Shown: piece by piece, positions 1 to 64,000 of the stretch | How positions within the stretch are numbered: position 1 is the stretch's first letter | How the letters are laid out: every line of letters starts with the position of its first letter | The notes under the pieces: generated by a model | Told to the model about the DNA's origin: nothing | Databases searched by the model: none | Seen by the model: only the letters and a program-made list of their open reading frames with translations | Translations under genes and position numbers: made by a program | From: a virus | Virus record (IMG/VR): IMGVR_UViG_3300013004_000041 | Location: 17,061 to 81,060 of that record | Reading direction: 5' to 3' (one strand) | DNA length: 64,000 bases

Positions 1-103
1 ATAAATCTATAGCGCAAAATGTATTGTCTATTTTCACCGAAAAACCCTGGCAACTTTGACTTTGGTATAATTATTTTTTTTATACCCTGATCTGGATTTG
101 CCA

Positions 104-1252
104 TTATTGTACATCCATTGCAAATCTAAACTCAATATAGTTAGTTGTATTTGCTGCCTTTACTATAGTCTCTGCATTGTTATTTTTAATAACCGTATAA
201 CCAGTCATTCCATAAACTGGATTTACTGTAGAAATATTTTCAAATCTAATAGCGTCAAGCCCTACATAAAAATCAGAAGAAGGGATGCTATTTTTTAACA
301 CTGTTGTATATATTTTTACAATACTAACATTGTTCCATGTGAAACCTATACTTTTGTGTAACTCTTGTAACTCTTTTGTGATAACATAATATCTATTGGC
401 TGAAAAATCATAATCCTCTGATGACATAATAACTTCAAACCTTGCCCACTGACCTGATCCAGATGTATCAGTTTCTGCAAACTCAAGAATAATTCTAACC
501 TCTTCTGGAATTATTGATGGATCTGGGTCTTTGTTAATAATGCTAAACCCTAACTTTATCTGATCTGTTGGGGCATTCTTATTAAAATCTAATGCAGTAC
601 CAAGTAAGTGCATGTGCTCAGATCCAGAATCAATAGACAAATGATCTCCAGACATTCCTAAATTAGAAACGTCTCCACGCATCATAACTATATTATTGTA
701 AAATCTTGCACGTTCATATCTACTTAATCTATCTGAGTTAGTGAATGTTATATTGTCGGAGTTTGTTTGAAATACTTTTGCTACAAATGTTTGATCTCCG
801 ATTGTTTGATTAAAATCATTAATTATATTATCGTTATCTGAATCGTCTAAAGGAGAATATTTTACATCTAATGCACCAGCACCAAGTTCTCTATGATACT
901 CCCAGTTTTCATTTACAGTAAAAGCAAAAAGAGATCTACTGTCATATGCCCCAGCAGATGGGTTAGCACCAGCGGAATATACACCAACTTCTGATATTTC
1001 ATATCTTTCGTCTGTTGGTAATTCTGCTGTTAAAACTATCTTATTAATGCCATCTTCATTTACATATCCACGGGATGTGATTGGCACTCTAAACATTTCA
1101 AAATCTAAAGACTGCCTATCGCTATAGTCCCCAAAAGACTGATTGGTCGCTATTGGCTTGGCACCGCAGCCTATGGCTATGTATGAGGCATACGCTGGGG
1201 TTTGCCCTATAAGATATTTGGCAAGAATGCCTTTTCCTGTGTTAGTTATCAT
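104..1252 (-). CDS. putative tail tip/baseplate structural protein
   Basis: 382-aa ORF, last of the tightly overlapping tail operon; N-terminal MITNTGK..YIAIGCG resembles phage tail structural proteins. Confidence 0.5.
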   Translation of the reverse strand: MITNTGKGILAKYLIGQTPAYASYIAIGCGAKPIATNQSFGDYSDRQSLDFEMFRVPITSRGYVNEDGINKIVLTAELPTDERYEISEVGVYSAGANPSAGAYDSRSLFAFTVNENWEYHRELGAGALDVKYSPLDDSDNDNIINDFNQTIGDQTFVAKVFQTNSDNITFTNSDRLSRYERARFYNNIVMMRGDVSNLGMSGDHLSIDSGSEHMHLLGTALDFNKNAPTDQIKLGFSIINKDPDPSIIPEEVRIILEFAETDTSGSGQWARFEVIMSSEDYDFSANRYYVITKELQELHKSIGFTWNNVSIVKIYTTVLKNSIPSSDFYVGLDAIRFENISTVNPVYGMTGYTVIKNNNAETIVKAANTTNYIEFRFAMDVQ

Positions 1253-1743
1253 AATGTCACCCCATATATTGTATCATCTAATACTGTCCCGTCAGAAATA
1301 ATAGAAACCTCTACTTGCTCATCTGGAGCCATATTGATTACATTAATGACCAGGTTTCCATCTTCGTCTAAGTATACTGTCTGACAATTTGGACCAGTAC
1401 CGCAGTTAGGAACCTTGCTTAAAAAGTTTATAGGAAACTTTCTAAAATAATTAATATCTATATCTTGCAATGCTAAAATGTTTTGTGGGTTATATTGAAA
1501 GTATAGGTTGGTTAAATTTTTAATTGGTTGATAAACTACGTTTTGTCCATTTACCAAATCTGATCGCAATATGTTAATAAGTTCTTGACCACCAATATTT
1601 TCAAATATAAGGTCAGTCATTATTTCTATTGGCATTGTTTCATCGTCAAATAAGATAATGTCAGTAGTGGCAACCTTTACATCGCTTGTATTATCTGATG
1701 CAGGTTTCTGCGGATTGTCTGGTGTACTATTTAATGTTGACAT
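1249..1743 (-). CDS. hypothetical protein (tail module)
   Basis: 164-aa ORF overlapping the downstream gene by 4 bp. Confidence 0.6.
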   Translation of the reverse strand: MSTLNSTPDNPQKPASDNTSDVKVATTDIILFDDETMPIEIMTDLIFENIGGQELINILRSDLVNGQNVVYQPIKNLTNLYFQYNPQNILALQDIDINYFRKFPINFLSKVPNCGTGPNCQTVYLDEDGNLVINVINMAPDEQVEVSIISDGTVLDDTIYGVTL

Positions 1744-1744
1744 T

Positions 1745-4700
1745 TTATACCTCGCTTAAATACAAAACCATTTCTGGCCCTGAAGAATCCCTATTATATT
1801 CTATATGATAAACAACAAAGTTATTATTTTCTGATGAAATAATGTCTTGTCCTTCTTCATCTTTATAAAAAATATTTACAATATCTCCCAATTGAATTAT
1901 AGGATTGCTAAATATTTTTACACCAACACTTTTCCTTGGTCTTAATATTTTATTTATCATCCATCCCATCAAATCATTTGCATCATCATTTGACTGTATA
2001 TATACTGGATCTAAAGAAAAATCTTTTTTACCATACGACAGTCTGCTAGTTTTAATTTTATCATAGTCAATAGATGACCTTATTGGAGAAACAATTGTAC
2101 CGTCTTTATTAATTGCAGGATCAGAAAAATTACTATTCTTTGCAAAATAATTATCTACAGTTAATTGATCATTTGATTCTTGCGTAAATGTTATGCCCTG
2201 AATTCTTAAATAGTTACCACTTGTTTCATCTAAGTTTAAAGAAGTATCTGTTGAATTAAAAATTAAAAATTCTGCGCCATAGGAACCGCCTCTAAATCCA
2301 GAAACAACATATCCTTTAATTCTATTAAATACAGGAGACAGTTGAGAGTATAGCGCTGGATAAGCCTTGTCATATTTTGTTTTTATGTATGCTGCCTCAC
2401 GCATTATCGTTCCAAACTCATCAAAATATATATTAAAGGAAGGTGGCTGGTTTGGACTGATTCCAGATAGGTATGTTGACTGAACTATACCAGACATAGC
2501 ATATTTTCTAAAAGATTCATTTGCATTAATTTGTTCGTCTCCGAATGCTGCAGATACTGGGGTTGCTAAAGCAAAAGAGGTGTTTTGACTGTAGTTATTT
2601 GTAAGTGCATAGATATTTTCAAACATGCACTTTGAGCCACCCCTTACAAATAAGGCGACATTGTTATATATTGGTAGAGGAGAGGTATCGTCAACAACCT
2701 TTACTAAGTTATTATTTATATACAAATAAAATCTTCTTGTAGATTGAATGTCTTGATATTCAACAGCAAGATCGTATACCGTTGGATTTTCTTCGCCTAA
2801 CATTCTGGCCTGTCCAGTAAACTTTCCATCATCTACAATAATGTTACTTAAACCACCCCAAAGTTTAATTGGTATAGCATTTCCATCACTGTCAGAATAT
2901 ATTTTATAAAAAATAATATTGTGCAAATTATCTACGTCAGAAGAATATTGACTTACATCCTTTTCTGTTAAGGCAATAATTTCAAAATAGTATCCTACAT
3001 TTGTTGATGGATTCATCATAACTGCAATACCACCTGAACCTCCAGAAATATTTAACTGTTGGTTTGGTTGTGTTCCAGGCAAAACATAGTATGGTGTAGC
3101 ATTTACTGGAGTCTGTTCTTTAGTTTCACTAATTTCTATCTTTCCAATAATTCTCATTCTAGTTCCAAAATGCTTATACTTATTGTCTAAAGGTTTATAT
3201 TGATATGATAAGAATTCTAATGGTGACTCTGTTGTGCTAAATGATGGCCCACTCATAACAAGTGCAGATGATTGCATAGACCCTGCTTGTGTAGATAGGT
3301 TTGTATTATTTTCAGATTCATTTAAATAAGAATAGGATAAGAAATTTTTTATAATTCCAGTTCTAATATTTTGTTTAGATCTTACATTATTTACTCCAGC
3401 AGCATTTGTAGAAAGTGGTAGAGTTGCAATTGCATCATTGGTATAAACATCTCCATTTGTTAATCCAAATAAATGTTTTGATTTCATGTTCATTCCACGT
3501 AAGAAGTTATCATCTTTCCAATGTTGTGGAAGTCCAGCATTATGGTAAACAATTGGTGTGCCAAACTGTCCTCTACCATGTCTTGCTACTGCACCGTTTT
3601 TCATAACAGTAATTCCATTGATATCCTCATACTTCGGTTCTGAGTATATTCTTACTAGGCCAGTTGGGTATACCTTTCCATTGAACGGCAACTTAGACAT
3701 ATAGTCTTGATATTCTTGATTACTACTAATCCATACGTTTCCAATTGCGCCTACCGTGCTTGTGCTAAATGAAACTTGACCGTTAGATTCTTCTCTTGAT
3801 ATTATTTTTTCTGCACCAGGGATGTTATACTGAACTGCATCAAATCTAATGATTTCTCCATTAGCATAAAAATATCCAGAATTTCTACCAAGCCAATATA
3901 CTGCCTCACCTAAATCCATAACATTATTTGTTAATTGATTTCCGACAACAGTTGGTAGGGAATCAGAAAGATTAGAATTTAATGGTATTGCACTAAGGTT
4001 ATAAGATGATTGACTAGAGACTTCTCCATTAATAGACCTTGAATTCTGATCGCCAGAAATTTCCCATAGTAATGCTGGCTTATATATCCAATTTTTTGCA
4101 GCAACTTGATTGTCAATCATAGATGCTTGTTTTATAGATCCATACGATCTTTGTATATATCTGTTACTATAATTAATAACGCCGTCGTTATATATATTTT
4201 TGTCAGAAGAAACTATTTCTTTAATGTTAGCAAGTTTATTAGAAGAGTTTTTATTTTCTATAGCACCCTCTTCAACAAAGTCATTTGATCCGTACAAAGT
4301 AAAAGAAGAGTCTCTGTTTTCTTTTGATGGAAGCATGTAGTTCTTGCTCATCATTACAAAATTATTATATTCATCAAAGAACATTGCTGTTTGAGTAGAT
4401 ATTGCTAAATCACTTAAAACATCTGTAATGCTTTTATCTGGCGCTATATAGAAAAATGGAATAATTAATTCTTTTTCACCGCTAACTCTTTTAAATGTAT
4501 AATTTGAAAAACCTACAGAATCTAGCAATAGTGATACAGCATAACTAAGAGATACATTTGTAACTAGCATTTCTGGAGCAGTTATAGACTCAAAATAAAA
4601 ATATAAATCTCTTAAATTTAAATCAACCTTTTTATCTAAATACGAATAAGTTGGAAAACCTTCAGAGTACATTGTTTTAATTGGAACAAAATAGTCATAT

Positions 4701-6154
4701 CCATCTACATCTACTATGATGTCATAAAACTTAATCTGTATATTATTTGATAAATAATCTTTAATTATACTGCTTGTATTGTTTTCATTAAAAGAATTAT
4801 CATAATCGAAAACAGATAGAGTTCCAGTAGAGGCAAGCAATTGTCCTACTGGCAATCCGCTATTACCTAAGTCTGAGGCTATTTTAGCAATATTAAAACT
4901 AACAACTTTTTCCGAAATATCTGAAACTAGTCTTGGAGATAATTCAATTAAATCAAATGTAGAGTTTTCTTTATTCATTGTATCAACAACAACTCTAAGA
5001 CCACGAATATAATCTATCTCACGATACATGGTGGATCCATCTGACTCTGAAACAAATGATACTGGATTTGTAAAATCTGTAACAAAGTTTGTTAGCCTTG
5101 TTACAGTTTCTTCTTCAAGATACCAGCCGTATTCTGGTTTAAAAGTTTCATACTGATTATTAAACCAAATATGATATGTGCCTAAATCACCGTCATTTTC
5201 TTTAATTAAATAAGCATATCCGTTTATTGATTTTTCTGGAAGCCAATTAATGCTAGAGTATTCTTCTGCTTTTATAAAAACATCTTGATATTTTTGTGGT
5301 ACTTTTAATCCATAGGCTAGTTCTACATATCCATCATTTTTAATAATAGCCGTTCCATCTAGTCTTCTTGAAGATTGATTAAAGTTAACTAAGTCAACCC
5401 AATTATTACCCTGCAAAGATTGTATCTTCCACTTTACGGGAGTTGTCTTATTGCTGTCACCGTATAGAGGGTCTGAGAAAGATCCTGAAGAATTAGAAAA
5501 TGGTCCGAGGTCTATTGAGCCGACATTGGTCTGCATCTTTACTACAACTCTATTTGCTGGAACAGGATTCTCATAAACAACAAAAGGAGAAGAATCATCA
5601 ATGTAGTTTTGACCATTTACATATTTATTTGCAAGGCCTCTTAAATTTCCAGAGTCTGTTCTAAAAGATGTCCAGTATTTAAACTTATCACTCTTATCTG
5701 CCATATAATATCTTGGCCTATCAGCCATGTTTATATTTGAATGATGTAGTTTTCTGCCAGGCAAGTACGCTGCTTTGTTGATGCCAGATCTTGGTCTAAA
5801 TCTTTTAAAGCAATCTTCTAATGAATATAGCATACTATTTTTTTTATTATTTGGCAGTAAAAACCATGGCTCGTTGTTTGTTGTTGGGTCAATTCCTCCA
5901 TCAACTAAAACATCTGCGTCTGTTGCTCCAGTGTAATAGTTTCCTAAGTCATTAACATCAAAAGTGTTTGGCAATATCTTATATTTAAAATTTGAATCAT
6001 CTATATTGCTTGAAGCGGTTGGCCTATATCTATAGTTTCCTATTTTAAATATATTATTAGCAATGTTCATATTCCATTCAGCAATAACTGCTGTCTGTGT
6101 TTTAACTGTACTAGAGGACTCAAGGTGAGCCTTAAGTTCATTATTTTGAAACAT
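1745..6154 (-). CDS. large minor tail/tail tip protein
   Basis: 1469-aa beta-rich ORF two genes downstream of the tape measure; function inferred from position. Confidence 0.55.
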   Translation of the reverse strand: MFQNNELKAHLESSSTVKTQTAVIAEWNMNIANNIFKIGNYRYRPTASSNIDDSNFKYKILPNTFDVNDLGNYYTGATDADVLVDGGIDPTTNNEPWFLLPNNKKNSMLYSLEDCFKRFRPRSGINKAAYLPGRKLHHSNINMADRPRYYMADKSDKFKYWTSFRTDSGNLRGLANKYVNGQNYIDDSSPFVVYENPVPANRVVVKMQTNVGSIDLGPFSNSSGSFSDPLYGDSNKTTPVKWKIQSLQGNNWVDLVNFNQSSRRLDGTAIIKNDGYVELAYGLKVPQKYQDVFIKAEEYSSINWLPEKSINGYAYLIKENDGDLGTYHIWFNNQYETFKPEYGWYLEEETVTRLTNFVTDFTNPVSFVSESDGSTMYREIDYIRGLRVVVDTMNKENSTFDLIELSPRLVSDISEKVVSFNIAKIASDLGNSGLPVGQLLASTGTLSVFDYDNSFNENNTSSIIKDYLSNNIQIKFYDIIVDVDGYDYFVPIKTMYSEGFPTYSYLDKKVDLNLRDLYFYFESITAPEMLVTNVSLSYAVSLLLDSVGFSNYTFKRVSGEKELIIPFFYIAPDKSITDVLSDLAISTQTAMFFDEYNNFVMMSKNYMLPSKENRDSSFTLYGSNDFVEEGAIENKNSSNKLANIKEIVSSDKNIYNDGVINYSNRYIQRSYGSIKQASMIDNQVAAKNWIYKPALLWEISGDQNSRSINGEVSSQSSYNLSAIPLNSNLSDSLPTVVGNQLTNNVMDLGEAVYWLGRNSGYFYANGEIIRFDAVQYNIPGAEKIISREESNGQVSFSTSTVGAIGNVWISSNQEYQDYMSKLPFNGKVYPTGLVRIYSEPKYEDINGITVMKNGAVARHGRGQFGTPIVYHNAGLPQHWKDDNFLRGMNMKSKHLFGLTNGDVYTNDAIATLPLSTNAAGVNNVRSKQNIRTGIIKNFLSYSYLNESENNTNLSTQAGSMQSSALVMSGPSFSTTESPLEFLSYQYKPLDNKYKHFGTRMRIIGKIEISETKEQTPVNATPYYVLPGTQPNQQLNISGGSGGIAVMMNPSTNVGYYFEIIALTEKDVSQYSSDVDNLHNIIFYKIYSDSDGNAIPIKLWGGLSNIIVDDGKFTGQARMLGEENPTVYDLAVEYQDIQSTRRFYLYINNNLVKVVDDTSPLPIYNNVALFVRGGSKCMFENIYALTNNYSQNTSFALATPVSAAFGDEQINANESFRKYAMSGIVQSTYLSGISPNQPPSFNIYFDEFGTIMREAAYIKTKYDKAYPALYSQLSPVFNRIKGYVVSGFRGGSYGAEFLIFNSTDTSLNLDETSGNYLRIQGITFTQESNDQLTVDNYFAKNSNFSDPAINKDGTIVSPIRSSIDYDKIKTSRLSYGKKDFSLDPVYIQSNDDANDLMGWMINKILRPRKSVGVKIFSNPIIQLGDIVNIFYKDEEGQDIISSENNNFVVYHIEYNRDSSGPEMVLYLSEV

Positions 6155-6810
6155 TATACCTCTTCCAAGGTAACGTTAATATTCCAAAAGTCAAAATTGC
6201 TGCCGCCTCTTTTTACTACAGAATAGTTAAAATCTGAAAAATACATTTGTATTAATTGACTATATTGCGCTAAGTGGGTATAGGCGTTATCATCTTTTCC
6301 AAAGTTAGAATATTTATCATAAGATAAATAGACCCAAAAAGGACCTTGATGATTTTCGTACCAATCTAATAATTCTACTCCACCAGCCCCTCCGTCTGTA
6401 GTATATTGTAGGTCTGGTCCAGAAGAACTACCATATACATTGTGCGGAGAAATACCTGTGCTTGGGTTAAAATCTGGTAATGAAAAATATGATCTTGATG
6501 GAAGCATTTGCCAGGATGTGCCTATTGTTAACTTATCTGCAATATGATGTGATCTCATGCGACCATTAATCATTCTCTCTCTTGTTTCTATCCTTGTTGG
6601 CGTGAAATCTATTGGGCTTCGGTTATCATCGGACAAAATTAAAAATTGATCATATTGAGATTCATCTGTTTCTGTTCCTGGATTTTGTCCAACCTCTAAA
6701 CCATTTGGAACATATAACCCATCGATCAATGTTCCAGAGTTATCTGACCATAGCATAGCCTGTGGTCTTTGATATTTTTTACGTCCAAGCATATAGTTAG
6801 AAGTTGACAT
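6154..6810 (-). CDS. putative distal tail protein
   Basis: 218 aa directly after the tape measure; ends NVTLEEV as Dit-like proteins often do; mainly positional inference. Confidence 0.45.
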   Translation of the reverse strand: MSTSNYMLGRKKYQRPQAMLWSDNSGTLIDGLYVPNGLEVGQNPGTETDESQYDQFLILSDDNRSPIDFTPTRIETRERMINGRMRSHHIADKLTIGTSWQMLPSRSYFSLPDFNPSTGISPHNVYGSSSGPDLQYTTDGGAGGVELLDWYENHQGPFWVYLSYDKYSNFGKDDNAYTHLAQYSQLIQMYFSDFNYSVVKRGGSNFDFWNINVTLEEV

Positions 6811-9800
6811 TATAATCTAGTACCCCCAAGTTTTCTAGAATCTACCTGCTTAATATGTGACATAACTGCTCGTGCAATTTCGTCTGGATTAGCATCAGAT
6901 TTAACATTTACGTTAATACTATAATTATACACTGACTCTCCTACTGAATCCCCATTGTTTATTGCTTTTAATTTGTCTACCCCGTGATTTTGAACAGCAT
7001 ATCTACTCATAACAAATTCTCCAGGAGTTAGCATTGCAGGAACTATATCTGTTCCAAGCGCCATTCCTCCAGAGGCTAAATATTTTGCAATTAGGCCACC
7101 TTTATTTTCATAGCCCCAATCACCCATAAATCCTCTTTTTCTGTTTCGGGCTTCTTCTTCTGCTGCCTTGGCTGCTGCTGCTGCTGCCGCTGCTGCTGCT
7201 GCTTCTGCGTCTGCTTTTTCTTTAGCAGCCTTAGCAAGTGCATCAAGATGTCCATCTTCACCACTTTGATTGATAGGAACACATTGGCCACTTGCGTTTT
7301 TAACAAAACCTGTAGGGCAAGTATTAGTATTATTATTTTTGTTGTTATTGTTGTTATTGTTGTTATTGTTGTTATTGTTATTATTATTGTTGCTGTTATT
7401 GTTTCCAGAACTTCCATTATCAATGGTTGTAATATATCTTGTAATATATTCAGTAATATTTCTAATTTCATCAATAATTTGTTTTGTTGTAACGCTTTCT
7501 GGAATAGCCTTAATAGTATCTAAGATACTTTGCCAAGAGGCGTCCGCTGCTGCTGCTGATGCTTCCGCTGCTGCTAATGATATGGCATAATCTTCTGCTA
7601 ATTTTTCAATATCTATTAACTTATCTACTGTTTCTTCCCACTTCTCTAAAGTCATTCCAGTACTATCGTCAAGCGCAATTGCCTCATCTACAATAGACTG
7701 CAGATATGCTTCTTGAGATTCTAACTCTAAATCTTGCGCTTCTAATGTAGCCAAAATTTTATCCTGGTTTTCTAATTCAAGTTTTACCCTATCTAATTTT
7801 GCCTGAGCATCTGCGATAGCCTTTTCATTTAAAATTCTGGCCTTATCTAATTCAACAACTCTTTCTTTTTCAAGTCTGGTTATTTCTTTTTGTGCAGCCT
7901 CTATTTGCTTTTCAAGTTCAAGTCTCTTAGGATCATTTTCTAATTTATATATTGCTTGAGTTATTTGGAACTGTCTTTCAGTTATCTGCTCTCTTGTTAA
8001 TCCACTTTCAGCACCACGTAAGTTACCAAGTTCTCGTTGACGTGCTTGCTCTATACTTGACATCTGAGCATTTAACATAAACTCTGATGAAGAGGCTCTC
8101 ATCTCTTGCGCTGCACGTGCTGCTGCTGCGATATCTCCTTGAGATAAAGCATCTGCCAAACCTAATTGCTGCTTCTGACTATTAGCAATTTCTGAATTAA
8201 TATCGCTAACCTTTTGTAATGCTTCTACCTGCTTATCATATTTTGTATTAATCTTTTCAGCAAGATTATCCATAATAGCAAGATCATTGCTTAACTTTCC
8301 GCTTTCTTTGTTTAGTGCAGATACCTTATCTTCAAACTCTGACTTAATTTGTTCTTCAAGAGAATCAATCTTGTCTCTTTGGGTTTTTACTAAGTCGTCA
8401 TATTTCTTGTCTACTGAATCTAAAGCCTTTTCTAAATTGTCTTGTGCAGCAGTTAACTCATTTTGTGCAGCAGTATATCTTCCCTGTATCTCTCTTGTTT
8501 TTAATTGAACAGCCTGCATTCTCTTTGCAAGTTCTTCTCTTTCTTTCTTTACACCCGTTAAAGTTTTTCCTGCAATACCCACTGGAACTCCTGGACCTCC
8601 TGGAGCATTAAATCTAGCATTTACTCTTTCTTGTGCTAATTTGCCTACCTGAGTTATTTTTCCAGTCAAAGGATTAGTTACTGATTGACCGCCAATTTCT
8701 CCTACAGTCATATTGTTATAGGCAACTCTTTTTGCTGCAAGAACTCTTTGCGCTGCCTGCATGCCTGCTTGAGCCTTTTCAGATAAATTCTTAGTAGCAA
8801 AGTCAATTGCTATCTTTATATTAGAGTTTGCTTTAATTGCGTTTAAGCCGTCAACTATTTCTTTTAATCTTTCAGCAGCACCTGCTGCTCCATTCTTGTA
8901 ATCTTGCATTGCTGCAATTGCTGCAGCAAGTTGTGTTGGGTCTCCTATAAGGTCTAGCATTGCTCCTGATGATAATTTAAGTCCTCCACCTGCTAACTCT
9001 TGGAAGAACTTAATAACATCTGGAACCTGTTTAATATTTGCCTGCTGTTGAAGAGCGTCTCTTCCACTCTGAATTAATCCATTAATTCTTTCTCTAATTG
9101 ATACCTGCTTTGCAAGACTAGCGTTTGTATTTAATTCTTCTTTAGTAATTTGTCCAATTGCTATTTGCTGCGTCATATATTCGTCTTCAAGTATTCTTTG
9201 AATAGTTAAGTTGTCATACCCAGCAGCAATTAGTTTTCTATAAGCCTGCTCTTGATAGTTAATATTATTTAAAGATTTTTGCTGTGCAACATTGAAATCC
9301 CCAACTATTGCTGCATCTAGCCCTTGCTCATATTTCTTTGCATTAGGACTTAGAACTACCTGGCCTGGCTTAATGCCCTTTTCTTTTTTGCCAGTAAACG
9401 GATTAACATTTTTCTTAGTTGCAGTCTTAACCCATTTTGCTTGTTCTTTTGGATCCATACCAGTTATCCAGTCAATGAACTGCTTGTTAGCCTTCATCCC
9501 CATTAACTGTTGCTCTAATCCATCAAACTTATTCTTTACTGCCTTATCTCCACTTTTAGCCAATGCCTTATTAAGTTCTGCAATTCCTCCTGCAGCATTA
9601 ATGGCAGCATTTCTTACATTCTTTAATCTTGACAATACCCATTCATAAGGATCTTCTTTAGTACCTCCGCCACCAGCGCCAGTACCAGGACCTGAATTCT
9701 TTGACTCAATAGCATTCTTTACGGCTTGAGGAACTAGGTCTCCAGCAATAGCCCCGACATCGTAAATTGGCTTACCCTTTTTATCGTATCCAGTAATATA

Positions 9801-10355
9801 CTGAGATCTTACGGCATCGGCAATATGTGAAGGAAGCCCCTTTGTTTTTTCTGCTACAAATGATGATGCCTCAGCATCTCCAATAGTTTTATAAATGCTT
9901 ATATATTCTTGAACAACTGTCTTCTTGACTTCATCTGGCAGGTTTGCATATTTATCCCAAATATCAATTAGTCCTTGCATAGGAGGCATGTCTGGATCTG
10001 TTTTTTGCAAATCAATTAAAGTTGTCTTGGTTAATTTCTTTGGAAACTTTTCAACTTTACTTAAGAGTGTTGCAAGTTTTTGTAGTGCTTGTAATGGGCT
10101 TCCGCCTTCTGGAGTATTGTTTTTAATGAAAGCATTAATATTAATTTCTTTGCCATCCATTGTATTTAATAAGTTAAGGACGCTTTGATATTCTTTTAAT
10201 TCTTTAGGGTCTATACCAGCAGCATCAACTAATATAGTTTTCTTTATTGATGGATCCAAGCCTCCTAGTGAATTGACTAACTCTGTTACAGATCCTGGAT
10301 CGTGAATTTTTGTCAATAAATCAAATGTTTTTTCAAATGTTTCTTCGTCCAGCAA
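6810..10355 (-). CDS. tape measure protein, C-terminal part (out of frame with N-terminal part)
   Basis: Coiled-coil rich; ends with the TMP C-terminal motif GG..GTDIVPAMLTPGEFVM..YSINVNV; TTG start with no RBS, overlapping the upstream ORF. Confidence 0.7.
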   Translation of the reverse strand: MLDEETFEKTFDLLTKIHDPGSVTELVNSLGGLDPSIKKTILVDAAGIDPKELKEYQSVLNLLNTMDGKEININAFIKNNTPEGGSPLQALQKLATLLSKVEKFPKKLTKTTLIDLQKTDPDMPPMQGLIDIWDKYANLPDEVKKTVVQEYISIYKTIGDAEASSFVAEKTKGLPSHIADAVRSQYITGYDKKGKPIYDVGAIAGDLVPQAVKNAIESKNSGPGTGAGGGGTKEDPYEWVLSRLKNVRNAAINAAGGIAELNKALAKSGDKAVKNKFDGLEQQLMGMKANKQFIDWITGMDPKEQAKWVKTATKKNVNPFTGKKEKGIKPGQVVLSPNAKKYEQGLDAAIVGDFNVAQQKSLNNINYQEQAYRKLIAAGYDNLTIQRILEDEYMTQQIAIGQITKEELNTNASLAKQVSIRERINGLIQSGRDALQQQANIKQVPDVIKFFQELAGGGLKLSSGAMLDLIGDPTQLAAAIAAMQDYKNGAAGAAERLKEIVDGLNAIKANSNIKIAIDFATKNLSEKAQAGMQAAQRVLAAKRVAYNNMTVGEIGGQSVTNPLTGKITQVGKLAQERVNARFNAPGGPGVPVGIAGKTLTGVKKEREELAKRMQAVQLKTREIQGRYTAAQNELTAAQDNLEKALDSVDKKYDDLVKTQRDKIDSLEEQIKSEFEDKVSALNKESGKLSNDLAIMDNLAEKINTKYDKQVEALQKVSDINSEIANSQKQQLGLADALSQGDIAAAARAAQEMRASSSEFMLNAQMSSIEQARQRELGNLRGAESGLTREQITERQFQITQAIYKLENDPKRLELEKQIEAAQKEITRLEKERVVELDKARILNEKAIADAQAKLDRVKLELENQDKILATLEAQDLELESQEAYLQSIVDEAIALDDSTGMTLEKWEETVDKLIDIEKLAEDYAISLAAAEASAAAADASWQSILDTIKAIPESVTTKQIIDEIRNITEYITRYITTIDNGSSGNNNSNNNNNNNNNNNNNNNNNKNNNTNTCPTGFVKNASGQCVPINQSGEDGHLDALAKAAKEKADAEAAAAAAAAAAAKAAEEEARNRKRGFMGDWGYENKGGLIAKYLASGGMALGTDIVPAMLTPGEFVMSRYAVQNHGVDKLKAINNGDSVGESVYNYSINVNVKSDANPDEIARAVMSHIKQVDSRKLGGTRL
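7325..7403 (-). repeat. AAC/AAT trinucleotide repeat encoding poly-Asn
   Basis: (ttg/tta)n run on the + strand encoding NNNSNNNN...KNNNTN. Confidence 0.85.
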
Positions 10356-13300
10356 AACTCTCCATTAACTTTAATGCTGTTGCTGGAGGCATTTGCCCAG
10401 CAGCAACAATTGTATTTATCTTAACTTCTAACTCTTTACTCTTTAAATCTGCTGTACCCTCTAGGAATGGATCTAGGAATGCCTCTTGTGAAGTCCCCTT
10501 ATATTTTGTCCTTACTTGAGACTTTAAAGAATCAAAGAATGCATCTTCTGTTAAATTACTTCCTTGTGCTTGCTTAAATAAATCCATTTGATCTTTTAAT
10601 AATTTTTCATTATTTGCAACAAGAACTCTTTGACCATCTGCTCTTTTTGTTTCAAGATCAAGTATTTTTGTTTCTAGTTCTACTTGCTTTGATTTATCAG
10701 TTGTTGCTTCCTTTTGCTTCTTTAATGATTCAATTTGCTTATCGTAATACAAATTAAATGAATCTAGTTGTGCTTGATTTAACTCAAGATTTTGAACAGA
10801 CATAGCGGCACCTGCTGCTATAAGTTTTTTATCTCCTACAAAAGAATCTCCCTTAATAAAGGCATTCTTAACAATATCTTGAAATAGTCCTCTTCCTTCT
10901 TCAACAATCTTTAACCTTGTTTCAAGAGGATTGTTTATTAAATCTTCTCCATTTGGACCAACAAGATTTACAATCTTTCCGTTAATGTCCATCGCAAGAG
11001 TCATGTCTTCCATATTAATTCCAATTGCTCTTGCAATACTCTTTGCTTGCTCTACTGTTAATATTCCATCAGAAATATAAGCAGATAATTCTAACGCTAA
11101 TTTCTTTACAGCAGCGTCTCCTGCAGTTGCAAAATCTTTAGTAAAGGAGTCAAGCATTCCCTTGCCAACTTCGCTTTCTAAGAATGTAGTTCCAAACTGC
11201 TGCTTTCCTCTTTCAAATCCAGTTGTATATTTATCAGAAAAGGCATTTGATCTTCTTCTTCCCATGATTTCTGAAGCGCCAACTTTATTTGTTATGGCTC
11301 CAATCTTTGCCATTTTTTCTGTTGTTGCTGTCACGGAATCTACATATGAAGATTGAGATTCAGCAGCCTTTTTTGCTGCTCTATCAAGTAAGTACATTCC
11401 TCCAACAACAGCAGTTATTCCTGTTGCAGCCCAACCTGCAGGACCCATACCAGCAAGCATAGGGGCCATTCCAGCGACTGCAGAGGCTCCCATAAGGCCC
11501 ATTCCCATGCCTTGGTTGCCTGCCATCATGGCAGCCATACCAGCCGTTCCTAGAGCCATTGAAGCCCCTCCAGACCACCTTCCAACCTTTTCTTGACGTG
11601 CTATTTTTGTTTCATTTCTTAATTTTTTCTTTGCTTCTTTTGCTTCTTGTTTAGCAAGTCTTTCATTTATTCTGTCTCGTTCAATTTTTGATTGCCTTCT
11701 TTGTTCGGCCTTTTCTGCATCTTTAATTGATTTTCTATGAATATTTTCTTCTTCCTTTTGTCTTGCTAATTCTCTCTTTGCTGCTTTTTCAGCAGCCTCA
11801 GCCTCTCTTCTTTTTGCATCTATCTCTCGCTTTTGAATCTTTCTTAATGTCTTGTCAATTTCTTCTTGAGAAAATCCTTTACGACGCATTTCAACTGCTG
11901 CTTCTCCCATTTTTTTGGTAGGGTTTACAATTCTTGCTCGTGGATCTCCTTGGTCTCTACCACCCATAACCAGAGTACGACCAGCGGCTCTAGCCTGTTG
12001 TGCGGTTACAACTCTTTGTGTTGGAGTTTCCGTTGCTACTCTTCGGTCTGTTGCTTTACCAGTATCTGCAACAGCGCCCTTAGGCTTTGCTCCTGTATTT
12101 GCTGAAGTCAGTTTTGTAATTTGTCCAGTTTCAGTATCGAGCATATATTCTTTATTAGGATTTACCAAAACATTTTGAGTTCCTGTTTTACCAGTTCCTA
12201 AATCAAATTGCGGTCTCCATTGTTTGTAATATCCAGTTCCTAGTCTATCGTCAATTAATTGCGCTACCGCTCTAGACTGTCTAACTTCTCCAAGATTTGG
12301 AAATCCTGTTGGTTTTTTGCTTTGAGAATTTAAGAAATCTTCAGAAATAATATCTAACTGTGCTGCTGCACGAACTAGTTTAACTTGAGCCTCAGTTGTT
12401 GGATGACCTTGGCTAGACATAAAGTTTGCTGCAGATCTAAATTCTTTAATTTGATCTGGAGTTAATCTTAATGGATTATTATTTTTTGCATTCCAGTCAA
12501 GTATGCTTGCAGATCTTTTGCCAGTATTCATGTAGTTATTTAATAGTCTTACGTCAAATAATGCAGTTCCTTTAAGCCATTTTTCAGCGCCTCTTCCAGA
12601 CTCTCCAGTCTTTGCAATGTGAGACAATTCTGGCCTTAAGGCTTGTGCAATTTGCTTGTCTGTATATCCTAACCCCTTCATTGATTCTTTTAAAGAACCA
12701 AGTGGATCATTTTTTCCAGACATTGCATTTGCTGCTTTAAATTCTTTTTCTTGTAAATCTAAAGTCTTGTATAGTAATGATCCCTTAGGTATTGCATTTC
12801 TCCATCCACCACTTGCTTTTCCTGTTGGACTCATATCAAAGCGTAATTTAGAAACATTCATCTTTTTAGGGTTGGTAAATTCTCCACCCTTAGTTACTGC
12901 TCCTAATCTATAAAGAACATTCTTCCTTACTTCATCGTATGTTTTACCAGCACTCGTTACATTGGCACCAGCGTCAATAGATTTTTTATCATAATATAAT
13001 CCATCTTTATAAACTAATTCATCATTTACATATTTAAATAAATCATGCTGTGATATATTTGATGGAGTTATTCCCTTTTTATTTAATAAGCCAGTCACAA
13101 TATCATATTGCTTAGGGTTTGAGTTTTTTAAACCTTCTATTTCTGTAACTGCGTCTTTGCCTAATCTTTGTACAAGAGCGTCTATTTGATTTTTTGATTG
13201 TGGGGCAGATTTTAATTCATCAAAAGTTCCCAAGCCAAATTTCTTTAATTGTTTTTCTACAGCAGAAGCATTAGCGTCATCATTAACACCTTTTATTAAC

Positions 13301-16300
13301 TTTGATACTCCTTCTCCAGCCCTGGCATGAATTGCTTGGAACTTAGACCAATCTACCTTTTTACCGTCTTCAAGTCTTTTAATCATATTCTGATATACGA
13401 CTTGCTCTGCAGGATTTAAGTCAAAGCCAGCAATTGTGCTCTTTAGTTTAGGTAATACTTTATCTATTTCTTTTATAATAGCATCATGGTATTGCTTTGG
13501 TGTCATGTTTGCTGCAACGCCAGACGTCTCTTGTGCAAAGAATTTCTTAGCACCACCTTTAACGCCTAATAAATTAATCATCGCTTGCTCTTCCATTGAA
13601 GGAAGTGCTTTTGCAAAATCTCTAAACCCAGATGCCTTAGTAAATACACCAGCGTTACCTACGTCTGCTAAAACATTGCCAGAAAGATTAGCCTGTTGTA
13701 AATCTTTATCTGCTCTTAATAATGATGCAACAAGTTGAGATATTGTTTCCTTTTTAGTAAACTTTCCAGGCGTTGTTGCAAACCTTGGATCATATGGAGA
13801 CTCTAAAACAATAAACTTTCTTTTACCTGATGGATCTGTTGGATCAATCATAGTTTTAATATTTTGTTTTGGAGCAACTAGTCCGTGGACATCTCTTGCT
13901 ATCTCAGTAGCACGAACCTCTGCAAGCGCAGTCTTTTCATCTATTGTAGGTTTTACTACTACGAGTTCTCCATTAGGCTTTCTATAAATACCGCCAACTC
14001 CACGCACAGGAAAACTTCTACCAGAGAACGGTTGAATTAATGTTCCAAAGTCTGTTGGATCTACTCCAGCATATCTTCCAGAAGATACATCCTTTGCAAT
14101 TTTATCAACAACTTCTCTTGATTGAGAAACTTCTTTAATTCCCTTAGGCATTCCAACATGCACTGCGCCAGACTGAGTTTTTGGATGTGGTACGCTACTG
14201 CCCCATGGAAGTCTTCCAGCCATGAATCCTGGAACCTTGTCATGAAAAATTGCTGTAATTAATCCACGATACTTTTCTGATGTTTTTGCAGGAATAATAG
14301 ATTCACCAGGAGAGACAAGTGCAGGAATGATGTCTCCAGCACCCTTTGGTCCTGGAACACTAATAATTCCATCTTCATACCCCTTTGGTCCCTTAGGTAG
14401 TTTTGCAACTGCTCTTTTTGCTCCGCCAAGTCCTCCAGCAAATAATCCTGGATTTTGTGCAGCCATAGTATTCATTTGTGAAGTTAGAGATCCGTAGGCT
14501 GCCGCTAATTGCATTGCTGCAGTTTTCTCGACATTGAATACTTCAACTAATCTAGTATGAGTGTTATGTAATGCCTGACCTGCTGCCTGCTGCTCAATTT
14601 GTTCTTGAGTAACATAATTAAATCCTGCTCCAAGTACACTTGTCTGACCATTTAATTTTGCTATTCCACCACGAATTGTTGCAAATAGTTTAATGAGGTT
14701 AGCAAGTCCGTTTGCAAGCAAACCAAAGGTCATCAAAGCAATTGGACCAAGCCCTGCTATAACTCCTACTATTACCGCTATAACCTTCTTTGTATTATCG
14801 CTAAGTCCATTAAACTTTTCAAATAAACTTCCAAAGAATTTTACTATTGGAGTCATTGCTTCTAGGAATGCTTTTCCTAATGGCATAATATCTTGCTTAA
14901 ATTGTTCAACAGCAGCCTGAAACTTTGTCCCTACCGCATCTTCTACCTTCTTCATTTCTCGTTCAGATAGAATTGCTAATTCTTCAACAGATGCACCAGC
15001 CAAATCAAATGCTCTTGCTGCCTGAGTTCCATCTTTGCTAACATTTTGAAATAGTGTTGATAAACGTGCAAACTGGAATTTACCGAATAACTGCTCGATA
15101 GCACGTGCACGATTTAATGGATCTAGTGTATCTAATGCTCTTGCAAAGCCAACAACTGTTGCTTTAATATCTCCCTTGTTGCCTTCTACAATTCCCTTAA
15201 TATTAATTCCCATTTCAGCAAGCATCTTTGATGCTTTTTCTGTTGGGTTAATTAAGGAAGCAAGACCAGACTTTAATGCGTTAGCACCTTCTGATGCATT
15301 AATTCCGCCTTCTTTCATAGCAGTTAGGAAGAATGCAAGATCTTCAACATTACCGCCTAATTGCTTTACTACTGGTGCCGCTTTTGGAATAGCAATTGTT
15401 AAGTCTTCAATAGATAGAACTGTTTGGTTTTCTACTGCGTTTAAGAAATTAATCTTACTTGCAAGTTCTTCTGTAGATAACCCAAATGCATTCTGAAGTG
15501 AAATGGTTGTCTCTAGTGCCTGCTGCTGTTCTACTTGTCCTAATACAGAAAGTTTTGTAGCAGTTTTAATCTGCTCCTCTAAAGCCTTGCCTTGGAAACC
15601 TGCTGCTGCAGCAGTTGCTGCCATTTCTACAGTATCTTTAACTGCAACGCCATACTTAGTAAACTCTTCAGCAAGTTTTCTTATATTGGCTACTGCAGCC
15701 TCTGTCTCTGCCTCATTTGTAAACGCATCTCCATAAACACGTCTAAATTTTAATGTAGCCTGTTCTAATTCTCTGAATGCTTTAGACGCATAACCACCAA
15801 GCATCATTAATGGGATTGTCATACCGACCATTAACTGACGACCAGCCCACTGCATATTCTTACCAAAGTTTAGTAGTTGAGTTGATCCTTGTTTTAATAG
15901 TTGATTTAATAATTGCTGTCTTTGTGCTGCATATTGAATTCGAGTTCCAAGTTCTGTAAATCTACCATTTGCCATAACTAATGTTTTTGGCATAATCTTC
16001 ATAGCATCAATAAACCCACCCTGGGCTTTTGACAATTGAATGTATTGGGATTGAAGAGCCTTTACTCTATCTCTACGTGCACGGTTTATTATTTCTCGCT
16101 CTTGAGCAAATGCTTTGCCCATAACTTTTGTATTGGCTGTAGCAGCAGCCATGCTATATCTGTAGTATTCACGAAGAGATAATTTATTTTTTTCTAAGGC
16201 ACTTGTAAATGCCATAGTACTTGATGCAACTTTTACTTGACTTGCAGAAAACTTTCCAGTTGCGCCAACTGCTTGAATAAGTTGAGCGTTTAAACCTTTT

Positions 16301-16437
16301 TGTGCATTTGCTGCAGCCAGGTTTCCCTCAGCAAGTGATTGATGGAAAGTGCTGAGGGCTGCCTGTAATCTGCGTAATTGTGCTAAGGCATCGGCAGTAT
16401 TAAAATTAATATTTATATTAGAGTTTACATCTGCCAA
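10333..16437 (-). CDS. tape measure protein, N-terminal part (TP901-type core) with inserted kinase-like domain
   Basis: 2034 aa; Ala/Gly-rich helical repeats with core LAFFLTAMKEGGINASEGANALKS and hydrophobic segments; follows the tail chaperones. Confidence 0.85.
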   Translation of the reverse strand: MADVNSNININFNTADALAQLRRLQAALSTFHQSLAEGNLAAANAQKGLNAQLIQAVGATGKFSASQVKVASSTMAFTSALEKNKLSLREYYRYSMAAATANTKVMGKAFAQEREIINRARRDRVKALQSQYIQLSKAQGGFIDAMKIMPKTLVMANGRFTELGTRIQYAAQRQQLLNQLLKQGSTQLLNFGKNMQWAGRQLMVGMTIPLMMLGGYASKAFRELEQATLKFRRVYGDAFTNEAETEAAVANIRKLAEEFTKYGVAVKDTVEMAATAAAAGFQGKALEEQIKTATKLSVLGQVEQQQALETTISLQNAFGLSTEELASKINFLNAVENQTVLSIEDLTIAIPKAAPVVKQLGGNVEDLAFFLTAMKEGGINASEGANALKSGLASLINPTEKASKMLAEMGINIKGIVEGNKGDIKATVVGFARALDTLDPLNRARAIEQLFGKFQFARLSTLFQNVSKDGTQAARAFDLAGASVEELAILSEREMKKVEDAVGTKFQAAVEQFKQDIMPLGKAFLEAMTPIVKFFGSLFEKFNGLSDNTKKVIAVIVGVIAGLGPIALMTFGLLANGLANLIKLFATIRGGIAKLNGQTSVLGAGFNYVTQEQIEQQAAGQALHNTHTRLVEVFNVEKTAAMQLAAAYGSLTSQMNTMAAQNPGLFAGGLGGAKRAVAKLPKGPKGYEDGIISVPGPKGAGDIIPALVSPGESIIPAKTSEKYRGLITAIFHDKVPGFMAGRLPWGSSVPHPKTQSGAVHVGMPKGIKEVSQSREVVDKIAKDVSSGRYAGVDPTDFGTLIQPFSGRSFPVRGVGGIYRKPNGELVVVKPTIDEKTALAEVRATEIARDVHGLVAPKQNIKTMIDPTDPSGKRKFIVLESPYDPRFATTPGKFTKKETISQLVASLLRADKDLQQANLSGNVLADVGNAGVFTKASGFRDFAKALPSMEEQAMINLLGVKGGAKKFFAQETSGVAANMTPKQYHDAIIKEIDKVLPKLKSTIAGFDLNPAEQVVYQNMIKRLEDGKKVDWSKFQAIHARAGEGVSKLIKGVNDDANASAVEKQLKKFGLGTFDELKSAPQSKNQIDALVQRLGKDAVTEIEGLKNSNPKQYDIVTGLLNKKGITPSNISQHDLFKYVNDELVYKDGLYYDKKSIDAGANVTSAGKTYDEVRKNVLYRLGAVTKGGEFTNPKKMNVSKLRFDMSPTGKASGGWRNAIPKGSLLYKTLDLQEKEFKAANAMSGKNDPLGSLKESMKGLGYTDKQIAQALRPELSHIAKTGESGRGAEKWLKGTALFDVRLLNNYMNTGKRSASILDWNAKNNNPLRLTPDQIKEFRSAANFMSSQGHPTTEAQVKLVRAAAQLDIISEDFLNSQSKKPTGFPNLGEVRQSRAVAQLIDDRLGTGYYKQWRPQFDLGTGKTGTQNVLVNPNKEYMLDTETGQITKLTSANTGAKPKGAVADTGKATDRRVATETPTQRVVTAQQARAAGRTLVMGGRDQGDPRARIVNPTKKMGEAAVEMRRKGFSQEEIDKTLRKIQKREIDAKRREAEAAEKAAKRELARQKEEENIHRKSIKDAEKAEQRRQSKIERDRINERLAKQEAKEAKKKLRNETKIARQEKVGRWSGGASMALGTAGMAAMMAGNQGMGMGLMGASAVAGMAPMLAGMGPAGWAATGITAVVGGMYLLDRAAKKAAESQSSYVDSVTATTEKMAKIGAITNKVGASEIMGRRRSNAFSDKYTTGFERGKQQFGTTFLESEVGKGMLDSFTKDFATAGDAAVKKLALELSAYISDGILTVEQAKSIARAIGINMEDMTLAMDINGKIVNLVGPNGEDLINNPLETRLKIVEEGRGLFQDIVKNAFIKGDSFVGDKKLIAAGAAMSVQNLELNQAQLDSFNLYYDKQIESLKKQKEATTDKSKQVELETKILDLETKRADGQRVLVANNEKLLKDQMDLFKQAQGSNLTEDAFFDSLKSQVRTKYKGTSQEAFLDPFLEGTADLKSKELEVKINTIVAAGQMPPATALKLMESFAGRRNI

Positions 16438-16462
16438 TTCTCATAACACCTCTTTTTATTTT

Positions 16463-16789
16463 TTACTTTCCTAGCGAACTAAGAACCGCTCCTGCATCTG
16501 AATTTGGAATACCAGACGCTGCATCCACAATTTCATATACTGTTGGTAGATCAAGAAGTTCTTCTAATTGCTCCTTGCTATCTGCCAACTCTGGCTTGTA
16601 CTGCTTCATTGCAATCTGTACGCAATCAAGAAGAATGTCTACTGACTTATCATTGTCTTCTGTTACCGCTGCTAATTCAGCGAACTTTGCCATGAAAGGC
16701 TTTAGTAATGATAACTTTAATGCTCTAACTTCGATTTCTGTACCATCGATTAGTGTTATTGTCTTTTTGTTTGAAGGCTTTTCGGCCAT
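16463..16789 (-). CDS. tail assembly chaperone (short paralog)
   Basis: 108 aa between tail tube and TMP; similar to the N-half of 16835..17521; RBS AAGGAGG. Confidence 0.65.
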   Translation of the reverse strand: MAEKPSNKKTITLIDGTEIEVRALKLSLLKPFMAKFAELAAVTEDNDKSVDILLDCVQIAMKQYKPELADSKEQLEELLDLPTVYEIVDAASGIPNSDAGAVLSSLGK

Positions 16790-16834
16790 TATTCCTCCTT
16801 AAGGTTAGTGAAATAATTATACCACAGAGGAGTT

Positions 16835-17521
16835 TTATTTTTTGGTTAAATCCTCATATTCTAGACCCATACCAATACCAAATCCAGCCTTTTGTGCATT
16901 AACTCCTTGTAGGGCCAATACATCTTTTGCATTTGCTGCTTTACCCTGACTAAATACTCTAGCCTTCATTTCCTGCCAAGCATCTTGTTTGCCACTTGCC
17001 TTGTCTAAGTCTACTCCTTGCATTGCTGCCAAAAACTTTTTATTTTGATAATCTAGATCTCTTTTTATTTTTAATGTTGCTGTTAATTCAGGCATTGACA
17101 TGGATGACTCTAGTTCATCATAATCTTTCCATATACCAAGCAAAAAAACCTCAGACTCTAATTCTGCTAAATCTAAGTCGTCCCAGGTAGAACCTCCCTT
17201 TTCTGCTTGATCTTTCACAGGCTCTTCTGACTTATCATTTATTTTAATACCCGCCGAATATTCTAATATTTTATATATAGTTGGCATATCAATATTATCT
17301 TCTAATTGCTCTTGCGTCTTAATATCTGGACAATACTGTCTCATCATTATTGTTGTGCAGGCACATAATGCATCAATTGCATCTTCATCATTTTTTGCTT
17401 TTTTAACAGTTTCAAATTCCTGCATAAATAATTTAAGATATTTTATTTTTAATGGGGTAATATATAATTCTCTACCGTCCATTAAAGAAACAATAGTATT
17501 GGGATAAATTTGAGTTGGCAT
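16835..17521 (-). CDS. tail assembly chaperone (long, G-T-like)
   Basis: 228 aa directly after the tail tube gene. Confidence 0.6.
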   Translation of the reverse strand: MPTQIYPNTIVSLMDGRELYITPLKIKYLKLFMQEFETVKKAKNDEDAIDALCACTTIMMRQYCPDIKTQEQLEDNIDMPTIYKILEYSAGIKINDKSEEPVKDQAEKGGSTWDDLDLAELESEVFLLGIWKDYDELESSMSMPELTATLKIKRDLDYQNKKFLAAMQGVDLDKASGKQDAWQEMKARVFSQGKAANAKDVLALQGVNAQKAGFGIGMGLEYEDLTKK

Positions 17522-17541
17522 AAATTAATTATACCAAACAG

Positions 17542-17567
17542 AAAAGCCCAGCCTTTTGGGCTGGGCT
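17542..17567 (-). terminator. intrinsic terminator after tail tube gene
   Basis: AGCCCAGCC-loop-GGCTGGGCT stem followed by T run on the minus strand. Confidence 0.75.
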
Positions 17568-17587
17568 AATCTTTTTATTTAATTGTA

Positions 17588-18205
17588 TTATAGAGAACGA
17601 TCTACGATTTTACCGTAAGATGCGTTATCATTTGGAAGCAGACGGAATGAGACTTCAAACATTGTTGCCTCATCACGCTTTGCACCAACAGTTACGCTCT
17701 CAATTGAGAGTGCACGATATGCAACATAGACTCTTTCAATAGAATCTGAGTCAGCACAATCGCCAGTTCCTGGACCAACTGCAACCAAACCACGCTCTAC
17801 TGGACATTCGCCAATATCGCCTGCTGAAAGATTGAGTGTTGGATTACCAGATACTGTAGTTAGATTATCATCCTTGCTTGCAAGTGCGAACAAGAGATTT
17901 TCCAATGTTGCCTCAGCAAATGTAGTATTTAGGTTAACCTGCATACCTTGCTTGAACAACTTGGCAACGTCGAGAACCTGGTCAACCTGTACTTCGCCGA
18001 AGTCTGGTTGGAACTGTAATTCAAGACCGTTCATTGTGTAACCTACGTTACGGAACCCTTCCTCTGTGGAAAGAGTTTCCTTGTAGGATGTACCTGCTGT
18101 GTATCCTGGAAGGACACCAGCCTCTGGTAGTGGACCGCCTTCATACGTAAAAAGTGCTGCTGCACCTACGATGATTTGTGTACTATCACCACGTGTATAT
18201 GCCAT
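17588..18205 (-). CDS. major tail (tube) protein
   Basis: 205 aa with IIVGAA..VGYTMNGLEL..FAEATLENL signature; RBS GAGGTG; canonical position. Confidence 0.8.
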   Translation of the reverse strand: MAYTRGDSTQIIVGAAALFTYEGGPLPEAGVLPGYTAGTSYKETLSTEEGFRNVGYTMNGLELQFQPDFGEVQVDQVLDVAKLFKQGMQVNLNTTFAEATLENLLFALASKDDNLTTVSGNPTLNLSAGDIGECPVERGLVAVGPGTGDCADSDSIERVYVAYRALSIESVTVGAKRDEATMFEVSFRLLPNDNASYGKIVDRSL

Positions 18206-18273
18206 TTATTTCACCTCTTTATTTTTCTAGAAATTAAAGGGGATGTTTCCTCATTGATTATTATACAGCCTGT

Positions 18274-18798
18274 TTATTGATTTATAATATCTGGCATTTG
18301 ATGATAATCATAGTCAATAATAATCTTATTACCAGCATAGGTTCGGGCTGTTCCGAAATCTACTATGTCCCGTGCCTCTTCTAACTGATATATTTTGAAG
18401 TCGTGGAAGTAGAATTTACAAGACATGTCATCAAAAGTCTTGCCTTTAGTCCAGGTGTTGAGTTCTTGGGCACTTTCATCTCCACGATCTAAAAGTCTAA
18501 GAACAGCCTCCTGTATCTTAACCATTTTCAAAGTAGGTTCACTTGCTGAAGCATAAAAATAATATAAGACCTGCTCACATTTTATATGAGGAAACGGTCC
18601 TCTACGCATTCTAAACATTCTGTCATAAACAGCCATAGCACCACCTTCTGGAAACTGTGTTTGTAAGGTTTCTAATGTTGATGGTCCAGTAGGGAAAAAT
18701 GGAATAAAGTCACCTTCTAAAACATCTTGTAGTTTTTCCTGAAGATATTTATTAATCCACAGCACTGGTGTATTTAATACTGATGTTGATTCTGTCAT
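18274..18798 (-). CDS. putative tail terminator
   Basis: 174 aa immediately upstream of the tail tube gene; positional. Confidence 0.45.
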   Translation of the reverse strand: MTESTSVLNTPVLWINKYLQEKLQDVLEGDFIPFFPTGPSTLETLQTQFPEGGAMAVYDRMFRMRRGPFPHIKCEQVLYYFYASASEPTLKMVKIQEAVLRLLDRGDESAQELNTWTKGKTFDDMSCKFYFHDFKIYQLEEARDIVDFGTARTYAGNKIIIDYDYHQMPDIINQ

Positions 18799-19469
18799 TA
18801 TAATCCTACCCCCGCATTAGCAATCCATTGAAATCCTGTTCGAATTCCGACTGCTCTTCCACCACGCTTACCAGCATTTAGATTTTTGCTGTAGACCTTA
18901 GGATACTTTAAGTATTCCTGTAATCCACTTGCTTGTAAAAATGATTGTCTAAAGTATACACCAAAAAAGTTATTAAGTACATTTTCAAATTGACCCTGTG
19001 TTTGTCCTCCAGGATTTTCTACTCGTACCTCTCTTGATGTATAAACTTCTTGTCCATCTATTTCAAATCTTAATGCTTTTGCCTTAACTGGTTTTATTGT
19101 AACTCCAATGCCGTTTTCCATAATCGTTGCTTTATTATAAAACGGAACTGTTGATCCATCTTTAATCGAAGAAGATTGTCTTAGTGATGACTTAAACGTT
19201 AATCCTACATTGCTTACTGTATAACTAATATCAAATAGTCTAGCCCTTGGACTTCCTACTCTATTCCATTCATATATGTGATGTAACATTTCTGGAGATA
19301 CCCTTGCGTTTGCATCAACAAACTGAGATGCTAATTCTGATATCTTTGGTCCGAGAGACATGTATAGCGCTTTCTTTCCTCTATTTACACCTTCGATAAA
19401 ACCAAAAGAATAATCGACTATCTTATTCATTTCCATTTTAAACTTTTTAGAATCAACTCTAACTAACAT
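18798..19469 (-). CDS. putative neck/tail completion protein
   Basis: 223-aa basic ORF in the head-tail block with IKPVKAKALRF motif. Confidence 0.45.
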   Translation of the reverse strand: MLVRVDSKKFKMEMNKIVDYSFGFIEGVNRGKKALYMSLGPKISELASQFVDANARVSPEMLHHIYEWNRVGSPRARLFDISYTVSNVGLTFKSSLRQSSSIKDGSTVPFYNKATIMENGIGVTIKPVKAKALRFEIDGQEVYTSREVRVENPGGQTQGQFENVLNNFFGVYFRQSFLQASGLQEYLKYPKVYSKNLNAGKRGGRAVGIRTGFQWIANAGVGL

Positions 19470-19918
19470 TAAACATCTACCGCCTGATTTTCAGATCTGC
19501 GAATAACTAACTTATAATATTCTGTACTGCCAAAAGGACCAACAAATGGATCTTGTGTGGCTATTTCAAATATTGTAGATTTACCTGCACGTGGTCCAGA
19601 TGTTTCTAAATATATTTCATTACAGTTTTTATCTCTTATATTTGTAATAATGACGTTAGTAATTGAATTACGAGCCTCTAAACTTGAGATACGAATATCA
19701 GTTCTAGCCCGTCCAAGTAGCACCTTGTCTTGTGTAATATTAATATTTGGGGTTACTTCTTCTTTAAATGCAGTTCCAGCAGCAGTAAATGAGCATGCAA
19801 TAACTCTATCTAAAATCCAAGTTTTCTTTACTTCTCCGTAAATGCCCTGCTCAACTATTGGGTGATATACATCTGCTTGCATTGGGAATGCGAAGTCTGG
19901 AGTTTCGCATATAACCAT
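19469..19918 (-). CDS. putative head closure protein
   Basis: 149 aa, beta-rich, in the head-tail block. Confidence 0.45.
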   Translation of the reverse strand: MVICETPDFAFPMQADVYHPIVEQGIYGEVKKTWILDRVIACSFTAAGTAFKEEVTPNINITQDKVLLGRARTDIRISSLEARNSITNVIITNIRDKNCNEIYLETSGPRAGKSTIFEIATQDPFVGPFGSTEYYKLVIRRSENQAVDV

Positions 19919-20796
19919 TACAGAACTCCGACAAATTCTATTGGCTTGCTGTATTTATCAAGAATCTTATCTACAATTAAATTACCAGTGCCTTCAAAAA
20001 CAGCCTTATCAAATTGAATTCTAAATTGATCTGTATTATAAGCACCGATGTATCTCTTATAATAATCTAACTTACCGCACTCAATATCATGTATTAACAA
20101 CTCGGTTGCTCTCTTAATATCTTGTGGAACTTTGTTATATCCTACTTCAAGAGTAATTCTATAATCCCAGCCCTTGGGAAATCCTCTTGCAGAATAATCT
20201 AATTCAACAATATCTGTTGGAGATGCTGGCAATAAAATTCGTGCTGATTCATCTCTATTGATTGCATCAGAATACTTCATTGTAATTGCAGATCCGTCCG
20301 CAATGATTTCAAAATCTGTTACTGCATTCTCTAAATCATTTATATCATAAAGCAAAACGTTATTTTCATATACCTTAATAACTTCTTTTGCATCTACCCA
20401 AATTGGAATATAGTCTACTCCAAGTCCTGTTGTTTCTAAAACTCTTTTCTTATAATAAAACTCTACATCGCATACGGAGTCTATAATTGCTCTTGCTAAT
20501 TCTTCATTATTAGCATACGCTGCGATTTCGCTTGCTGTGTTTCCATGTTCATTTGGATTTACATATGGACGAACTACATCTACATATGTATCTTCTCCAT
20601 CTACCGTGATTTTATACTGAGTGTCATATTTTGAAGAAAGTGGAATTATTACTTTGCTTTCTGTACTAGAAGTAACTTCTCCAACTAATTCTGAAAAGTC
20701 CGCCATATCAACTACAGTATATTCATACTCAGTTGAAGCATTAGAAACATCTAATGTAACTGTTAAATTATATGGCGGAACTCTCAAAATTTGCAT
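19918..20796 (-). CDS. head-tail adaptor/connector
   Basis: 292 aa with GYNKVPQDIKRAT motif typical of gp15/gp6-like adaptors. Confidence 0.6.
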   Translation of the reverse strand: MQILRVPPYNLTVTLDVSNASTEYEYTVVDMADFSELVGEVTSSTESKVIIPLSSKYDTQYKITVDGEDTYVDVVRPYVNPNEHGNTASEIAAYANNEELARAIIDSVCDVEFYYKKRVLETTGLGVDYIPIWVDAKEVIKVYENNVLLYDINDLENAVTDFEIIADGSAITMKYSDAINRDESARILLPASPTDIVELDYSARGFPKGWDYRITLEVGYNKVPQDIKRATELLIHDIECGKLDYYKRYIGAYNTDQFRIQFDKAVFEGTGNLIVDKILDKYSKPIEFVGVL

Positions 20797-21309
20797 TTAG
20801 CGACCAAACTCCTTGGCTACTTCTTCTGGTGTAGCAAGTCTAATATGACTACGTGTTAACCACTTTTCTGCTTGATCTGGTGTAACAATGTTATATCCAC
20901 GATACACCTTGCCTACTGGACTCCAACTTACATTTTTAGTTGAGTAAAGTGCTACTGTCTTTTCTGCTTTCTTAGGTGCAGAAGCGGCAGGCTTATTTAC
21001 TTTACGTGGAGTTTCAGTAACACCAATTACACCGTTAACGACTGATCCAATTCCCTGAACTGTTTCAGAGTTTGATCTGCCGAAATCTGATGTTGTAATT
21101 GCATCTGTAGATTCTTGAGCCTCAGAAATTGATGCTTCAAGATTATTTTCTACCGCCACCTCTTCAACCTTAGTTTCTGGCATAGGAGCCTCTACAACTG
21201 GTTCTTCGACAACTGGTACTTCTACTGGTGCTTCTACTGGTGCTTCTGGAGCAACAGTATCTTCTACTGGTGCTTCATTAACTTCATTATTAAAATTATT
21301 TTCTTCCAT
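20797..21309 (-). CDS. hypothetical protein with acidic Glu/Ala/Pro/Val-rich N-terminus
   Basis: 170-aa ORF after the capsid gene; RBS GGAGG. Confidence 0.65.
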   Translation of the reverse strand: MEENNFNNEVNEAPVEDTVAPEAPVEAPVEVPVVEEPVVEAPMPETKVEEVAVENNLEASISEAQESTDAITTSDFGRSNSETVQGIGSVVNGVIGVTETPRKVNKPAASAPKKAEKTVALYSTKNVSWSPVGKVYRGYNIVTPDQAEKWLTRSHIRLATPEEVAKEFGR

Positions 21310-21351
21310 TATTTAACCTCCTATGTAAACTATTATAACAGAATACTAAAG

Positions 21352-21388
21352 ATAAGAGGGGGAGGAGAATTAACCCCTTCCCCCTCTC
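21352..21388 (-). terminator. intrinsic terminator after capsid gene
   Basis: GAGAGGGGGAAGG...CTCCCCCTCT stem followed by TATCTTT on the minus strand. Confidence 0.65.
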
Positions 21389-21407
21389 AAAAGGTACTGA
21401 TTACAGA

Positions 21408-22535
21408 TTATGCATCTGCTGCAGCATCTGCCCACGCAATTGCGTCTTCTTCTTCCCATTGAATACCGAAGCGAACGAACACAGTATATTCAATTGTGTC
21501 CTTCTTAGCAACATATTCACGGTTGACGACGATATCACGCTGGAAGCCCCATACACGGTTCTGTGGGAATGTCAAATCGACATATCCTTCAGGGTAGTAA
21601 GGAACTTCTTGGACATCAATTCCGAGGACACGAGTTGTACGTGCTCCACCGAATGTCTGGCCTTGACCATCAAGGTATGCCTGTGTATTTGCATAGGTAT
21701 TACCATTCTTACCAAGTGCTTCAGCGATTGCATCAGACAATGTACCGTTATTCTTAACGATACCTGCGAATGCATCTGTACCTGCGTAGAACTTAAGATT
21801 GTTCTTAAGTGCACGGTACTTGCGTGGCATAGCAAGGATAATTTCCTGCATCTTCTCTGGAGTCCATGCATTGTCAGCAACGGTAATTGCTGCTTCATGT
21901 GAGTCTCCATTGTCCTTGTGCTTCTTGATGAAGCCAGACATAATTGAAAGGAATGGCGCTGTTGCACCATCACCATTGATAGCAAGATCCTCAATATCGT
22001 TAGCAAAAGCATTGGTCATCAAGCGAACTAGATGATCTTCCAATGCACCTCCTTCGACATTGTCTTCAAGTGCTTCAGCAGAAACTTCCCAATCAAGACG
22101 AATCTTCTTGGTTGTTAGTTCTACCTTTGAGAATGTAGCACCAGTGTTTGTGTAATTACCAACTGCCTGAGCAGCGGCACGAATAACACGCTCACCAACA
22201 TTAATCTTCTCTAATTCCATACTGTTTGCTCGCATAGTCACACGACGACCATCTTGAGCAAGAATGGTTGCATCCCAAACATAATCGATAAAACGACGTG
22301 CTTGTTCAGGACGTAAAATTCCGCTTGCAGCATCACCCGAAGGATTTACGGCATTAGGACCAGTGGTTACTCCAAAGTTAGCATTTGGGATGTTACCAAG
22401 TGTGTCTGCACCTGGATCTGTTACACCACCAACACCACCTGAAGCAAAAGCGCCTTGACCTTGATAAAGACCTGGTGCTGTTCCGCCTAGTTCGCCAGTT
22501 TCTCCTGGCTGGTTTTTCTTAATCTCTTCCGACAT
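21408..22535 (-). CDS. major capsid protein (HK97 fold)
   Basis: 375 aa with GILRPEQARRFID, EALEDNVEG and DIEDLAINGD motifs; strong RBS GGAGGTG; follows the protease/scaffold gene. Confidence 0.9.
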   Translation of the reverse strand: MSEEIKKNQPGETGELGGTAPGLYQGQGAFASGGVGGVTDPGADTLGNIPNANFGVTTGPNAVNPSGDAASGILRPEQARRFIDYVWDATILAQDGRRVTMRANSMELEKINVGERVIRAAAQAVGNYTNTGATFSKVELTTKKIRLDWEVSAEALEDNVEGGALEDHLVRLMTNAFANDIEDLAINGDGATAPFLSIMSGFIKKHKDNGDSHEAAITVADNAWTPEKMQEIILAMPRKYRALKNNLKFYAGTDAFAGIVKNNGTLSDAIAEALGKNGNTYANTQAYLDGQGQTFGGARTTRVLGIDVQEVPYYPEGYVDLTFPQNRVWGFQRDIVVNREYVAKKDTIEYTVFVRFGIQWEEEDAIAWADAAADA

Positions 22536-22558
22536 ATTGTCACCTCCTAAGTGATTAC

Positions 22559-23893
22559 TTAATTAAATAAGTCGGCTGTTTTGAGGAAACGTCCGCCCCA
22601 TAGGGATTTTTCAACCATTTCTGGTTGTTCCTGTACGATCTCGCCTAGATCGCCAGACTTTCGGAAAGCAGTATCTGCTTCTACTGCGTCTACTCTCTTT
22701 CCAAATTTATTAACTTGTTCTGTTGTTGCAGCAATGTCTTTGGCGACTGCATCAAGTGAACTTTTTACTGTTTCTGTATCAACCTTTGTAGACTTAAGCA
22801 TTTCTACTTCTGCCTGCAAAGACTTTACAGTTTCAACTAAATCGCTAAAGGCTGATGTGATTGTATTCTTGATTTCTGCAACTGCGTCAACAATTGCTTC
22901 ATCTGATTTAGATACTTCTGTAGCAACCTCTGCTGCTGGTGCTTCAACTGATTCCTCAGCCTTTGCAACTTCTTCTGCTGCAGCCTCTTCAGACTTTTCA
23001 ACAGTTTCTTCTGCTACGACAGTCTCTTCAGACTTTTCAGTAACTTCTGCAACAGGAGCCTCAACTACGGCATCTGCCTCTGGAGCGATTTCTTCTGACT
23101 TAATAACTTCGACTGAATCATCAGCCTTTGTCTTTTTTGCCATAGGATCTTCCTCCTTGTTAATCTTAGCATCAATGCCTTTAGCACTATCTACTAAGAA
23201 TTTGATTATATCCATTTTTTCATTATCCGTTTTTTCAACGAACCCTATATTTTTCATTTCGTTTCCAGTAGTTGGACTAACGACTGTTTCTTCTTCTGAT
23301 ACCATAACTAATCCAGACTCTTCATCATAAAAAACATTTTCAAGTGCTACATCTGCACCCTTAACAATTTCAACACCGTCAACTTTTTCTACATGCATAA
23401 TATTTGCAAATTGATTTGCTGGAGAATCTACAAGAGATAACTCTACAAGATCATAATCTTTAATAATTCTAATTGTGGAATCTGACTTCTCATCATAACC
23501 ATCATCCCACTTATTCATACGACCACCAATAGAAAATCCTGTTAGTGTACCGTCCAAAACTTTTTCCCATGTATCTTGTGCACCTTTTGAAACATATGCT
23601 GAAACAAAAACTCCAGAATAAAATTTCTTTGTCTCTGGATCGAAATATCTATCTTCTTTAAAATTAACCATCTTGCCAACTGCTAGTGGTTGATGCATTT
23701 CACGAATGTTTCCACGAAACTTTGAAAAGGCTTTCATGGATGCATCTGATGTAACAATATCTCCTTGCTTATCAAGGTTATCAAGGGATGCAAATCCTGA
23801 GACGATACGTCTCTCTTTATCTACCTTCGCAAAAGGAAGGGAAAGGCGAACATTCTCGCCCTCTGTATTCCAATGGGCTTTTGATATAGTCAT
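22559..23893 (-). CDS. prohead protease with C-terminal scaffold
   Basis: IREMH, GFSIGG and ELSLVDSPAN catalytic motifs; acidic coiled-coil C-terminal half. Confidence 0.85.
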   Translation of the reverse strand: MTISKAHWNTEGENVRLSLPFAKVDKERRIVSGFASLDNLDKQGDIVTSDASMKAFSKFRGNIREMHQPLAVGKMVNFKEDRYFDPETKKFYSGVFVSAYVSKGAQDTWEKVLDGTLTGFSIGGRMNKWDDGYDEKSDSTIRIIKDYDLVELSLVDSPANQFANIMHVEKVDGVEIVKGADVALENVFYDEESGLVMVSEEETVVSPTTGNEMKNIGFVEKTDNEKMDIIKFLVDSAKGIDAKINKEEDPMAKKTKADDSVEVIKSEEIAPEADAVVEAPVAEVTEKSEETVVAEETVEKSEEAAAEEVAKAEESVEAPAAEVATEVSKSDEAIVDAVAEIKNTITSAFSDLVETVKSLQAEVEMLKSTKVDTETVKSSLDAVAKDIAATTEQVNKFGKRVDAVEADTAFRKSGDLGEIVQEQPEMVEKSLWGGRFLKTADLFN

Positions 23894-23926
23894 ACTAGTA
23901 TATATTATAGAGCCTTTTTATATAAA

Positions 23927-23958
23927 TGTGGAAAAACTGTGGAAAACTATGTGGATGA
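23927..23958. promoter_or_regulatory. tandem DnaA-box-like motifs upstream of protease promoter
   Basis: TGTGGAAAA at 23927 and 23938, TGTGGATGA at 23950; minus-strand TATAAT at 23904-23909. Confidence 0.4.
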
Positions 23959-25548
23959 ACGGCCTTCACCCTTTGGGTTTCTACCACTAATTGTGGCAGC
24001 ACCGTCAGACTGATTGTTCATTCGTTCTCCGTCCCTTGCCCTATCAGCATTATCATTTGCTGCTTGTTCTGGCTTAGGATTAAAAGGCTCGTCTCCTCCT
24101 TCCCTTTGTGGGAGGCCAAGGATTGATCTAGCCTCATTTGGAAGCATAACCTGTGTCTTTATATATCTTTCTACAATCTGAGATTGAGCAATTTCGTCTG
24201 TTAAAGTTAGTTCATTAAACTTTAATACTAGAACGTCCGTCTTTTCTTTAACTATCTTATTTATAATTTTTTCTAATTCTCTTTGTGCTGGTCTTGCAAC
24301 CTGCTCTTTAAATGTACGGTCTTGAGCCATCGCTGCTGCTATTGAGCCAGCGTCACCTCCACCAATCTTTGACAATGGAACTTGGTGAGCAATTAAGACA
24401 TCGTCTCTATTTTGTTTGCGATATCTTTCAAATGATCCTTCTTGGACACCATTTTCAATCGGTTCCATTTTAAACTCAACCTTGTTGGTATCTGAATCAC
24501 CAGGGAGTGGGATATAAAGCGTTCTATGAGATTGACCCTTAAGTCCCGTTTGCAAAAATCTAAACATTTTATCTTCTGCGTCAGCCGAAAGTTTAGCACC
24601 CTTTAACGTCACAACATAACGAGGGACAGCCTTATTGCTAAAGTAGTCAATGTTATATTGCGACGCTAACTGGTCTCCATGGAGCGATGTTATTGCCGAC
24701 ATGATATCTGGAACACCATAAAAAGTATTTAAAGGCGAATACTGTTTAAAGTGAATAATCTCGTTAGGTCTTGGATCGTCCGTAACTGGATTATTGTTTT
24801 TTGCTCCAAAATTTCTAAAGTATACAACTTTACTTCCAATGATTTGAACATACCCATCACGTAATCTACGAACACGCATTGTGGTTGCAGGAATGTGTCC
24901 GATGTATCCAATTTCTCCACGAGTTGTTCTACCAACTTCTAAGAAACCGTTTCCTACTGCCTGAACATCTGTATATACTTTCATCATTGTTGTTGTAAAA
25001 GAATCATCATCATTTAATGATTCAATCCATTCATGCATTTCAATTTTTGCACGTTCAATTCTATTTCTTGCTCTTCCTACTTGATCTTTATCTTTATTAG
25101 ATTCAAGTCGTAACATTGTGCTTGGAGATACTTCAAAGTCATACCCAAGTCCTACAATATTTTCTACCTTTGCGTCAATCGCTGCGTGGTTTGCAAAAGA
25201 TGTATCATAATAATTTGCAAGTTCGTAAACATTCCATGGTGGTGTGATTACATCAAATAGTCCGTATCCATTTCTGTATACCGTTCCAGGATTAATTTCT
25301 TTTGACTTTGCATCTCCTAAGCCATGCTGCTCTGCTCTTGCACTATCAATATATCCCTGACTTGGGTTATTAGCAGTTGCTTTTTCAACAACTCTGTTAG
25401 TTCTTCTTTTAAAATTATTATCAATACCAGAATAGGACTTTAATTCTGTCCAAGACTTGTTAAATGGATCTGCAGATTTAAATGCATCGTTTTGATTGAT
25501 TGGCTCATCAATTCTTGCGCCGAGCACATATTCTCTTTCTTCTGACAT
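23947..25548 (-). CDS. portal protein (PBSX/HK97-like)
   Basis: 533 aa with HAAIDAKV..GLG, GNGFLEV and NEIIHFK..YGVPD motifs. Confidence 0.9.
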   Translation of the reverse strand: MSEEREYVLGARIDEPINQNDAFKSADPFNKSWTELKSYSGIDNNFKRRTNRVVEKATANNPSQGYIDSARAEQHGLGDAKSKEINPGTVYRNGYGLFDVITPPWNVYELANYYDTSFANHAAIDAKVENIVGLGYDFEVSPSTMLRLESNKDKDQVGRARNRIERAKIEMHEWIESLNDDDSFTTTMMKVYTDVQAVGNGFLEVGRTTRGEIGYIGHIPATTMRVRRLRDGYVQIIGSKVVYFRNFGAKNNNPVTDDPRPNEIIHFKQYSPLNTFYGVPDIMSAITSLHGDQLASQYNIDYFSNKAVPRYVVTLKGAKLSADAEDKMFRFLQTGLKGQSHRTLYIPLPGDSDTNKVEFKMEPIENGVQEGSFERYRKQNRDDVLIAHQVPLSKIGGGDAGSIAAAMAQDRTFKEQVARPAQRELEKIINKIVKEKTDVLVLKFNELTLTDEIAQSQIVERYIKTQVMLPNEARSILGLPQREGGDEPFNPKPEQAANDNADRARDGERMNNQSDGAATISGRNPKGEGRSST

Positions 25549-25952
25549 TATTCTTCGTCTCCATACTTTGCAATAGTATCCTTGGCTGCTTGTACTGCTC
25601 CAAGGTCGTTAAGGTTAGGTATAAGTCCAGCCTTCATTCTATCTACTTGCTCTGAGTATTCTTCATCAGTTACTCTACCCATACCAGCAAAAAAGTATGG
25701 CTCTCCATCTGGCTCTCCATAGTATGCTGCTGCCTGCTTTAATTCTGCGATTCTTCCAAGATCACCCTTCATTGATGGAATATTTAATATGTTTCCATTT
25801 CCATCAGTAAACCATTTGCCATTAGACTTTTTCCAAACATAGATTCCCCAGTCATAGTTTTTATCTATTAGAGTTACCTTAGTTTCGCCTATCTGTCCAG
25901 GCATTCTGGGCTTACCGTTTTTGTCAAAAAGTGACTGATCTTTGTTTTTCAT
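25548..25952 (-). CDS. hypothetical protein
   Basis: ORF coupled to portal; ATG lies 7 nt after TGGTATACT. Confidence 0.65.
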   Translation of the reverse strand: MKNKDQSLFDKNGKPRMPGQIGETKVTLIDKNYDWGIYVWKKSNGKWFTDGNGNILNIPSMKGDLGRIAELKQAAAYYGEPDGEPYFFAGMGRVTDEEYSEQVDRMKAGLIPNLNDLGAVQAAKDTIAKYGDEE

Positions 25953-25970
25953 AACCACCAGTATACCATA

Positions 25971-28900
25971 TTATACTGGATCTGATATCTGAGATTGCCA
26001 TGCTATATCCTTATATACAGAATATTCGTAACTCTTAAACCTGAATGGCCTTGTGTCATCAACAATTATTTTATTAGTTCCTGTATATGCCTTATATAAA
26101 TCTACTGGGCTAACTCCATAATAACTTATTGAAGACTGGACTAAGACTCCTTGCCAAACAAAATAGTCTGACCAATATTCCCAATTAAATAATCCATCAG
26201 TAGCAAACTTTACTCTAGACCAAGGTCTTTCCGCTACTGTCTGAATTGCCTGAAGGCTAGTAGTTTCATAAAAGGACAGAGCGTTAAAAATAATTGGTCC
26301 ATTAATCATAATTGAGCCAGTATAAGATTTAAAATTTAATATTTGAGGGAATCCTATTCCAAGCATTATCCACTCATTAACATTTATTACTGGCTCTTTA
26401 ACTATTTGACCGTTTACATAAAATGAAACACCATTATATAACGCTCCAGTACTTGCGTCTATTGCATATATTTTTGCCCTTTTGCCTGTAGGATGATTTG
26501 CTACCATATAAAACTTTATTGTTTTACCCTTTGCATTAATTTGCATTATTTGTGTTGGTGCGTATGAGAAAAAATCTCCATTAAACCTAATCAATGATTG
26601 CATAGCCATGACTTCATAATCTTGATATTTATTTGAGTTTATAGGAATTGCAACTCCACGATTTATAAAAGGATCATAGTCTCCTCTAAGTTCTAGCCCA
26701 GAATGTCTAGTTAGATATAGGTAAGGGGATGAACCTTTGTAAACTGTTAATGGGTTTTTAGTTTTGTAGTTATAGTAATAACCGCTATTTGTATATGGAT
26801 ATACTTGTGTTCCAAATCTTGTACCTATATTGTTTGCTGTATTGTAATTAAATGCCTGAGATGCCACCTGCAAACTTTTTATCTTTATTGGATGATATTT
26901 TATTCCATTTACATTAAACTCTAAATGAAAAACAATTGCTATATCATTAAAGTCTACACCACTTGGCGGATAGATAACTATATTATCCACAACCTCATAT
27001 TTTGTTGTCAACCAGTCGCTGCCTGGAGTTACTACTCCATTTTTAGGAACACTTTCTGTATTAGTAAAAAATCCATTAGATGCATTAGCGCCATCTTCTA
27101 AATACTCAAAAGTAATATAAGACTTTAACATAGAATTTGATGTATCATAAAAATATGACTTAACAGATCTTTCTGCTAAATCTTCATAGTTAACGTAACC
27201 AGTGTATAAATAATTGTCTAAAGATTCATAAGTTCTTTGTTGTGGGAAGGAGTATTCTGCAGATAGTTCTGAATATGTCCAACCGTCTTCGTCTATAACT
27301 TCAGACTCAACAAATTTAACTGGTGCTGGATAGTTAATATTAAACTGTAAAAAGTCTAAACTAAATTTACTATTACCATATTCATCTGTAATGTATTGTC
27401 CAAAATATGACAACGGAACATAGTCTTTCCAAGATCCGTTTACATCAACATCAACATAAAATGAATCAAAATAATTTTTAGGATTTATAGCAATGCTTGG
27501 CTTATGATCTGTTAATTTGTTTACAATAAATACAGAGGCGTCAAATTCAAAAGGATTTTCAGAGTTTATATAAGATGTCCAAAACTCTTGATCTGCGTCT
27601 CCACCATTATAATCAATTCCTGGACCGTATAAATTAAATATGTTCTCATAGTCTTTTGGTACTCCTAAATTATTAAATAAATTTTCTAAGTCTTTAATAT
27701 TTTTTTCTGAGCATATACCAATCTTATAAATGTTTCCAGTAAATGTTTTATCAAAGTTTTTTGTTCCTCCAACATACAGTTTTGAGGAATACAAGTTGTT
27801 GAAGAATGCTGTTAGATTGTTTCCGAAGTAGTCCCTAAATATGTCAATCTCTACTCCTACTGTAAAAATTTCATTATTAGGCACCTCTAAAGATTCATAA
27901 ATAGTTATTGGATTTTCTTGTCCGTACTTAAGAATATACTTAACTTTTTCTATGTCATCTTCTTTTATACACTCAATTGAAAAATATCCCGACTCATTCT
28001 CTATTCTCATTAAAACTTGTGCGCTGCCATTAAATGCTAATTCTTTTTTAAATATTCCGTAGAATCCATGAACTGGTTGGTTGTATAAATTAAAGTTATC
28101 AAAGTATAAATAAGAAGATATGCCGTCCCACTCTTCTGTAGGCTTTAAATTTAAAAATAGTTCTTCCTCATTTTGAATGACTGCACAATCAGTTAGTAGA
28201 TCTAATCCAGTTAATAACGTATTATTAGTTATTATTTCTGGTGTTGAGAATGTTGGCATGCTTAAAGTATTGTCTTGAACAACTATGTTGTCTAAAGATC
28301 CCTGAGACCAAGAACCAAGGTCTGGGTAATTATAGTTCTTTGTGTAATCTGCAAATCCATAGTCAAAGAGAACAGAACTGCCTCCGTATGACGCATTTAA
28401 ATTTTCTGGATACTGGACGCCTTGTCCATAAACAAATCTTCTTTTGGCAACAATTAATGGAACTAAGTAAGGATATATCGCTATACAGTCTACTTCTATT
28501 GGCTGAATATCTGAATATGCATAAAAAGCAATCCAATTATTAGACTTTCCAGATTCATCATAGTCATCTGGTAAAGAAAGAGAATCCCTTTCACTATTAA
28601 TTTGCAAAGATATGATCTCTTCACCATTAACTAATACCGTTGATAGCCCCTCAGAGTATCTCCAATGCATTAAAATAGGTCTTTCCCATTCACCTATGTA
28701 GTACGATTGGTAATTATTATTTATTTTTAAAACTATAAATGGTCCATCCAAATATATACCGTCGGTAGATCCTATTGGACCTACAATTCTTTTTGATGTA
28801 TTTGATGAATTGTTTGTTCTAATCCAAAACTCTAAAGTATAATCTTTATATCTTCCGCTTTCAGACATCATTCCATTTGAAGGTATAATTAAAGATGGCT

Positions 28901-29696
28901 TATTTGAATTATCATACAACTTAGTAATGTTTCCAGATCCAAATACCATTGGAACACCAAAGTTTTTTGCAACTAGAGCATTGTCATTAATAAAATAATA
29001 TCCAGGATTTTCTACTAATCCATATGCCTTTGCTTCTACAACCTTTGACGCTGAAAGAGAAATTGATGACGGTAAATCTATAGATGTAACACCTAAGGAA
29101 CTTGACTGAAATTCTTCAGACCACTGACCAAAAGTTACTCCGTTAATATAAAAAACATAGTCTTCTGTATTTAATGAAGATCCTAAATAATTTACATTAA
29201 TTACTATTCTTACTGGTTCTGATGTTTGCTCTGGACTAAATGTTTCTGATAAAAAGAACCATCTATCTTTAATTGATCCGTCATATGATTTTAAAACATC
29301 TACATATGATTCTAAAGCATCATCATAATATCTATAACCTATTTGAATTGTTAAGATGTATGGACTATTTGAATAAAAATAAGACCCTATGGAAAATGTT
29401 TTTAAAACATCGTTTATTTCATCGGTGTTAATCAAATTAGGGCTAACTAATGTTAATGAAAAATTTTCAGATGATACAGATGTTGGAGTTATCTTATTAA
29501 TAATGCTATCTGGAAATGGTGCATCTAGCAGTTCTTCTGTTTCTTCAGAGGCACCGTTGTCTATACTCCAGAGCGATGTATCCCTGTTGGAATCAGAAAT
29601 TAAAGATACGTAGTCAGCCTTATCATCTAAGGCCCAAAGATACTGAGGGTGCTCAGAGAATATTTTTTCAGCATATAGATTAGAAGCGCTAGACAT
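25971..29696 (-). CDS. large virion-associated protein, possibly with LamG/ConA-like domains
   Basis: 1241 aa; YLWALDD and YTLEFWI motifs reminiscent of LamG-like domains. Confidence 0.5.
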   Translation of the reverse strand: MSSASNLYAEKIFSEHPQYLWALDDKADYVSLISDSNRDTSLWSIDNGASEETEELLDAPFPDSIINKITPTSVSSENFSLTLVSPNLINTDEINDVLKTFSIGSYFYSNSPYILTIQIGYRYYDDALESYVDVLKSYDGSIKDRWFFLSETFSPEQTSEPVRIVINVNYLGSSLNTEDYVFYINGVTFGQWSEEFQSSSLGVTSIDLPSSISLSASKVVEAKAYGLVENPGYYFINDNALVAKNFGVPMVFGSGNITKLYDNSNKPSLIIPSNGMMSESGRYKDYTLEFWIRTNNSSNTSKRIVGPIGSTDGIYLDGPFIVLKINNNYQSYYIGEWERPILMHWRYSEGLSTVLVNGEEIISLQINSERDSLSLPDDYDESGKSNNWIAFYAYSDIQPIEVDCIAIYPYLVPLIVAKRRFVYGQGVQYPENLNASYGGSSVLFDYGFADYTKNYNYPDLGSWSQGSLDNIVVQDNTLSMPTFSTPEIITNNTLLTGLDLLTDCAVIQNEEELFLNLKPTEEWDGISSYLYFDNFNLYNQPVHGFYGIFKKELAFNGSAQVLMRIENESGYFSIECIKEDDIEKVKYILKYGQENPITIYESLEVPNNEIFTVGVEIDIFRDYFGNNLTAFFNNLYSSKLYVGGTKNFDKTFTGNIYKIGICSEKNIKDLENLFNNLGVPKDYENIFNLYGPGIDYNGGDADQEFWTSYINSENPFEFDASVFIVNKLTDHKPSIAINPKNYFDSFYVDVDVNGSWKDYVPLSYFGQYITDEYGNSKFSLDFLQFNINYPAPVKFVESEVIDEDGWTYSELSAEYSFPQQRTYESLDNYLYTGYVNYEDLAERSVKSYFYDTSNSMLKSYITFEYLEDGANASNGFFTNTESVPKNGVVTPGSDWLTTKYEVVDNIVIYPPSGVDFNDIAIVFHLEFNVNGIKYHPIKIKSLQVASQAFNYNTANNIGTRFGTQVYPYTNSGYYYNYKTKNPLTVYKGSSPYLYLTRHSGLELRGDYDPFINRGVAIPINSNKYQDYEVMAMQSLIRFNGDFFSYAPTQIMQINAKGKTIKFYMVANHPTGKRAKIYAIDASTGALYNGVSFYVNGQIVKEPVINVNEWIMLGIGFPQILNFKSYTGSIMINGPIIFNALSFYETTSLQAIQTVAERPWSRVKFATDGLFNWEYWSDYFVWQGVLVQSSISYYGVSPVDLYKAYTGTNKIIVDDTRPFRFKSYEYSVYKDIAWQSQISDPV

Positions 29697-29716
29697 TATG
29701 AGTCTATTTTATCACA

Positions 29717-31747
29717 CTACGAGATTTTTATTTCACAAACATCTGTAGTACAGTACATTTCGCCCTGTGCCTCAAGATTTTCTGCTCCGTCATAAATAGC
29801 GGACCAGTCTATCTTTTTAATCTGACCAATATATGCATTATATTCTTCTTCGGTAATTTCTGTATATGGCTGTTGTGGATATACTTTATTTCCCATTGGC
29901 AAGAATGAAACTGCTTTTAATTGTCCTTCATACATATGTAATGCAGGAGCAACATGCTTTGACTCTGTTTCTTTGTCAAATGAAAGTGTTACAGAAACAC
30001 CATTATCAGACCAGTACTTCTGAGCAGTAGCAGCAAGCGCAATCTTTTCAAATAATGTAACATCCTTTTCAGATCTTGAGTGGCCTGAGTGAACTGGGAA
30101 ATATACGACAGTTGTATTTGCTGATACAAGGTCATCTTCCATTTTATATCCAGCAGCCTTGAATAAATGCAACATGGGGTCAGTATTTCCAAAGCGAATT
30201 GCTCTCAAGAAATAATTACCTCCTGGTGCCCAGTGAACTCCTGGCGTTGCGCCAGAAAGAATTGATACAGACCCTGATGGCTTAATAGTTGTAACTCTAA
30301 TGGACTCACGAACGCATAGCCACTCTGAATACTGATGATCATATTTACGAATAGTATTATAACCTTCGTCCATCCATTCTCTTACAACAGGTAAGCCATT
30401 CTTGTCTGAGAATGAGGCAATGCCTGTAAGTGATGTTCCAATGCGACGATTACGCTGCATAATCCCATTTGTCTGTTGCCAGTGTGTAGGAATCAGCGTT
30501 ACAGTCTTTCCGTATAGATAGGCAAACTTAAGGGTACGCAAAAAGTCTTCCTTGGATTCATGTCGATTTAAGTGCACTTCTACAAGTGTACATAATTCAT
30601 ATGATTCCAATGGCTGCTCTGCACATGGATTGAATCCCATAACACGGTAATCCTTTCCATCTGGCGCATCCTTAAGTCTGCCGTAGTTACGAGCAACGTC
30701 AAGCCAGATAAAGCCTGGTTCTCCGTTGTTAACGATAAGATCTACATAGTCTTCGTACTTTGTTCCTATTTCAGCAGCGATAGAATTATTAGACATCCAT
30801 GCCCACCCTGGATTTTCTGGATCAAATGAATTTCTTTCTGGGAATACCTCTGCATTTTTTAAATTCATAAAGTCTTCATCTTTAGCAGCACCCAAAGCCA
30901 AGGTAGCAGATCTTCTAACATTTCCTGATACAACGCAGGTACCAATCAAATTAACTATATCTACTATTGCTCTTGAGTCAAGTGTTTCTCCAGCCCTTCC
31001 GCCAATTACAGACCTAATCTGATTGTGGAGTTGAATTAATGGTGCTGGACCACTTGCTGTACCGCCAAAACCCTTGATAGGCGCTCCTAGAGGCCTAATT
31101 AGGTCATAGTTAAACTCTTGAATAAAATGATTTGGCCTTAAGTATGAGTTAATAATTAATCTTACAGACTCTACCCAGCCTTCTCTTGTATCTGGAATTT
31201 CATATACTTGTGCTGGCTCTGTTGGTTCATAAATAGGAAGTTGCTTATCAGCACCGACAGTATCGAACCCTACTCCTACACCCATCATTAATGCGTCCAT
31301 AACCCAAGCAAACAAAGTACCTGGATCGTTTCTATCTATGTCTTTTGTAGATACCATCGCACAATTTTGTAGTGCTGCAGAGTTTTTCTTTTCCATGGTT
31401 AGCGGAGTTCCAAATGCCCACATACCACGTCCTGGTGGCGTCCACTTTAAATTAAACATGCGATCAAACGCTTCTTTGGCAGATGCTTGTGCCTTATAGT
31501 CATTCCAAGGTAGCCTGTTTTCTTTAGCATGATTCTTTTGAGCCGAATACATACCCTCGATTACTCTACGACAAACCTCATGCCATCTTTCTTTGGTTCC
31601 GTCTTCTTTCATACGAGAGTAGGTACGAATAAAAGTAATCTCTCCAAGTGAATTACCACCAGCATCTGCAAAACCGAATGGTGGCTCTTTTGTTTTATAC
31701 TCTCCTACAAACTCTTCTGACAAACGAAAACTAAAAAAATCTGACAT
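29717..31747 (-). CDS. nrdJ: class II (B12-dependent) ribonucleoside-triphosphate reductase
   Basis: PPGRG, LQNC, NPCAEQ, TIKPSG motifs and C-terminal CTTDVC; no beta-subunit gene adjacent. Confidence 0.9.
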   Translation of the reverse strand: MSDFFSFRLSEEFVGEYKTKEPPFGFADAGGNSLGEITFIRTYSRMKEDGTKERWHEVCRRVIEGMYSAQKNHAKENRLPWNDYKAQASAKEAFDRMFNLKWTPPGRGMWAFGTPLTMEKKNSAALQNCAMVSTKDIDRNDPGTLFAWVMDALMMGVGVGFDTVGADKQLPIYEPTEPAQVYEIPDTREGWVESVRLIINSYLRPNHFIQEFNYDLIRPLGAPIKGFGGTASGPAPLIQLHNQIRSVIGGRAGETLDSRAIVDIVNLIGTCVVSGNVRRSATLALGAAKDEDFMNLKNAEVFPERNSFDPENPGWAWMSNNSIAAEIGTKYEDYVDLIVNNGEPGFIWLDVARNYGRLKDAPDGKDYRVMGFNPCAEQPLESYELCTLVEVHLNRHESKEDFLRTLKFAYLYGKTVTLIPTHWQQTNGIMQRNRRIGTSLTGIASFSDKNGLPVVREWMDEGYNTIRKYDHQYSEWLCVRESIRVTTIKPSGSVSILSGATPGVHWAPGGNYFLRAIRFGNTDPMLHLFKAAGYKMEDDLVSANTTVVYFPVHSGHSRSEKDVTLFEKIALAATAQKYWSDNGVSVTLSFDKETESKHVAPALHMYEGQLKAVSFLPMGNKVYPQQPYTEITEEEYNAYIGQIKKIDWSAIYDGAENLEAQGEMYCTTDVCEIKIS

Positions 31748-31834
31748 TGTTTTTCTCCTTTAAATTCTATGTTGGTTAAGTATACCAGAGTTTTTGTTTT
31801 TATAAAACTCTAATGTTATTATTGAGGGTTGTTG

Positions 31835-32848
31835 TTAAGAATTAAAAATGCTTTGATCTATCCAAGTTTTTGGAGTTAGATCATTTACAATTTCCACTGG
31901 CAAATAAAAATTAAATTCTTGTGGGCCACGGCTTCTTACAAATTCAATCATTCTAGTTAATGTTGTATCTAGTGGAGTTGAAGGATTATAATCTAAAAGC
32001 ATCCTTGCTTTATCTGCTGAACAGTTAGCAAACCTTACTTCCTTTGGTCTATCTGGAAGATAGATTGGATCTAAGTCAAATTCTAATAAGTTTGCTATTC
32101 TAGATGCCAATTCATTAATTGTTATAAAGTTTTGATCTGGTCCAAGATTTACTACTTCTCCATCTGCAACATCTGTTTCCACTATTTTTGCAATAGGATC
32201 TACAACATCCTGAATGTCTGAAAAACATCTCATCTGTGAACCATTACCGTATATGATTGGCTGTCTTCCTTGAAGCATTCTATTTATCATAATACCCGCA
32301 ACATTTCTAAAAGGGTCTGTATAGACCTGTCCAGGGCCTATGATGTTGTGGGGTACAGTTATAGTAAAACTAATGCCGTGAACCTCTGAAAGGACCCTCA
32401 GAGACTGTTCAAAGGCTACTTTAGCGACTCCATAAGGATCCTGTGGTTTTGGAGTCATATTTTCCGTAAATGGCAAAGAGTCCTGGGTTCCGTATCTAGC
32501 CATACTGGAGGTAAATATAAACTTTTTTACATTAGACTGTATTGCACATTTTAGTACATTCATAGATATTCCAAAGGTGTTATCAGTAATTGTCTTGGGA
32601 GAAAATATAGACAAACCCTCATGTGGTGTACATGCTGCGTGAATTACTATATCTATATCAGCAAAATCTTCTGCTGTAAGATCATTGCAGTCTTTTTCAA
32701 TAAACTTAATATTTCCTGGAACATTGTCTTTGTACCCCCCAATAAAATTATCAACACCGATAACCTTATGCTTTATAGAAAGTCTATTTGCTATGTTACT
32801 ACCAACTAACCCAGCAACTCCAGTTATTAAAATATTACTCATAGCCAT
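31835..32848 (-). CDS. NAD-dependent nucleotide-sugar epimerase/dehydratase
   Basis: TGVAGLVGS Rossmann motif, TSS, and YGVAK (YxxxK). Confidence 0.9.
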   Translation of the reverse strand: MAMSNILITGVAGLVGSNIANRLSIKHKVIGVDNFIGGYKDNVPGNIKFIEKDCNDLTAEDFADIDIVIHAACTPHEGLSIFSPKTITDNTFGISMNVLKCAIQSNVKKFIFTSSMARYGTQDSLPFTENMTPKPQDPYGVAKVAFEQSLRVLSEVHGISFTITVPHNIIGPGQVYTDPFRNVAGIMINRMLQGRQPIIYGNGSQMRCFSDIQDVVDPIAKIVETDVADGEVVNLGPDQNFITINELASRIANLLEFDLDPIYLPDRPKEVRFANCSADKARMLLDYNPSTPLDTTLTRMIEFVRSRGPQEFNFYLPVEIVNDLTPKTWIDQSIFNS

Positions 32849-33983
32849 TACCTAAAAAATAATCAAAACTATTTTTTGCTAACTGCTCATGCCTTTTGCC
32901 ATAACCAATATTTGAAAAAATAATATCTGATAACTGCTCTAATATATTTTTTTCAAAATCTGTAATATCTTTAGACATGTTTAAAATATTTATAAAGTCT
33001 AACTCTATATCTGATAAATAATAACTGCTCCAATTTTTATCATTTCCTTCAAAGAAATCTTTATCAATTTGTAGATACTTTATAACTTTATTCAATTTAT
33101 CATATTGCTTGGTTTTTATATAAATAGCAGCAATTCTTAAATACAAAAACATTTTTTGATATTCGCTAATATCTGTATTCATTAAAGAATCATAAACTGT
33201 TTTTGTTTGTTCTGGGTTAAATAATGTATAGGCTAAACTAACCAAATATTGATCAGGGATTTCAACATTAACTGAAGATTCTACGTCTTCTATAAAAGCG
33301 CTAAGTTCTTTATATATTAAGTTAAAATTATCCTTGTCATCTTTTTCATAATATGAAAGAGCAAGGGACATTAGGCCAGATAACATTATTTGATTATTTC
33401 TGTATCTTTTAATCTTGCCAACATAATTTAAAAATGAATTTATATATAATGTTTCTCTATTTTCAAATCTTTCATAATCTCCTGGCATATCTCTAACTTC
33501 TACATCTAAAAAAGTTCTTGTCATTTCTTCTGGGAAATACCCATATTTTTTAATCTCTGGCCTATATCCGAACCAAAAGCATCCCTGTCTTTTGTGAATT
33601 CTAAATAATTTTTTAACAACATTTCCATCTGCCAAACCTTCAGATGACATTAAGTTACAAACTAAAATTTCTTTATCATCATTATGATCAATTACTTTTG
33701 CTTTCCAGTCTTTTGTAATCATGTGCTGATCTATGTCTAAATTAATACAATAATCATATTCTAAAGGAATTAAAGAAAGTGCTGTATTTTTTGCATGTGT
33801 TTCATCCCATGGATTAAATGCTGCATTTATTACGTTTATGCCGAAAGACTTTGCGATTTCTATAGTTTTATCTGTGGATCCAGTATCAAGATATAAAATA
33901 TAGTCTGCATCTTTTATGCCCTCATACCATCCAGCAATATTAGATTCTTCGTTTTTACCAACACCATAAGCAGCAATTTTCAT
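32835..33983 (-). CDS. family 2-like glycosyltransferase with helical C-terminus
   Basis: MKIAAY..KNEE, LDTGSTDKT, LDID (DxD); start moved to ATG 33983, coupled to the upstream stop. Confidence 0.8.
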   Translation of the reverse strand: MKIAAYGVGKNEESNIAGWYEGIKDADYILYLDTGSTDKTIEIAKSFGINVINAAFNPWDETHAKNTALSLIPLEYDYCINLDIDQHMITKDWKAKVIDHNDDKEILVCNLMSSEGLADGNVVKKLFRIHKRQGCFWFGYRPEIKKYGYFPEEMTRTFLDVEVRDMPGDYERFENRETLYINSFLNYVGKIKRYRNNQIMLSGLMSLALSYYEKDDKDNFNLIYKELSAFIEDVESSVNVEIPDQYLVSLAYTLFNPEQTKTVYDSLMNTDISEYQKMFLYLRIAAIYIKTKQYDKLNKVIKYLQIDKDFFEGNDKNWSSYYLSDIELDFINILNMSKDITDFEKNILEQLSDIIFSNIGYGKRHEQLAKNSFDYFLGNGYE

Positions 33984-34108
33984 TATGGCTTTATCCTTTT
34001 TGCCCCGCATCTAGTACATGTTTGATAGGTTCTCATTGTATATGGGCATGTTACTTCATCCTTAGATGTTTTATGACCTTTAATATTACACAATATTTTT
34101 TTAATCAT
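33983..34108 (-). CDS. small Zn-ribbon protein (41 aa)
   Basis: Not in ORF track: MIKKILCNIKGHK...CPY...CTRCG; overlaps both neighbours. Confidence 0.6.
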   Translation of the reverse strand: MIKKILCNIKGHKTSKDEVTCPYTMRTYQTCTRCGAKRIKP

Positions 34109-34298
34109 TTACTTCCTTAAATGAAATTGCCCTATTCGGACAATGAGATGCAGCAAGTTCAACCTTATCTTTTAATTCATTAGGAACTGAATATTTCCAA
34201 GTTTTTCTTTCACTATCTACAAGTTGAAATATTTCTGGAGCATCAAAAACACATTGTCCCCACGACTGGCATGCTTTTCCAATCTTAATCTCAATCAT
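34101..34298 (-). CDS. single-cluster (3Fe-4S type) ferredoxin
   Basis: CQSWGQC...APEIF...CPNRAI motif of actinobacterial-type ferredoxins; start at ATG 34298 after GGAG. Confidence 0.8.
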   Translation of the reverse strand: MIEIKIGKACQSWGQCVFDAPEIFQLVDSERKTWKYSVPNELKDKVELAASHCPNRAISFKEVND

Positions 34299-34608
34299 TT
34301 TTAACATCTCCGTAAAACTCAATTTCTTTTAGTGCGCTTATTAACTCATACTTTGCGTCGCCATCAAAGTTGTCAAAGTCTGTTTCTTCAATATCCTTTA
34401 TTAAAACATCTATTCTTTTTTTAACATTTTGATATTGTGCATCATTAACTTTTGACTCCTTATTTAAAAAATAAAGTCTATTCCATAATGTATTTCTAAA
34501 ATAATCTTTATCTTTCTTTAGTTCTGCAATTGTTAGTCCAGTATCTATAGAATACTTTTTAAAAACAATTAATAAAAAAATAAGCGCAACTAAAAGAACA
34601 TAAGTCAT
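34291..34608 (-). CDS. hypothetical membrane-anchored protein
   Basis: N-terminal hydrophobic helix, 105 aa. Confidence 0.55.
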   Translation of the reverse strand: MTYVLLVALIFLLIVFKKYSIDTGLTIAELKKDKDYFRNTLWNRLYFLNKESKVNDAQYQNVKKRIDVLIKDIEETDFDNFDGDAKYELISALKEIEFYGDVKND

Positions 34609-34609
34609 A

Positions 34610-35272
34610 TTACACCAGTGGAATCCAGTGTTGTTCCCATTCCTTTGGAATAAAGCGTAATGGAATTACGTCGTATGCCATTGTAATTCTTGGACCATCC
34701 CAGTCCCAATCTCCCATAGCATGTGGATGCCCTGTTTCAGAAAGAATTGCACGATTATTCTTATTGTGATTTTCTATTTCATTTTCAAATACACGATAAT
34801 GAGTAATAGATGGTTCAGCCTTTACACAATAATAACCGTGGAAGTACGGAGCACCATCTCCTCCATGTTCATGCCAGTCTAATTTTCCAATGTGGTTATA
34901 GTTTACGTTAAACCATCCTTGAACCATAAACTGCTCTTGAGTAAAATCTAATTCATAATAATCACAAGCATCCTTAGTCATATCACGAACTGCACGGAAA
35001 AGAGTATGAATATTAGGATCGTACATTTGAAAAACATTATACTTATTCCAGTTCATAGTAGTAATGCTTCCAGAATTATCCCACGGAGTATTATCATTAA
35101 GTTTTTGCTTAACAACCTCTCCTCTTTCAATTCTCTTATACTGATCTAAAAGAAATACTTCTAAATCTTCTAGATTATTGATGTCAATTTGTCTCTCAAA
35201 AAACTTATGTTCTTTGGTAGATTTACTTGTACTAGGCTGTGTTGCATCGCCATACTCTGATTGATTTTTCAT
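34610..35272 (-). CDS. putative 2OG-Fe(II) oxygenase
   Basis: WFNVN..WHEH..HGYY..HPH..RITMAYD pattern of a DSBH oxygenase. Confidence 0.65.
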   Translation of the reverse strand: MKNQSEYGDATQPSTSKSTKEHKFFERQIDINNLEDLEVFLLDQYKRIERGEVVKQKLNDNTPWDNSGSITTMNWNKYNVFQMYDPNIHTLFRAVRDMTKDACDYYELDFTQEQFMVQGWFNVNYNHIGKLDWHEHGGDGAPYFHGYYCVKAEPSITHYRVFENEIENHNKNNRAILSETGHPHAMGDWDWDGPRITMAYDVIPLRFIPKEWEQHWIPLV

Positions 35273-35280
35273 TTTTTATC

Positions 35281-36042
35281 CTATCTATATTTTTTTCTCA
35301 CCCAACGGTGCTTTTTGTAGAACCCATAAAGATAATTTCTTTTTCTTTCTACGTCCCAGATTCCTTGATTTTGTAAACTATGATCTATCTTTTTTTCCCA
35401 ATTAGCACGTTTAATTGGAATAAACTGAATAATAGGTGTTCCCTTTTTAATTGTACCTTCAAAATCTTTTCTTAAAAAGAATGTAACTACATTTCCACTA
35501 AACCATCTGTCTGAATCTTGAACTGCAGTCATAGTAAAGAATGGAAGGTCATATCTATTAGTTGGATGAGTAATCATTAAAGACCATCCATCTGGTAATT
35601 TGCATCCCCATCTCATGTCCCATAAAAAGTGTATAGGATAGCATCCTGATGGTACTGGGATCTCTAAATGGCCACGCATTTCGATTGGTCTTGGCTCGTC
35701 ATCTCCCCAAGTAACTTCTGGCTTATTTGGATCATCTGTTTTTTTAACATGAACATCACATGCAAGTGGTAACTGATATCCCATAGTTAGGGCATCAAAA
35801 AATGGCATACAGTGCTTAATGCTAATTGCAGCAGAGTCTGCTCCTTTATTCCAAGTGACACTAAGATCGTCTATATTGTCATGTAATTGGTATAAGGGTC
35901 TATCCTTCCACCAGTCTGGTAAATTGTCAATTGCTGCTACTGGTTCTGGTGTAAACTGATAAGCAGTTGAAGCCCAGAACTCTGCCGTAAGATTTTCCAT
36001 TTCTGGAACATCTTTATACATATCCTCTAACTTATCTCCCAT
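35281..36042 (-). CDS. DUF6065-like protein
   Basis: KHCMPFFDALTMGY, GWSLMITHP and IKKGTPIIQFIP motifs. Confidence 0.5.
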   Translation of the reverse strand: MGDKLEDMYKDVPEMENLTAEFWASTAYQFTPEPVAAIDNLPDWWKDRPLYQLHDNIDDLSVTWNKGADSAAISIKHCMPFFDALTMGYQLPLACDVHVKKTDDPNKPEVTWGDDEPRPIEMRGHLEIPVPSGCYPIHFLWDMRWGCKLPDGWSLMITHPTNRYDLPFFTMTAVQDSDRWFSGNVVTFFLRKDFEGTIKKGTPIIQFIPIKRANWEKKIDHSLQNQGIWDVERKRNYLYGFYKKHRWVRKKYR

Positions 36043-36755
36043 TACTTAAACACCTTCTTTTCCCACATAAAATTTTTATAAGATCCGCCAAACTTAGCCC
36101 TTAGTTTATACGAAATTGCTTTAAGAGCATGCATATCTGGCTTTTCTAATATTTCAGATCTAAACTCTTCTCTTTTATAAGGAATACATTGTACTAGGGG
36201 AGTGCCCTTTTCAATCGTACCCTTAAATCCTCTTTTTACTAAAAGAGAGAATGGTCCATCTGAGATGTACATATCGGTATCAATTATAGCAGGAACAATA
36301 ACAAAAGGCAAATCATCATGAAATGATGGATGGATAAACATAGTACTATATCCTTTTTCAGTTCCAATTACCCACATAGGGTGTACTCTAAAAATATCAT
36401 CTACATATAAATTTTTATCGTATGTCCATCCATCTATCTGCTCTCTGCTGTGCTTACCAATTACATCATTATGTATTGGATGTACTTGAACTTCAAGGCT
36501 TTCTCCAGTTGCATCAACATAAACATCACATGGAAACTTTAACATGTAACCCGTAACCATTTGATCTAAAATTCCTGGACACTTTTTAATTGTTTCATTA
36601 TATTGTCCACCAATTAATTTTCTTTCTCCCCCAACAAAAGGCTCTGTCTTTCTCCACCAGTGAGGTATATTCTTAGACATTGGTTCTGGATGTGGCGCAT
36701 ATTCAAAAGTAAACTCATCTTTTGGAATAAATTTAATATTTTTTTGTTTTGACAT
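36042..36755 (-). CDS. DUF6065-like protein (tandem paralog)
   Basis: KKCPGILD..TGY, GYSTMFIHP and IEKGTPLVQCIP motifs, matching the adjacent gene. Confidence 0.5.
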   Translation of the reverse strand: MSKQKNIKFIPKDEFTFEYAPHPEPMSKNIPHWWRKTEPFVGGERKLIGGQYNETIKKCPGILDQMVTGYMLKFPCDVYVDATGESLEVQVHPIHNDVIGKHSREQIDGWTYDKNLYVDDIFRVHPMWVIGTEKGYSTMFIHPSFHDDLPFVIVPAIIDTDMYISDGPFSLLVKRGFKGTIEKGTPLVQCIPYKREEFRSEILEKPDMHALKAISYKLRAKFGGSYKNFMWEKKVFK

Positions 36756-36757
36756 TA

Positions 36758-37534
36758 CTATTCCTCTACTCTCATGTACATAAAAATCTCATCATGTTTA
36801 ATATAAGGAGATTTGCTTCTTACATTGACATACAATTGTACAGGAACCTGAACACTTTTGGTATCAACTGGACAATCTATTGTTATTTCTTCAACCTTTA
36901 TTCTTAATCTTTTTTCTATTTCTTCATCTGTAAAAAATGTCACCTTAGAAGAATTTTTTGGAAGCCATCGAATATTCCATAAATACCAGTAAGGGTACAG
37001 AGCATTCGTATCGTTTTTGCTATATAAGTTATCTATCTCTTCTTTTGTTAATTTTATATCTTTAATTTTTTCATCATCAACCTCTAGGTGCTGATAGAGA
37101 GTTCTACTTAAAGGCATTGGCATTGGAAGGCTAAAATCTTGTCCAGTTAAAGTATAATTATAATTAAAACTATTCTTTAAAAAAAACACATCAGCAGAAA
37201 CACGAAGACGATATAGGTTATCTTCAACTTTTTCTGGCTTATAATTTGTTTCATGAACCCATCTATTTTCAGGAACCCAATAAGATGCTCCATCATCATA
37301 TTCTTTATGCCAATCACTTGGAGAATATTGTGGTTGTAGTTCTCCAGAATCTAGTTTTGGCTGAATTTTTTTTTCATATTCTTTAGTCTCCATGGCAACC
37401 TGAGAACTAATTAAAAATGGAGTAGACCTTGTTTTTGACAAAGTTTCTTTATTCATTGCAACTGTATCATCAGACCACAAGAACTCTTGTTCGCTATAAT
37501 CTGGATAATAGTTGTCGTTATATTTACGAGACAC
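36758..37534 (-). CDS. hypothetical protein
   Basis: 258-aa ORF starting 3 bp after the PASTA-Hint gene. Confidence 0.55.
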   Translation of the reverse strand: MSRKYNDNYYPDYSEQEFLWSDDTVAMNKETLSKTRSTPFLISSQVAMETKEYEKKIQPKLDSGELQPQYSPSDWHKEYDDGASYWVPENRWVHETNYKPEKVEDNLYRLRVSADVFFLKNSFNYNYTLTGQDFSLPMPMPLSRTLYQHLEVDDEKIKDIKLTKEEIDNLYSKNDTNALYPYWYLWNIRWLPKNSSKVTFFTDEEIEKRLRIKVEEITIDCPVDTKSVQVPVQLYVNVRSKSPYIKHDEIFMYMRVEE

Positions 37535-37536
37535 TA

Positions 37537-38583
37537 TTAGTTATCTTTCGTATCGAAAACCAACATTGTTTCTGTAAAGAAGTTGTCGTACGGCTCACAG
37601 TTAATAGAGATAACATTGTCAATATAGTTTAATTCTGTTACGCTTGTAACTGCAATCCAGTCTTGATTAGAATAATCATAAACTTCATAAGATGTATCTA
37701 TATCTCTTGAAAGAACAAACTTATAAACATCATCTTTTCTTGCAAAGATCCAGTGTGTTGGAGAGAAAAGGCTTCCGTTGATGTTGTAAATCTTATCAAC
37801 AGTCTTTTCTTGTATCGCAACCACCTGAGTTTCAACAACTTCGATCCCGTCGAATGTTGAAGATGTCCATACTGCTGGATCAAATTGAGAAGTTCCTACT
37901 TCTGCGATATTTAGTCCTAGAAGTGTATCTCCAACTTGTAAAGAACCTGCAGTTACAATTCCTCCTGGAGTTCTAACACCAGTTGATGGTGATAATGAGA
38001 AGTAAGATCCGAAACCACCGTATCCTGCTGGAGCATGGCTAAAACCACCATAACCATGACCAAAGTTATGGTAGAAGCCACCATATGAGTGTGAGAAGTT
38101 GTGGTAGAACCCACCATATGAGTGTGAGAAGTTGTGGTAGAACCCACCATATGAGTGTGAGAAGTTGTGGTAGAAGCCATGGTAGAAACCTGCGTAATGG
38201 CTAAATGAGTGGTAGAAGCCATGGTAGAAACCAGCATAGTGGCTGAAACCAGCATAGTGGCTGAAGCCTGCGTAGTGACTGAAACCAGCATAGTGGCTGA
38301 AACCAGCATAGTGGCTGAAGCCTGCGTAGTGGCTGAAACCTGGATAAACATACTGATAGTAATTAATAGCAACGCTGGTACCAATATTAACTACGGTACC
38401 AGCGGTCACTGATTGTGTATTTATCTTTTGATCTAAGTTAGCATCAGAGGTAGTAGTGCTTGTCTCTGTATATGTTAACCCCTTTAATGTAAGTTCTGCC
38501 TGATACTGACTTCTTGTCATACCAGATAGGCTAGGTACAGAAACCTTTCTTATACCTCTATCACCAGTTCTTTGTAGTGCCAT
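37537..38583 (-). CDS. PASTA domain + Tyr/Phe/His/Gly repeat core + C-terminal Hint-like domain protein
   Basis: VPSLSGMT..TQS.TAGTVV..GTSV (PASTA); YAGFSH and YGGFYHNFSHS repeats; SLSPSTGV..LQVGD..SPTH..YDNFF (Hint blocks). Confidence 0.75.
   Translation of the reverse strand: MALQRTGDRGIRKVSVPSLSGMTRSQYQAELTLKGLTYTETSTTTSDANLDQKINTQSVTAGTVVNIGTSVAINYYQYVYPGFSHYAGFSHYAGFSHYAGFSHYAGFSHYAGFSHYAGFYHGFYHSFSHYAGFYHGFYHNFSHSYGGFYHNFSHSYGGFYHNFSHSYGGFYHNFGHGYGGFSHAPAGYGGFGSYFSLSPSTGVRTPGGIVTAGSLQVGDTLLGLNIAEVGTSQFDPAVWTSSTFDGIEVVETQVVAIQEKTVDKIYNINGSLFSPTHWIFARKDDVYKFVLSRDIDTSYEVYDYSNQDWIAVTSVTELNYIDNVISINCEPYDNFFTETMLVFDTKDN
38002..38343 (-). repeat. coding tandem repeats (18-bp and 33-bp units)
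   Basis: Six 18-bp GFSH units at ~38239-38343 and three near-identical 33-bp units at ~38068-38170. Confidence 0.9.
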
Positions 38584-38627
38584 TTAGATCATTCTCCTAT
38601 CAATATTTTATTTAATTTTACTGCTTT

Positions 38628-40445
38628 TTATGAAGAGGCAAGGTCTCCAACAACAACGAAGGTGTTGGCTGCTCTCTTAATAATTGTCGCTCCAGACCAA
38701 GTAGTTCTTGTCTTAGCGGTTGGTGTTCCATTTACAGTTACACCTGATCCACCAGCAATTGTTACCTGTCCTGCAGCAACTTGAAGAACTTCAAGTCTTT
38801 GACCCACTGGCCAGAAAGAGTTATCTGCAGGAATTGTAAATGTTCCTGCTGAAGCAGAGTTATACTCAATAATCATATTGACATCGCTTGATACGAATGT
38901 ATATGCGCCTGTCTTTTGAGCAATGTCTGCCGTCTTATTAGCCTTTGTATCAAGTGTTGTTGAAAGTGCTGTTCCGTTTAATGTTACAGAAGATGATGCT
39001 GGAAGAGCAACTGTTCCTGTAAATGTTGGAGATGCTAACGGAGCCTTTAATGCAAGTGCATTAGTTACTGTAGTAGCATAATTTGCATCGTCTCCAAGTG
39101 CTGCAGCAAGTTCATCAAGAGTATTTAATGCTCCTGGCGCTGCTGCAATAACTGCATCAACTTCAGCCTTTACGAATGCTGTTGTAGCAATTTGAGTAGT
39201 GTTTGTGCCTACTGAAGCAGTTGGAGCAGTTGGTGTTCCAGTTAATGCTGGTGAAGCCAACGGTGCCTTTGATGAAACTGCAGTATCTGTATATGTGTTT
39301 GCAGATGCTATTGCATTTGTTCCTGCTGTGTCAGCATATGTCTTTGTAGCAAGTGCTGATGTGTCTGCAATACCATGAACAGATGTTGTTGCTGCTTCGT
39401 GTGTATCAAGATCTGAGACAACAGTTGCTAAAGTACCTTCTGCTGTATCAAGATCTCCCTGAAGTGTAGAAATATTTGATTCTGCAGTATTTACATCAGA
39501 CTGTAGGGTAGAGACATCAGACTGTAGGGTAGAAACATCTCCCTGTAAGCCAGTGATGCTTACTTCTGCTGTATCGAGGTCTCCCTGGATAGCAGAGATA
39601 TTTGACTCTGCGGTTCCAAGGCTTGTATTAATTGTTCCAATGTCTGTTTCTGCATCAGTAACTCTTGAAGTTAAAGATGATAGATCAGATGTAGTAGTAG
39701 AAATTGTTCCTTCTGCTGCATCTACTCTTGTGTCTAATGATGCAATTGCAGATTCTGCATTATCAACATCAGTTTGTAATGTTGTTATGTTTCCTTCTGC
39801 TGTAGAAAGATTAGTCTGCAATGACCCAACATCAGTCTGTAGTGTTCCAATGTTTCCTTCTGCTGTATTTAAATCTGTTTGCAGATTTGTAATATTTGTT
39901 TCTGCTGTTGCTAAATCGCTTGCAGTATCTGATAAAGTTGCTGCATCTGCATACCCCTGAGACTTAACCCAAAATGTTGTTGCAATTCTTGTTGAATTTT
40001 CGTTAGAGTCTGGGTTTGGTGCTGCTGGTGATCCAAAGAATGTTGGGGATGTCAATGGAGCCTTTGTAGATAAAGCATTAATAATCGTATTTCCAAAAGA
40101 TGAATCTTCGTCAATTGCTGTTGCAATCTCGCTCAAAGTATCTAATAGGGCTGGTGCTCCATCAATAATATTTCCAAGTTGTGACATTGGAATATTTCCT
40201 GTGCTATCAAGAGTTGCAACGCCGTTTGCTGATGCCTTCTCTGTTAACAAAATATAATCGTCTAAATTACCACCTAGGTCTTCTAGGTTCTTAAAGTAGG
40301 AGAGATCTTCCCAATGGTTAACACCGTCACCAATTTTAAATTGGTTTGTGTCAGTTTCAAATCCGATTTCTCCTGCTGCCAAAATTGGATCTGCATCTGT
40401 CCATTGCTGTGCAGTTCCTCTGCGTTGCTGCATTCTTGTTGCCAT
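38628..40445 (-). CDS. tail fibre with Mtd-type N-terminal domain and coiled-coil stalk
   Basis: RMQQRRGT..W..PILAAGEIGFETDT..KIGDG; heptad repeats; APGALNTLDELAAAL; C-terminal VVGDL domain. Confidence 0.8.
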   Translation of the reverse strand: MATRMQQRRGTAQQWTDADPILAAGEIGFETDTNQFKIGDGVNHWEDLSYFKNLEDLGGNLDDYILLTEKASANGVATLDSTGNIPMSQLGNIIDGAPALLDTLSEIATAIDEDSSFGNTIINALSTKAPLTSPTFFGSPAAPNPDSNENSTRIATTFWVKSQGYADAATLSDTASDLATAETNITNLQTDLNTAEGNIGTLQTDVGSLQTNLSTAEGNITTLQTDVDNAESAIASLDTRVDAAEGTISTTTSDLSSLTSRVTDAETDIGTINTSLGTAESNISAIQGDLDTAEVSITGLQGDVSTLQSDVSTLQSDVNTAESNISTLQGDLDTAEGTLATVVSDLDTHEAATTSVHGIADTSALATKTYADTAGTNAIASANTYTDTAVSSKAPLASPALTGTPTAPTASVGTNTTQIATTAFVKAEVDAVIAAAPGALNTLDELAAALGDDANYATTVTNALALKAPLASPTFTGTVALPASSSVTLNGTALSTTLDTKANKTADIAQKTGAYTFVSSDVNMIIEYNSASAGTFTIPADNSFWPVGQRLEVLQVAAGQVTIAGGSGVTVNGTPTAKTRTTWSGATIIKRAANTFVVVGDLASS

Positions 40446-40511
40446 ATTTTATCTCTCCTTATAAGGGTTCTGCCCCTATTTTTTTTTCTACTGCTTATTA
40501 TAACATCAATT

Positions 40512-40967
40512 TTAGTTGAAGTTATCTACTGGAGAACCACCGTCAAATACTTGAGTCCAAGAATTTGAAGAAGGAGACCCTCCGTCTAAACTAGTGCCTT
40601 GTGGGCTATTGAAACTACCACCTTCACGGAAAGTAGTAACAATAAATCCTGTTCCATCGATTGCTGTATCGTGGATATGTTGTGGTAGGTTTAATGTATC
40701 ATCAATTGTTGCTTGTGTGTGCCATGCACCATTATAATAAAAGTTAACTCTATTTGTTAATGTATCAAGCCATTGTGTACCATTTGTTGGTGAAGAAGGA
40801 GCAGTATCGCCTACTGCCATAGATCCAGTTAATGAATCAACATATTCTTTGGTTGCTGCATGAGAGGCTAGTGTTGGTGCCCCTACTGTTACTGCACTTC
40901 CGAATGTACCGCCGTTAGTTACGACTAATCCATTCTTGACCTTAAAGTCTTTATCTACTGTTGCCAT
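40512..40967 (-). CDS. fibre-associated structural protein
   Basis: Shares the MAT..KDFKVKNGL N-terminus with the upstream gene; HAATKEYVD motif. Confidence 0.6.
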   Translation of the reverse strand: MATVDKDFKVKNGLVVTNGGTFGSAVTVGAPTLASHAATKEYVDSLTGSMAVGDTAPSSPTNGTQWLDTLTNRVNFYYNGAWHTQATIDDTLNLPQHIHDTAIDGTGFIVTTFREGGSFNSPQGTSLDGGSPSSNSWTQVFDGGSPVDNFN

Positions 40968-40996
40968 TTACTGCTCCTTCTTACCGTTTTATTTTA

Positions 40997-42628
40997 TTAC
41001 TTTAAAAGTGTTCCCATAACAGCAACTGTTGAGTTGTTATTATCGGTTGTTACACGAAGACGAACATCATTTCCAGAAACATCTGCTGAAACTGATCCAA
41101 GTGAACCATTTGTTCCAACCATTGCGTATTCTGTTACTGCGACATTGTCTGATGTATCAAGTGTCAAGATAACCTTTGAAACCTCTGTATGAGTTCCATT
41201 TGCAATCTTAACAAGGAATTCAGCAGAACGATAGTTTGCCTTAGCCCATGAAACTGCTGTGTTTGTGCTTGCAGTTGCAACAGATGCTTCTGCTGCCACC
41301 TGCTTTGCTACTGAGGCAATCTCTACTGCAGGGAAGTCTGGAGTAACTGCCTCAAGAGCAGAAACTGCACGAGCATCTGTGAAGTAAAGGTTTGTTGTAC
41401 CTTCTGCAAGTTGATCAGTATTAGAATCTGCTACACCGTTTTCTGCGGTGATGATAAGACCTGTAGTACTGTTACCTGTAATTGCGATATTTGTTAGTGA
41501 TGCATTGAGAAGAAGATTTGCTGCTGAAGCCTTTGCACGAGCATCTGTGTGGTAAAGGTTTGCTCCTCCCTCTTCAATATCATCTGTGTCAAGACCATTT
41601 ATTGCATTTGTTGTAAATGTCTCAGCATTAGTCTGTGCTGTTGAAGCAGAACCTGCTGCATCGTAGTTGATTGCAAGGCCGTCTGCGTAGTCTTCTGCTG
41701 CTTCTTGTGCTGCTGCTGCTGCACCATACATATCGTATGCTGCTGCTGTTGCTGCAAGGGCTGCTGTGTTAAAGTCAGAAATCTCTGCAGAGGTAAGACC
41801 TGTTACAGAAATAACATCATTTGTAATATCAATATTTGAGCCTGCAGTTAGAGTATCTTGCTTTCCTGCAACCAAGTTAGCAACATCTGTTGCGTAGTTT
41901 GGATTGTTAGCGATTGCATCAGCCAACTCATTGAGTGTATCAAGAAGTGCTGGTGCGCCATCTACAAGTGCTGCGACTGCCTCATCTGCATGCTGCTCTG
42001 CTGCTGCTTGTGCTGCTGCTGCTGCACCCTTTGCATCGTATGTATTAGATAGATCTAATGCTGTAATAGCATTATCTGTATAGGTATTTGCATCTGTTTC
42101 TGCATCTGCAATCTGTCCTTCAAGAGTTGTTACTGCTGAAGAAAGAGCATTTGATGCTGTTAGTTCTGCTGCTGCCTGGGCTGCGTTAGCCTTTGAAGTA
42201 GCGTCTGCTGCTGCATCTGCAATTGCTTCACCCTTTGCTGTAGCAACCTCTGCGTCTGTAGCAAAATCGCTATCAAGGGTTGTTGAAATTTGTACGTTTG
42301 CTGTACCGTCAAAAGATACAGAACCAGTTACATCACCAGTAAGTTCAATTGTACGAGCAGTCTCAAGTGCTGTTGCTGTATCTGCATTACCAGTTACATC
42401 GCCTGTAAGATTTGCTGTTATTGTTCCAGCAGAAAAGTTGCCTGAGCCATCACGCTTTACAACCTTATTTGCTTCATTTGCTGATGTGGCAGTTCCGCCA
42501 ATCAGGCTGACGATATAATTCTGATCGTCTGTTTTCTTTGTAAGAATGTCAAAATTGTCAACCGTTGCTGTTGTGCCTTCAACAATGAGACCATTCTTTA
42601 CCTTAAAGTCTTTATTTAATGTTGCCAT
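40997..42628 (-). CDS. tail fibre-like protein
   Basis: 543 aa Ala-rich; RDGSGNFSAGTITA, APALLDTLNELA and EGTTNLYFT motifs. Confidence 0.7.
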   Translation of the reverse strand: MATLNKDFKVKNGLIVEGTTATVDNFDILTKKTDDQNYIVSLIGGTATSANEANKVVKRDGSGNFSAGTITANLTGDVTGNADTATALETARTIELTGDVTGSVSFDGTANVQISTTLDSDFATDAEVATAKGEAIADAAADATSKANAAQAAAELTASNALSSAVTTLEGQIADAETDANTYTDNAITALDLSNTYDAKGAAAAAQAAAEQHADEAVAALVDGAPALLDTLNELADAIANNPNYATDVANLVAGKQDTLTAGSNIDITNDVISVTGLTSAEISDFNTAALAATAAAYDMYGAAAAAQEAAEDYADGLAINYDAAGSASTAQTNAETFTTNAINGLDTDDIEEGGANLYHTDARAKASAANLLLNASLTNIAITGNSTTGLIITAENGVADSNTDQLAEGTTNLYFTDARAVSALEAVTPDFPAVEIASVAKQVAAEASVATASTNTAVSWAKANYRSAEFLVKIANGTHTEVSKVILTLDTSDNVAVTEYAMVGTNGSLGSVSADVSGNDVRLRVTTDNNNSTVAVMGTLLK

Positions 42629-42645
42629 TTGTTATCTCCTTTTTA

Positions 42646-43092
42646 TTACGCCTTAAGTCCAATTCGTGCATAACGAACTGTGACTGGACGGATTGTTGGG
42701 TCTGGAGTTACTGTAATTGAAACAGTATTTCCTACCCTAGAGACGCTAATGGTGCCAATATTCCCATCGTTGTCTATTGTTCCATATTCAGAGACGCTTA
42801 CATTTGTACCGTCTACTAAAATGGTCAATTCTGTTGCATAGAATTTATTGTCTCCTGCTGTTACTTTAGCAATCGACACAAGGTACTTAACCATACGCCA
42901 TTCAGTGGCATCGAAGTTATCGATAACTGTTGGGTTCTCAATACCGTTGATTGTATTTTCATTATTACCGTGTGAACCAAGATCAAGCGACTGACCAGCA
43001 GCGCTGTCAATTAAATCTTCGTAGTCTTGTTGACTTGGACGATCTCCAGATTCAAACTTTGTTTTTAGTGTAGCAAGTGATATTTTTGCCAT
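42646..43092 (-). CDS. structural protein, C-terminus similar to that of 40997..42628
   Basis: LKTKFESGDRP..DLIDS N-terminus; VSEYG motif. Confidence 0.55.
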   Translation of the reverse strand: MAKISLATLKTKFESGDRPSQQDYEDLIDSAAGQSLDLGSHGNNENTINGIENPTVIDNFDATEWRMVKYLVSIAKVTAGDNKFYATELTILVDGTNVSVSEYGTIDNDGNIGTISVSRVGNTVSITVTPDPTIRPVTVRYARIGLKA

Positions 43093-43122
43093 GGCTATAT
43101 TATAACTCCCTTTTTATTTTTT

Positions 43123-43368
43123 TCAGAGGATGTAGTTATTGTAGCCAACAACTGCAACTCCAATACCAGCAGGATTTTCTTTAGAAAACCCAAAAACACC
43201 AACATTTATAAATTGCACCCTGAAAGGTAAAATATCTTCTATTGTAGATTTATATTTTATATCATTTATTCTAATTGATCTTTTATCGAGTTCTGTTATT
43301 TGTGCATGTGCTAAACGATGAGTGGTTCTATATATTTGCTTAGATAGTTTTTGTGCGTTTGTTTGCAT
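43123..43368 (-). CDS. hypothetical protein
   Basis: 81-aa ORF coupled to the upstream gene. Confidence 0.55.
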   Translation of the reverse strand: MQTNAQKLSKQIYRTTHRLAHAQITELDKRSIRINDIKYKSTIEDILPFRVQFINVGVFGFSKENPAGIGVAVVGYNNYIL

Positions 43369-43757
43369 TATTCCGTTACATCTTCAATGATAACCATAGA
43401 TCCCTTGGCTACCGTCCAAACTCTTGTGCCAGAATCTAATTCTGTGAGTTGGATATCAAAGATGTCTCCTGTTTCTAAAATTTCTGATTGTGCTGCTGTC
43501 AAAGAAACAGTAAAACTACCCTCTACATCTTGAAACTCAATTGGTTCAGGAGTTAAAGATAAAACAACTTCGTCTGTTGATGGACGATAAACATCCATGG
43601 CAACTTCCCAATCTTCAAATAATAATGGATTTCTTTCGTCATCTGTTACATAAACTCTAAATGCTGCAGAGTCTCCTCTAACTACCGTCCAACGAATTTC
43701 TGGTGGTGTTGAACCTAAAGAATAACTATCTGTTGTTTGATTTCTAAAGGTGGCCAT
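43368..43757 (-). CDS. BppU-N-like baseplate/fibre adaptor
   Basis: VVRGDS..FDIQL..TVAKG pattern; paralogous to 52533..52964 and 54513..54911. Confidence 0.5.
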   Translation of the reverse strand: MATFRNQTTDSYSLGSTPPEIRWTVVRGDSAAFRVYVTDDERNPLLFEDWEVAMDVYRPSTDEVVLSLTPEPIEFQDVEGSFTVSLTAAQSEILETGDIFDIQLTELDSGTRVWTVAKGSMVIIEDVTE

Positions 43758-43774
43758 ATCTTGATTATATCATA

Positions 43775-44290
43775 TTAGGCTAGTCCAGCCTTCAATGCTC
43801 CCCATGTTCCATTGCCTTTTGCTTGAATAACAATTACACCAGTTGTAGGGTTTGAAACAGCAACAATTCCAATGGCCCCACCAACGACGGTATCTGTAAG
43901 AGAACCAGAAGAATCTACATATAATAATTCTCCTACAGAAAAACCACTAGTATTAACATTTGTTAAAACGCCAGCAACTACCACTTCTCCACTTGCACCA
44001 TCTGTCAATGATGTTTTTGTCAACCCAAGAAATGGATAATTATCTGATAGTGATGATGTAAATAATTCTATTTGAGTTTTATTATTAATGTGACCTACAG
44101 CATAGACTGGCTTTGCTGCGCCTATTGTTGATCCTGAATTATTTATTACTTTTACCCGCACATTTGACGCATCAAGAGAAGCAATAGCATCGTCAACATC
44201 GTCTGCTAATTTTTTAATATCATTATGCACATTAACAGAGTCAGTTGCCTGTGGATAAGTTAGACCATAGTTATTAGTTATTTCAGCCAT
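43775..44290 (-). CDS. putative structural protein
   Basis: TNNYGLTYP..DIKKLA..VD N-terminus and GEVVVAG motif. Confidence 0.5.
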   Translation of the reverse strand: MAEITNNYGLTYPQATDSVNVHNDIKKLADDVDDAIASLDASNVRVKVINNSGSTIGAAKPVYAVGHINNKTQIELFTSSLSDNYPFLGLTKTSLTDGASGEVVVAGVLTNVNTSGFSVGELLYVDSSGSLTDTVVGGAIGIVAVSNPTTGVIVIQAKGNGTWGALKAGLA

Positions 44291-44312
44291 AGACAAATAT
44301 TATATCATTGTT

Positions 44313-44342
44313 TGACTATATGTCCCAAATTGTGTTATACTA
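44313..44342 (+). promoter_or_regulatory. housekeeping-sigma promoter for the lysozyme-like gene
   Basis: TTGACT-N18-TATACT with extended TG. Confidence 0.6.
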
Positions 44343-44397
44343 AGAAGTAACATGGCACCCTTTAACAAGGTGTCATTCCGTTTCTAAGGAGGAAACT

Positions 44398-44961
44398 ATG
44401 ATGAACTTTATGAATAATAACAGGCAAATCATTGGCACACTCAGCATATTAGCAATGTTTGGCGTTTGGTCAAATGCCGCTAATGCTTCTGAAAACCGAT
44501 TAGACGATAGTAAAAATATCGTGCTGCAAGAAACAATAGAGGCCACGAAAGTGGCCAAAAGTGTTTCTGAGGCTAAAGAAGATCAGTTAGAAAAATATAA
44601 AAATGCTGTAAATCTATCTGACAAAGAACTTAAAAATCTACTATATTTAGTAGGTTTTGAAGGTCAAAAACTAAGAGAGGCTTGGGCTATTGCTAAGAAA
44701 GAATCTGGCGGTAGACCAATGGCGTTAAACCTTAGTAAAAGAACTGGAGATAGTTCTTATGGCTTATTTCAAATAAATATGATTGGCGACCTTGGTCCTG
44801 AGCGTAGAGATAAGTTTAAATTAGAATCAAACTACGAGTTATTTAATCCAGTATTAAATGCTCAAATTGCATTTCACATGTCAAACGGCGGTGAAAATTG
44901 GATTGCCTGGAAGGGCATCACTCCAAGAACAAAAAGTCTAATGTCTAATTTTCCACATTAG
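44398..44961 (+). CDS. signal-anchored lysozyme-like/lytic transglycosylase
   Basis: N-terminal hydrophobic segment; AIAKKESGG, SYGLFQIN, LFNPVLNA and W.AW motifs; RBS AAGGAGG. Confidence 0.8.
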   Translation: MMNFMNNNRQIIGTLSILAMFGVWSNAANASENRLDDSKNIVLQETIEATKVAKSVSEAKEDQLEKYKNAVNLSDKELKNLLYLVGFEGQKLREAWAIAKKESGGRPMALNLSKRTGDSSYGLFQINMIGDLGPERRDKFKLESNYELFNPVLNAQIAFHMSNGGENWIAWKGITPRTKSLMSNFPH

Positions 44962-45661
44962 TATTTTCCCATAAGTGTTTTTCTTTTTGATATCTTTCTT
45001 CAAATTCTAAAACACCACGGTAATCACAGCATGGGCATATTGGTCTTCCGTCGGAATAATCTGGCTGAGACCAATATCCCATTCTGGCCCTAAATCTAAA
45101 GTCTGCCTCATGTCCATGCTTATCAAAACCAGCCTTTCCGCCTTCTGTAAAAAACCAATGGTCTGGCTCCGCAAATTGCATAAACAATAATGTTACATAG
45201 TCATCTTCGTTATCGCTTGGGTATGGAGTTCTCCAATGAAGCATATCATTTCCAGAAAATAACACACAACTATTAGGCTCTTCTTCAAACTCTTGATCTT
45301 CAACAACAAGTTTCCAATCTACAGTTTTCTCAATACAAATATCTAAAGAATATTGACAAGCAGACTGATCCCAATGCTTCCACAATTGTGGCTTAATTCC
45401 ATTTTGCATTTGGTACCTTGCTGTATGAAAGCCTGCACGTTTTAAGTTTGGATTATTAAATGTTTTTCTTGCTATATCTAAGATTTCTTTTTCTGTTTCT
45501 TCATCAAAATGAATTTCTGTAAGCCATCTACCAGCAACGGTATGATAGAAATGATTTCCGTCTGGTCCCATATTTTTATCTAATATTTGCTTTTTAACAT
45601 TGCCAAACATATGCGGTGGCAAAAAATTTTTAATAGCGATTGGGCTAGTTATTGATGACAT
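44945..45661 (-). CDS. putative 2OG-Fe(II) oxygenase
   Basis: LWKHWD (HxD)...HWR; paralog of the adjacent gene; C-terminal CPCC. Confidence 0.7.
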   Translation of the reverse strand: MSSITSPIAIKNFLPPHMFGNVKKQILDKNMGPDGNHFYHTVAGRWLTEIHFDEETEKEILDIARKTFNNPNLKRAGFHTARYQMQNGIKPQLWKHWDQSACQYSLDICIEKTVDWKLVVEDQEFEEEPNSCVLFSGNDMLHWRTPYPSDNEDDYVTLLFMQFAEPDHWFFTEGGKAGFDKHGHEADFRFRARMGYWSQPDYSDGRPICPCCDYRGVLEFEERYQKEKHLWENTNVEN

Positions 45662-46205
45662 TATTACTCCTATTTTGTTCTCTTATTTTTTCAACATACC
45701 CTGGGCCTTCTGTAAAAAACCAATGGTCTGGCTCTACATAATGAAAAAACACTACACCAATTTTATCATAATTATTAACTTTAGTATCTCTCCAATGCTC
45801 GTACTTTTCACCCATAAACATAACTGCCTCATTTGGCTCTGCCAAAAATTCAACACCATCTACAAATATTCCCCATGGCTCATTTTGATACAGAACTAGG
45901 TCTAGGGTATATGTACATGCATTGGCATCCTTGTGTCTATGTAAACTAATAGTTTCTGATGAATATTCAGCAAAAAGAGAGTATGAAGGAAGGGCTGTTT
46001 CTGTTCCAAAAAACTCCCTTACTTTTGGCAATAATATATTACTATATTCTTTTAGTATTGACTCTGACCCATCACCAAGTAGTTTTCTGCCAAACTCGTC
46101 TGTTCCTATTCTAGACAATAGTTCATGATTTTTAAAATATTCACAGATTCTATTAAAGTCTTCTGGGCTAAGAGCATTTTTTATAATTCCTAACTCTTTA
46201 TTCAT
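45645..46205 (-). CDS. putative 2OG-Fe(II) oxygenase
   Basis: LHRHKD..C.YT...EHWR...FFHY. Confidence 0.7.
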   Translation of the reverse strand: MNKELGIIKNALSPEDFNRICEYFKNHELLSRIGTDEFGRKLLGDGSESILKEYSNILLPKVREFFGTETALPSYSLFAEYSSETISLHRHKDANACTYTLDLVLYQNEPWGIFVDGVEFLAEPNEAVMFMGEKYEHWRDTKVNNYDKIGVVFFHYVEPDHWFFTEGPGYVEKIREQNRSNNVINN

Positions 46206-46983
46206 TTATATACCTCTTCATATTTCCAGAAAAATAATGATGTATAAAGACATCATCTTTATTTGTTGTATCAAAGTCTGTACCTAAACATATATCTTTA
46301 TCTTCAAAATACTCATATTTTATATTGCTTTGACGAATATTATAATATGCAGCATATTGAGAAACATTCCAGAAGAAGATGTGATCTGTATTTGAATTAA
46401 GGCTACTAAAAATTTTATCTGTAAAATTATTAATTGTATCTATCCACAGTAGTTCAAAGTCTTTTAAGATTTTATTTATTTCTGTTTTACTTAATATCAT
46501 TTGTCCATCATTGATTCCTGGATTTATATTAAGACTCTTTATAAAATTTTGAACAACGCCGTCGTTAAACTCTTTTTTAAAATAACACATGTCCTTATTG
46601 TATTTATTTAATAATTCTATTGGACTTTTATAAAAAATAGTATCTGTATCTAAAAATAAAACTCTATCATATTCATGCTGTTTGATAAAATTTAAAATAT
46701 TTATCCATCTATGATGAAGCCAAATGTTCCATGGATGAACTGGAACTTTATTGCTCCATCTTTTAAAAACCTCATCATTGTTAAAATCAATAAGAATAAC
46801 TTTATTATCTATAAAAAACTGGTCTATAATTTTTGTTTTAGATGATATGTAAACAAAAATATCAATATCTGAAAACTTTCTTATTGAAGATATGGAATGT
46901 TTCAATTGTTTATAGTTATGATGAACTGATGGATTGTCTTCAAAATATAAAGAATATAAAACTGCAGTTTTTAGGCCATCCAT
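46198..46983 (-). CDS. GT-A fold glycosyltransferase
   Basis: VLFLDTDTIF (DxD), INDG and C-terminal IHHY. Confidence 0.7.
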   Translation of the reverse strand: MDGLKTAVLYSLYFEDNPSVHHNYKQLKHSISSIRKFSDIDIFVYISSKTKIIDQFFIDNKVILIDFNNDEVFKRWSNKVPVHPWNIWLHHRWINILNFIKQHEYDRVLFLDTDTIFYKSPIELLNKYNKDMCYFKKEFNDGVVQNFIKSLNINPGINDGQMILSKTEINKILKDFELLWIDTINNFTDKIFSSLNSNTDHIFFWNVSQYAAYYNIRQSNIKYEYFEDKDICLGTDFDTTNKDDVFIHHYFSGNMKRYINE

Positions 46984-47537
46984 TGAACTATCACATACCT
47001 TAATCCATCTGTAACTGGATGAACCTCGTGGTTATATACAAAGTTTGATGGGAATATAAGAAGTTGATTTTTTTGAGCCTTAAATCTTAGGCCAAATCGT
47101 TTAAACTCTACATCCCCTCCTTCATATTCATCATTTAGGTAATAAGTCAAAGATATTCTTCTTGTAAAAAATGGATGATCGTCTATATGGTCATGGAACT
47201 TTTGTTCTTTACCATACCTCAAAAGTTGTGGGTGTTCAAATTTTTCTATTTTTGCTGCATAATAAGCAAGGTATTGATCAAGACATGGTCTAAGTTCTTT
47301 GTGAAATTCTTTAGAAAAGTCTGCAAGTAATCCAGTTGCATCATTCATGTGATGTGGTAGCATTATCAGATCTGTATCTCTTGCTTTATAATTTGTACCA
47401 GATTTATTTTCATCCTGATTAACTAAGACTTCTGCTGCTTGCCAAGACATGCCCTGATCTTCTATTTTATTAATATACTCCATAGAGTTTTGAAATATAT
47501 TATCAAAAACAACAATTCCTGGTGCTAATTCTTTCAT
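46971..47537 (-). CDS. prolyl 4-hydroxylase-like 2OG-Fe(II) oxygenase
   Basis: LLRY..HID..YLNDEYEGG..HEVHPVTDGLRY; start at ATG 47537 just after the upstream stop. Confidence 0.85.
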   Translation of the reverse strand: MKELAPGIVVFDNIFQNSMEYINKIEDQGMSWQAAEVLVNQDENKSGTNYKARDTDLIMLPHHMNDATGLLADFSKEFHKELRPCLDQYLAYYAAKIEKFEHPQLLRYGKEQKFHDHIDDHPFFTRRISLTYYLNDEYEGGDVEFKRFGLRFKAQKNQLLIFPSNFVYNHEVHPVTDGLRYVIVQWMA

Positions 47538-47539
47538 AC

Positions 47540-47770
47540 TTACCACTTTCCTAATGGGCACGTGGCCCCTTCTAGTTTTACTTTAAGGTTCATTAAACAT
47601 CCACACTTCTTGCATTGCTTTGTAGCATTGATTAGTTCTGGACACAATAAGCATATATTATATCTAGAGTATGCGACCTCATCTGTTGCCCTTGGTGCTT
47701 GAGGATTTAATAAATCCCAAGGCCTTGTTGATCCTAAATTTTGCTTATATCTCTCCCATGGAGTTGTCAT
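47540..47770 (-). CDS. small Cys-rich protein (DUF6171-like)
   Basis: R..IC..CP..CKKCGC.M.LK..L..A.CPLGKW; paralog at 57262..57462. Confidence 0.7.
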   Translation of the reverse strand: MTTPWERYKQNLGSTRPWDLLNPQAPRATDEVAYSRYNICLLCPELINATKQCKKCGCLMNLKVKLEGATCPLGKW

Positions 47771-47772
47771 TT

Positions 47773-48138
47773 TTATTCTTTCTTAGTTCTTATAGAATGA
47801 CCAAAATGTAACTTTGGATTGCTTGCAAGCATTGATCCAAGTTGTGATGTAGTTGTTAACTGATTTATTTCATTATTATTAATATCAATAAACTTAATAA
47901 TTGAACAATCATCATTTACGCATTCTATTTTAGATGAATTCTGTAATATTTCTATAAACCAGGAATGCGTAGAAAACTGTTTAGCAGCCTCAATTTTTCC
48001 ATCATCATTATAAATGCAAACAATTGTTCCAGGAACGTGATACTCATCACCAACATTTAATTTTTCAGTTAGCAATGCCTCGTCTTCATCATTAAAAAAT
48101 ATATCATTATCAGTTAACATAGTAATCCATTCTATCAT
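47773..48138 (-). CDS. hypothetical protein
   Basis: 121-aa ORF directly after the PPVT repeat gene. Confidence 0.55.
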   Translation of the reverse strand: MIEWITMLTDNDIFFNDEDEALLTEKLNVGDEYHVPGTIVCIYNDDGKIEAAKQFSTHSWFIEILQNSSKIECVNDDCSIIKFIDINNNEINQLTTTSQLGSMLASNPKLHFGHSIRTKKE

Positions 48139-48165
48139 TAAACTTAAAGTTTTGCAAGTTATATT

Positions 48166-49635
48166 TTATAAACATCCGCAACCTGATGATGGGCTTGTAC
48201 TTGGACCACCGCATAGTCCAGATCCATATCCTCCATCACAAACAGCATTTGCTGTATCAGCAGCCTCTGCTGCGCTGCTAAATGAATAAGATTGGCATCC
48301 ACCTAAGTTACCACAGCAGCACCAATAATATGTTTGAGTACTTGATGGTGTTACAGGTGGAGTAACTGGTGGAGTCACAGGTGGAGTAACAGGTGGCGTT
48401 ACTGGTGGAGTCACAGGTGGAGTAACAGGTGGAGTCACAGGTGGAGTAACAGGTGGAGTCACAGGTGGAGTAACAGGTGGCGTTACTGGTGGAGTAACAG
48501 GTGGCGTTACTGGTGGAGTAACAGGTGGCGTTACTGGTGGTGTAACAGGTGCTGGTGTACAACTTGGTGTTCCTGCTGCTGCAGAAGAACCACAAACAAA
48601 GCCGCTTGGAAGATATCCATAAGCATTTTCTAGTCCATTTGATAAGTCGTTACATGATTGATTATATGGGCCGAAAGGTCCTTGTGGTGAATTCGTAGTT
48701 GAACAGAATCCGTAGTAATTAGTGTATGTGTTTGGTGGAGTAACAGGTGGAGTCACGGGTGGGGTTACTGGTGGTGTCACAGGTGGAGTAACAGGTGGAT
48801 TTGCTCCAGTACAAGAAGTTATAACGTTAGTAGAAACTCCTCCGTTTAATGTTGCGCTTATAGAGAAACAGAATGATTCAGCATTTGACTCTGCTTGAGT
48901 AGCATTTGATGCTGTGGTTGTTCCAATAGTGTTATCGTCGCAACAGAAATAATATGTTTGCGTTACTGGTGTTACAGGTGGAGTCACAGGTGGAGTAACA
49001 GGTGGCGTTACTGGTGGAGTAACAGGTGCTAGAGTACAGTCTGGAATTCCACTTGCTGGTGTAGTTCCACAGGCCCAACCAATTGGTGGATATCCGTATG
49101 CGTTTTCCCAAGTTTCAAGAATTGATGAGCATGGGCCATACACTGTTGACTGTGTTATTGGTTCTAGTGTTCCTTGATCACACCATCCATAGTAGTAAGT
49201 GGTGACTGGCGTTACTGGTGGAGTAACTGGAGGCGTCACAGGTGGAGTCACAGGTGGAGTCACAGGTGGTGTGACAGGTGGTGTGACAGGTGGTGTGACA
49301 GGTGGAGTAACAGGTGGAGTAACAGGTGGCGTTACTGGTGGAGTAACAGGTGGAGTCACAGGTGGAGTAACAGGTGGCGTTACTGGTGGAGTAACATAAT
49401 TATAATATTCAAAATCTAAAGTTGCTTCATATTCACGAAGTTCGTTTGTATCAGATCTTTTTTTTGCTTTTCCATTGTTAGAAGAATTTGCACCTGTTGT
49501 TGTTGAAGATTCTGATCCTAATTTAAAGCCTGCCTCTGTAATAGCATTCCTTGCATCATTTAAAGTTAGTCCCTCAATATCAGGAACTTTTCCCATTCCT
49601 TTTGAAGATGCCCATTTGCCAAGGAATCCAAGCAT
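48166..49635 (-). CDS. PASTA-like domain + PPVT repeat + Cys-rich module protein
   Basis: VPDIEGLTLNDARNAITEAGF (PASTA-like); four (PPVT)n tracts alternating with four Cys-rich modules. Confidence 0.75.
   Translation of the reverse strand: MLGFLGKWASSKGMGKVPDIEGLTLNDARNAITEAGFKLGSESSTTTGANSSNNGKAKKRSDTNELREYEATLDFEYYNYVTPPVTPPVTPPVTPPVTPPVTPPVTPPVTPPVTPPVTPPVTPPVTPPVTPPVTPPVTPPVTPVTTYYYGWCDQGTLEPITQSTVYGPCSSILETWENAYGYPPIGWACGTTPASGIPDCTLAPVTPPVTPPVTPPVTPPVTPVTQTYYFCCDDNTIGTTTASNATQAESNAESFCFSISATLNGGVSTNVITSCTGANPPVTPPVTPPVTPPVTPPVTPPNTYTNYYGFCSTTNSPQGPFGPYNQSCNDLSNGLENAYGYLPSGFVCGSSAAAGTPSCTPAPVTPPVTPPVTPPVTPPVTPPVTPPVTPPVTPPVTPPVTPPVTPPVTPPVTPPVTPPVTPPVTPPVTPSSTQTYYWCCCGNLGGCQSYSFSSAAEAADTANAVCDGGYGSGLCGGPSTSPSSGCGCL
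48348..49396 (-). repeat. four tracts of 12-bp coding repeats (Pro-Pro-Val-Thr)
   Basis: GGTGGAGT(A/C)ACA-type units at ~48348-48550, 48733-48798, 48961-49028 and 49201-49396. Confidence 0.9.
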
Positions 49636-49642
49636 CTGGTAC

Positions 49643-50272
49643 CTACGCTGTCAAATCGCCAATAAGGACCCAGGTATCTGTACCAGTTTTGATAAGAGTT
49701 GCACCAGAATACCTCGCAGCAATTTTCTTGTTAGAATTTTTACTATTAATCGTTACACCAACAGCACCAGCAAACGTAACATTACCAGTATTTAGTCTTA
49801 CTACGTCTAATCTCTGTCCATTTGCAAACGGTACAGAAGAGTTAAGCGGAACAGTTACAGTTCTATCAATTGTAGAATCAATTAAAATTGTTTGTCCTGC
49901 ATCTGCAAGACCTAAAGTATAATCAGCAGTTTTTGTATTAAGAGTTGCTGTATCTAACATTCCTACCCATGATGTACCGTTATAAATTTGAACTTGATTT
50001 ATATCAGTGCCACCATTTGTTTGCTCAACAAAACATACTGTTCCCTTAATTGGAGATAGAATTACCATATCTCTTGCCATTGGGTTTTGAAATCTATTTA
50101 CTCCACCCTTAGCACGGATAACATCATTTACGGTTACTATTGATCCAAAAGTGTGTGCGGCATTCCATGTGTATGCAACATTTGTGTTAGCAGTTCCAGC
50201 AACGGCATACCAAGTGTCTGATACTTGATCATACATGTATGCTACTTTACTGGTTGAACTAACTGTTGACAT
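49643..50272 (-). CDS. fibre-associated protein with C-terminal domain shared with 38628..40445
   Basis: GQRLDV..G.VT...GVT.N..SGATLIK...WVLIGDL. Confidence 0.7.
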   Translation of the reverse strand: MSTVSSTSKVAYMYDQVSDTWYAVAGTANTNVAYTWNAAHTFGSIVTVNDVIRAKGGVNRFQNPMARDMVILSPIKGTVCFVEQTNGGTDINQVQIYNGTSWVGMLDTATLNTKTADYTLGLADAGQTILIDSTIDRTVTVPLNSSVPFANGQRLDVVRLNTGNVTFAGAVGVTINSKNSNKKIAARYSGATLIKTGTDTWVLIGDLTA

Positions 50273-50457
50273 TAATTATTTTCCTCCGATAAATTTATTT
50301 CTGGAAAGAATACTCCACCATCAATACCATTATTATAATCCCAACCATTTGTATATTCAATATACTTGCCAGGGTTAGCAGCAACTACTTCATCTTCTAC
50401 GCCAACAATAATGTTGACTACTTTGTTATCTTCAATAACTGCAAATAATTTATCCAT
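50272..50457 (-). CDS. small protein, putative fibre chaperone
   Basis: FAVIEDNKVVNII; follows the Gly-rich gene. Confidence 0.5.
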   Translation of the reverse strand: MDKLFAVIEDNKVVNIIVGVEDEVVAANPGKYIEYTNGWDYNNGIDGGVFFPEINLSEENN

Positions 50458-50466
50458 TGTTATCTC

Positions 50467-50991
50467 CTATACCCAGTATTCAACGTCAATACGACCTGAA
50501 CCACCGTTGCCCCCTGGGCGACCAGAATCTCCACCGCTTCCACCAGCGCCACCTGCTCCAATTGAATAAGAAATTGATGCACCTGGTGTTACTGAAAGAG
50601 TACTGCTAACAATTACTCCGTTTATTCCGAACTGAGCATTTGTTCCGCCAACACCAGTGCCACCTGCTCCACTTCCGCCAAGACCTGAACTACTAGGAGC
50701 GTTTACTCCAGTCTGCGCTGTATTTCCAGTGTTTCCATAAAATCGAACTCCACCAGTTCCTCCAGGCGCTGAAGTTGCGCCAGTAAAAGTAGTAGTTCCT
50801 CCATCACTTCCATAACTTGGATTTGTACCGCCACTAGTGCTGCACCCACCACCTCCACCGCCACCGCCAACAAGAGTTACATTAAGATATGTAACTCCTG
50901 CAGGGACGGTGTAAGAAGTACCAGAGGTAAGTGTTGTGCGATACATAGTTTTGCTACCTGCTGCTGGAGCAGGAAATACTGAGTAACCCAT
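50467..50991 (-). CDS. glycine-rich adhesin-like protein
   Basis: YTVPAGVT..VGGGGGGG..VTPG..IGAGG..GGSGRI. Confidence 0.7.
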   Translation of the reverse strand: MGYSVFPAPAAGSKTMYRTTLTSGTSYTVPAGVTYLNVTLVGGGGGGGGCSTSGGTNPSYGSDGGTTTFTGATSAPGGTGGVRFYGNTGNTAQTGVNAPSSSGLGGSGAGGTGVGGTNAQFGINGVIVSSTLSVTPGASISYSIGAGGAGGSGGDSGRPGGNGGSGRIDVEYWV

Positions 50992-51293
50992 TAGATAACT
51001 TCAACTCCGCTTATATGAAATTTAACAGTAGTAGCAGATGCAGATCCAGAGATGGTGTCTGCTGCTTCTAATATCTGCTTAATTTCAAAAGTTGCTATTG
51101 ATTTTGCTGCAAGGGTTGCGCCAGAGATTAACTCTGTTCCATTTAAGTTAATTGAAAATGTAGTAGATACGGTATCTGTATTAGTAACACATATATCAGT
51201 AACAATTCCAGTCTTTCCAGAACCAACAGTATAAAGTGTTGCATTAGTTAATGCTGCTGCTCCACGATACATTAATTTTGGTGTAGTCGCCAT
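50991..51293 (-). CDS. small structural protein
   Basis: 100 aa; LYTV..I.V.N..ISGVEV. Confidence 0.55.
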   Translation of the reverse strand: MATTPKLMYRGAAALTNATLYTVGSGKTGIVTDICVTNTDTVSTTFSINLNGTELISGATLAAKSIATFEIKQILEAADTISGSASATTVKFHISGVEVI

Positions 51294-51301
51294 ATTTCCT
51301 C

Positions 51302-51943
51302 CTAGTACGCACCCATTACGGATGAAATTATAATAGACTCAGTGTCTACCTGTTGCCATTTGACACCAAGTGGGCTTGAGTTGTCTGCAGTTAATACTGT
51401 TCCATTTGCACCTACAGTCAAATTATCAATATTTGCTGCAGAACTGCCAATAAGTATATCACCTTTTGCCTGAATAATGTTCTTAAGATCGTTAACCCTT
51501 ACCCATTCATCATCTATTTGATTGTAGACATATAGGTCTAATGCTTCTGAATCTTTGTCTACCCAAAGAACTCCATCAACGATGTCTGTAGTTGGAGCCT
51601 CATTTGTATAAAAAGCAGAAGCATATAAGGTTTCAACTGCTCCACCATTTGAATCTGATGCCATGGCAATATAGCCGTCTGTTTGTCCTGTTAATGCTGT
51701 TATTTGTGCTAAGGTTAAATAATCGGATCCAATACCTTGATCTTCTAAAAATGTAACATCATCTCTTAGGTTTTGTAGATGTTTTGCTAATGATGGATTT
51801 GGTAATTGTGTTGGGTCCGTACTTGTAGTGTCATATGTATAACTACCATATAAAAATGCTTTTAGGGCTGCCTGAATATCAGCAGCGTCGTCATATCCAG
51901 GCTGCTTTGTATTATATAAACCACCAATATTTTCTACTGCCAC
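51302..51943 (-). CDS. fibre-associated protein
   Basis: AKGDILIG..L.VGANG.VL.AD..G.KW motif. Confidence 0.55.
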   Translation of the reverse strand: MAVENIGGLYNTKQPGYDDAADIQAALKAFLYGSYTYDTTSTDPTQLPNPSLAKHLQNLRDDVTFLEDQGIGSDYLTLAQITALTGQTDGYIAMASDSNGGAVETLYASAFYTNEAPTTDIVDGVLWVDKDSEALDLYVYNQIDDEWVRVNDLKNIIQAKGDILIGSSAANIDNLTVGANGTVLTADNSSPLGVKWQQVDTESIIISSVMGAY

Positions 51944-51960
51944 TTACATCACCCCTTTGA

Positions 51961-52533
51961 TTATACCACCGAAATATGAAGGTTGGCTGTTCTAGATCCT
52001 ACTACATCTATCCAGTCAGTACCGTCAAATTCCTTGGCATAAAATGTTATTTTTAAATTGTCTATTCCGCTAACAGAAACTACCTCTGTTTTAATAGAAG
52101 ACACTATAGGCATCTCTTCTGATGTTGCAAATGTTGTCTGAATACTAAAGTTTGCAGCGGTAGTGCTACCAATATATGCTGGATCTACGATTGCAGATAT
52201 TGGAATATAGCAATAGTTTGCGGTACTAAAATTAATACTTTGATTTACTACATATGTATTAGGAATTAATTTTGTAAGAGTCTGCCACTGTGTTGTACCT
52301 AAAACTTCTACATACTGATATATCATTAGGTATTCGTCATCAGTTGTTAATAAGTTTATATATAAATCAAATATTCTTGGATCTTGTCCAATATCAATTA
52401 AATCTGGTTTTCCATTACCTACAAAAACTAAACTTCCTCTATCACCTTTTAAGCCAAAGTCAACTTCGACATTAATTGATTCTGGGCCGCCCAAAACAAC
52501 TAAGTCATCATTTGCTAATAAAACTTCAGCCAT
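51961..52533 (-). CDS. hypothetical structural protein
   Basis: 190-aa coupled ORF. Confidence 0.55.
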   Translation of the reverse strand: MAEVLLANDDLVVLGGPESINVEVDFGLKGDRGSLVFVGNGKPDLIDIGQDPRIFDLYINLLTTDDEYLMIYQYVEVLGTTQWQTLTKLIPNTYVVNQSINFSTANYCYIPISAIVDPAYIGSTTAANFSIQTTFATSEEMPIVSSIKTEVVSVSGIDNLKITFYAKEFDGTDWIDVVGSRTANLHISVV

Positions 52534-52964
52534 TACGGAGTAACCTGTCCTGTTACAGAAATTGTTCCTGTCAGCAATGTATGTACTATTGGATATGTAA
52601 ATGGGTTTCCATCTGATGTGTCGTTTGATGGACGAGTTACCTGAACGTCATAAACATAAGTTGTTCCAGGGGTTAAATATTGAGCATCATCTGGTCTAAT
52701 AGCACAACCGACAAATGTTTTTGTCGAATCAATCCATGCTGCACACTTATGCCAGGATGTTGATCCTCTTGATGTGGCAAAAGTAAAAATTACATTGTCA
52801 TATGGAACATTTGGGGTAAGTGGATCATTATCGTCATCATAAGATCCTCCGCCTGTATATGGTGTTAAGTCAAAAATGTCTCCGCTTGGAGTTTTTGGGT
52901 AAATACGAAATTCATAGGTATCACCCTTATAGTACGAAATATTATATGTTCCTGGAAATGCCAT
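52533..52964 (-). CDS. BppU-N-like adaptor
   Basis: YKGDT..YVYDVQ..TLLTGTISV. Confidence 0.55.
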   Translation of the reverse strand: MAFPGTYNISYYKGDTYEFRIYPKTPSGDIFDLTPYTGGGSYDDDNDPLTPNVPYDNVIFTFATSRGSTSWHKCAAWIDSTKTFVGCAIRPDDAQYLTPGTTYVYDVQVTRPSNDTSDGNPFTYPIVHTLLTGTISVTGQVTP

Positions 52965-52980
52965 AGTTCCTCCTTGTAAA

Positions 52981-53700
52981 TTATATCACAGACACGTATA
53001 TAGAATTCATCAATACTGAAGAATCATAGTCTGCCCTAATTTGAGGTACCGCTCCAGAACTCCACATGGCACTGTCTTCTATAAAGAAATTTTGTGTAAC
53101 ATACATGTTATATACATATTGATATTTTAATGATGCCACAAATTGAGAAATTTCAGTAGTAGATTTAGGGAAAAAGGTTCTAATCCAAACCTCTGTATTA
53201 TTACTATACGTTGTAAGTTCAAAATTATAAGTAACAAAAACTTGAGATCCTACATTTAATCCTTTAAAATTTAACTGTCTTGTGTTTTCATTCCATAGGC
53301 TTACAGAGTCTTTTGGTAAATATTTTTCATTGGTATTGGACCCTTTTGAATCTACCCAAACACTAACCCATCCGTCTTCACCTTTATCTGCGCCAAGTCT
53401 AATTTCTTTTCTATTATTGTTAAAGTATGCTCCCCATCCAGCCTGTTGACCAGACGCAGATAGAGAACTTAGTCCATCTTTGCCAGGGGTACCTCTTTCG
53501 CCTTTAGATCCTTGTATGCCGTCTTTTCCAGCAGGTCCCTGAGGTCCAGGTACCCCTGCAGGTCCTTGAGGCCCCATAGGGCCAGGTACAGGAACATAAT
53601 TAATTAATACATCAGTATTTGTTGTTTGAGTTTCTACAACTTGTGCAGCATAACTAGATTTTTTGTTTGTAGGAAAATCCATGGATTTAGAAACGGCCAT
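52981..53700 (-). CDS. collagen-like (Gly-X-Y) structural protein
   Basis: GPMGPQGPAGVPGPQGPAGKDGIQG. Confidence 0.75.
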   Translation of the reverse strand: MAVSKSMDFPTNKKSSYAAQVVETQTTNTDVLINYVPVPGPMGPQGPAGVPGPQGPAGKDGIQGSKGERGTPGKDGLSSLSASGQQAGWGAYFNNNRKEIRLGADKGEDGWVSVWVDSKGSNTNEKYLPKDSVSLWNENTRQLNFKGLNVGSQVFVTYNFELTTYSNNTEVWIRTFFPKSTTEISQFVASLKYQYVYNMYVTQNFFIEDSAMWSSGAVPQIRADYDSSVLMNSIYVSVI

Positions 53701-53709
53701 GGCTTTTCT

Positions 53710-54513
53710 TTATAGGTCTCCGACTTTATTTACTGTAACAATAACTGACGGAATAGATGGGACTCCAACTGGTGTACCAGAGTCAGCAATGGCAGCAATA
53801 GAAACATTTGTGCTTGCTGTGTACCACATCAATTGAAAATCTTGAGGCAGAACATCACAATTTACAAAGAAATTCCACGCAGCAACGTTGTAAGTATTAT
53901 TATTAGCCATGTGAATAATTGTTGCTGTATCTGGAACATCTACATCGTTATGTCTCATCCAAACATAAATATCTGCTGCAGATCCACCAGTTTTTTCTAA
54001 TTGTAAACTAAATGCAATATTATAAATACCTAAAATATCCATTGTTATTCTTGAACCATCTACAATATTTATCCCATTTGAAAAATCTGTAGAGTTTAAG
54101 GTTATAGCCTTAATTGATCCACCTGTTTGAATAGTTGTATCAAAAAATGATCCTAGTTTGGCTCCAGTTAAACTTCCTGGCTCACCTTGAATTCCTTGAA
54201 TACCTTGCTCACCTTGTGGTCCTTCTTCGCCCTTTGCTGCAACTAAATCCCAAAATAAACCTTCAGATGGAGTATCTCCAACATTGCCACCATTTGCATT
54301 TTTACGATACCATGTTTGGCCGTCATAAGTTACAACATCTCCAACTACGTAAGATGCTCCTGGATTGTATTCACCATTGTAATACCATGCAGCGTCTGCA
54401 CCTGCTGGACCCTGTTGTCCTACTTCTCCCTGTGGACCTTGTGCACCAGTTGCACCTGTGTCGCCTTGTTGTCCTTCTGCGCCTGGCATAGGAACTATCT
54501 TAATAACTGCCAT
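53710..54513 (-). CDS. collagen-like protein with CBM5/12-like module
   Basis: Two Gly-X-Y tracts flanking YVVGDVVTYDGQTW. Confidence 0.7.
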   Translation of the reverse strand: MAVIKIVPMPGAEGQQGDTGATGAQGPQGEVGQQGPAGADAAWYYNGEYNPGASYVVGDVVTYDGQTWYRKNANGGNVGDTPSEGLFWDLVAAKGEEGPQGEQGIQGIQGEPGSLTGAKLGSFFDTTIQTGGSIKAITLNSTDFSNGINIVDGSRITMDILGIYNIAFSLQLEKTGGSAADIYVWMRHNDVDVPDTATIIHMANNNTYNVAAWNFFVNCDVLPQDFQLMWYTASTNVSIAAIADSGTPVGVPSIPSVIVTVNKVGDL

Positions 54514-54911
54514 TATAAACTTCCTCCTGGTGTAACATCACCTAACACATAAATAGTTCCAATAACTGGAGTCCAAATTGTATCTTCTATTTCATTAGCA
54601 ATTGTTACCTGTAAATCAAATGGTAACTCTGCAACTGTTGCTGCATATTTTAATCCCCAGTTTTTTGTAACTGAAGGATAGGCTGTAATGTCTACATAGC
54701 CATCTGCTGGTTCGCAATCAAGCGCATCCAAAATATCTCCAGATTGATCATATGCAGTTGCCCTGTATATCCATCCTTCAGTATCGTAATAAGTAACTTC
54801 ATCGTCGTTATAAAATTCTACACGTAGTGTGGCTGTATCTCCACGTACAACTCTCCATTGAACGTTTACTGGATCAGCACCAAATTTTTCGGGAGCGCAG
54901 AAGTTTGCCAT
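54513..54911 (-). CDS. BppU-N-like adaptor
   Basis: WRVVRGDT..FDLQV..GTI; start moved to ATG 54911 downstream of TGGTATAAT. Confidence 0.55.
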   Translation of the reverse strand: MANFCAPEKFGADPVNVQWRVVRGDTATLRVEFYNDDEVTYYDTEGWIYRATAYDQSGDILDALDCEPADGYVDITAYPSVTKNWGLKYAATVAELPFDLQVTIANEIEDTIWTPVIGTIYVLGDVTPGGSL

Positions 54912-55196
54912 AATACAAAGATTATACCATAAAATATAGACTTGCCCCAAGGTCGGTGGGTATGGAGACGGACCAAAGGGCAAGCATTTAAAGTATATCA
55001 TAACAGTACAAAATGGACATCAATATCTCATATGTTTGAATCATAAAATTCTTTATGGTATAGTTGTTATCGGGTTTGTGGGGACTTTGCACTAGAGATA
55101 TATCTTCACTTCCACCATTAGATGTAACAAAAAATCTATGGGGGGAGGGGGGGACTTTCCCTCAGAGATAATTATTCTTTATATATAATATATAAA

Positions 55197-55481
55197 CTAC
55201 TTTTTACTAGATATATAATCCAAAAGAATCATATACATTTTGTCAAGTTTCTTATCCATATCTCTACGCATTTGATCTGCTTCATCTTGACGTTCTTTAA
55301 TTTCTTTAATTTCTCTATTTGTGGCTTTAATCTCATCTCTCATTGATGAGCCAGAATTTGGTTTTAATTCAGAAAGGTAATGTTTTACTAACCACTTGAC
55401 TCCAGCAGAAAAGCCTGCTAGAATAGTGAATACACCAATTATGATTTCTATAATAAGAGCGGTTCCTTCTGTAGCAAACAT
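55197..55481 (-). CDS. single-TM membrane protein, possible holin
   Basis: N-terminal TM helix, ELKPNSGSSMRD, coiled-coil tail. Confidence 0.5.
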   Translation of the reverse strand: MFATEGTALIIEIIIGVFTILAGFSAGVKWLVKHYLSELKPNSGSSMRDEIKATNREIKEIKERQDEADQMRRDMDKKLDKMYMILLDYISSKK

Positions 55482-55599
55482 AACAGGTAAATTATAAGGG
55501 GAGTTTTTAAAAAATACAAATGCTATCCAAAATAATTAAAAAAATTAAGTATCTAATATGGAGAAGAAAGATGCGTAAGAAGCAGGAGTTTATTTACTA

Positions 55600-56502
55600 A
55601 TGGCTGAATTAGAAGAAGATCCATTTTTTGGAGTATTAAATCGTGACTTTGTCTATATACTTAACGGAACAGAAGATATAAAACTTCCAAATAATTCCTA
55701 TTCAACTTGGTGTATGGATTGTGATCATCCTGTGTGTGTTAAAAGACAGCATAGAATTATTAAAAATAATTGGCATAAATACCCTGCTTTTGAATACAAA
55801 TTAAACAACTATGGCTTTAGAAGTGATGACTTTTCTTCAGAACTCGCTGGATCAAATATTCTTTATGGTGGATGCTCAAATACATTTGCACTTGGAGTTC
55901 CAATTGAATACTCTTGGGCATATCAACTAAATAAACATTTAGGGAAAAATAAATATTTTAGTACAGCAGTTAACAGTTCATCTATTGATGTAGTTGTTCA
56001 CAATACAATAAATTACATTCGTAAAATTGGAAAGCCTTCTGGAATTATTCTTTTACTTCCAGATTTATTGCGAGTAGTTTCGAAAATTGACATGAGACTG
56101 GATAAAAAAGTAGGAACATATCCAATCCTTGTAAATACAGGAAAGCAGATAATGGGAGATGAAAAAACATTTCCAATCATTCGTGGAAACTTGTTATTTA
56201 GATTTTATGAAGACGTTACCGCATTGGAAATGATTTGTGAAACATTAGATATTCCTCTTATGTGGTCTACATGGAACGAAGATTTAAATAATATTATAAA
56301 AGAAGAACTACATGATAAATTTAATCACTATGTCAATATGCTTGATAATATAAGATTTGAGCATTGGCAAGAAAATGAAGAGGCAGACAGTAGTATGTTT
56401 TGGAAGGCTTCACGAGAAGGCCATTATCCAGGAGTAACTCATAAAGTATACGCAGATGTAATGTTTGAGTTATGGCAGAAAAAATATGGATCACCTTCTT
56501 AA
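55600..56502 (+). CDS. SGNH-hydrolase-like protein
   Basis: NNYGFRS..GCSNTF.LG..SW and C-terminal H.PG..H; RBS AGGAG. Confidence 0.5.
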   Translation: MAELEEDPFFGVLNRDFVYILNGTEDIKLPNNSYSTWCMDCDHPVCVKRQHRIIKNNWHKYPAFEYKLNNYGFRSDDFSSELAGSNILYGGCSNTFALGVPIEYSWAYQLNKHLGKNKYFSTAVNSSSIDVVVHNTINYIRKIGKPSGIILLLPDLLRVVSKIDMRLDKKVGTYPILVNTGKQIMGDEKTFPIIRGNLLFRFYEDVTALEMICETLDIPLMWSTWNEDLNNIIKEELHDKFNHYVNMLDNIRFEHWQENEEADSSMFWKASREGHYPGVTHKVYADVMFELWQKKYGSPS

Positions 56503-57265
56503 GGAGAGTATTAAATATACTCTGGATTACTCCACAAAACTAATCATCTCGCCAGATATGGATGGTTTAGTTTCGGCGCAATTACTAAATAGATATAATG
56601 GATCTACTATTGTCGGCACATATGATAAAAATGTTTTATGTCTCGCCGACGGTATAGATGTCAAAGAGTGCCTATTCGTTGACTGTGATATGAATCACGA
56701 AAATTTTGTTTCAATTGGAAATCATATGCGACTGGTAAACGATAATGTTTCGTCGAGAGGATTTAATCCGAATCAATATTTCGGCATAAATAAATATACA
56801 TCAAAGTTTCCGTTCGCAACGGCTTACTTAATTGCGTTCGGATTAGATCTTGAAACATCGGCGACAGATATGATACGCATGGCATACGCTGATTCTACTT
56901 TAAAAAATATGGAAAATTACAGCGATAACATGCGAACATGGTCTGATAGGATGAATTGTCCATCTGTTGAATATGTTATACGTAACTCAGAAATTGCCAA
57001 ATATGCGGATGACACATTTAGGGCGGTATACCCAAATCAATCCCTTACATCCAAAAGATATGGCAAAGAACGTTACATACAAACCCTTAATGATCAATTA
57101 ACACATGAGAATGTTTCACATGAAACCTTGGTATCCTATCAAAAATATAAGTCCGATAAGATTGGTTTGACTACATTGAATAAATATATGTCCGACATAA
57201 TGTCATATGCTGAAATATATCAAGGTGAGTATTCTGTTACGTATTATGATAAGATAGATGAATGA
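56486..57265 (+). CDS. DHH-like phosphoesterase fold protein
   Basis: ISPDMDG, FVDCD, GNH and YADS motifs. Confidence 0.45.
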   Translation: MDHLLKESIKYTLDYSTKLIISPDMDGLVSAQLLNRYNGSTIVGTYDKNVLCLADGIDVKECLFVDCDMNHENFVSIGNHMRLVNDNVSSRGFNPNQYFGINKYTSKFPFATAYLIAFGLDLETSATDMIRMAYADSTLKNMENYSDNMRTWSDRMNCPSVEYVIRNSEIAKYADDTFRAVYPNQSLTSKRYGKERYIQTLNDQLTHENVSHETLVSYQKYKSDKIGLTTLNKYMSDIMSYAEIYQGEYSVTYYDKIDE

Positions 57266-57462
57266 GTGATGATGTTAGGTTTATAGACCTATTTGATCCT
57301 AATCAGCCAAGAAGCGATAGGGATCTCATTGAGTCCCGTCTCGAAATTTGCAATACCTGCCCACATTTCAATAAAAGACTTGTCAAATGTAAGAAGTGTG
57401 GATGCTATATGAAATTAAAGACAACACTTGTTCAAGCGAAATGTCCACTTGGCAAATGGTGA
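57262..57462 (+). CDS. small Cys-rich protein (DUF6171-like)
   Basis: RLEICNTCP..CKKCGCYMKLKTTL..AKCPLGKW. Confidence 0.7.
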   Translation: MSDDVRFIDLFDPNQPRSDRDLIESRLEICNTCPHFNKRLVKCKKCGCYMKLKTTLVQAKCPLGKW

Positions 57463-57500
57463 TTGATCTGCTACAATATAAGAACAATAAAGGAGACAAA

Positions 57501-57680
57501 ATGATTACTAGAGAAACCATCGTAAATGCAGTTGTGGAGACTGTAGAAGATAATATTAGATCAGAAGCACCAAAGGATATGTCATCCCAAGAGGTTGATG
57601 CTATGCTTACATTAGGTAGACAAGGTCTTGTAACTACCGCTCAAAAAATCGCAGATAAACTTTTAAATAAAAACGTTTGA
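57501..57680 (+). CDS. hypothetical protein
   Basis: ATG 57501 with AAGGAG RBS. Confidence 0.55.
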   Translation: MITRETIVNAVVETVEDNIRSEAPKDMSSQEVDAMLTLGRQGLVTTAQKIADKLLNKNV

Positions 57681-57846
57681 GCAAAATCTGAAAAATTTTT
57701 TATAAAGTCATTTTGACAAAAATCTGAATATTTTGCTAATATGTACGATACAGGAAATTTAAAAATAAATACAAAAAAATAGTGAGCACATAATAGAAAG
57801 ATCGCACCATTACTGATGCGACCTAATCTTTTATACTGGTGCGACT

Positions 57847-58029
57847 CTATCTTATAGGAGCCGTGCCCTGTAAATAACCATCTATACCCAGCAGGTCGCA
57901 AGTAACCTTCACTCGTTGATTTTTCTTTAGGTTATTGCGATACAATTCAATAAAGTATTGGACATTTTCTTTTGTAGGTAAATCCATGTCCATCTCTTTA
58001 CCGCTCATCGTTGTTATTGTTACTTTCAT
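57847..58029 (-). CDS. small early protein, paralog of 59527..59703
   Basis: KVTCDLLGIDG matches KVECDLLAISG. Confidence 0.65.
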   Translation of the reverse strand: MKVTITTMSGKEMDMDLPTKENVQYFIELYRNNLKKNQRVKVTCDLLGIDGYLQGTAPIR

Positions 58030-58131
58030 TTATTTCTTCTTTCTTGTAATGACTTCTATCGTAATTTGCTATTGTGCCACCATTGGCTAAGTGTGCTTTT
58101 CTGCGGAGTTGTTCCTCACTATACCCCGCCA

Positions 58132-58242
58132 CTATAACACGCACTCGCAAGGCTCGATGGAGTAATCCTCGTTATCACCATAGAAAATAATACCTCTACC
58201 TGAGCAGGTATCGCACTCAATAATTTGTAATGAGTTTATCAT
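58132..58242 (-). CDS. small Cys-containing protein (36 aa)
   Basis: Not in track: MINSLQIIECDTCSGRG...PCEC; starts adjacent to the upstream stop. Confidence 0.5.
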   Translation of the reverse strand: MINSLQIIECDTCSGRGIIFYGDNEDYSIEPCECVL

Positions 58243-58440
58243 TTACTCACCTACCTTTACCGCAATAATTCTGTAATTATCCTTATAGGAATAAGGGGTT
58301 CTAACTAATACTCGATACGCTTCTGCGTTAGAATACCAGACATCAGATTTTTCTGCTGAAATAATCTCGCCCGTCAAAGTATTTGAGCGATAGGTTTTGC
58401 CTACTAATAGGCTTTCGATTGTGTATAGATTTGCTGACAT
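58243..58440 (-). CDS. small early protein, paralog of 60300..60512
   Basis: MSANLYTIESLLVGKTY; RBS GAAGG. Confidence 0.7.
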   Translation of the reverse strand: MSANLYTIESLLVGKTYRSNTLTGEIISAEKSDVWYSNAEAYRVLVRTPYSYKDNYRIIAVKVGE

Positions 58441-58472
58441 GAGCAACCTTCTTTCTTTCTTTTGATAATTCT

Positions 58473-58811
58473 ATTCTATCAGGGGGGTCTGACATTTTGG
58501 CTACTTATTTGCTGAGGCTCATTGTGAGTTGTATCACACTTATTCGCTCAGGCTCATTAGCCTTGTGTCCTTTATTTATTTGTATAGGAGAATAATAACA
58601 TAGATACCATCAAAAGTCAAGTACCTTATCGGCGTGTCGCATGTGGTGTTTATCACATAGACAAAACGGACATATCGGACAACTACCTAGGAAAAAGTTA
58701 TCCACAGGTCTGACCATTCATGTGTGGATAACTAATGTGAGCCTTATCACAAAAATACTTTTCCGACACGCCCGAAAAACACCCTAATTTGTCAGACCCC
58801 TGTGTTAGACT
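58473..58811. promoter_or_regulatory. divergent promoter/operator block
   Basis: Promoters at 58473-58494(-), 58592-58620(-) and 58790-58811(+); CRP-like sites at 58523, 58642, 58736; DnaA boxes at 58698 and 58723; CGACACGCC at 58631(-) and 58764(+). Confidence 0.75.
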
Positions 58812-58858
58812 TACAGAGTAAGAAAATAAATAGTAATAAAAAAGAAAGGTGGTCTCAA

Positions 58859-59038
58859 ATGACTACACTAACAATAACAAAATGCGTTGAGCATAACCCT
58901 ATGAAATCTGCTATCTCCGAAATCGGTGATGAGCAATTTACTTTCTGCCAAAATTGTGAGCAGAACATTGAGCGTTACTACTATGATAGCGACCCTGAGC
59001 GTTTGCCTATGTGGACAGATTGGTATGTATCTAAATGA
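58859..59038 (+). CDS. small Zn-binding early protein
   Basis: C.EH..FCQNCE; ATG 58859 after GAAAGGTGG. Confidence 0.65.
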   Translation: MTTLTITKCVEHNPMKSAISEIGDEQFTFCQNCEQNIERYYYDSDPERLPMWTDWYVSK

Positions 59039-59217
59039 ACGACACTATGCAATTTATAGATGAGCAAGGCTTATGCGCTATGGATAACATTTGTGCATTT
59101 TGCATAACACTATTTGACGGGTGGAATAGATTTTGCCCAGCGTGTAAGGACTACAAGGGCGTAATGGCTCTACCTGATTTTATCAACACTTATGGAAAGG
59201 AAGGACTTAAAAGATGA
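59035..59217 (+). CDS. small Zn-ribbon protein
   Basis: CAFC..CPAC. Confidence 0.65.
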   Translation: MNDTMQFIDEQGLCAMDNICAFCITLFDGWNRFCPACKDYKGVMALPDFINTYGKEGLKR

Positions 59218-59378
59218 GTACCTTTATTAACTTAGACTCAGTTTGCGGTGCTACTACTGCAAGCGTTGATGTCTATGACTTAGACCTTAACCCTCATGGG
59301 GTTATCTGTTGCGATAACTGCAAATCTATCGTGTTATGCCGTAAGGCTTGGGATTTTCTATACAAGAAAGGAGAATAA
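59214..59378 (+). CDS. small Cys-rich protein (54 aa)
   Basis: Not in track; ATGA overlap with upstream stop; CCDNC motif. Confidence 0.55.
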   Translation: MSTFINLDSVCGATTASVDVYDLDLNPHGVICCDNCKSIVLCRKAWDFLYKKGE

Positions 59379-59382
59379 CTAA

Positions 59383-59523
59383 ATGGCTATTTTTAATTTT
59401 GAGTTATTCGTAGATGTAGAAGCAGATGATTTTGAGTCTGCTTATTCATGGCTAAAGGCTATGCCACTTGAGAGACAGTTAGACTTTCATGTAATTGACT
59501 ATCGAGAAATAGAAGGAGAATAA
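59383..59523 (+). CDS. small acidic protein, paralog of 61759..61902
   Basis: MAIFNFELFVDVEADDFESA; RBS AAGGAG. Confidence 0.6.
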   Translation: MAIFNFELFVDVEADDFESAYSWLKAMPLERQLDFHVIDYREIEGE

Positions 59524-59526
59524 ATA

Positions 59527-59703
59527 ATGATAACCCTAACTCTTACCTCGTACAATGGTAATACTAAAAAAATGCCTTTCTATACAGAAAAGCAGGTGCG
59601 TAGTTTTATTTCTGCGCTTCCATCACAATTAAACAAAACAACATCTCTAAAAGTAGAGTGTGATTTATTAGCAATTAGCGGAACAGTTAGAGGAGAAAAA
59701 TAA
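59527..59703 (+). CDS. small early protein, paralog of 57847..58029
   Basis: 58 aa, RBS AAGGAG. Confidence 0.6.
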   Translation: MITLTLTSYNGNTKKMPFYTEKQVRSFISALPSQLNKTTSLKVECDLLAISGTVRGEK

Positions 59704-59847
59704 ATGAAAAAAAATGTTTTAATTAGTTTTGTAACTGAAGCAGATACAGATCTTCAAGCAGTTTTTAATTTAAATAAAGTTTTTGCTAAACTTAGCGAAA
59801 ACGAATTAGAAAAATTTGATGCGTTTGAAGTTTTGCCTGTTGAATAA
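59704..59847 (+). CDS. small hypothetical protein (47 aa)
   Basis: RBS GAGGAG, starts right after the upstream stop. Confidence 0.55.
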   Translation: MKKNVLISFVTEADTDLQAVFNLNKVFAKLSENELEKFDAFEVLPVE

Positions 59848-59900
59848 ATAAAAAAGTTTTTTGGACTTCCCCTCCAAAAAATTCCTAGGCAATCTACCTA

Positions 59901-59998
59901 GCGTGTCGTCCACAGGGGGTGTGGATAACTAATGTGGTATAAATCACATACGACACGCCGTGTTTGGACTTGACTTTTTGGCTTTTGTGTGTTATTCT
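59901..59998 (+). promoter_or_regulatory. operator/promoter block
   Basis: GCGTGTCG 59901, TGTGGATAA 59920, TGTGG-N6-TCACA 59933, CGACACGCC 59951, TTGACT-N17-TATTCT 59970. Confidence 0.75.
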
Positions 59999-60031
59999 TG
60001 CAGTATTAGAAAATAAAGAAAGGTGGTCAAA

Positions 60032-60208
60032 ATGACTACACTAACATTAGAACAAAAAATCGCTAAGGCTGCTCACATGATAGCAGACGGAGAGTGTGTA
60101 TCCTTTAGAGGTGCCTCATTCGATACATACATGAAGGTAGAGCGTCTCGCTAATCGTATCAAGCAAGAGCGAGAGTTTCCTCAATGCCCTTGCGGAGAGT
60201 GTGACTAA
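60032..60208 (+). CDS. small early protein
   Basis: RBS GAAAGGTGG; C-terminal CPCGEC. Confidence 0.6.
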   Translation: MTTLTLEQKIAKAAHMIADGECVSFRGASFDTYMKVERLANRIKQEREFPQCPCGECD

Positions 60209-60265
60209 GGTCACATAGACACAACGGCGTGTCGAATTGACTTTTTAGCAAAAAAATGAAATAAT
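60200..60265 (+). promoter_or_regulatory. operator/promoter block
   Basis: TGTGA-N6-TCACA 60200, GGCGTGTCG 60226, TTGACT-N17-AATAAT 60237. Confidence 0.7.
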
Positions 60266-60299
60266 AGGATTATTAGAAACTAAAGAAAGGTGACAACTA

Positions 60300-60512
60300 A
60301 TGTCAGCAAATGTCTATACTATCGAAAACCTACTTGTAGGAAAGACTTATCACTCAAAAACCCTAAAGGGTGAAATTATCTCAGCCGAAAAGGCTGATGT
60401 CTGGTATGGAACAGATACCGAAAGTTATCGTGTTCAGGTGCGACCTCACTACTCAGCACCACTAAACCTAAAAGATACTTATCGTTATTTAGCAGTAAGG
60501 ACAAACGACTAA
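60300..60512 (+). CDS. small early protein, paralog of 58243..58440
   Basis: MSANVYTIENLLVGKTY; RBS AAAGGTG. Confidence 0.7.
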   Translation: MSANVYTIENLLVGKTYHSKTLKGEIISAEKADVWYGTDTESYRVQVRPHYSAPLNLKDTYRYLAVRTND

Positions 60513-60628
60513 TGAAATTAGATGAATTCAAAGCCCACATTGAGGCACAGCGTAAAGCGCAACAATTGACAAACTTAGAGAAAATCGCTAAAATTGTAGT
60601 AACAACAAACACGAAAGGTAAAAACTAA
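60512..60628 (+). CDS. small hypothetical protein (38 aa)
   Basis: TAATG coupling, RBS AAGGA. Confidence 0.45.
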   Translation: MKLDEFKAHIEAQRKAQQLTNLEKIAKIVVTTNTKGKN

Positions 60629-60630
60629 CT

Positions 60631-60888
60631 ATGACTAACACAACTTATACAGATTTCCCATTCACCGCTAACGGAATAAATTTTATTTCACGCATTCACT
60701 CCGACTCCCCGTTTCTATCTCAAATTCAAAGCCTGCCAGAAGGTGTATTTGCTCAGATGAACATTCAAGCAGTAAATGAATTGCTAACTATTGGTAAGAC
60801 TTATACCATTGAGGAAGTGCAAACAGAATTGGACCGAGTAAACGAAGGTGGAAGCCATGCGTTTATTTTGTTAGGAGAAAACAACTAA
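60631..60888 (+). CDS. hypothetical protein
   Basis: 85 aa, RBS GAAAGG. Confidence 0.6.
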   Translation: MTNTTYTDFPFTANGINFISRIHSDSPFLSQIQSLPEGVFAQMNIQAVNELLTIGKTYTIEEVQTELDRVNEGGSHAFILLGENN

Positions 60889-61088
60889 TGATGACACGAA
60901 AAGACTATGTCGCAGTTTCAGAAATTCTTGGCAATTACTTTGCTACATCTGTTTTTGATGAGCAAGGAGAAATTTTATTTGCTGATTTGGTAGATGAATT
61001 TTCTCTAATGTTTGAAAAAGATAACCCAAGATTTGACGCAAATAGATTTGCTATTGCTTGCTATAAAGACTTGGAGATGATTTCATGA
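60888..61088 (+). CDS. hypothetical protein
   Basis: MTRKDY..A...DNPRFD..RF..AC, a motif I recall from other phage small proteins. Confidence 0.65.
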   Translation: MMTRKDYVAVSEILGNYFATSVFDEQGEILFADLVDEFSLMFEKDNPRFDANRFAIACYKDLEMIS

Positions 61089-61210
61089 CAAGGGCTGCAA
61101 CTACAATCGTTCAACTATTTTTAGCGTGTAGCGTTTTTATTTTATTTAGAATGATGTTACCAATGCTAAAAGAAGATTTACAAGAAATAAAAAAAGATTT
61201 TAGAAAATAA
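61085..61210 (+). CDS. small membrane protein (41 aa)
   Basis: ATGA overlap, GGAG RBS, hydrophobic helix. Confidence 0.5.
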   Translation: MTRAATTIVQLFLACSVFILFRMMLPMLKEDLQEIKKDFRK

Positions 61211-61262
61211 AATCAGATCCTGAGCATGATTGAAAACTGCTCAAATTTTTGCTAGGTGCCTA

Positions 61263-61373
61263 GCGTGTCGTCCACAGGTTATCCACAGGCTTTACGTGTG
61301 ATTAAAAACACACCAACAATTTTCCCGAAACCTGCACTTTGGATTTGATTTTGTCAGTACGAAATGATAGGCT
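61263..61373 (+). promoter_or_regulatory. operator/promoter block
   Basis: GCGTGTCG 61263, TTATCCACA 61279, TGTGA-N6-ACACA 61297, TGTCAG-N7-TGATAGGCT 61352. Confidence 0.7.
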
Positions 61374-61403
61374 TGATTTATCAAGTTAAGAAAGAAGGCA
61401 TAA

Positions 61404-61544
61404 ATGACCGACACCTGTATCCAATGCAACGAAAATGCAGTATCCATTACTGAATTGTATTGCTATAACTGCTATCTTGATAATAATGCAGAAATAGACT
61501 ACACTAAGATTGACCTACTATGGACTACTAAGGAGAACGCATAA
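61404..61544 (+). CDS. small Zn-finger-like protein (46 aa)
   Basis: CIQC..CYNC; coupled to the next gene. Confidence 0.55.
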   Translation: MTDTCIQCNENAVSITELYCYNCYLDNNAEIDYTKIDLLWTTKENA

Positions 61545-61759
61545 TGGAATACCTATACTCAGTAACAGTTACCTATGACTCTAACCCTACACCTGCTTGG
61601 GTTGGTCGTTACTCAGATGCTTTAACTGCCGTTGAAGTTTATCAGAAGTTTGTTGATGTAGGGTTTGCTAACGAATACTCAACAGTTAATCTATCAGAGC
61701 CTTCAGGCAAAATGCACACAAAAACTCTTTATGCTTCAGGATTGGTGGTAACACGATAA
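61544..61759 (+). CDS. hypothetical protein
   Basis: 71 aa, RBS AAGGAG. Confidence 0.65.
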   Translation: MEYLYSVTVTYDSNPTPAWVGRYSDALTAVEVYQKFVDVGFANEYSTVNLSEPSGKMHTKTLYASGLVVTR

Positions 61760-61902
61760 TGCCACTATTTGAATTTAACACTTTCATAAATGTAGAAGCA
61801 GAGGACTATGACTCAGCAATAGAAGTGTTTGATAGTAATATCAGATACGGATTACTAAATAAAAATGATATATATGTAGCAGATATAGAGGAGAAAAAAT
61901 AA
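61759..61902 (+). CDS. small acidic protein, paralog of 59383..59523
   Basis: MPLFEFNTFINVEAEDYDSA; TAATG coupling at both ends. Confidence 0.6.
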   Translation: MPLFEFNTFINVEAEDYDSAIEVFDSNIRYGLLNKNDIYVADIEEKK

Positions 61903-62222
61903 TGGGAAGCGTAACAGCAATTGGATTAGCAGATAGCGTCCTTGATTTAGAAACACAATTAGCCTATCACTTACAGGGTAATCACTATCCACCCGTACCA
62001 CTAAGCATGGTGCAACCTTGCATTGATGCTATTGATGCTTACTATGATAATGATGCTATGAGACAGATTGCTATGCCAGATGGCGTATTCTACAAGGGCA
62101 TGAGTCATGCACCAGCGTATGCGATTATTGAACAACACCACTTAGATTTTTGGTTGCCACAAGATGATGAATACTATGGTGAAGAAGATGCAGGGTATGA
62201 ATTAGGATTGGGGCTTGAATAA
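61902..62222 (+). CDS. hypothetical protein
   Basis: 106 aa, HLQGNHYPPVP; RBS GAGGAG. Confidence 0.7.
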   Translation: MGSVTAIGLADSVLDLETQLAYHLQGNHYPPVPLSMVQPCIDAIDAYYDNDAMRQIAMPDGVFYKGMSHAPAYAIIEQHHLDFWLPQDDEYYGEEDAGYELGLGLE

Positions 62223-62449
62223 TGTCTGCTACAATGATGAGTATGGAATTGCGATTCGCTGATTATCTTTTGCCAAACCAATTGGCAGAAGGTGATTTGG
62301 TAAAAATTGAAGATCAGTTTGTAACAGTAAAAACAATAATGGAATCTAATGATGGTTATCATTTAATTTTGCTTGATGACTTTGGTGATGAAGTTGAAGC
62401 ATTTGTTTTAGATGATGACAAAATTGAATGGTACGTTTTTGTGGAGTAA
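62222..62449 (+). CDS. small acidic beta-rich protein
   Basis: 75 aa, TAATG coupling. Confidence 0.6.
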   Translation: MSATMMSMELRFADYLLPNQLAEGDLVKIEDQFVTVKTIMESNDGYHLILLDDFGDEVEAFVLDDDKIEWYVFVE

Positions 62450-62523
62450 TCCGCAAAACCGCCTAGGCAATTTGGACAAATCGGACATTTGCATTTTTAA
62501 TATTTTTATGATAAGATTAAATC

Positions 62524-62652
62524 ATGAGAAAGAAAACCCCTGAGGAATTAAGACGTTTAATGGAATTACGTCGTTCCAATGCCGCCACCCCATTACGCAG
62601 CAAAAAGTGGTATTCCCGAAAGATTAAACACAAAAATAAGAGTGTCGCTTGA
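62524..62652 (+). CDS. small basic protein (42 aa), probably leaderless
   Basis: MRKKTPEELRRLMELRRSNAA; ATG 6 nt after the -10 of TTGCAT-N17-TAAGAT. Confidence 0.55.
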   Translation: MRKKTPEELRRLMELRRSNAATPLRSKKWYSRKIKHKNKSVA

Positions 62653-62700
62653 TTTTTAATTAAAAAAATGTTATTATAGAAGTCTAAAGAAAGGACCCCC

Positions 62701-63420
62701 ATGAAACTAAAACGTTCTATGGATAGGAAGGTAGCAAATGCAGTATCAAAAAATGGAAAAACCCCAACAATCGCCAACACTTTTGGATTACCTGCTGGAA
62801 AGGCTTATTCATGCCCTAATCAAACCTCTGTATGCGCTAAGGTATGCTACGCAGGAAAACTCGAAAAAATCTACAAAGGAGTAAGAGATAATCTTATTCA
62901 TAATTGGGATCTATTGAAAGACGCTAACTATGATGAAATGGTTAGATTACTTGATGAGATGATTCTTGATTTTAAGGCAGACTGTGTAAAGAAGGACGCC
63001 CCTATGTTATTCCGTATTCACTGGGACGGGGATTTCTTTAATGATACTTATACCCTCGCCTGGAGCACAGTAGTTAAAAATCATAGCGATGTTAAATTCT
63101 GGGTTTATACTCGTGTACCCTCTGCAATAGAAATTCTCAAGGGTATCGATAATCTATCTGTTTATTTTAGTACAGACGCAGATAATAAGGATGAAGCAAT
63201 AAAACTATTTAATGCTCATGGCGTTAAATTAGCATACCTTGCAGAAACTTTTGCTATAGGTCAAGAGGACATGAAGGCAATGATAGGTAAGGTAGGCGCT
63301 AAGTGCCCTGAGAATAAGAAGGCTATCCCCCTAATCTCACAGGCTGGATCTGCTTGCGTATCATGCGGCTTGTGTATTGACAACAAATCTGCTATAGTAT
63401 TTTCAACAAAGAAAAGGTAA
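62701..63420 (+). CDS. Gp88-like Cys-motif protein (radical-SAM-related fold suspected)
   Basis: FGLPAG..SCP....C...CYA, FRIHWDGDFF, WVYTR and CP..C..CGLC motifs; promoter TTGATT-N17-TATTAT. Confidence 0.7.
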   Translation: MKLKRSMDRKVANAVSKNGKTPTIANTFGLPAGKAYSCPNQTSVCAKVCYAGKLEKIYKGVRDNLIHNWDLLKDANYDEMVRLLDEMILDFKADCVKKDAPMLFRIHWDGDFFNDTYTLAWSTVVKNHSDVKFWVYTRVPSAIEILKGIDNLSVYFSTDADNKDEAIKLFNAHGVKLAYLAETFAIGQEDMKAMIGKVGAKCPENKKAIPLISQAGSACVSCGLCIDNKSAIVFSTKKR

Positions 63421-63491
63421 GGAAATCATGAAACTAATAGGCTTATTACTTACAGCCCTACTATTGTGGGTCATTTTTTACCCCCCTCTAA

Positions 63492-63576
63492 AGTGACCCA
63501 AATCACACGAGAGAAATCTCAAAATGTGAGAAAATGTCAAAAATAACTTGACACGGCAAGAAATAAATGTCATAAT
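63492..63576 (+). promoter_or_regulatory. CRP-like site plus promoter
   Basis: AGTGA-N6-TCACA 63492; TTGACA-N17-CATAAT 63548. Confidence 0.65.
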
Positions 63577-63607
63577 AATAACATAACCAAAACAAAGGAG
63601 AAAAACA

Positions 63608-63775
63608 ATGTCAGTAGCAACCGCAACTTACAAGGTAGGCGACCTATACACTTCACAGAAGTCAAAGGTTACAGGCACAATTACAGAAATCAAGCCAAAC
63701 AAGGACGGCTCAACTGTTCGTGTAAAACTTGATGTAAATGGCACACCTCGCTGGACAACTTGGACGGCTAAGTAA
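63608..63775 (+). CDS. small SH3/KOW-like beta protein (55 aa)
   Basis: Not in track on +; RBS AAGGAG; YKVGD..VTGTITEI..VRVKL. Confidence 0.65.
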   Translation: MSVATATYKVGDLYTSQKSKVTGTITEIKPNKDGSTVRVKLDVNGTPRWTTWTAK

Positions 63776-63896
63776 TTCCTAACTAAATAAACAGGAAAAG
63801 TCCTGAGCATGACTACTAAAAAGGCTCAACTTGATTTCTAACAGAAAAAATGTTAGACTTAGATAGACCCAAACCCATAAGAAAGGAAATAAACAA

Positions 63897-64000
63897 ATGG
63901 CAAGAGGACAAAAAGCAATTAGCGTAAAGATTGCTACAACTAAAGTTATCAAGGCTTTAGAAACAAAGTTAGCACAACTCCAAAAGGATAAGGCTAATCA
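63897..64000 (+). CDS. hypothetical protein (runs off window)
   Basis: ATG after AAAGGA and promoter TTGATT-N17-TAGACT at 63831. Confidence 0.55.
   Translation, partial: MARGQKAISVKIATTKVIKALETKLAQLQKDKAN

Follow-up and report, generated by a model that had tools for sequence, protein, structure and literature searches.

The locus described here raises the question of why a phage should carry the same gene arrangement twice, each time with a different repeat protein and a different set of enzyme genes, and whether the enzymes act on the repeats beside which they are encoded. The window analysed is a stretch of 64,000 nt taken from an 81-kb IMG/VR record of an uncultured phage (IMGVR_UViG_3300013004_000041). 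The phage is best explained as a siphovirus of about 117 kb, and its host most likely belongs to the aquatic Actinobacteria, because WhiB was detected above the cut-off in all four near-complete relatives; whiB is given as a marker of actinophages in the available part of PMC10202952. The region itself is best explained as two hypervariable fibre-appendage slots, A and B, each opened by a fibre gene with a common tip domain. On this explanation as a whole, with tailoring of the appendages and Hint self-cleavage included, we stand evenly divided.

As shown in Table 1, the twin architecture proposed in an earlier note, namely a fibre gene with a common tip, then a PASTA-headed low-complexity protein and then tightly packed genes, was confirmed, and the coupling is as tight as had been claimed, with intergenic distances of −32 to +90 nt in the cassettes. 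The single C-terminal domain said to be common to both fibre genes was also borne out: residues 97–207 of the 209-aa protein align with residues 489–602 of the 605-aa fibre at 38% identity over 117 aa (BLASTP, E 3e-14), and both proteins match the C-terminus of phrog_8780, ‘minor tail protein’ (E 1.4e-15 and 1.9e-16, respectively). The shorter protein also matches the C-termini of phrog_21510 and phrog_18179, as well as 254 phage records, mostly ‘minor tail protein’ of Gordonia phages, and is 79–81% identical in the relatives L005 and L007. The longer one matches Mtd_N (E 3.4e-14) and tail-fibre PHROGs (phrog_454, E 6.4e-42).

Table 1. Features of the two slots and their flanks, with positions in the window.
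Feature	Position	Strand	Basis
Short fibre protein, 209 aa, tip domain at about residues 97–209; opens cassette A	49643..50272	-	BLASTP, PHROG matches
Appendage protein A, 489 aa: PASTA head (borderline), (PPVT)n runs, Cys modules	48166..49635	-	domain and repeat counts
121-aa protein	47773..48138	-	no Pfam/PHROG match
Small six-Cys protein, DUF6171-like, constant companion in slot A	47540..47770	-	phrog_13558
Prolyl-4-hydroxylase (P4H)-type 2OG-Fe(II) oxygenase	46971..47561	-	PF13640 E 3.7e-16
Candidate GT-A glycosyltransferase, 261 aa	46198..46983	-	invariant L-x-L-D-x-D-T
Two paralogous probable oxygenases, 186 and 238 aa	45645..46205 and 44945..45661	-	phrog_2954, HxD...H
Lytic transglycosylase-like gene, conserved downstream flank of slot A	44398..44961	+	SLT_3 E 2.3e-15
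Fibre, 605 aa: Mtd_N head, coiled-coil shaft, tip domain; opens cassette B	38628..40445	-	Mtd_N, PHROGs
Appendage protein B, 348 aa: PASTA 14–73, repeat 80–195, Hint 196–348	37537..38583	-	hmmscan, alignment
258-aa protein, found only with His/Tyr-type appendage proteins	36758..37534	-	survey rows
Two DUF6065-like paralogs, 237 and 253 aa, dUTPase-like fold	35281..36755	-	phrog_7084, AF2 model
220-aa protein, possible 2OG-FeII_Oxy_5-type oxygenase	34610..35272	-	ESM Atlas neighbours
105-aa protein, hydrophobic N-terminus	34291..34608	-	translation
Small single-cluster ferredoxin	34101..34322	-	Fer4_15 E 1.3e-7, 32.6 bits, above cut-off
GT2-like glycosyltransferase, long C-terminal extension	32835..34010	-	phrog_13126 E 1.4e-31
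NAD-dependent nucleotide-sugar epimerase/dehydratase	31835..32848	-	PF01370 E 5.3e-42
Class II (B12-type) ribonucleotide reductase (RNR), conserved downstream flank of slot B	29717..31747	-	RNR_Alpha E 2.1e-30

Each appendage protein is modular: a small folded head is followed by a long stretch of low-complexity repeat, probably disordered, and then by a terminal module, which consists of Cys-rich knobs in protein A and is a Hint domain of the non-splicing kind in protein B. A six-frame scan of the 81-kb record with PF03793 (PASTA) returned exactly two places, protein B at 33.3 bits and protein A at 23.9 bits, against a cut-off of 23.2. In hmmscan, protein B reached 29.8 bits, above the cut-off, and protein A 21 bits over half the model, below it; thus, the PASTA-like N-terminus claimed for both proteins holds for B and is borderline for A. 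Comparison of the two proteins gave no significant similarity (best E 1.2). The differing chemistry of the cores, Pro/Thr versus His/Tyr/Phe/Ser, was confirmed by counts. In protein A, 40 PPVT units make up 4 runs, and 20 Cys lie in three modules among the runs and in a Cys-rich C-terminal end; the protein's relatives in L005 (71% identity) and L007 (40%) keep the Cys modules and have different repeats. The core of protein B (residues 80–195) consists largely of G24, Y21, F21, H19 and S16, with no charged residue, and contains 19 F-x-H motifs and six GFSHYA units. The DNA arrays under the repeats of both proteins have periods of 12, 18 and 33 nt, the 12-nt arrays lying in the protein A gene.

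The Hint domain that ends protein B was absent from the earlier note. This part of the protein has 17 homologs at E ≤ 1e-3, and protein B has 201 relatives in the viral collection. In the alignment, 8 of the 19 members match PF14890, the window's own domain being too diverged to match at E ≤ 0.01, and S196, T201, H277 and C329-EP-D-FFT are invariant. Since the domain has neither a C-terminal His-Asn nor a downstream extein, only N-terminal cleavage or transfer is possible, and by its sequence it is a non-splicing Hint domain. Hedgehog (Hog) and bacterial intein-like (BIL) domains have a nucleophile at position 1 and a block-B His, and protein B resembles them in its C-terminal position and in Ser196 and His277. 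Unlike them, the domain in protein B, whose activity is predicted, follows a repeat of uncharged aromatic/His type and belongs to a phage fibre module, and no sterol-recognition-like region is evident in the protein. Through an N-to-O acyl shift at Ser196 the domain would sever itself from the protein, and the repeat would then form the C-terminal end, free or transferred, of an appendage bound to the fibre.

The enzymes of cassette A are the more readily assigned to a chemistry. All 32 sequences compared for the P4H-type oxygenase keep H125, D127 and H178, and the best solved relatives of the family profile are prolyl hydroxylases (5hv0, E 2.6e-15); these relatives include 5c5t, ‘Prolyl 4-hydroxylase’ (E 4.4e-10), which we take to be the enzyme of chlorovirus PBCV-1, and the Chlamydomonas-type 2jig and 2jij (about 8e-5). 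The 81-kb record holds a single copy, beside its only Pro-rich repeat protein. The motif L-x-L-D-x-D-T of the candidate GT-A, with its DxD, is invariant in 12 sequences; the protein has no significant family match (PF03407, E 0.055; GT8-type chains, E 0.35–0.5), and a 28%-identical homolog adjoins a PF11397 glycosyltransferase in L012, a type that is absent from the window itself. The 186- and 238-aa paralogs (phrog_2954, E 2e-13 and 1.2e-12) keep H-x-D...H invariant in 11 sequences and are probable oxygenases on this sequence basis; they match no solved structure by sequence, and profile comparison links them only weakly to the P4H family (E 0.0079, probability 5%). The six-Cys protein (phrog_13558, E 2.8e-14; DUF6171, 21.8 bits, below the cut-off) is present in 39 of 88 related loci, with its six Cys invariant in 19 sequences, and the 121-aa protein is present in only 4. 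The lytic transglycosylase-like gene, on the opposite strand, occupies this position in 60 of the 88.

Cassette B is different in that part of its content may belong to a neighbouring pathway. The two DUF6065-like paralogs (phrog_7084, E 6.8e-40 and 4.6e-30) had been read as oxygenases, and this identity was rejected because the AF2 model of the 237-aa protein (pLDDT 85.9; best Foldseek E 6.6e-4) has a dUTPase-like fold: in VIA-align, the top 22 chains all belong to the dUTPase/dCTP deaminase superfamily, dUTPases matching at Z 8–10.8 over about 110–140 residues. Unlike dUTPases, the protein is about 100 residues longer, and it has no sequence match to any solved one. Its ESM Atlas neighbours carry PF19541 (DUF6065) in 12–23% of members, whereas the protein itself has no Pfam match even at E 5 and only a weak profile similarity to canonical DUF6065 (E 0.012, probability 3.5%). 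Because of this fold, and because relatives lie beside RNR, DNA polymerase or thymidylate synthase genes, the paralogs may act on nucleotides.

This leads to the alternative that much of cassette B, namely the two DUF6065-like genes and perhaps the 220-aa protein, ferredoxin, GT2 and epimerase genes, is a nucleotide- or DNA-modification module of the adjacent class II RNR and not of the His/Tyr repeat protein. In many Phe/Gly-type loci, and likewise in G002, a genome that has such genes and no Hint protein, a DUF6065-like gene lies immediately upstream of the RNR. In the NPGF lineage it keeps to an RNR-like gene and is distant from the Hint gene; G001 has an additional copy directly before DNA polymerase III alpha, and the homolog in halovirus HSTV-2 lies beside thymidylate synthase and DNA polymerase. 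However, DUF6065 or DUF6065-like genes occupy the same slot in 33 of 37 Hint-type clusters versus 0 of 15 non-Hint clusters, follow the Hint gene even in loci without a nearby RNR (L061, L076), and occur in canonical form (PF19541, E 3.6e-36) within arrays of P4H genes in L083, there in slot A. Pfam and PHROG searches found no thymidylate-synthase-like gene, kinase or other hallmark of known DNA hypermodification pathways in the cassette, and two of its genes accompany only His/Tyr repeats: the 258-aa protein, in 19 of 19 His/Tyr rows versus 0 of 14 others, and the 105-aa protein, in all 19. We regard this alternative as possible, on the unlikely side, and the two dUTPase-fold genes may belong with the RNR even where the rest does not.

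For the remaining genes of cassette B, the 258-aa protein has no Pfam, PHROG or solved-structure match and only 26 homolog clusters, none of them annotated, and the 105-aa protein matches no Pfam or PHROG family. The 220-aa protein is possibly a 2OG-FeII_Oxy_5-type oxygenase, its ESM Atlas neighbours (0.96–0.97) carrying PF13759 in 57–79% of members; it has no Pfam match, no solved relative by sequence and no profile relation to the P4H family. The GT2-like gene scores 19.4 bits with Glycos_transf_2, below the Pfam cut-off, and the RNR has the RNR-II insertion domain (E 3.8e-15) and is 83–94% identical across relatives. The ferredoxin is an addition to the picture given earlier. Of the oxygenases and glycosyltransferases that the earlier note had placed in both cassettes, one firm P4H-type enzyme, two probable paralogs and a candidate GT-A stand in A; in B, the GT2-like gene and one possible oxygenase stand, beside the epimerase, and the two largest ‘oxygenase-like’ proteins do not.

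Whether repeat type and enzyme set vary together was surveyed across 88 related loci taken from a public collection of viruses, where clusters were counted and the statistics ignore kinship. Both slots proved hypervariable, and the enzyme content goes with the chemistry of the repeat. The peak Pro density is at least 0.25 in all 15 clusters that have a P4H-like gene, versus none of the 23 Pro-poor clusters having such a gene; the median peak Pro is 0.45 with the gene versus 0.125 (Mann-Whitney p 2e-7, kinship ignored). This measure was chosen after a first, pre-set test, with Pro at 25% or more of the loosely masked low-complexity region, had given no significance (5/4/13/30, p 0.25). Six Pro-dense clusters have no P4H-like gene in their own slot. 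In the Phe-Pro lineage L007/L008, slot A is without P4H; this apparent exception dissolves because its genome has 13 P4H-like matches, 9 of which sit in the stretch directly behind slot B. A PF11397-like (E 1.8e-21 to 4.3e-37 in relatives) or cassette-A-type glycosyltransferase accompanies 10 of 13 clusters whose repeats have at least 20% Thr versus 1 of 39 others. A five-gene set occurs in 19 of 19 His/Tyr-class rows versus 0 of 14 others; on the tree of the flanking RNR this class changes at least 5 times, and the set changes along in 5 of 5 independent pairs, for which a sign test gives only p 0.0625. The expected association was thus found, and the cassettes are swapped as units among close relatives.

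Co-variation between two conserved flanks is expected from linkage alone, so that in cassette B it is inseparable from linkage. The regions could accordingly be ordinary hypervariable host-range islands, in which the appendages are fibre parts and the enzymes act on the host envelope or other molecules, for example in blocking superinfection, and co-vary with the repeats only through whole-block swaps. The conserved bounds, with slot A ending at the SLT-like gene and slot B lying between the fibre N-terminus and the RNR, indicate that the inner genes are exchanged together. GT2, epimerase and ferredoxin genes occur in only part of the His/Tyr loci, the epimerase homolog in L012 (56% identity) lies in slot A beside P4H and glycosyltransferase genes and not in slot B as here, and cellular genomes from many phyla commonly carry epimerase homologs. 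The roles usually proposed for phage glycosyltransferases, as far as the available part of PMC10202952 describes them, are DNA protection and cell-wall modification. However, linkage leaves unexplained why P4H-like genes go with Pro-dense repeats in both slots and never with Pro-poor ones, and PF11397-type glycosyltransferases with Thr-rich ones, and the nearest solved relatives of the P4H-like family modify proteins and not sugars or lipids. This alternative is rather unlikely in our judgement, slightly more so than the preceding one.

The repeat proteins are physically tied to fibres by fusions in relatives: four clusters (L012; L020; L027/L028; L032/L033) have a single ORF in which the tip domain runs on into Pro/Thr- or Thr-rich repeats, with Cys modules of the same kind but without a PASTA head. 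The tip domain also tracks the head type of the next protein, PASTA here and FN3 in relatives, with 2 changes on the tip tree versus 6 on the RNR tree for the same 30 rows; an exception is the PASTA-type protein of L034, which follows a tip domain of the FN3-associated clade. Fibre chaperone genes typically lie directly behind the fibre gene, and self-cleaving C-terminal chaperone domains exist in phage tailspikes, so that the repeat proteins might be discarded assembly chaperones or intracellular scaffolds, with Hint serving self-removal. This is improbable in view of the fusions, of the large size of the proteins (348–489 aa, up to 845 aa when fused) with their adhesion-type heads, and of Erwinia phage Alexandra, in which a Hint-ended collagen-like relative among the tail-fibre genes is annotated, by annotation only, as ‘virion structural protein’; we infer a place in the virion. 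The comparison with a RiPP cluster made in the earlier note is loose, and true multi-core precursors cut into small, free modified peptides, for example with aromatic-His cross-links, are very improbable, even with many near-identical short units, an autoprocessing domain, a ferredoxin and uncharacterised enzymes nearby, given large multidomain proteins with folded heads inside a fibre module, their fusions to tip domains, and no known RiPP maturase, recognition element, protease or exporter family detected with Pfam and PHROG.

Returning to the tailoring of the appendages, the P4H-type oxygenase of cassette A would hydroxylate prolines of the (PPVT)n runs in the host cytoplasm, and the neighbouring glycosyltransferase or glycosyltransferases would add sugars to hydroxyproline, threonine or both. 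The modified repeat would form a stiff, protease-resistant, extensin- or mucin-like stalk displaying the Cys-rich knobs at the fibre tip. No published description of such a system was found. In the Skp1 pathway of Dictyostelium and Toxoplasma (PhyA, Gnt1, PgtA, AgtA), as the available part of PMC3515798 describes it, a cytoplasmic P4H-type 2OG oxygenase acts first and soluble glycosyltransferases then act on the new hydroxyproline. The phage P4H-type enzyme and the PF11397 glycosyltransferases of relatives resemble it, and the window's candidate has a weak, non-significant similarity to a Skp1 alpha-galactosyltransferase chain (E 0.35). PF11397 is presumably the family of Gnt1, and the window has no such gene; in the phage the enzymes would presumably act along a long tandem repeat of a fibre appendage, whereas the target in Skp1 is a single proline. 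Plant extensins and algal wall proteins are hydroxyproline-rich glycoproteins, and PBCV-1 has a prolyl 4-hydroxylase together with viral Pro-rich repeats; the likeness lies in tandem Pro/Thr-rich repeats beside P4H. In contrast, the present virus is a bacteriophage, the reaction would occur in the cytoplasm of a bacterium, and a fibre tip domain with Cys-rich knobs carries the repeat, either bound or fused. Mycobacteriophages, also phages of Actinobacteria that carry glycosyltransferases, are reported to glycosylate their own virion proteins with them (Freeman et al. 2023, described in PMC12619734); unlike here, the targets are C-termini of capsid and tail-tube subunits, and neither a hydroxylase nor a dedicated repeat appendage nor a Hint domain is part of that system as described.

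Chemically the match is closest for cassette A, in which a prolyl-hydroxylase-type enzyme and glycosyltransferases lie beside Pro/Thr repeats, an arrangement seen in two different genomic slots. The proposal of a substrate plus its tailoring module thus keeps repeat/enzyme co-variation, unit exchange and fibre fusions in its favour, and loses ground in cassette B to linkage and to the dUTPase-like fold. It is well supported at the level of sequence for A; for B the case is weak, because linkage and the neighbouring nucleotide-metabolism module are live alternatives. These results suggest that the phage's own cassette enzymes may hydroxylate and glycosylate its fibre tips, which would serve adsorption or shielding.

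The twin arrangement of a fibre and a PASTA-repeat protein, which had been proposed in the earlier note, is borne out by a shared domain, two PASTA matches and tight gene packing. The short protein of 209 aa and the fibre of 605 aa have a C-terminal domain in common (38% over 117 aa, E 3e-14), hereafter the tip domain, which also matches the C-termini in several PHROG tail families and 254 phage records (216 from Gordonia phages), mostly annotated as 'minor tail protein'; judging from these matches, it is a widespread fibre-tip module. The gene of the adjoining PASTA protein begins 7 nt after the tip-domain gene in cassette A and 44 nt after it in cassette B, and no gap between the later cassette genes, some of which overlap, exceeds 90 nt. 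In a six-frame scan of the 81-kb record, PF03793 (PASTA) was found in these two proteins, referred to as appendage proteins A and B, and nowhere else. Against a cut-off of 23.2 bits, protein B scores 29.8 bits in hmmscan, where residues 14–73 cover model positions 1–60 of 64, and 33.3 bits in the six-frame scan; protein A is borderline, with 21 bits in hmmscan over model positions 2–34 only and 23.9 bits in the six-frame scan. A direct comparison of proteins A and B detected no similarity, and the link between them is indirect, through the head of the corresponding cassette A protein at a relative's locus, L007, which matches the PASTA region of protein B (38% over 71 aa, E 8e-7).

Features of the two cassettes and their surroundings (window positions)
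Feature	Position	Evidence and remarks
Collagen-repeat structural protein	53710-54513 (minus)	PF01391 E 3.8e-8; CBM_5_12 match also, sub-threshold; upstream of cassette A
Collagen-repeat structural protein	52981-53700 (minus)	PF01391 E 2.2e-6; upstream of cassette A
Gly-rich protein, 174 aa	50467-50991 (minus)	Gly_rich_2 23 bits, just under cut-off; two genes upstream of the short tip-domain protein
Short tip-domain protein (A)	49643..50272	
Appendage protein A, 489 aa	48166..49635	
Small DUF6171-like protein (A)	47540..47770	six invariant Cys
Prolyl-4-hydroxylase-type 2OG-Fe(II) oxygenase, P4H (A)	46971..47561	PF13640 (2OG-FeII_Oxy_3) E 3.7e-16, 60.3 bits
Candidate GT-A glycosyltransferase, 261 aa (A)	46198..46983	DxD invariant in 12 sequences
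Paralogous HxD...H proteins (A)	45645..46205, 44945..45661	H-x-D...H invariant; weak profile relation to the P4H family
Phage_cement_2 match	43775-44296 (minus)	24.3 bits vs cut-off 24; between the cassettes, upstream of portal/capsid genes
Fibre with tip domain (B)	38628..40445	
Appendage protein B, 348 aa	37537..38583	
258-aa protein (B)	36758..37534	no family match in scans
220-aa protein (B)	34610..35272	ESM Atlas neighbours of the 2OG-FeII_Oxy_5 family
105-aa protein (B)	34291..34608	no family match in scans
Single-cluster ferredoxin (B)	34101..34322	Fer4_15 32.6 bits vs cut-off 22.4, E 1.3e-7
GT2-like gene (B)	32835..34010	
NAD-dependent sugar epimerase (B)	31835..32848	
Class II (B12-type) ribonucleotide reductase, RNR	29717-31747 (minus)	downstream flank of cassette B; flanked by the fibre module on one side and the 1241-aa, portal and capsid genes on the other

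Protein A carries 40 PPVT units in four runs, with Cys-bearing modules between the runs and a Cys-rich end, and contains 20 Cys residues in total. The 116-residue core of protein B is built from Gly, Tyr, Phe, His, Ser, Ala, Asn and Pro; it lacks charged residues and contains 19 F-x-H motifs. Tandem DNA arrays confirm the repeats of both proteins. Nucleotide and protein searches with the whole region and with proteins A and B gave no match among isolated phages, and low-complexity filtering probably masked them.

The C-terminal 153 residues of protein B have 17 homologs at E<=1e-3. PF14890 is matched by 8 of the 19 aligned Hint homologs (40–47% identical in the domain; best E 8.1e-6), and protein B itself has no match to Hint or intein models at E<=0.01. 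The position-1 nucleophile S196 and the block-B residues T201 and H277 are invariant in all 19 sequences, and the C-terminal motif C-E-P-x-D-N-F-F-T is invariant in the aligned family. Protein B ends in LVFDTKDN, with neither a terminal His-Asn nor a C-extein, which rules it out as a splicing intein; therefore, N-terminal cleavage or transfer alone would be possible. The end of protein B, which we take to resemble Hedgehog/BIL-type domains, is thus read as a Hint domain compatible with N-terminal cleavage of the BIL/Hog type. A profile of the full-length Hint family matched FN3 proteins only, because FN3 heads dominated the profile, and a single-sequence AF2 model of protein B was uninformative (pLDDT 38.7). 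A Hint domain on a repeat protein was also seen in gp112 of the Erwinia jumbo phage vB_EamM_Alexandra (L175, 3978-5420), annotated as 'virion structural protein' and encoded amid tail and tail-fibre genes, in which a canonical C-terminal Hint domain accompanies collagen-like Gly-X-Y repeats, the domain having Cys at position 1 and His-Asn followed by Thr at the end; no description of this combination was found in the searched literature. The Hint domain of phiCbK was dropped as a comparison, being a terminase intein.

In the viral collection, 201 relatives of the Hint-type protein were found, from which 80 loci were kept; together with loci from other searches, 88 loci were mapped by tblastn and ORF calling. 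One gene order is conserved among them: the short tip-domain protein is followed by a variable gene block (slot A) and a lytic-transglycosylase-like gene on the opposite strand; after the transglycosylase, five small structural genes and two fibres are followed by the appendage protein, a second variable block (slot B) and the RNR. The appendage proteins are modular. Their head is PASTA or FN3 (FN3 in 15 of the 19 members of alignment A1), the repeats in relatives belong to the PPVT/TPTP, Thr-rich, PFFPP, FGFTP/GAFGAF, NPGF, PVII-type and G-F-x-H-Y classes, and either a Hint domain or Cys-rich modules close the protein. In L007 (18454-20661), of the Phe-Pro lineage, the gene after the second fibre encodes a protein of FN3 and (PFFPP)n with a Cys-rich end replacing Hint, and then come the genes for a 263-aa protein that matches no family and for a second DUF6171-like protein with six Cys. 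A single ORF encodes the tip domain together with a Pro/Thr- or Thr-rich repeat and its Cys modules in four clusters (L012; L020; L027/L028; L032/L033), and the PASTA head is absent from it. Therefore, the repeats are physically tied to the fibres, and the fusions suggest that the PASTA head may be a docking piece where tip and repeat are separate.

In cassette A, the iron triad of the P4H (H125, D127 and H178; HxD...H) is invariant in 32 sequences. The family profile matched 63 PDB chains at E<=0.01, the best being the bacterial P4H 5hv0/3itq (E 2.6e-15), followed by P3H1 (7.6e-11), the P4H 5c5t (4.4e-10), and then PKHD hydroxylases, EGLN1 and LH3; by this measure, the closest characterised relatives of the phage family are protein prolyl hydroxylases. 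The best matches of the 261-aa candidate glycosyltransferase (GT) are weak (PF03407 at E 0.055; GT8-type chains at E 0.35–0.5). Pfam scans found no gene of the GlcNAc-transferase family PF11397, presumably the family of Gnt1, in the window; slot A of the relatives L012, L017, L020 and L078 contains one at E 1.8e-21 to 4.3e-37. Profile searches with the 220-aa, 258-aa, 261-aa and HxD...H families returned nothing significant among solved structures.

The co-variation of repeat type with enzyme set, which had been suggested as a check on the pairing of substrate and enzymes, was seen across the relatives. With the repeat proteins grouped into clusters at 80% identity, 15 clusters had P4H-like genes, all with a peak Pro density of at least 0.25 per 40-aa window, versus 0 of 23 Pro-poor clusters; six Pro-dense clusters have no P4H-like gene in their own slot. 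The corresponding p values, which ignore kinship among the clusters, are 2.4e-7 (Fisher) and 2e-7 (Mann-Whitney). The pre-set test, which required Pro to make up at least 25% of the low-complexity sequence under a loose mask, did not reach significance (p 0.25, kinship again ignored), because FN3 sequence rich in Ser/Thr diluted the Pro within that mask; the peak-density measure was picked after this outcome. For the peak-density test, 70 cassettes qualified: the protein had to be 250 aa or longer and contain a low-entropy window, and either the slot was closed or the downstream sequence extended for 3 kb or more; the pre-set test and the Thr/GT counts covered 81 of 104 cassettes under the looser mask. 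The entropy filter left the NPGF (Asn-Pro-Gly-Phe) lineage out of both tables; its maps contain a P4H-like gene at 25–30% identity.

The glycosyltransferases follow Thr in a similar way: a PF11397-like or cassette-A-type GT occurs in 10 of 13 clusters with repeats of at least 20% Thr versus 1 of 39 others, and the Thr-rich, Pro-poor repeats of L026–L029 are accompanied by a GT and by no P4H. A seeming exception is the Phe-Pro lineage of L007/L008, where slot A contains the six-Cys gene alone; the genome has 13 P4H-like matches, 9 of which lie directly downstream of slot B. In G002, the genome of L008, 11 of the 13 matches form a paralog array at 176-6746 and 115627-117448, interleaved with DUF6065-type genes and spanning the ends of the linear record, an arrangement that suggests a circularly permuted genome with one very long slot B. 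The associations of repeat and enzyme hold in both slots, so that linkage alone is insufficient as an explanation. The proposal of a substrate-plus-tailoring module thus has good comparative support for cassette A, which would serve a fibre appendage.

An alternative target for the P4H, which is the only one in the record, is offered by the two collagen-repeat structural proteins upstream of cassette A, as collagen-like repeats are classic prolyl-hydroxylase substrates. The 174-aa Gly-rich protein also encoded there is conserved in L005 in its first 40 residues alone.

For cassette B, the same proposal is confounded. Among the 33 rows with a complete RNR, which make up the RNR tree, the genes for the 258-aa protein, two DUF6065-like proteins, the 220-aa protein and the 105-aa protein are present in 19 of 19 rows of the His/Tyr class, that is, loci with an aromatic/His repeat like that of protein B; each of the 14 others lacks the 258-aa and 105-aa genes and does not have DUF6065-like genes in duplicate. 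The RNR tree shows at least five changes of the His/Tyr class, and the gene set follows in 5 of 5 independent pairs, a number for which the lowest attainable p is 0.0625. The GT2, epimerase and ferredoxin genes occur in part of the His/Tyr loci only. The set lies between two conserved flanks, and block exchange between them alone would give the same pattern; the RNR, 83–94% identical among relatives, is much more conserved than its neighbour genes. The last 105 residues of the fibre track the head type of the next protein, with L034 as the sole exception: over an identical set of 30 rows, the tip-domain tree shows 2 changes and the RNR tree 6. Therefore, the swapped unit begins within the fibre gene. 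A substrate-plus-tailoring module is accordingly no more than weakly indicated for cassette B.

The cassette enzymes had been described as oxygenases and glycosyltransferases, which fits the P4H of cassette A and the GT2-like gene of cassette B and fails for the DUF6065-like pair of 237 and 253 aa in cassette B. The AF2 model of the 237-aa protein (pLDDT 85.9, pTM 0.81) aligns best with 3h6x_A (VIA-align Z 10.8, rmsd 3.2, 120 aligned); the top 22 chains, with Z from 10.8 to 6.1, are all dUTPases or dCTP deaminases, the next reach Z 5.2 and 3.6, and the best Foldseek match has E 6.6e-4. The predicted fold of the two paralogs is a dUTPase-like barrel, which rejects them as cupins or 2OG oxygenases. 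Sequence searches against solved dUTPases gave no match for these proteins; they have an invariant D159-x-D161, which by eye we take to resemble dUTPase motif III. The name 'DUF6065-like' is used since PF19541 (DUF6065) matched neither window paralog even at E 5, hhalign with a canonical member gave E 0.012 and a probability of 3.5%, and just 12–23% of the members among ESM Atlas neighbours carry DUF6065. The 220-aa protein as a 2OG-FeII_Oxy_5-type oxygenase is a lead only.

A DUF6065-like gene lies in the same slot in 33 of 37 Hint-type clusters versus 0 of 15 non-Hint clusters, and in L061 and L076 it follows the Hint gene though no RNR is nearby. In slot A of L083, a P4H array includes a canonical DUF6065 gene (PF19541, E 3.6e-36). 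A DUF6065-like copy directly adjoins the RNR in many loci as well as in G002; in G001, another relative's genome, two additional copies occur, one of which immediately precedes DNA polymerase III alpha, and the homolog in halovirus HSTV-2 adjoins thymidylate synthase and DNA polymerase. G002 has DUF6065-like copies and no Hint protein, which, together with the RNR, DNA polymerase and thymidylate synthase neighbours, weakens a constant functional coupling of DUF6065 to Hint. Because the Hint association in the slots stands against the dUTPase-like fold and the nucleotide-gene neighbours, the DUF6065-like proteins may act in either nucleotide metabolism or appendage processing.

The RiPP-like organisation suggested for the cassettes is a loose analogy, as the precursors are multidomain proteins of 348–489 aa instead of short leader-core peptides, and Pfam and PHROG scans of all cassette genes contained no RiPP maturase family. 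Viruses that encode the modification of their own structural or repeat proteins are already known, and the cassettes would be a new variant of this kind. Hydroxyproline-rich glycoproteins and the chlorovirus P4H, which occurs alongside viral Pro-rich repeats, are alike to them in substrate type. The closest logic is that of the cytoplasmic Skp1 pathway, where, in the account of PMC3515798, a P4H makes hydroxyproline and Gnt1 and further transferases glycosylate. The PF11397 gene next to the P4H, as expected for such a pathway, is absent from the window and present in relatives. Actinophages also glycosylate their own structural proteins, as in the virion glycosylation of mycobacteriophages cited in PMC12619734. 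None of the Skp1, hydroxyproline-rich, mycobacteriophage and Hedgehog/BIL systems joins a fibre-bound low-complexity repeat and a Hint or Cys-knob end with matched enzymes. In the searched literature, no description of such cassettes, of DUF6065 or of DUF6171 was found; comparable genes may appear among the supplementary annotations of cultured Nanopelagicales phages in PMC10202952, a paper according to which phages of aquatic Actinobacteria can since recently be cultured.

The viral record of 81,060 bp, of which the window covers bases 17061–81060, is estimated to be 75% complete, and relatives judged near-complete are 100–118 kb long. Between about 25.5 and 55 kb, the genes are encoded on the minus strand, with the lytic-transglycosylase-like gene on the opposite strand. 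Downstream of both cassettes are genes for a portal, a head maturation protease, a major capsid protein and a 2034-aa tape measure protein, which therefore point to a long-tailed siphovirus. With the Phage_cement_2 match between the cassettes, the gene order is compatible with tail fibres or head fibres, and the 'fibres' of both cassettes could be head fibres. The protease is about 55% identical to Streptomyces phage proteases over residues 1–264, and its 192 matched records include 127 from Streptomyces, 53 from Vibrio and 9 from Rhodococcus phages. WhiB exceeds the Pfam cut-off in 4 of 4 near-complete relatives and, among 14 control genomes, in Corynebacterium alone; in the record of the window, it stays below the cut-off (14.2 bits). 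As whiB is presented in PMC10202952 as exclusive to Actinobacteriota and an actinophage marker, these matches make an actinobacterium the most likely host, with which the PASTA and FN3 modules agree; epimerase homologs in cellular genomes were uninformative. A second accessory island, distant from the fibres, was seen in L177 (G001 contig 104000-117625, positions 1668-8866), with a ferredoxin-like gene, WhiB, a DUF6065-like gene, a distant PF11397-like GT (28% identity, E 1.5e-8) and a 402-aa protein in which a dinucleotide-binding motif was seen by eye at the N-terminus.

A broader and tentative reading, which we consider rather unlikely as a whole, is that these viruses belong to a large undescribed group of actinobacterial phages with exchangeable disordered fibre 'tentacles', an enzyme set for each chemistry and a Hint cap. 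At least six chemistries (Pro-Thr, Thr-rich, Phe-Pro, Phe-Gly, Asn-Pro-Gly-Phe and His-Tyr-Phe) would each be tailored in the cytoplasm by their own enzyme set, with P4H arrays and hydroxyproline/threonine GTs as tailoring enzymes and other enzymes for the aromatic/His repeats, and Hint would cap the sticky end and then release or covalently transfer it. If true, this would be a virus-encoded protein modification toolkit for host adhesion, with a logic like that of extensins, mucins, and mussel or squid-beak proteins, and would provide a substrate for many orphan viral 2OG oxygenases.

Viral genomes, including those of phages, contain very many 2OG-Fe(II) oxygenase and GT genes without a known substrate. 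Here, a candidate substrate can be named because the enzymes adjoin repeat proteins whose composition predicts the enzyme content. The interest is high because the cassette type is widespread and directly testable, and the compact enzyme-substrate pairs may be of use for making hydroxylated or glycosylated repeat polymers. If confirmed, the finding would represent phage-encoded hydroxylation and glycosylation of a virion adhesin and also a new use of Hint autoprocessing, and the exchangeable chemistries may determine the host range of phages that infect aquatic Actinobacteria, which are abundant and hard to culture.

Follow-up and report, generated by a model that had tools for sequence, protein, structure and literature searches.

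Several described systems combine parts of the arrangement reported here. In plant and algal extensins, Pro-rich repeats in the polyproline-II form are modified by P4H-family enzymes, and O-glycosylation serves as the stiffening principle. The chlorovirus PBCV-1 reportedly encodes both a prolyl 4-hydroxylase (vCPH), the subject of work by Eriksson and colleagues in 1999, and Pro-rich repeat proteins of its own. Mycobacteriophage virions are said to be O-glycosylated by phage-encoded glycosyltransferases on their capsid and tail-tube proteins (the 2023 work of Freeman and colleagues); to our knowledge, neither hydroxylases nor Pro-rich stalk proteins have been described in that system. We likewise know of no dedicated prolyl hydroxylases in two cellular, non-viral systems: the Pro/Thr-rich, O-glycosylated linkers that join the domains of enzymes secreted by actinobacteria and fungi, and the Ser-rich-repeat adhesins, to which GT8 enzymes such as GlyE add sugars. 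In the Skp1 pathway of Dictyostelium and Toxoplasma, PhyA acts first, followed by Gnt1 (GT60) and then further glycosyltransferases, according to two reports (PMC3515798, PMC11570480). A chlorovirus review cites, as an unpublished reference entry, that hydroxyproline was not detected in PBCV-1 particles despite the active P4H (PMC7019647).

We analyzed a 64,000-nucleotide stretch (the window; positions 17,061 to 81,060 of the virus record IMGVR_UViG_3300013004_000041), in which a Pro-rich repeat gene is followed by oxygenase and glycosyltransferase genes. As in PBCV-1, the virus itself encodes both a P4H-family enzyme and Pro-rich repeats that are presumed to be substrates. PBCV-1, however, is a giant virus of eukaryotes whose single enzyme shares no operon with the substrate, whereas the window derives from an uncultured tailed phage in which three oxygenases, a glycosyltransferase and a small Cys protein are encoded immediately after the repeat gene. 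The Skp1 pathway resembles the proposed steps in that a cytoplasmic P4H and then soluble glycosyltransferases act on a protein; GT60-family genes occur in related cassettes, and one oxygenase of the window has a fold nearest to the PHD class. In contrast, a single proline of Skp1 carries the modification, which serves oxygen sensing, whereas the repeats of the window are long, the protein that holds them is presumably structural, and its glycosyltransferase is GT8-like with no GT60 present; phage GT60 genes also occur without a P4H. The Pro-rich repeats and P4H-family enzymes recall extensins, but the Ser-Pro4 motif, GT95, GT77 or GT47 enzymes and a secretory pathway are lacking from the window. 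The predicted decoration of its own virion proteins by a phage-encoded glycosyltransferase and the probable actinobacterial hosts are shared with the mycobacteriophages, the Pro/Thr spacers between small modules with the linker-containing enzymes, and a structural match to GlyE (5gvv) with the adhesin system. We found no literature report of a phage Pro-rich repeat protein paired with prolyl-hydroxylase-type enzymes. On balance, we favor, with modest confidence, a reading in which the cassette makes and tailors a fibre-like virion accessory protein by hydroxylating and glycosylating its own Pro-rich repeat.

A modular protein with forty PPVT units

The candidate substrate is a 489-aa ORF (48166..49635; this ORF, its tracts, the six genes behind it and the fibre-type gene directly upstream lie on the minus strand), whose composition includes 102 Pro, 80 Thr, 51 Val and 20 Cys residues. 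It comprises a PASTA-like N-terminus, four (PPVT)n spacers and four Cys-rich modules in the order A-B-A-B. About 40 PPVT units in four tracts had been predicted, and the count is exactly 40, distributed as 15 units in tract 1 (49217..49396), 4 in tract 2 (48974..49028), 5 in tract 3 (48734..48799) and 16 in tract 4 (48353..48551), each detected as a 12-nt array by Tandem Repeats Finder. The units are encoded by 11 DNA versions with an average pairwise identity of 0.85. Since all pairwise differences (1401/1401) fall at third codon positions and are synonymous, selection acts on the PPVT peptide and not on the DNA repeat. Modules A1 and A2 share 45% identity (E 4e-16), while B1 and B2 show a weak likeness (E 7e-5 over 19 aa). 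The N-terminal domain scores 21 bits against PASTA, slightly below the Pfam cut-off of 23.2, and its homologs in four loci (L108, L101, L084 and L107) exceed this cut-off. The product would thus resemble beads on a string, with a peptidoglycan-binding-type head and the Cys-rich modules separated by spacers that should adopt stiff polyproline-II rods. At approximately 0.31 nm per residue, the PPVT units, 160 residues in all, would extend over about 50 nm, as estimated from textbook geometry.

The enzyme genes behind the repeat gene

Six genes are packed tightly behind the 489-aa ORF, with successive gaps of 27, 2, -22, -13, -8 and -17 nt. The ORF coordinates bear out the original prediction of a hypothetical gene, a Cys-rich gene, a P4H-like gene, a DxD glycosyltransferase gene and two paralogous oxygenase genes (OxyA, then OxyB), mostly overlapping or abutting. 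The overlapping reading frames suggest co-expression, and the co-transcribed enzymes would work on the 489-aa protein in the cytoplasm of the infected cell. The first gene, a 121-aa ORF with no assigned function (47773..48138), gave no Pfam or PHROG family match. The position it takes, after the repeat gene and ahead of the enzyme block, varies in content: its homologs are present in some loci only, and unrelated small ORFs are found there elsewhere. The second encodes a 76-aa, DUF6171-like protein with six cysteines (47540..47770; PF19668 at 21.8 bits, short of the cut-off of 27; phrog_13558, E 2.8e-14), probably a metal-binding ribbon, whose look-alikes in the Atlas are viral DUF6171 clusters. 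Among 40 sequences, Cys40, Cys43, Cys53 and Cys71 are 100% conserved and Cys56 and Cys58 97% conserved. Its gene directly precedes the hydroxylase gene in most loci, and the protein perhaps assists the P4H-family oxygenase.

This prolyl-4-hydroxylase-family 2OG/Fe(II) oxygenase (46971..47561; PF13640 with 60.3 bits, well over the cut-off of 27) comprises 196 aa when counted from a GTG at 47561 and 188 aa from an ATG at 47537, which sits 2 nt past the stop of the Cys-rich gene. Since most homologs begin with MKEL, the ATG is probably the true start. His125, Asp127 and His178 are invariant among 26 sequences, and Arg188 is at least 90% conserved. The family profile matches the Bacillus anthracis P4H (4.5e-15) and PBCV-1 vCPH (5c5t, 1.2e-9), as well as P3H1, PiuC, PHD2 and LH3; by these profile comparisons, it is nearest to solved peptidyl-prolyl hydroxylases. 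OxyA (45645..46205) is a 186-aa double-stranded beta-helix oxygenase assigned to the prolyl-hydroxylase structural class by its invariant motif and its model. His91, Asp93, His137 and Arg139 are invariant in 27 sequences, and alignment with the P4H profile by hhalign (probability 78%, E 1.8e-5) superimposes the HxD motifs. The model (pLDDT 85.3) has PHD2 (1.8e-8), vCPH (5c5t_B, 3.1e-7) and PPHD (4j25) as its top Foldseek matches, so that the PBCV-1 structure is matched by both enzymes. OxyB (44945..45661), a 238-aa paralog with 41% identity to OxyA across 83 aa (E 1e-20), carries a C-terminal extension with a conserved C-x-C-C motif. The P4H-family oxygenase and the two PHD-like paralogs would hydroxylate the spacer prolines, and the three may differ in target position or stereochemistry. 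The substrate specificity of 2OG oxygenases is unreadable from the fold; the residues hydroxylated by OxyA and OxyB could instead be Val, Thr, Lys or Asp/Asn, and the Cys-rich knobs could be another target.

The fourth gene encodes a 261-aa retaining-type GT-A glycosyltransferase that is GT8-like (46198..46983), with a DxD motif at Asp112 and Asp114. The top Foldseek matches of its model (pLDDT 85.7) are LARGE1, UGGT, WbbM, XXYLT1, GlyE, LgtC and glycogenin. The family is tiny: 5.77 billion proteins include 14 close homologs. Both aspartates are invariant, and they are at least 90% conserved in 113 distant relatives, 20 of which match Pfam GT8. Profiles, motifs and folds thus bear out the predicted enzymes: one P4H-family oxygenase, another two that resemble PHD and vCPH, and a GT-A transferase with a DxD motif. 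The transferase would subsequently place a sugar on repeat Thr or on newly formed hydroxyproline. In a strict extensin type, the prolines would be 4-hydroxylated and the sugar attached to hydroxyproline, yielding a plant- or algal-like Hyp-O-glycoprotein. The P4H-family enzymes adjoining a Pro-rich repeat agree with this scheme, as do the weak match of the window glycosyltransferase to PF03407 (GT77-type, E 0.055) and the PF11397 (GT60) transferase in the cassettes of L023, L026 and L105 (E 1.9e-35), a family whose founding member, as we take it from the Pfam description, glycosylates hydroxylated Skp1. We nevertheless regard the scheme as doubtful: the PPVT protein has no Ser-Pro4 motif, and the window enzyme is GT8-like by fold and by the Pfam matches of its relatives, rather than GT95, GT77 or GT47, so the predicted likeness to extensins does not extend to these features. 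Furthermore, a recognizable glycosyltransferase is present in 1/5 loci with Ser/Thr-free repeats versus 27/35 whose repeats contain 10% Ser/Thr or more (Fisher 0.022, overstated by the relatedness of the phages), and GT60 homologs also occur without P4H beside poly-Thr linkers, which in L132 take the place of Pro-rich repeats, a pattern that fits Thr-O-glycosylation. Since glycosyltransferases are mostly missing with Ser/Thr-free repeats and accompany poly-Thr linkers without P4H, the sugar may sit on Thr, as in mucins, rather than on hydroxyproline.

Pro-rich ORFs beside the enzyme genes in related phages

A census of 63 distinct viral loci anchored on OxyA or OxyB, 58 of them evaluable, scored a locus as positive when the 2.5 kb ahead of the enzyme block held a Pro-rich ORF on the same strand. 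Such an ORF was found in 52 of the 58 (50 by script; L009 and L098 by inspection), while only 2 other Pro-rich ORFs occurred among 1136 ORFs in 758 kb. Most homologous enzyme blocks thus have Pro-rich neighbors, contrary to what would have spoken against the original prediction. Since the repeat units differ from locus to locus (PPVT, PPVV, PV, TPPPIIA, PTPT, PTPV, APTP, PVAP, TPAP, VPPP, PTAP and FPPF), proline is their only constant. OxyA occurs without any Pro-rich ORF in four evaluable loci (L072, L075, L076 and L083), the Pro-rich part of L077 is a short tail only, and proline makes up just 20% of the (TPIIA)n repeat in the L027 type. In a second sample of 30 distinct loci anchored on a different gene, GT60, 11 had both P4H and a Pro-rich ORF, 2 had P4H only, 1 had a Pro-rich ORF only and 16 had neither, that is, a Pro-rich ORF in 11/13 loci with P4H versus 1/17 without (Fisher 1.5e-5, uncorrected for relatedness). 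Since the phages behind these loci are related, the loci do not count as independent events, and the Fisher tests make the associations look more significant than they are. The co-occurrence in the first sample and the tracking of Pro-rich ORFs by P4H in the second lend partial support to the predicted phage-made, hydroxyproline-rich glycoprotein stalk.

The pairing of Pro-rich ORF and hydroxylase is a conserved and mobile co-occurrence. The cassette lies beside two non-homologous tail contexts, W-type and S-type, and the S-type tail genes gave no tblastn match in the genome of this phage. The contexts interleave on the OxyA tree, where the W label has to change 11 times; well-supported branches force at least 7 of these changes.

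Alternatively, the enzymes may be auxiliary or host-directed, or their targets may be different virion proteins, for instance the collagen-like ones encoded at 52981-54513, and the adjacency would reflect a shared hypervariable island between tail and lysis genes. Cyanomyovirus homologs, distant but the nearest among cultured phages, have no adjacent Pro-rich ORF: that of S-MbCM7 lies among replication genes, and S-SCSM2R carries a fused OxyA-P4H, four glycosyltransferases and a radical SAM enzyme. The four loci with OxyA but no Pro-rich ORF and the greatly varying cassette content point in the same direction. The collagen-like genes lie 3-5 kb from the cassette, and the best solved match of the P4H-like enzyme, the B. 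anthracis P4H, acts on collagen-like peptides. Against this, the Pro-rich ORF stays in place in 52 of the 58 census loci while the repeat unit, the intervening ORF and the flanks change, P4H tracks Pro-rich ORFs in the GT60-anchored sample, and the overlapping frames suggest co-expression. A collagen-like neighbor is present in only 16/63 loci (14/15 W-type, 0/23 S-type and 2/25 others), and the S-type loci keep the hydroxylases. We consider such other targets unlikely, and the collagen-like proteins, originally proposed as alternative substrates, are the poorer candidates.

Cassette variants and fibre context

The variable downstream genes of relatives encode GT61, GT60, O-FucT-like, UDP-Glc dehydrogenase, NAD epimerase and carbamoyltransferase proteins, which by their family assignments serve protein glycosylation and sugar-nucleotide metabolism; enzymes of the radical SAM/SPASM and JmjC families also occur. 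Radical SAM/SPASM maturase-type genes, found in 15/63 cassettes, would suit a RiPP-like system, in which the hypervariable Cys-rich C-terminal module of a Pro-rich precursor is tailored by hydroxylation and cross-linking and set free as a peptide, with no stalk. Many homologs indeed consist of a conserved N-terminal 'MSPLFRNPSGIGV' segment, repeats and a hypervariable Cys-rich end, and some end in Hint-type self-cleaving domains (L104 by Pfam; L108 and L079 by inspection). The window protein, however, combines a PASTA-like head with four internal modules and does not follow a leader-core layout, its cassette contains no radical SAM gene, and neither a protease nor an exporter was seen. Several loci, moreover, embed the tracts in 680-1010-aa proteins that open with fibre domains and also carry Fn3 or PASTA. 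A released peptide is accordingly a very improbable product.

The favored reading, a tailored fibre-like protein, is consistent with the genes around the repeat ORF. Directly upstream lies a fibre-type protein (49643..50272; PHROG tail and fibre families), whose C-terminal domain is shared with a 605-aa fibre (38628-40445; 38% identity over 117 aa, E 3e-14). In L087, L081 and L107, the Pro-rich tracts reside inside proteins that start with fibre domains homologous to those encoded at 51302-51943 and 49643-50272 of the window. Hydroxylation and glycosylation would render the stalk stiffer, protease-resistant and sugar-coated, displaying variable disulfide knobs, and its role would probably be to adhere to the cell wall of a Gram-positive host, an actinobacterium. 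The capsid protein of this phage is closest to those of Streptomyces phages. The window also contains a second set of genes, in which a fibre gene is followed by a PASTA-repeat protein gene and then by enzyme genes, including a GT2-like gene and an epimerase gene.

The PPVT-repeat protein and its operon

The window forms the final 64 kb of an 81-kb IMG/VR viral record and carries capsid, portal, and protease genes together with numerous fibre-type genes. Its major capsid protein is nearest to those of Streptomyces phages (41–42% identity over 77–78% of the query), which account for 127 of the 228 matching records in the capsid-protein search, and an actinobacterial host is therefore plausible. 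A minus-strand gene at 48166-49635 encodes a 489-aa repeat protein with exactly 40 PPVT units, arranged in tracts of 15, 4, 5, and 16. Six genes follow, all likewise on the minus strand, for a 121-aa ORF (47773-48138), a 76-aa Cys-rich protein (47540-47770), a prolyl-hydroxylase-like enzyme (P4H, 46971-47561), a glycosyltransferase (GT, 46198-46983), and two further oxygenases, OxyA (45645-46205) and OxyB (44945-45661). The successive intergenic gaps are 27, 2, −22, −13, −8, and −17 nt. The original prediction had described this arrangement, with about 40 units in four tracts and abutting Cys-rich, P4H-like, DxD glycosyltransferase, and paired oxygenase genes, and the counts, families, and gaps confirm it. 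Since most hydroxylase homologs begin with MKEL, corresponding to the ATG at 47537, the P4H probably starts there, 2 nt past the preceding stop codon, in which case the −22 overlap disappears. A scan for promoter-like sites (31 versus 27.2 expected) and terminator-like sites (2 versus 3.7 expected) was uninformative. Against 50,697 phage records, neither megablast with 44000-50500 nor tblastn with the 489-aa protein returned a match.

The PPVT tracts are 12-nt arrays, as detected by Tandem Repeats Finder. The 40 units occur in 11 DNA versions with a mean identity of 85%, and all 1401 pairwise differences fall at third codon positions, indicating that selection holds the PPVT peptide constant. 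We also considered whether the Pro-rich ORFs could be Gly-rich genes read on the wrong strand, and rejected this: no longer ORF exists at their position, they share the strand of the cassette, their N-terminal and Cys-rich ends are conserved, and the variation in the window is purely synonymous. The tracts set apart four Cys-rich modules, of which A1 and A2 are 45% identical (E 4e-16), while B1 and B2 are weakly similar. An Atlas search with module A1 gave structure matches at a TM of 0.51 or lower and no usable feature match. The N-terminus matches PASTA at 21 bits, just below the Pfam cut-off of 23.2, and homologs in the related viral loci L108 (29.7 bits), L101 (32.3), L084 (77.1, three copies), and L107 (24.9) exceed it.

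The relatives place this cassette in two structural contexts. The W type is window-like, with collagen-like and fibre genes, and the S type has another tail module, for whose proteins tblastn finds nothing in the genome of the window phage. In the window, the fibre-type gene preceding the repeat gene shares its C-terminal domain with a 605-aa fibre. In loci L087, L081, and L107, the Pro-rich tracts lie within 680–1010-aa proteins that start with homologs of the window fibre-module proteins. In the S-type loci, the Pro-rich gene comes immediately after the tail genes and ahead of the lysis genes. Based on the fibre-gene context, the fibre-domain fusions, and this tail/lysis position, we read the tracts as putative rigid spacers of an adhesion protein that would be attached to the virion. 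Across the relatives, the tracts are accompanied by domains of the PASTA, Fn3 or Ig, and Hint types. A Hint/intein-like end ('GGCI...HN') is found on the Pro-rich proteins L108:4245-5891, L079:4144-6108, and L104:528-1625, the last with a Pfam Hom_end_hint match at 9.1e-6, and the same kind of end occurs on the other PASTA-repeat protein of the window (37537-38583).

Oxygenases, glycosyltransferase, and six-Cys protein

The P4H belongs to PF13640 (60.3 bits against a cut-off of 27, E 3.7e-16). H125, D127, and H178 are the same in all 26 aligned homologs and paralogs, and R188 is conserved in at least 90% of them. Located about 10 positions past the distal His, R188 is the likely basic residue for the 2OG carboxylate, judging from its position. 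A P4H profile matches B. anthracis P4H (4.5e-15), the PBCV-1 viral P4H (vCPH, 5c5t; 1.2e-9), and P3H1 (7.1e-9) in the PDB, as well as PiuC, PHD2, and the lysyl hydroxylase LH3, with 57 distinct sequences at E ≤0.01. The nearest solved relatives are thus peptidyl-prolyl hydroxylases, and prolyl hydroxylation is the predicted activity.

OxyA and OxyB are paralogs (41% identity over 83 aa, E 1e-20) with invariant H91, D93, H137, and R139. Neither matches a Pfam family at E up to 0.1, the curated 2OG oxygenase model included, and their sole PHROG match is phrog_2954, labelled 'ferrochelatase'. Folds were used for OxyA and the GT because PDB sequence searches with OxyA, the OxyA/B profile, and the GT gave nothing meaningful. 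The OxyA model (pLDDT 85.3) displays the DSBH fold with its HxD...H motif, and Foldseek places PHD2 closest (1.8e-8, TM 0.62–0.67), followed by vCPH and Pseudomonas P4H. The OxyA/B and P4H profiles also align to each other by hhalign (78%, E 1.8e-5) with the HxD motifs in register. In genome contigs, the OxyA/B profile gave 50 pattern matches and no confirmed hit, hence no cellular or prophage copy at that sensitivity. The OxyB homologs additionally bear a C-terminal extension (44945-45200 in the window), absent from OxyA, in which the motif 'RP[IV]C-x-CCDYR' is conserved and may form an extra metal site.

Distant homologs exist in cultured phages. A total of 261 phage records, mostly of cyanophages, match the window oxygenase at <60% identity, and the nearest cultured homologs, from cyanomyoviruses, share about 30% identity or less. 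The S-MbCM7 homolog lies among replication genes without a Pro-rich neighbour. Synechococcus phage S-SCSM2R encodes an in-frame fusion of an OxyA-like domain with a P4H-like domain, annotated as a 427-aa '2OG-Fe(II) oxygenase' (L111:5968-7251; PQ898602.1 228299-229582), which argues that the two types work together. Downstream of the fusion gene, which no Pro-rich ORF adjoins, lie three GTs, an aminotransferase-like gene, a radical SAM maturase, a fourth GT, and a further oxygenase. In the S-SCSM2R paper, such genes are classed under antibiotic synthesis, and a 2OG oxygenase annotated as prolyl 3,4-dihydroxylase is listed in the virion proteome and deemed non-structural (PMC12801897).

The GT model (pLDDT 85.7, pTM 0.87) adopts a retaining GT-A fold as in GT8/GT24/GT6 enzymes, with Foldseek matches to LARGE1 (2.1e-8), UGGT (1.7e-7), and XXYLT1 (3.7e-7), and also to GlyE, LgtC, and glycogenin. 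The DxD motif (D112/D114) is invariant in 11 sequences and at least 90% conserved in 113. The 113-sequence alignment consists of the window protein and 112 of 144 profile hits; the 32 left out were mostly short or partial, plus two already in alignment A3. By Pfam, the window GT matches only PF03407 (GT77-type) at E 0.055, under the cut-off of that family, and does not match PF01501. Among the 113 sequences, 20 match PF01501 (GT8), 16 PF11051 (Mannosyl_trans3), 9 PF03407 (Nucleotid_trans), and 1 PF11397 (GlcNAc). The family is small, with 14 close homologs among 5.77 billion clustered proteins, and the GT as a single-protein query against viral contigs gave 17 pattern matches, none confirmed.

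The 76-aa protein contains six conserved Cys residues (C40, C43, C53, C56, C58, and C71) and a C-terminal Trp, and resembles viral DUF6171 clusters, for which a literature search, mostly outside subscription journals, gave nothing. DUF6171-like six-Cys genes also stand directly before GT60 genes in the P4H-less viral contigs L129–L132 and L141. Considering this adjacency, the six-Cys protein is not a hydroxylase-specific partner and may serve the cassette more generally. The 121-aa ORF has no family match in Pfam or PHROG, and other loci have unrelated small ORFs in its place, between the genes for the repeat protein and the Cys protein.

Pairing of hydroxylases with Pro-rich genes

Viral contigs were scanned with the hydroxylase, giving 32 loci, and with the OxyA/B profile, from which the best 80 of 198 relatives were taken; the combined 108 loci comprise 63 distinct anchor sequences. 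To count as Pro-rich, a same-strand ORF needed a 40-aa window of 30% Pro or more and had to end no further than 2.5 kb upstream of the enzyme block. Five of the 63 distinct loci have <1.5 kb upstream and no Pro-rich ORF and could not be evaluated. In this sample, which includes the best 80 of 198 relatives, a Pro-rich ORF precedes the enzyme block in 52 of the 58 evaluable loci, whereas elsewhere in these 758 kb the rule picks out just 2 of 1136 ORFs as Pro-rich. Fifty were called by script, and L009 and L098, missed by the block-walking rule, were positive on inspection. The converse pattern, enzyme blocks occurring mainly without Pro-rich neighbours, would have spoken against the original prediction and is not what the loci display. 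As for the remainder, the homologous protein of the L027 type, with a (TPIIA)n repeat, reaches only 20% Pro, L077 has just a short Pro-rich tail, and L072, L075, L076, and L083 lack a Pro-rich ORF. The repeat unit varies by locus (PPVT, PPVV, PV, TPPPIIA, PTPT, PTPV, APTP, PVAP, TPAP, VPPP, PTAP, and FPPF), and proline is its constant element.

Since the loci belong to related phages, these counts are not independent events. This concern is reduced by the two non-homologous contexts and by a sample anchored on GT60. In the OxyA tree, the W and S contexts interleave: the W label requires 11 changes, at least seven of them forced by well-supported branches. The tree omits L032, whose anchor is not an OxyA, and L008, L017, L030, and L031 are OxyB-type anchors on a long branch. 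This interleaving suggests that the cassette moves together with its Pro-rich gene. Among the 30 distinct GT60-anchored loci, 11 contain both a P4H and a Pro-rich ORF, two only a P4H, one only a Pro-rich ORF, and 16 neither (Fisher 1.5e-5, uncorrected); GT60 thus occurs without P4H in 17 of the 30. One of the P4H-less loci encodes a 759-aa fibre-type protein with poly-Thr linkers (L132:4297-6576; runs of 9–15 Thr with AAP between), whose gene stands before Cys76-like and GT60 genes and which is a mucin-like counterpart of the Pro-rich cases.

The collagen-like proteins of the window (52981-54513) had been proposed as alternative substrates. In the sample including the best 80 of 198 relatives, a collagen-like neighbour is present in 14 of 15 W-type loci and in none of the 23 S-type loci, and we therefore rejected these proteins as the best candidate for the main substrate.

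The transferases of the cassettes are exchangeable. Downstream of OxyA, the relatives carry GT61, GT60 (PF11397, 1.9e-35), or O-FucT-like genes (weak matches), and GT60 is present in the P4H-bearing L023, L026, L105, and L092. Their cassettes also include UDP-glucose dehydrogenase, NAD-dependent sugar epimerases/dehydratases, carbamoyltransferase, JmjC and cupin proteins, radical SAM/SPASM enzymes, and a sulfotransferase-like gene. BLAST to representatives detects GT-like genes in 40 of the 63 distinct loci (again including the best 80 of 198 relatives), sugar-nucleotide enzymes in 19, and radical SAM genes in 15. The last group, of maturase type (L016:9655-10677 and 14 other distinct loci), is found mostly alongside GT61; its targets are likely the Cys-rich knobs, through thioether cross-links, separately from hydroxylation. 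Hydroxylases form the core of the cassette, to which glycosylation is optionally added. In L005, whose repeat is purely (PV)n, five oxygenase genes precede the lysis genes, and a GT is lacking there. A GT was recognized in one of five loci whose tracts contain <10% Ser+Thr, compared with 27 of 35 with more (Fisher 0.022, uncorrected). This association, along with the poly-Thr protein of L132, mildly favours Thr rather than Hyp as the sugar acceptor.

Candidate role, related systems, and neighbouring genes

The cassette is a recurrent and apparently mobile phage module, and we judge, at somewhat better than even confidence, that its most likely role is the self-modification of a Pro-rich, fibre-linked protein. 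The hydroxyproline-rich glycoprotein stalk of the original prediction survives in part: the enzyme families and the Pro-rich pairing agree with it, but the extensin motif and the arabinosyltransferases are absent. A wider and more tentative proposal, to which we give appreciably less than an even chance, is that tailed phages infecting aquatic, probably actinobacterial, hosts share a plug-and-play toolkit that moves horizontally. It would comprise P4H-type hydroxylases, the six-Cys partner, and interchangeable GT8-like/GT60/GT61/O-FucT-like transferases, accompanied by sugar-nucleotide enzymes of their own and in some cases by radical SAM cross-linkers. This toolkit would turn the Pro-rich spacers of fibre-linked proteins into Hyp-containing, glycosylated polyproline-II rods showing hypervariable disulfide knobs, a eukaryote-like extracellular-matrix chemistry for host adhesion. 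In aquatic phages, few unexplained genes are as common as those for 2OG-Fe(II) oxygenases. One subfamily is now tied to a concrete candidate substrate encoded alongside, and the toolkit, if real, would explain part of these long-unexplained genes.

If confirmed, the self-modification would be, to our knowledge, the first case of a bacteriophage structural protein undergoing prolyl hydroxylation, and would add a second kind of phage self-glycosylation to the one known from mycobacteriophages. Collagen- or extensin-like stiffening chemistry would then also exist in bacterial viruses. Variable knobs on rigid stalks may serve in host recognition and so bear on the host range of phages in lakes. 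Because the cassette enzymes are small, soluble, and probably active in the bacterial cytoplasm, they are attractive for making hydroxylated or glycosylated repeat proteins. In our literature search, mostly outside subscription journals, no paper described prolyl hydroxylation of fibre or Pro-rich proteins in phages.

Several known systems follow a similar logic. PBCV-1 combines a P4H with viral Pro-rich repeats; an unpublished note listed in a chlorovirus review states that no hydroxyproline was found in its particles (PMC7019647). The cytoplasmic PhyA/Gnt1 pathway of Skp1 (PMC3515798, PMC11570480) is another parallel, but the window has no GT60 (PF11397) gene beside its P4H. Extensins are comparable as well, except that the window repeat is PPVT without SPPPP (no Ser-Pro4), and that the Hyp arabinosyltransferases GT95 HPAT, GT77 RRA, and GT47 ExAD are absent, the window GT being GT8-like; by membership, the phage cassette is not an extensin system. 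Mycobacteriophage virion glycosylation shares the logic too. Unlike these cases, the present system is an operon in a tailed phage, combining a repeat protein with three oxygenases of the prolyl-hydroxylase class, a small Cys protein, and transferases that are exchangeable. It also differs from RiPP systems, as the candidate substrate is a 489-aa multi-module protein rather than a short leader-core precursor, and radical SAM, protease, and transporter genes are all absent from the window cassette.

Some neighbouring genes deserve mention. An SLT-type lysozyme gene with a signal-peptide-like N-terminus (44398-44961, plus strand) is convergent with OxyB, overlapping its end by 17 nt, and such a gene lies behind the cassette in all W-type relatives. 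A 300-aa ORF without a family match (55600-56502, plus strand), 6 kb from the cassette in the window, has homologs (22–30% identity) inside the enzyme cassettes of L077, L084, L095, L099, L100, and L108, and may be functionally part of the tailoring set. A second cassette of parallel layout occupies 31835-38583, where the fibre gene 38628-40445 is followed by a PASTA-headed repeat protein (29.8 bits) and enzymes ending with a GT2-like gene and an NAD epimerase. The two PASTA-headed window proteins have no significant similarity to each other by BLASTP, and the cassettes are twins in architecture only. Finally, a family of 60–70-aa proteins with a terminal 'GW-x-W/Y-x-G-x-x-F' motif is represented at 50272-50457 in the window, adjoining the fibre gene, and also, in L010, L018, L026, L027, and L029, at the variable position that separates the repeat gene from the gene for the Cys protein.
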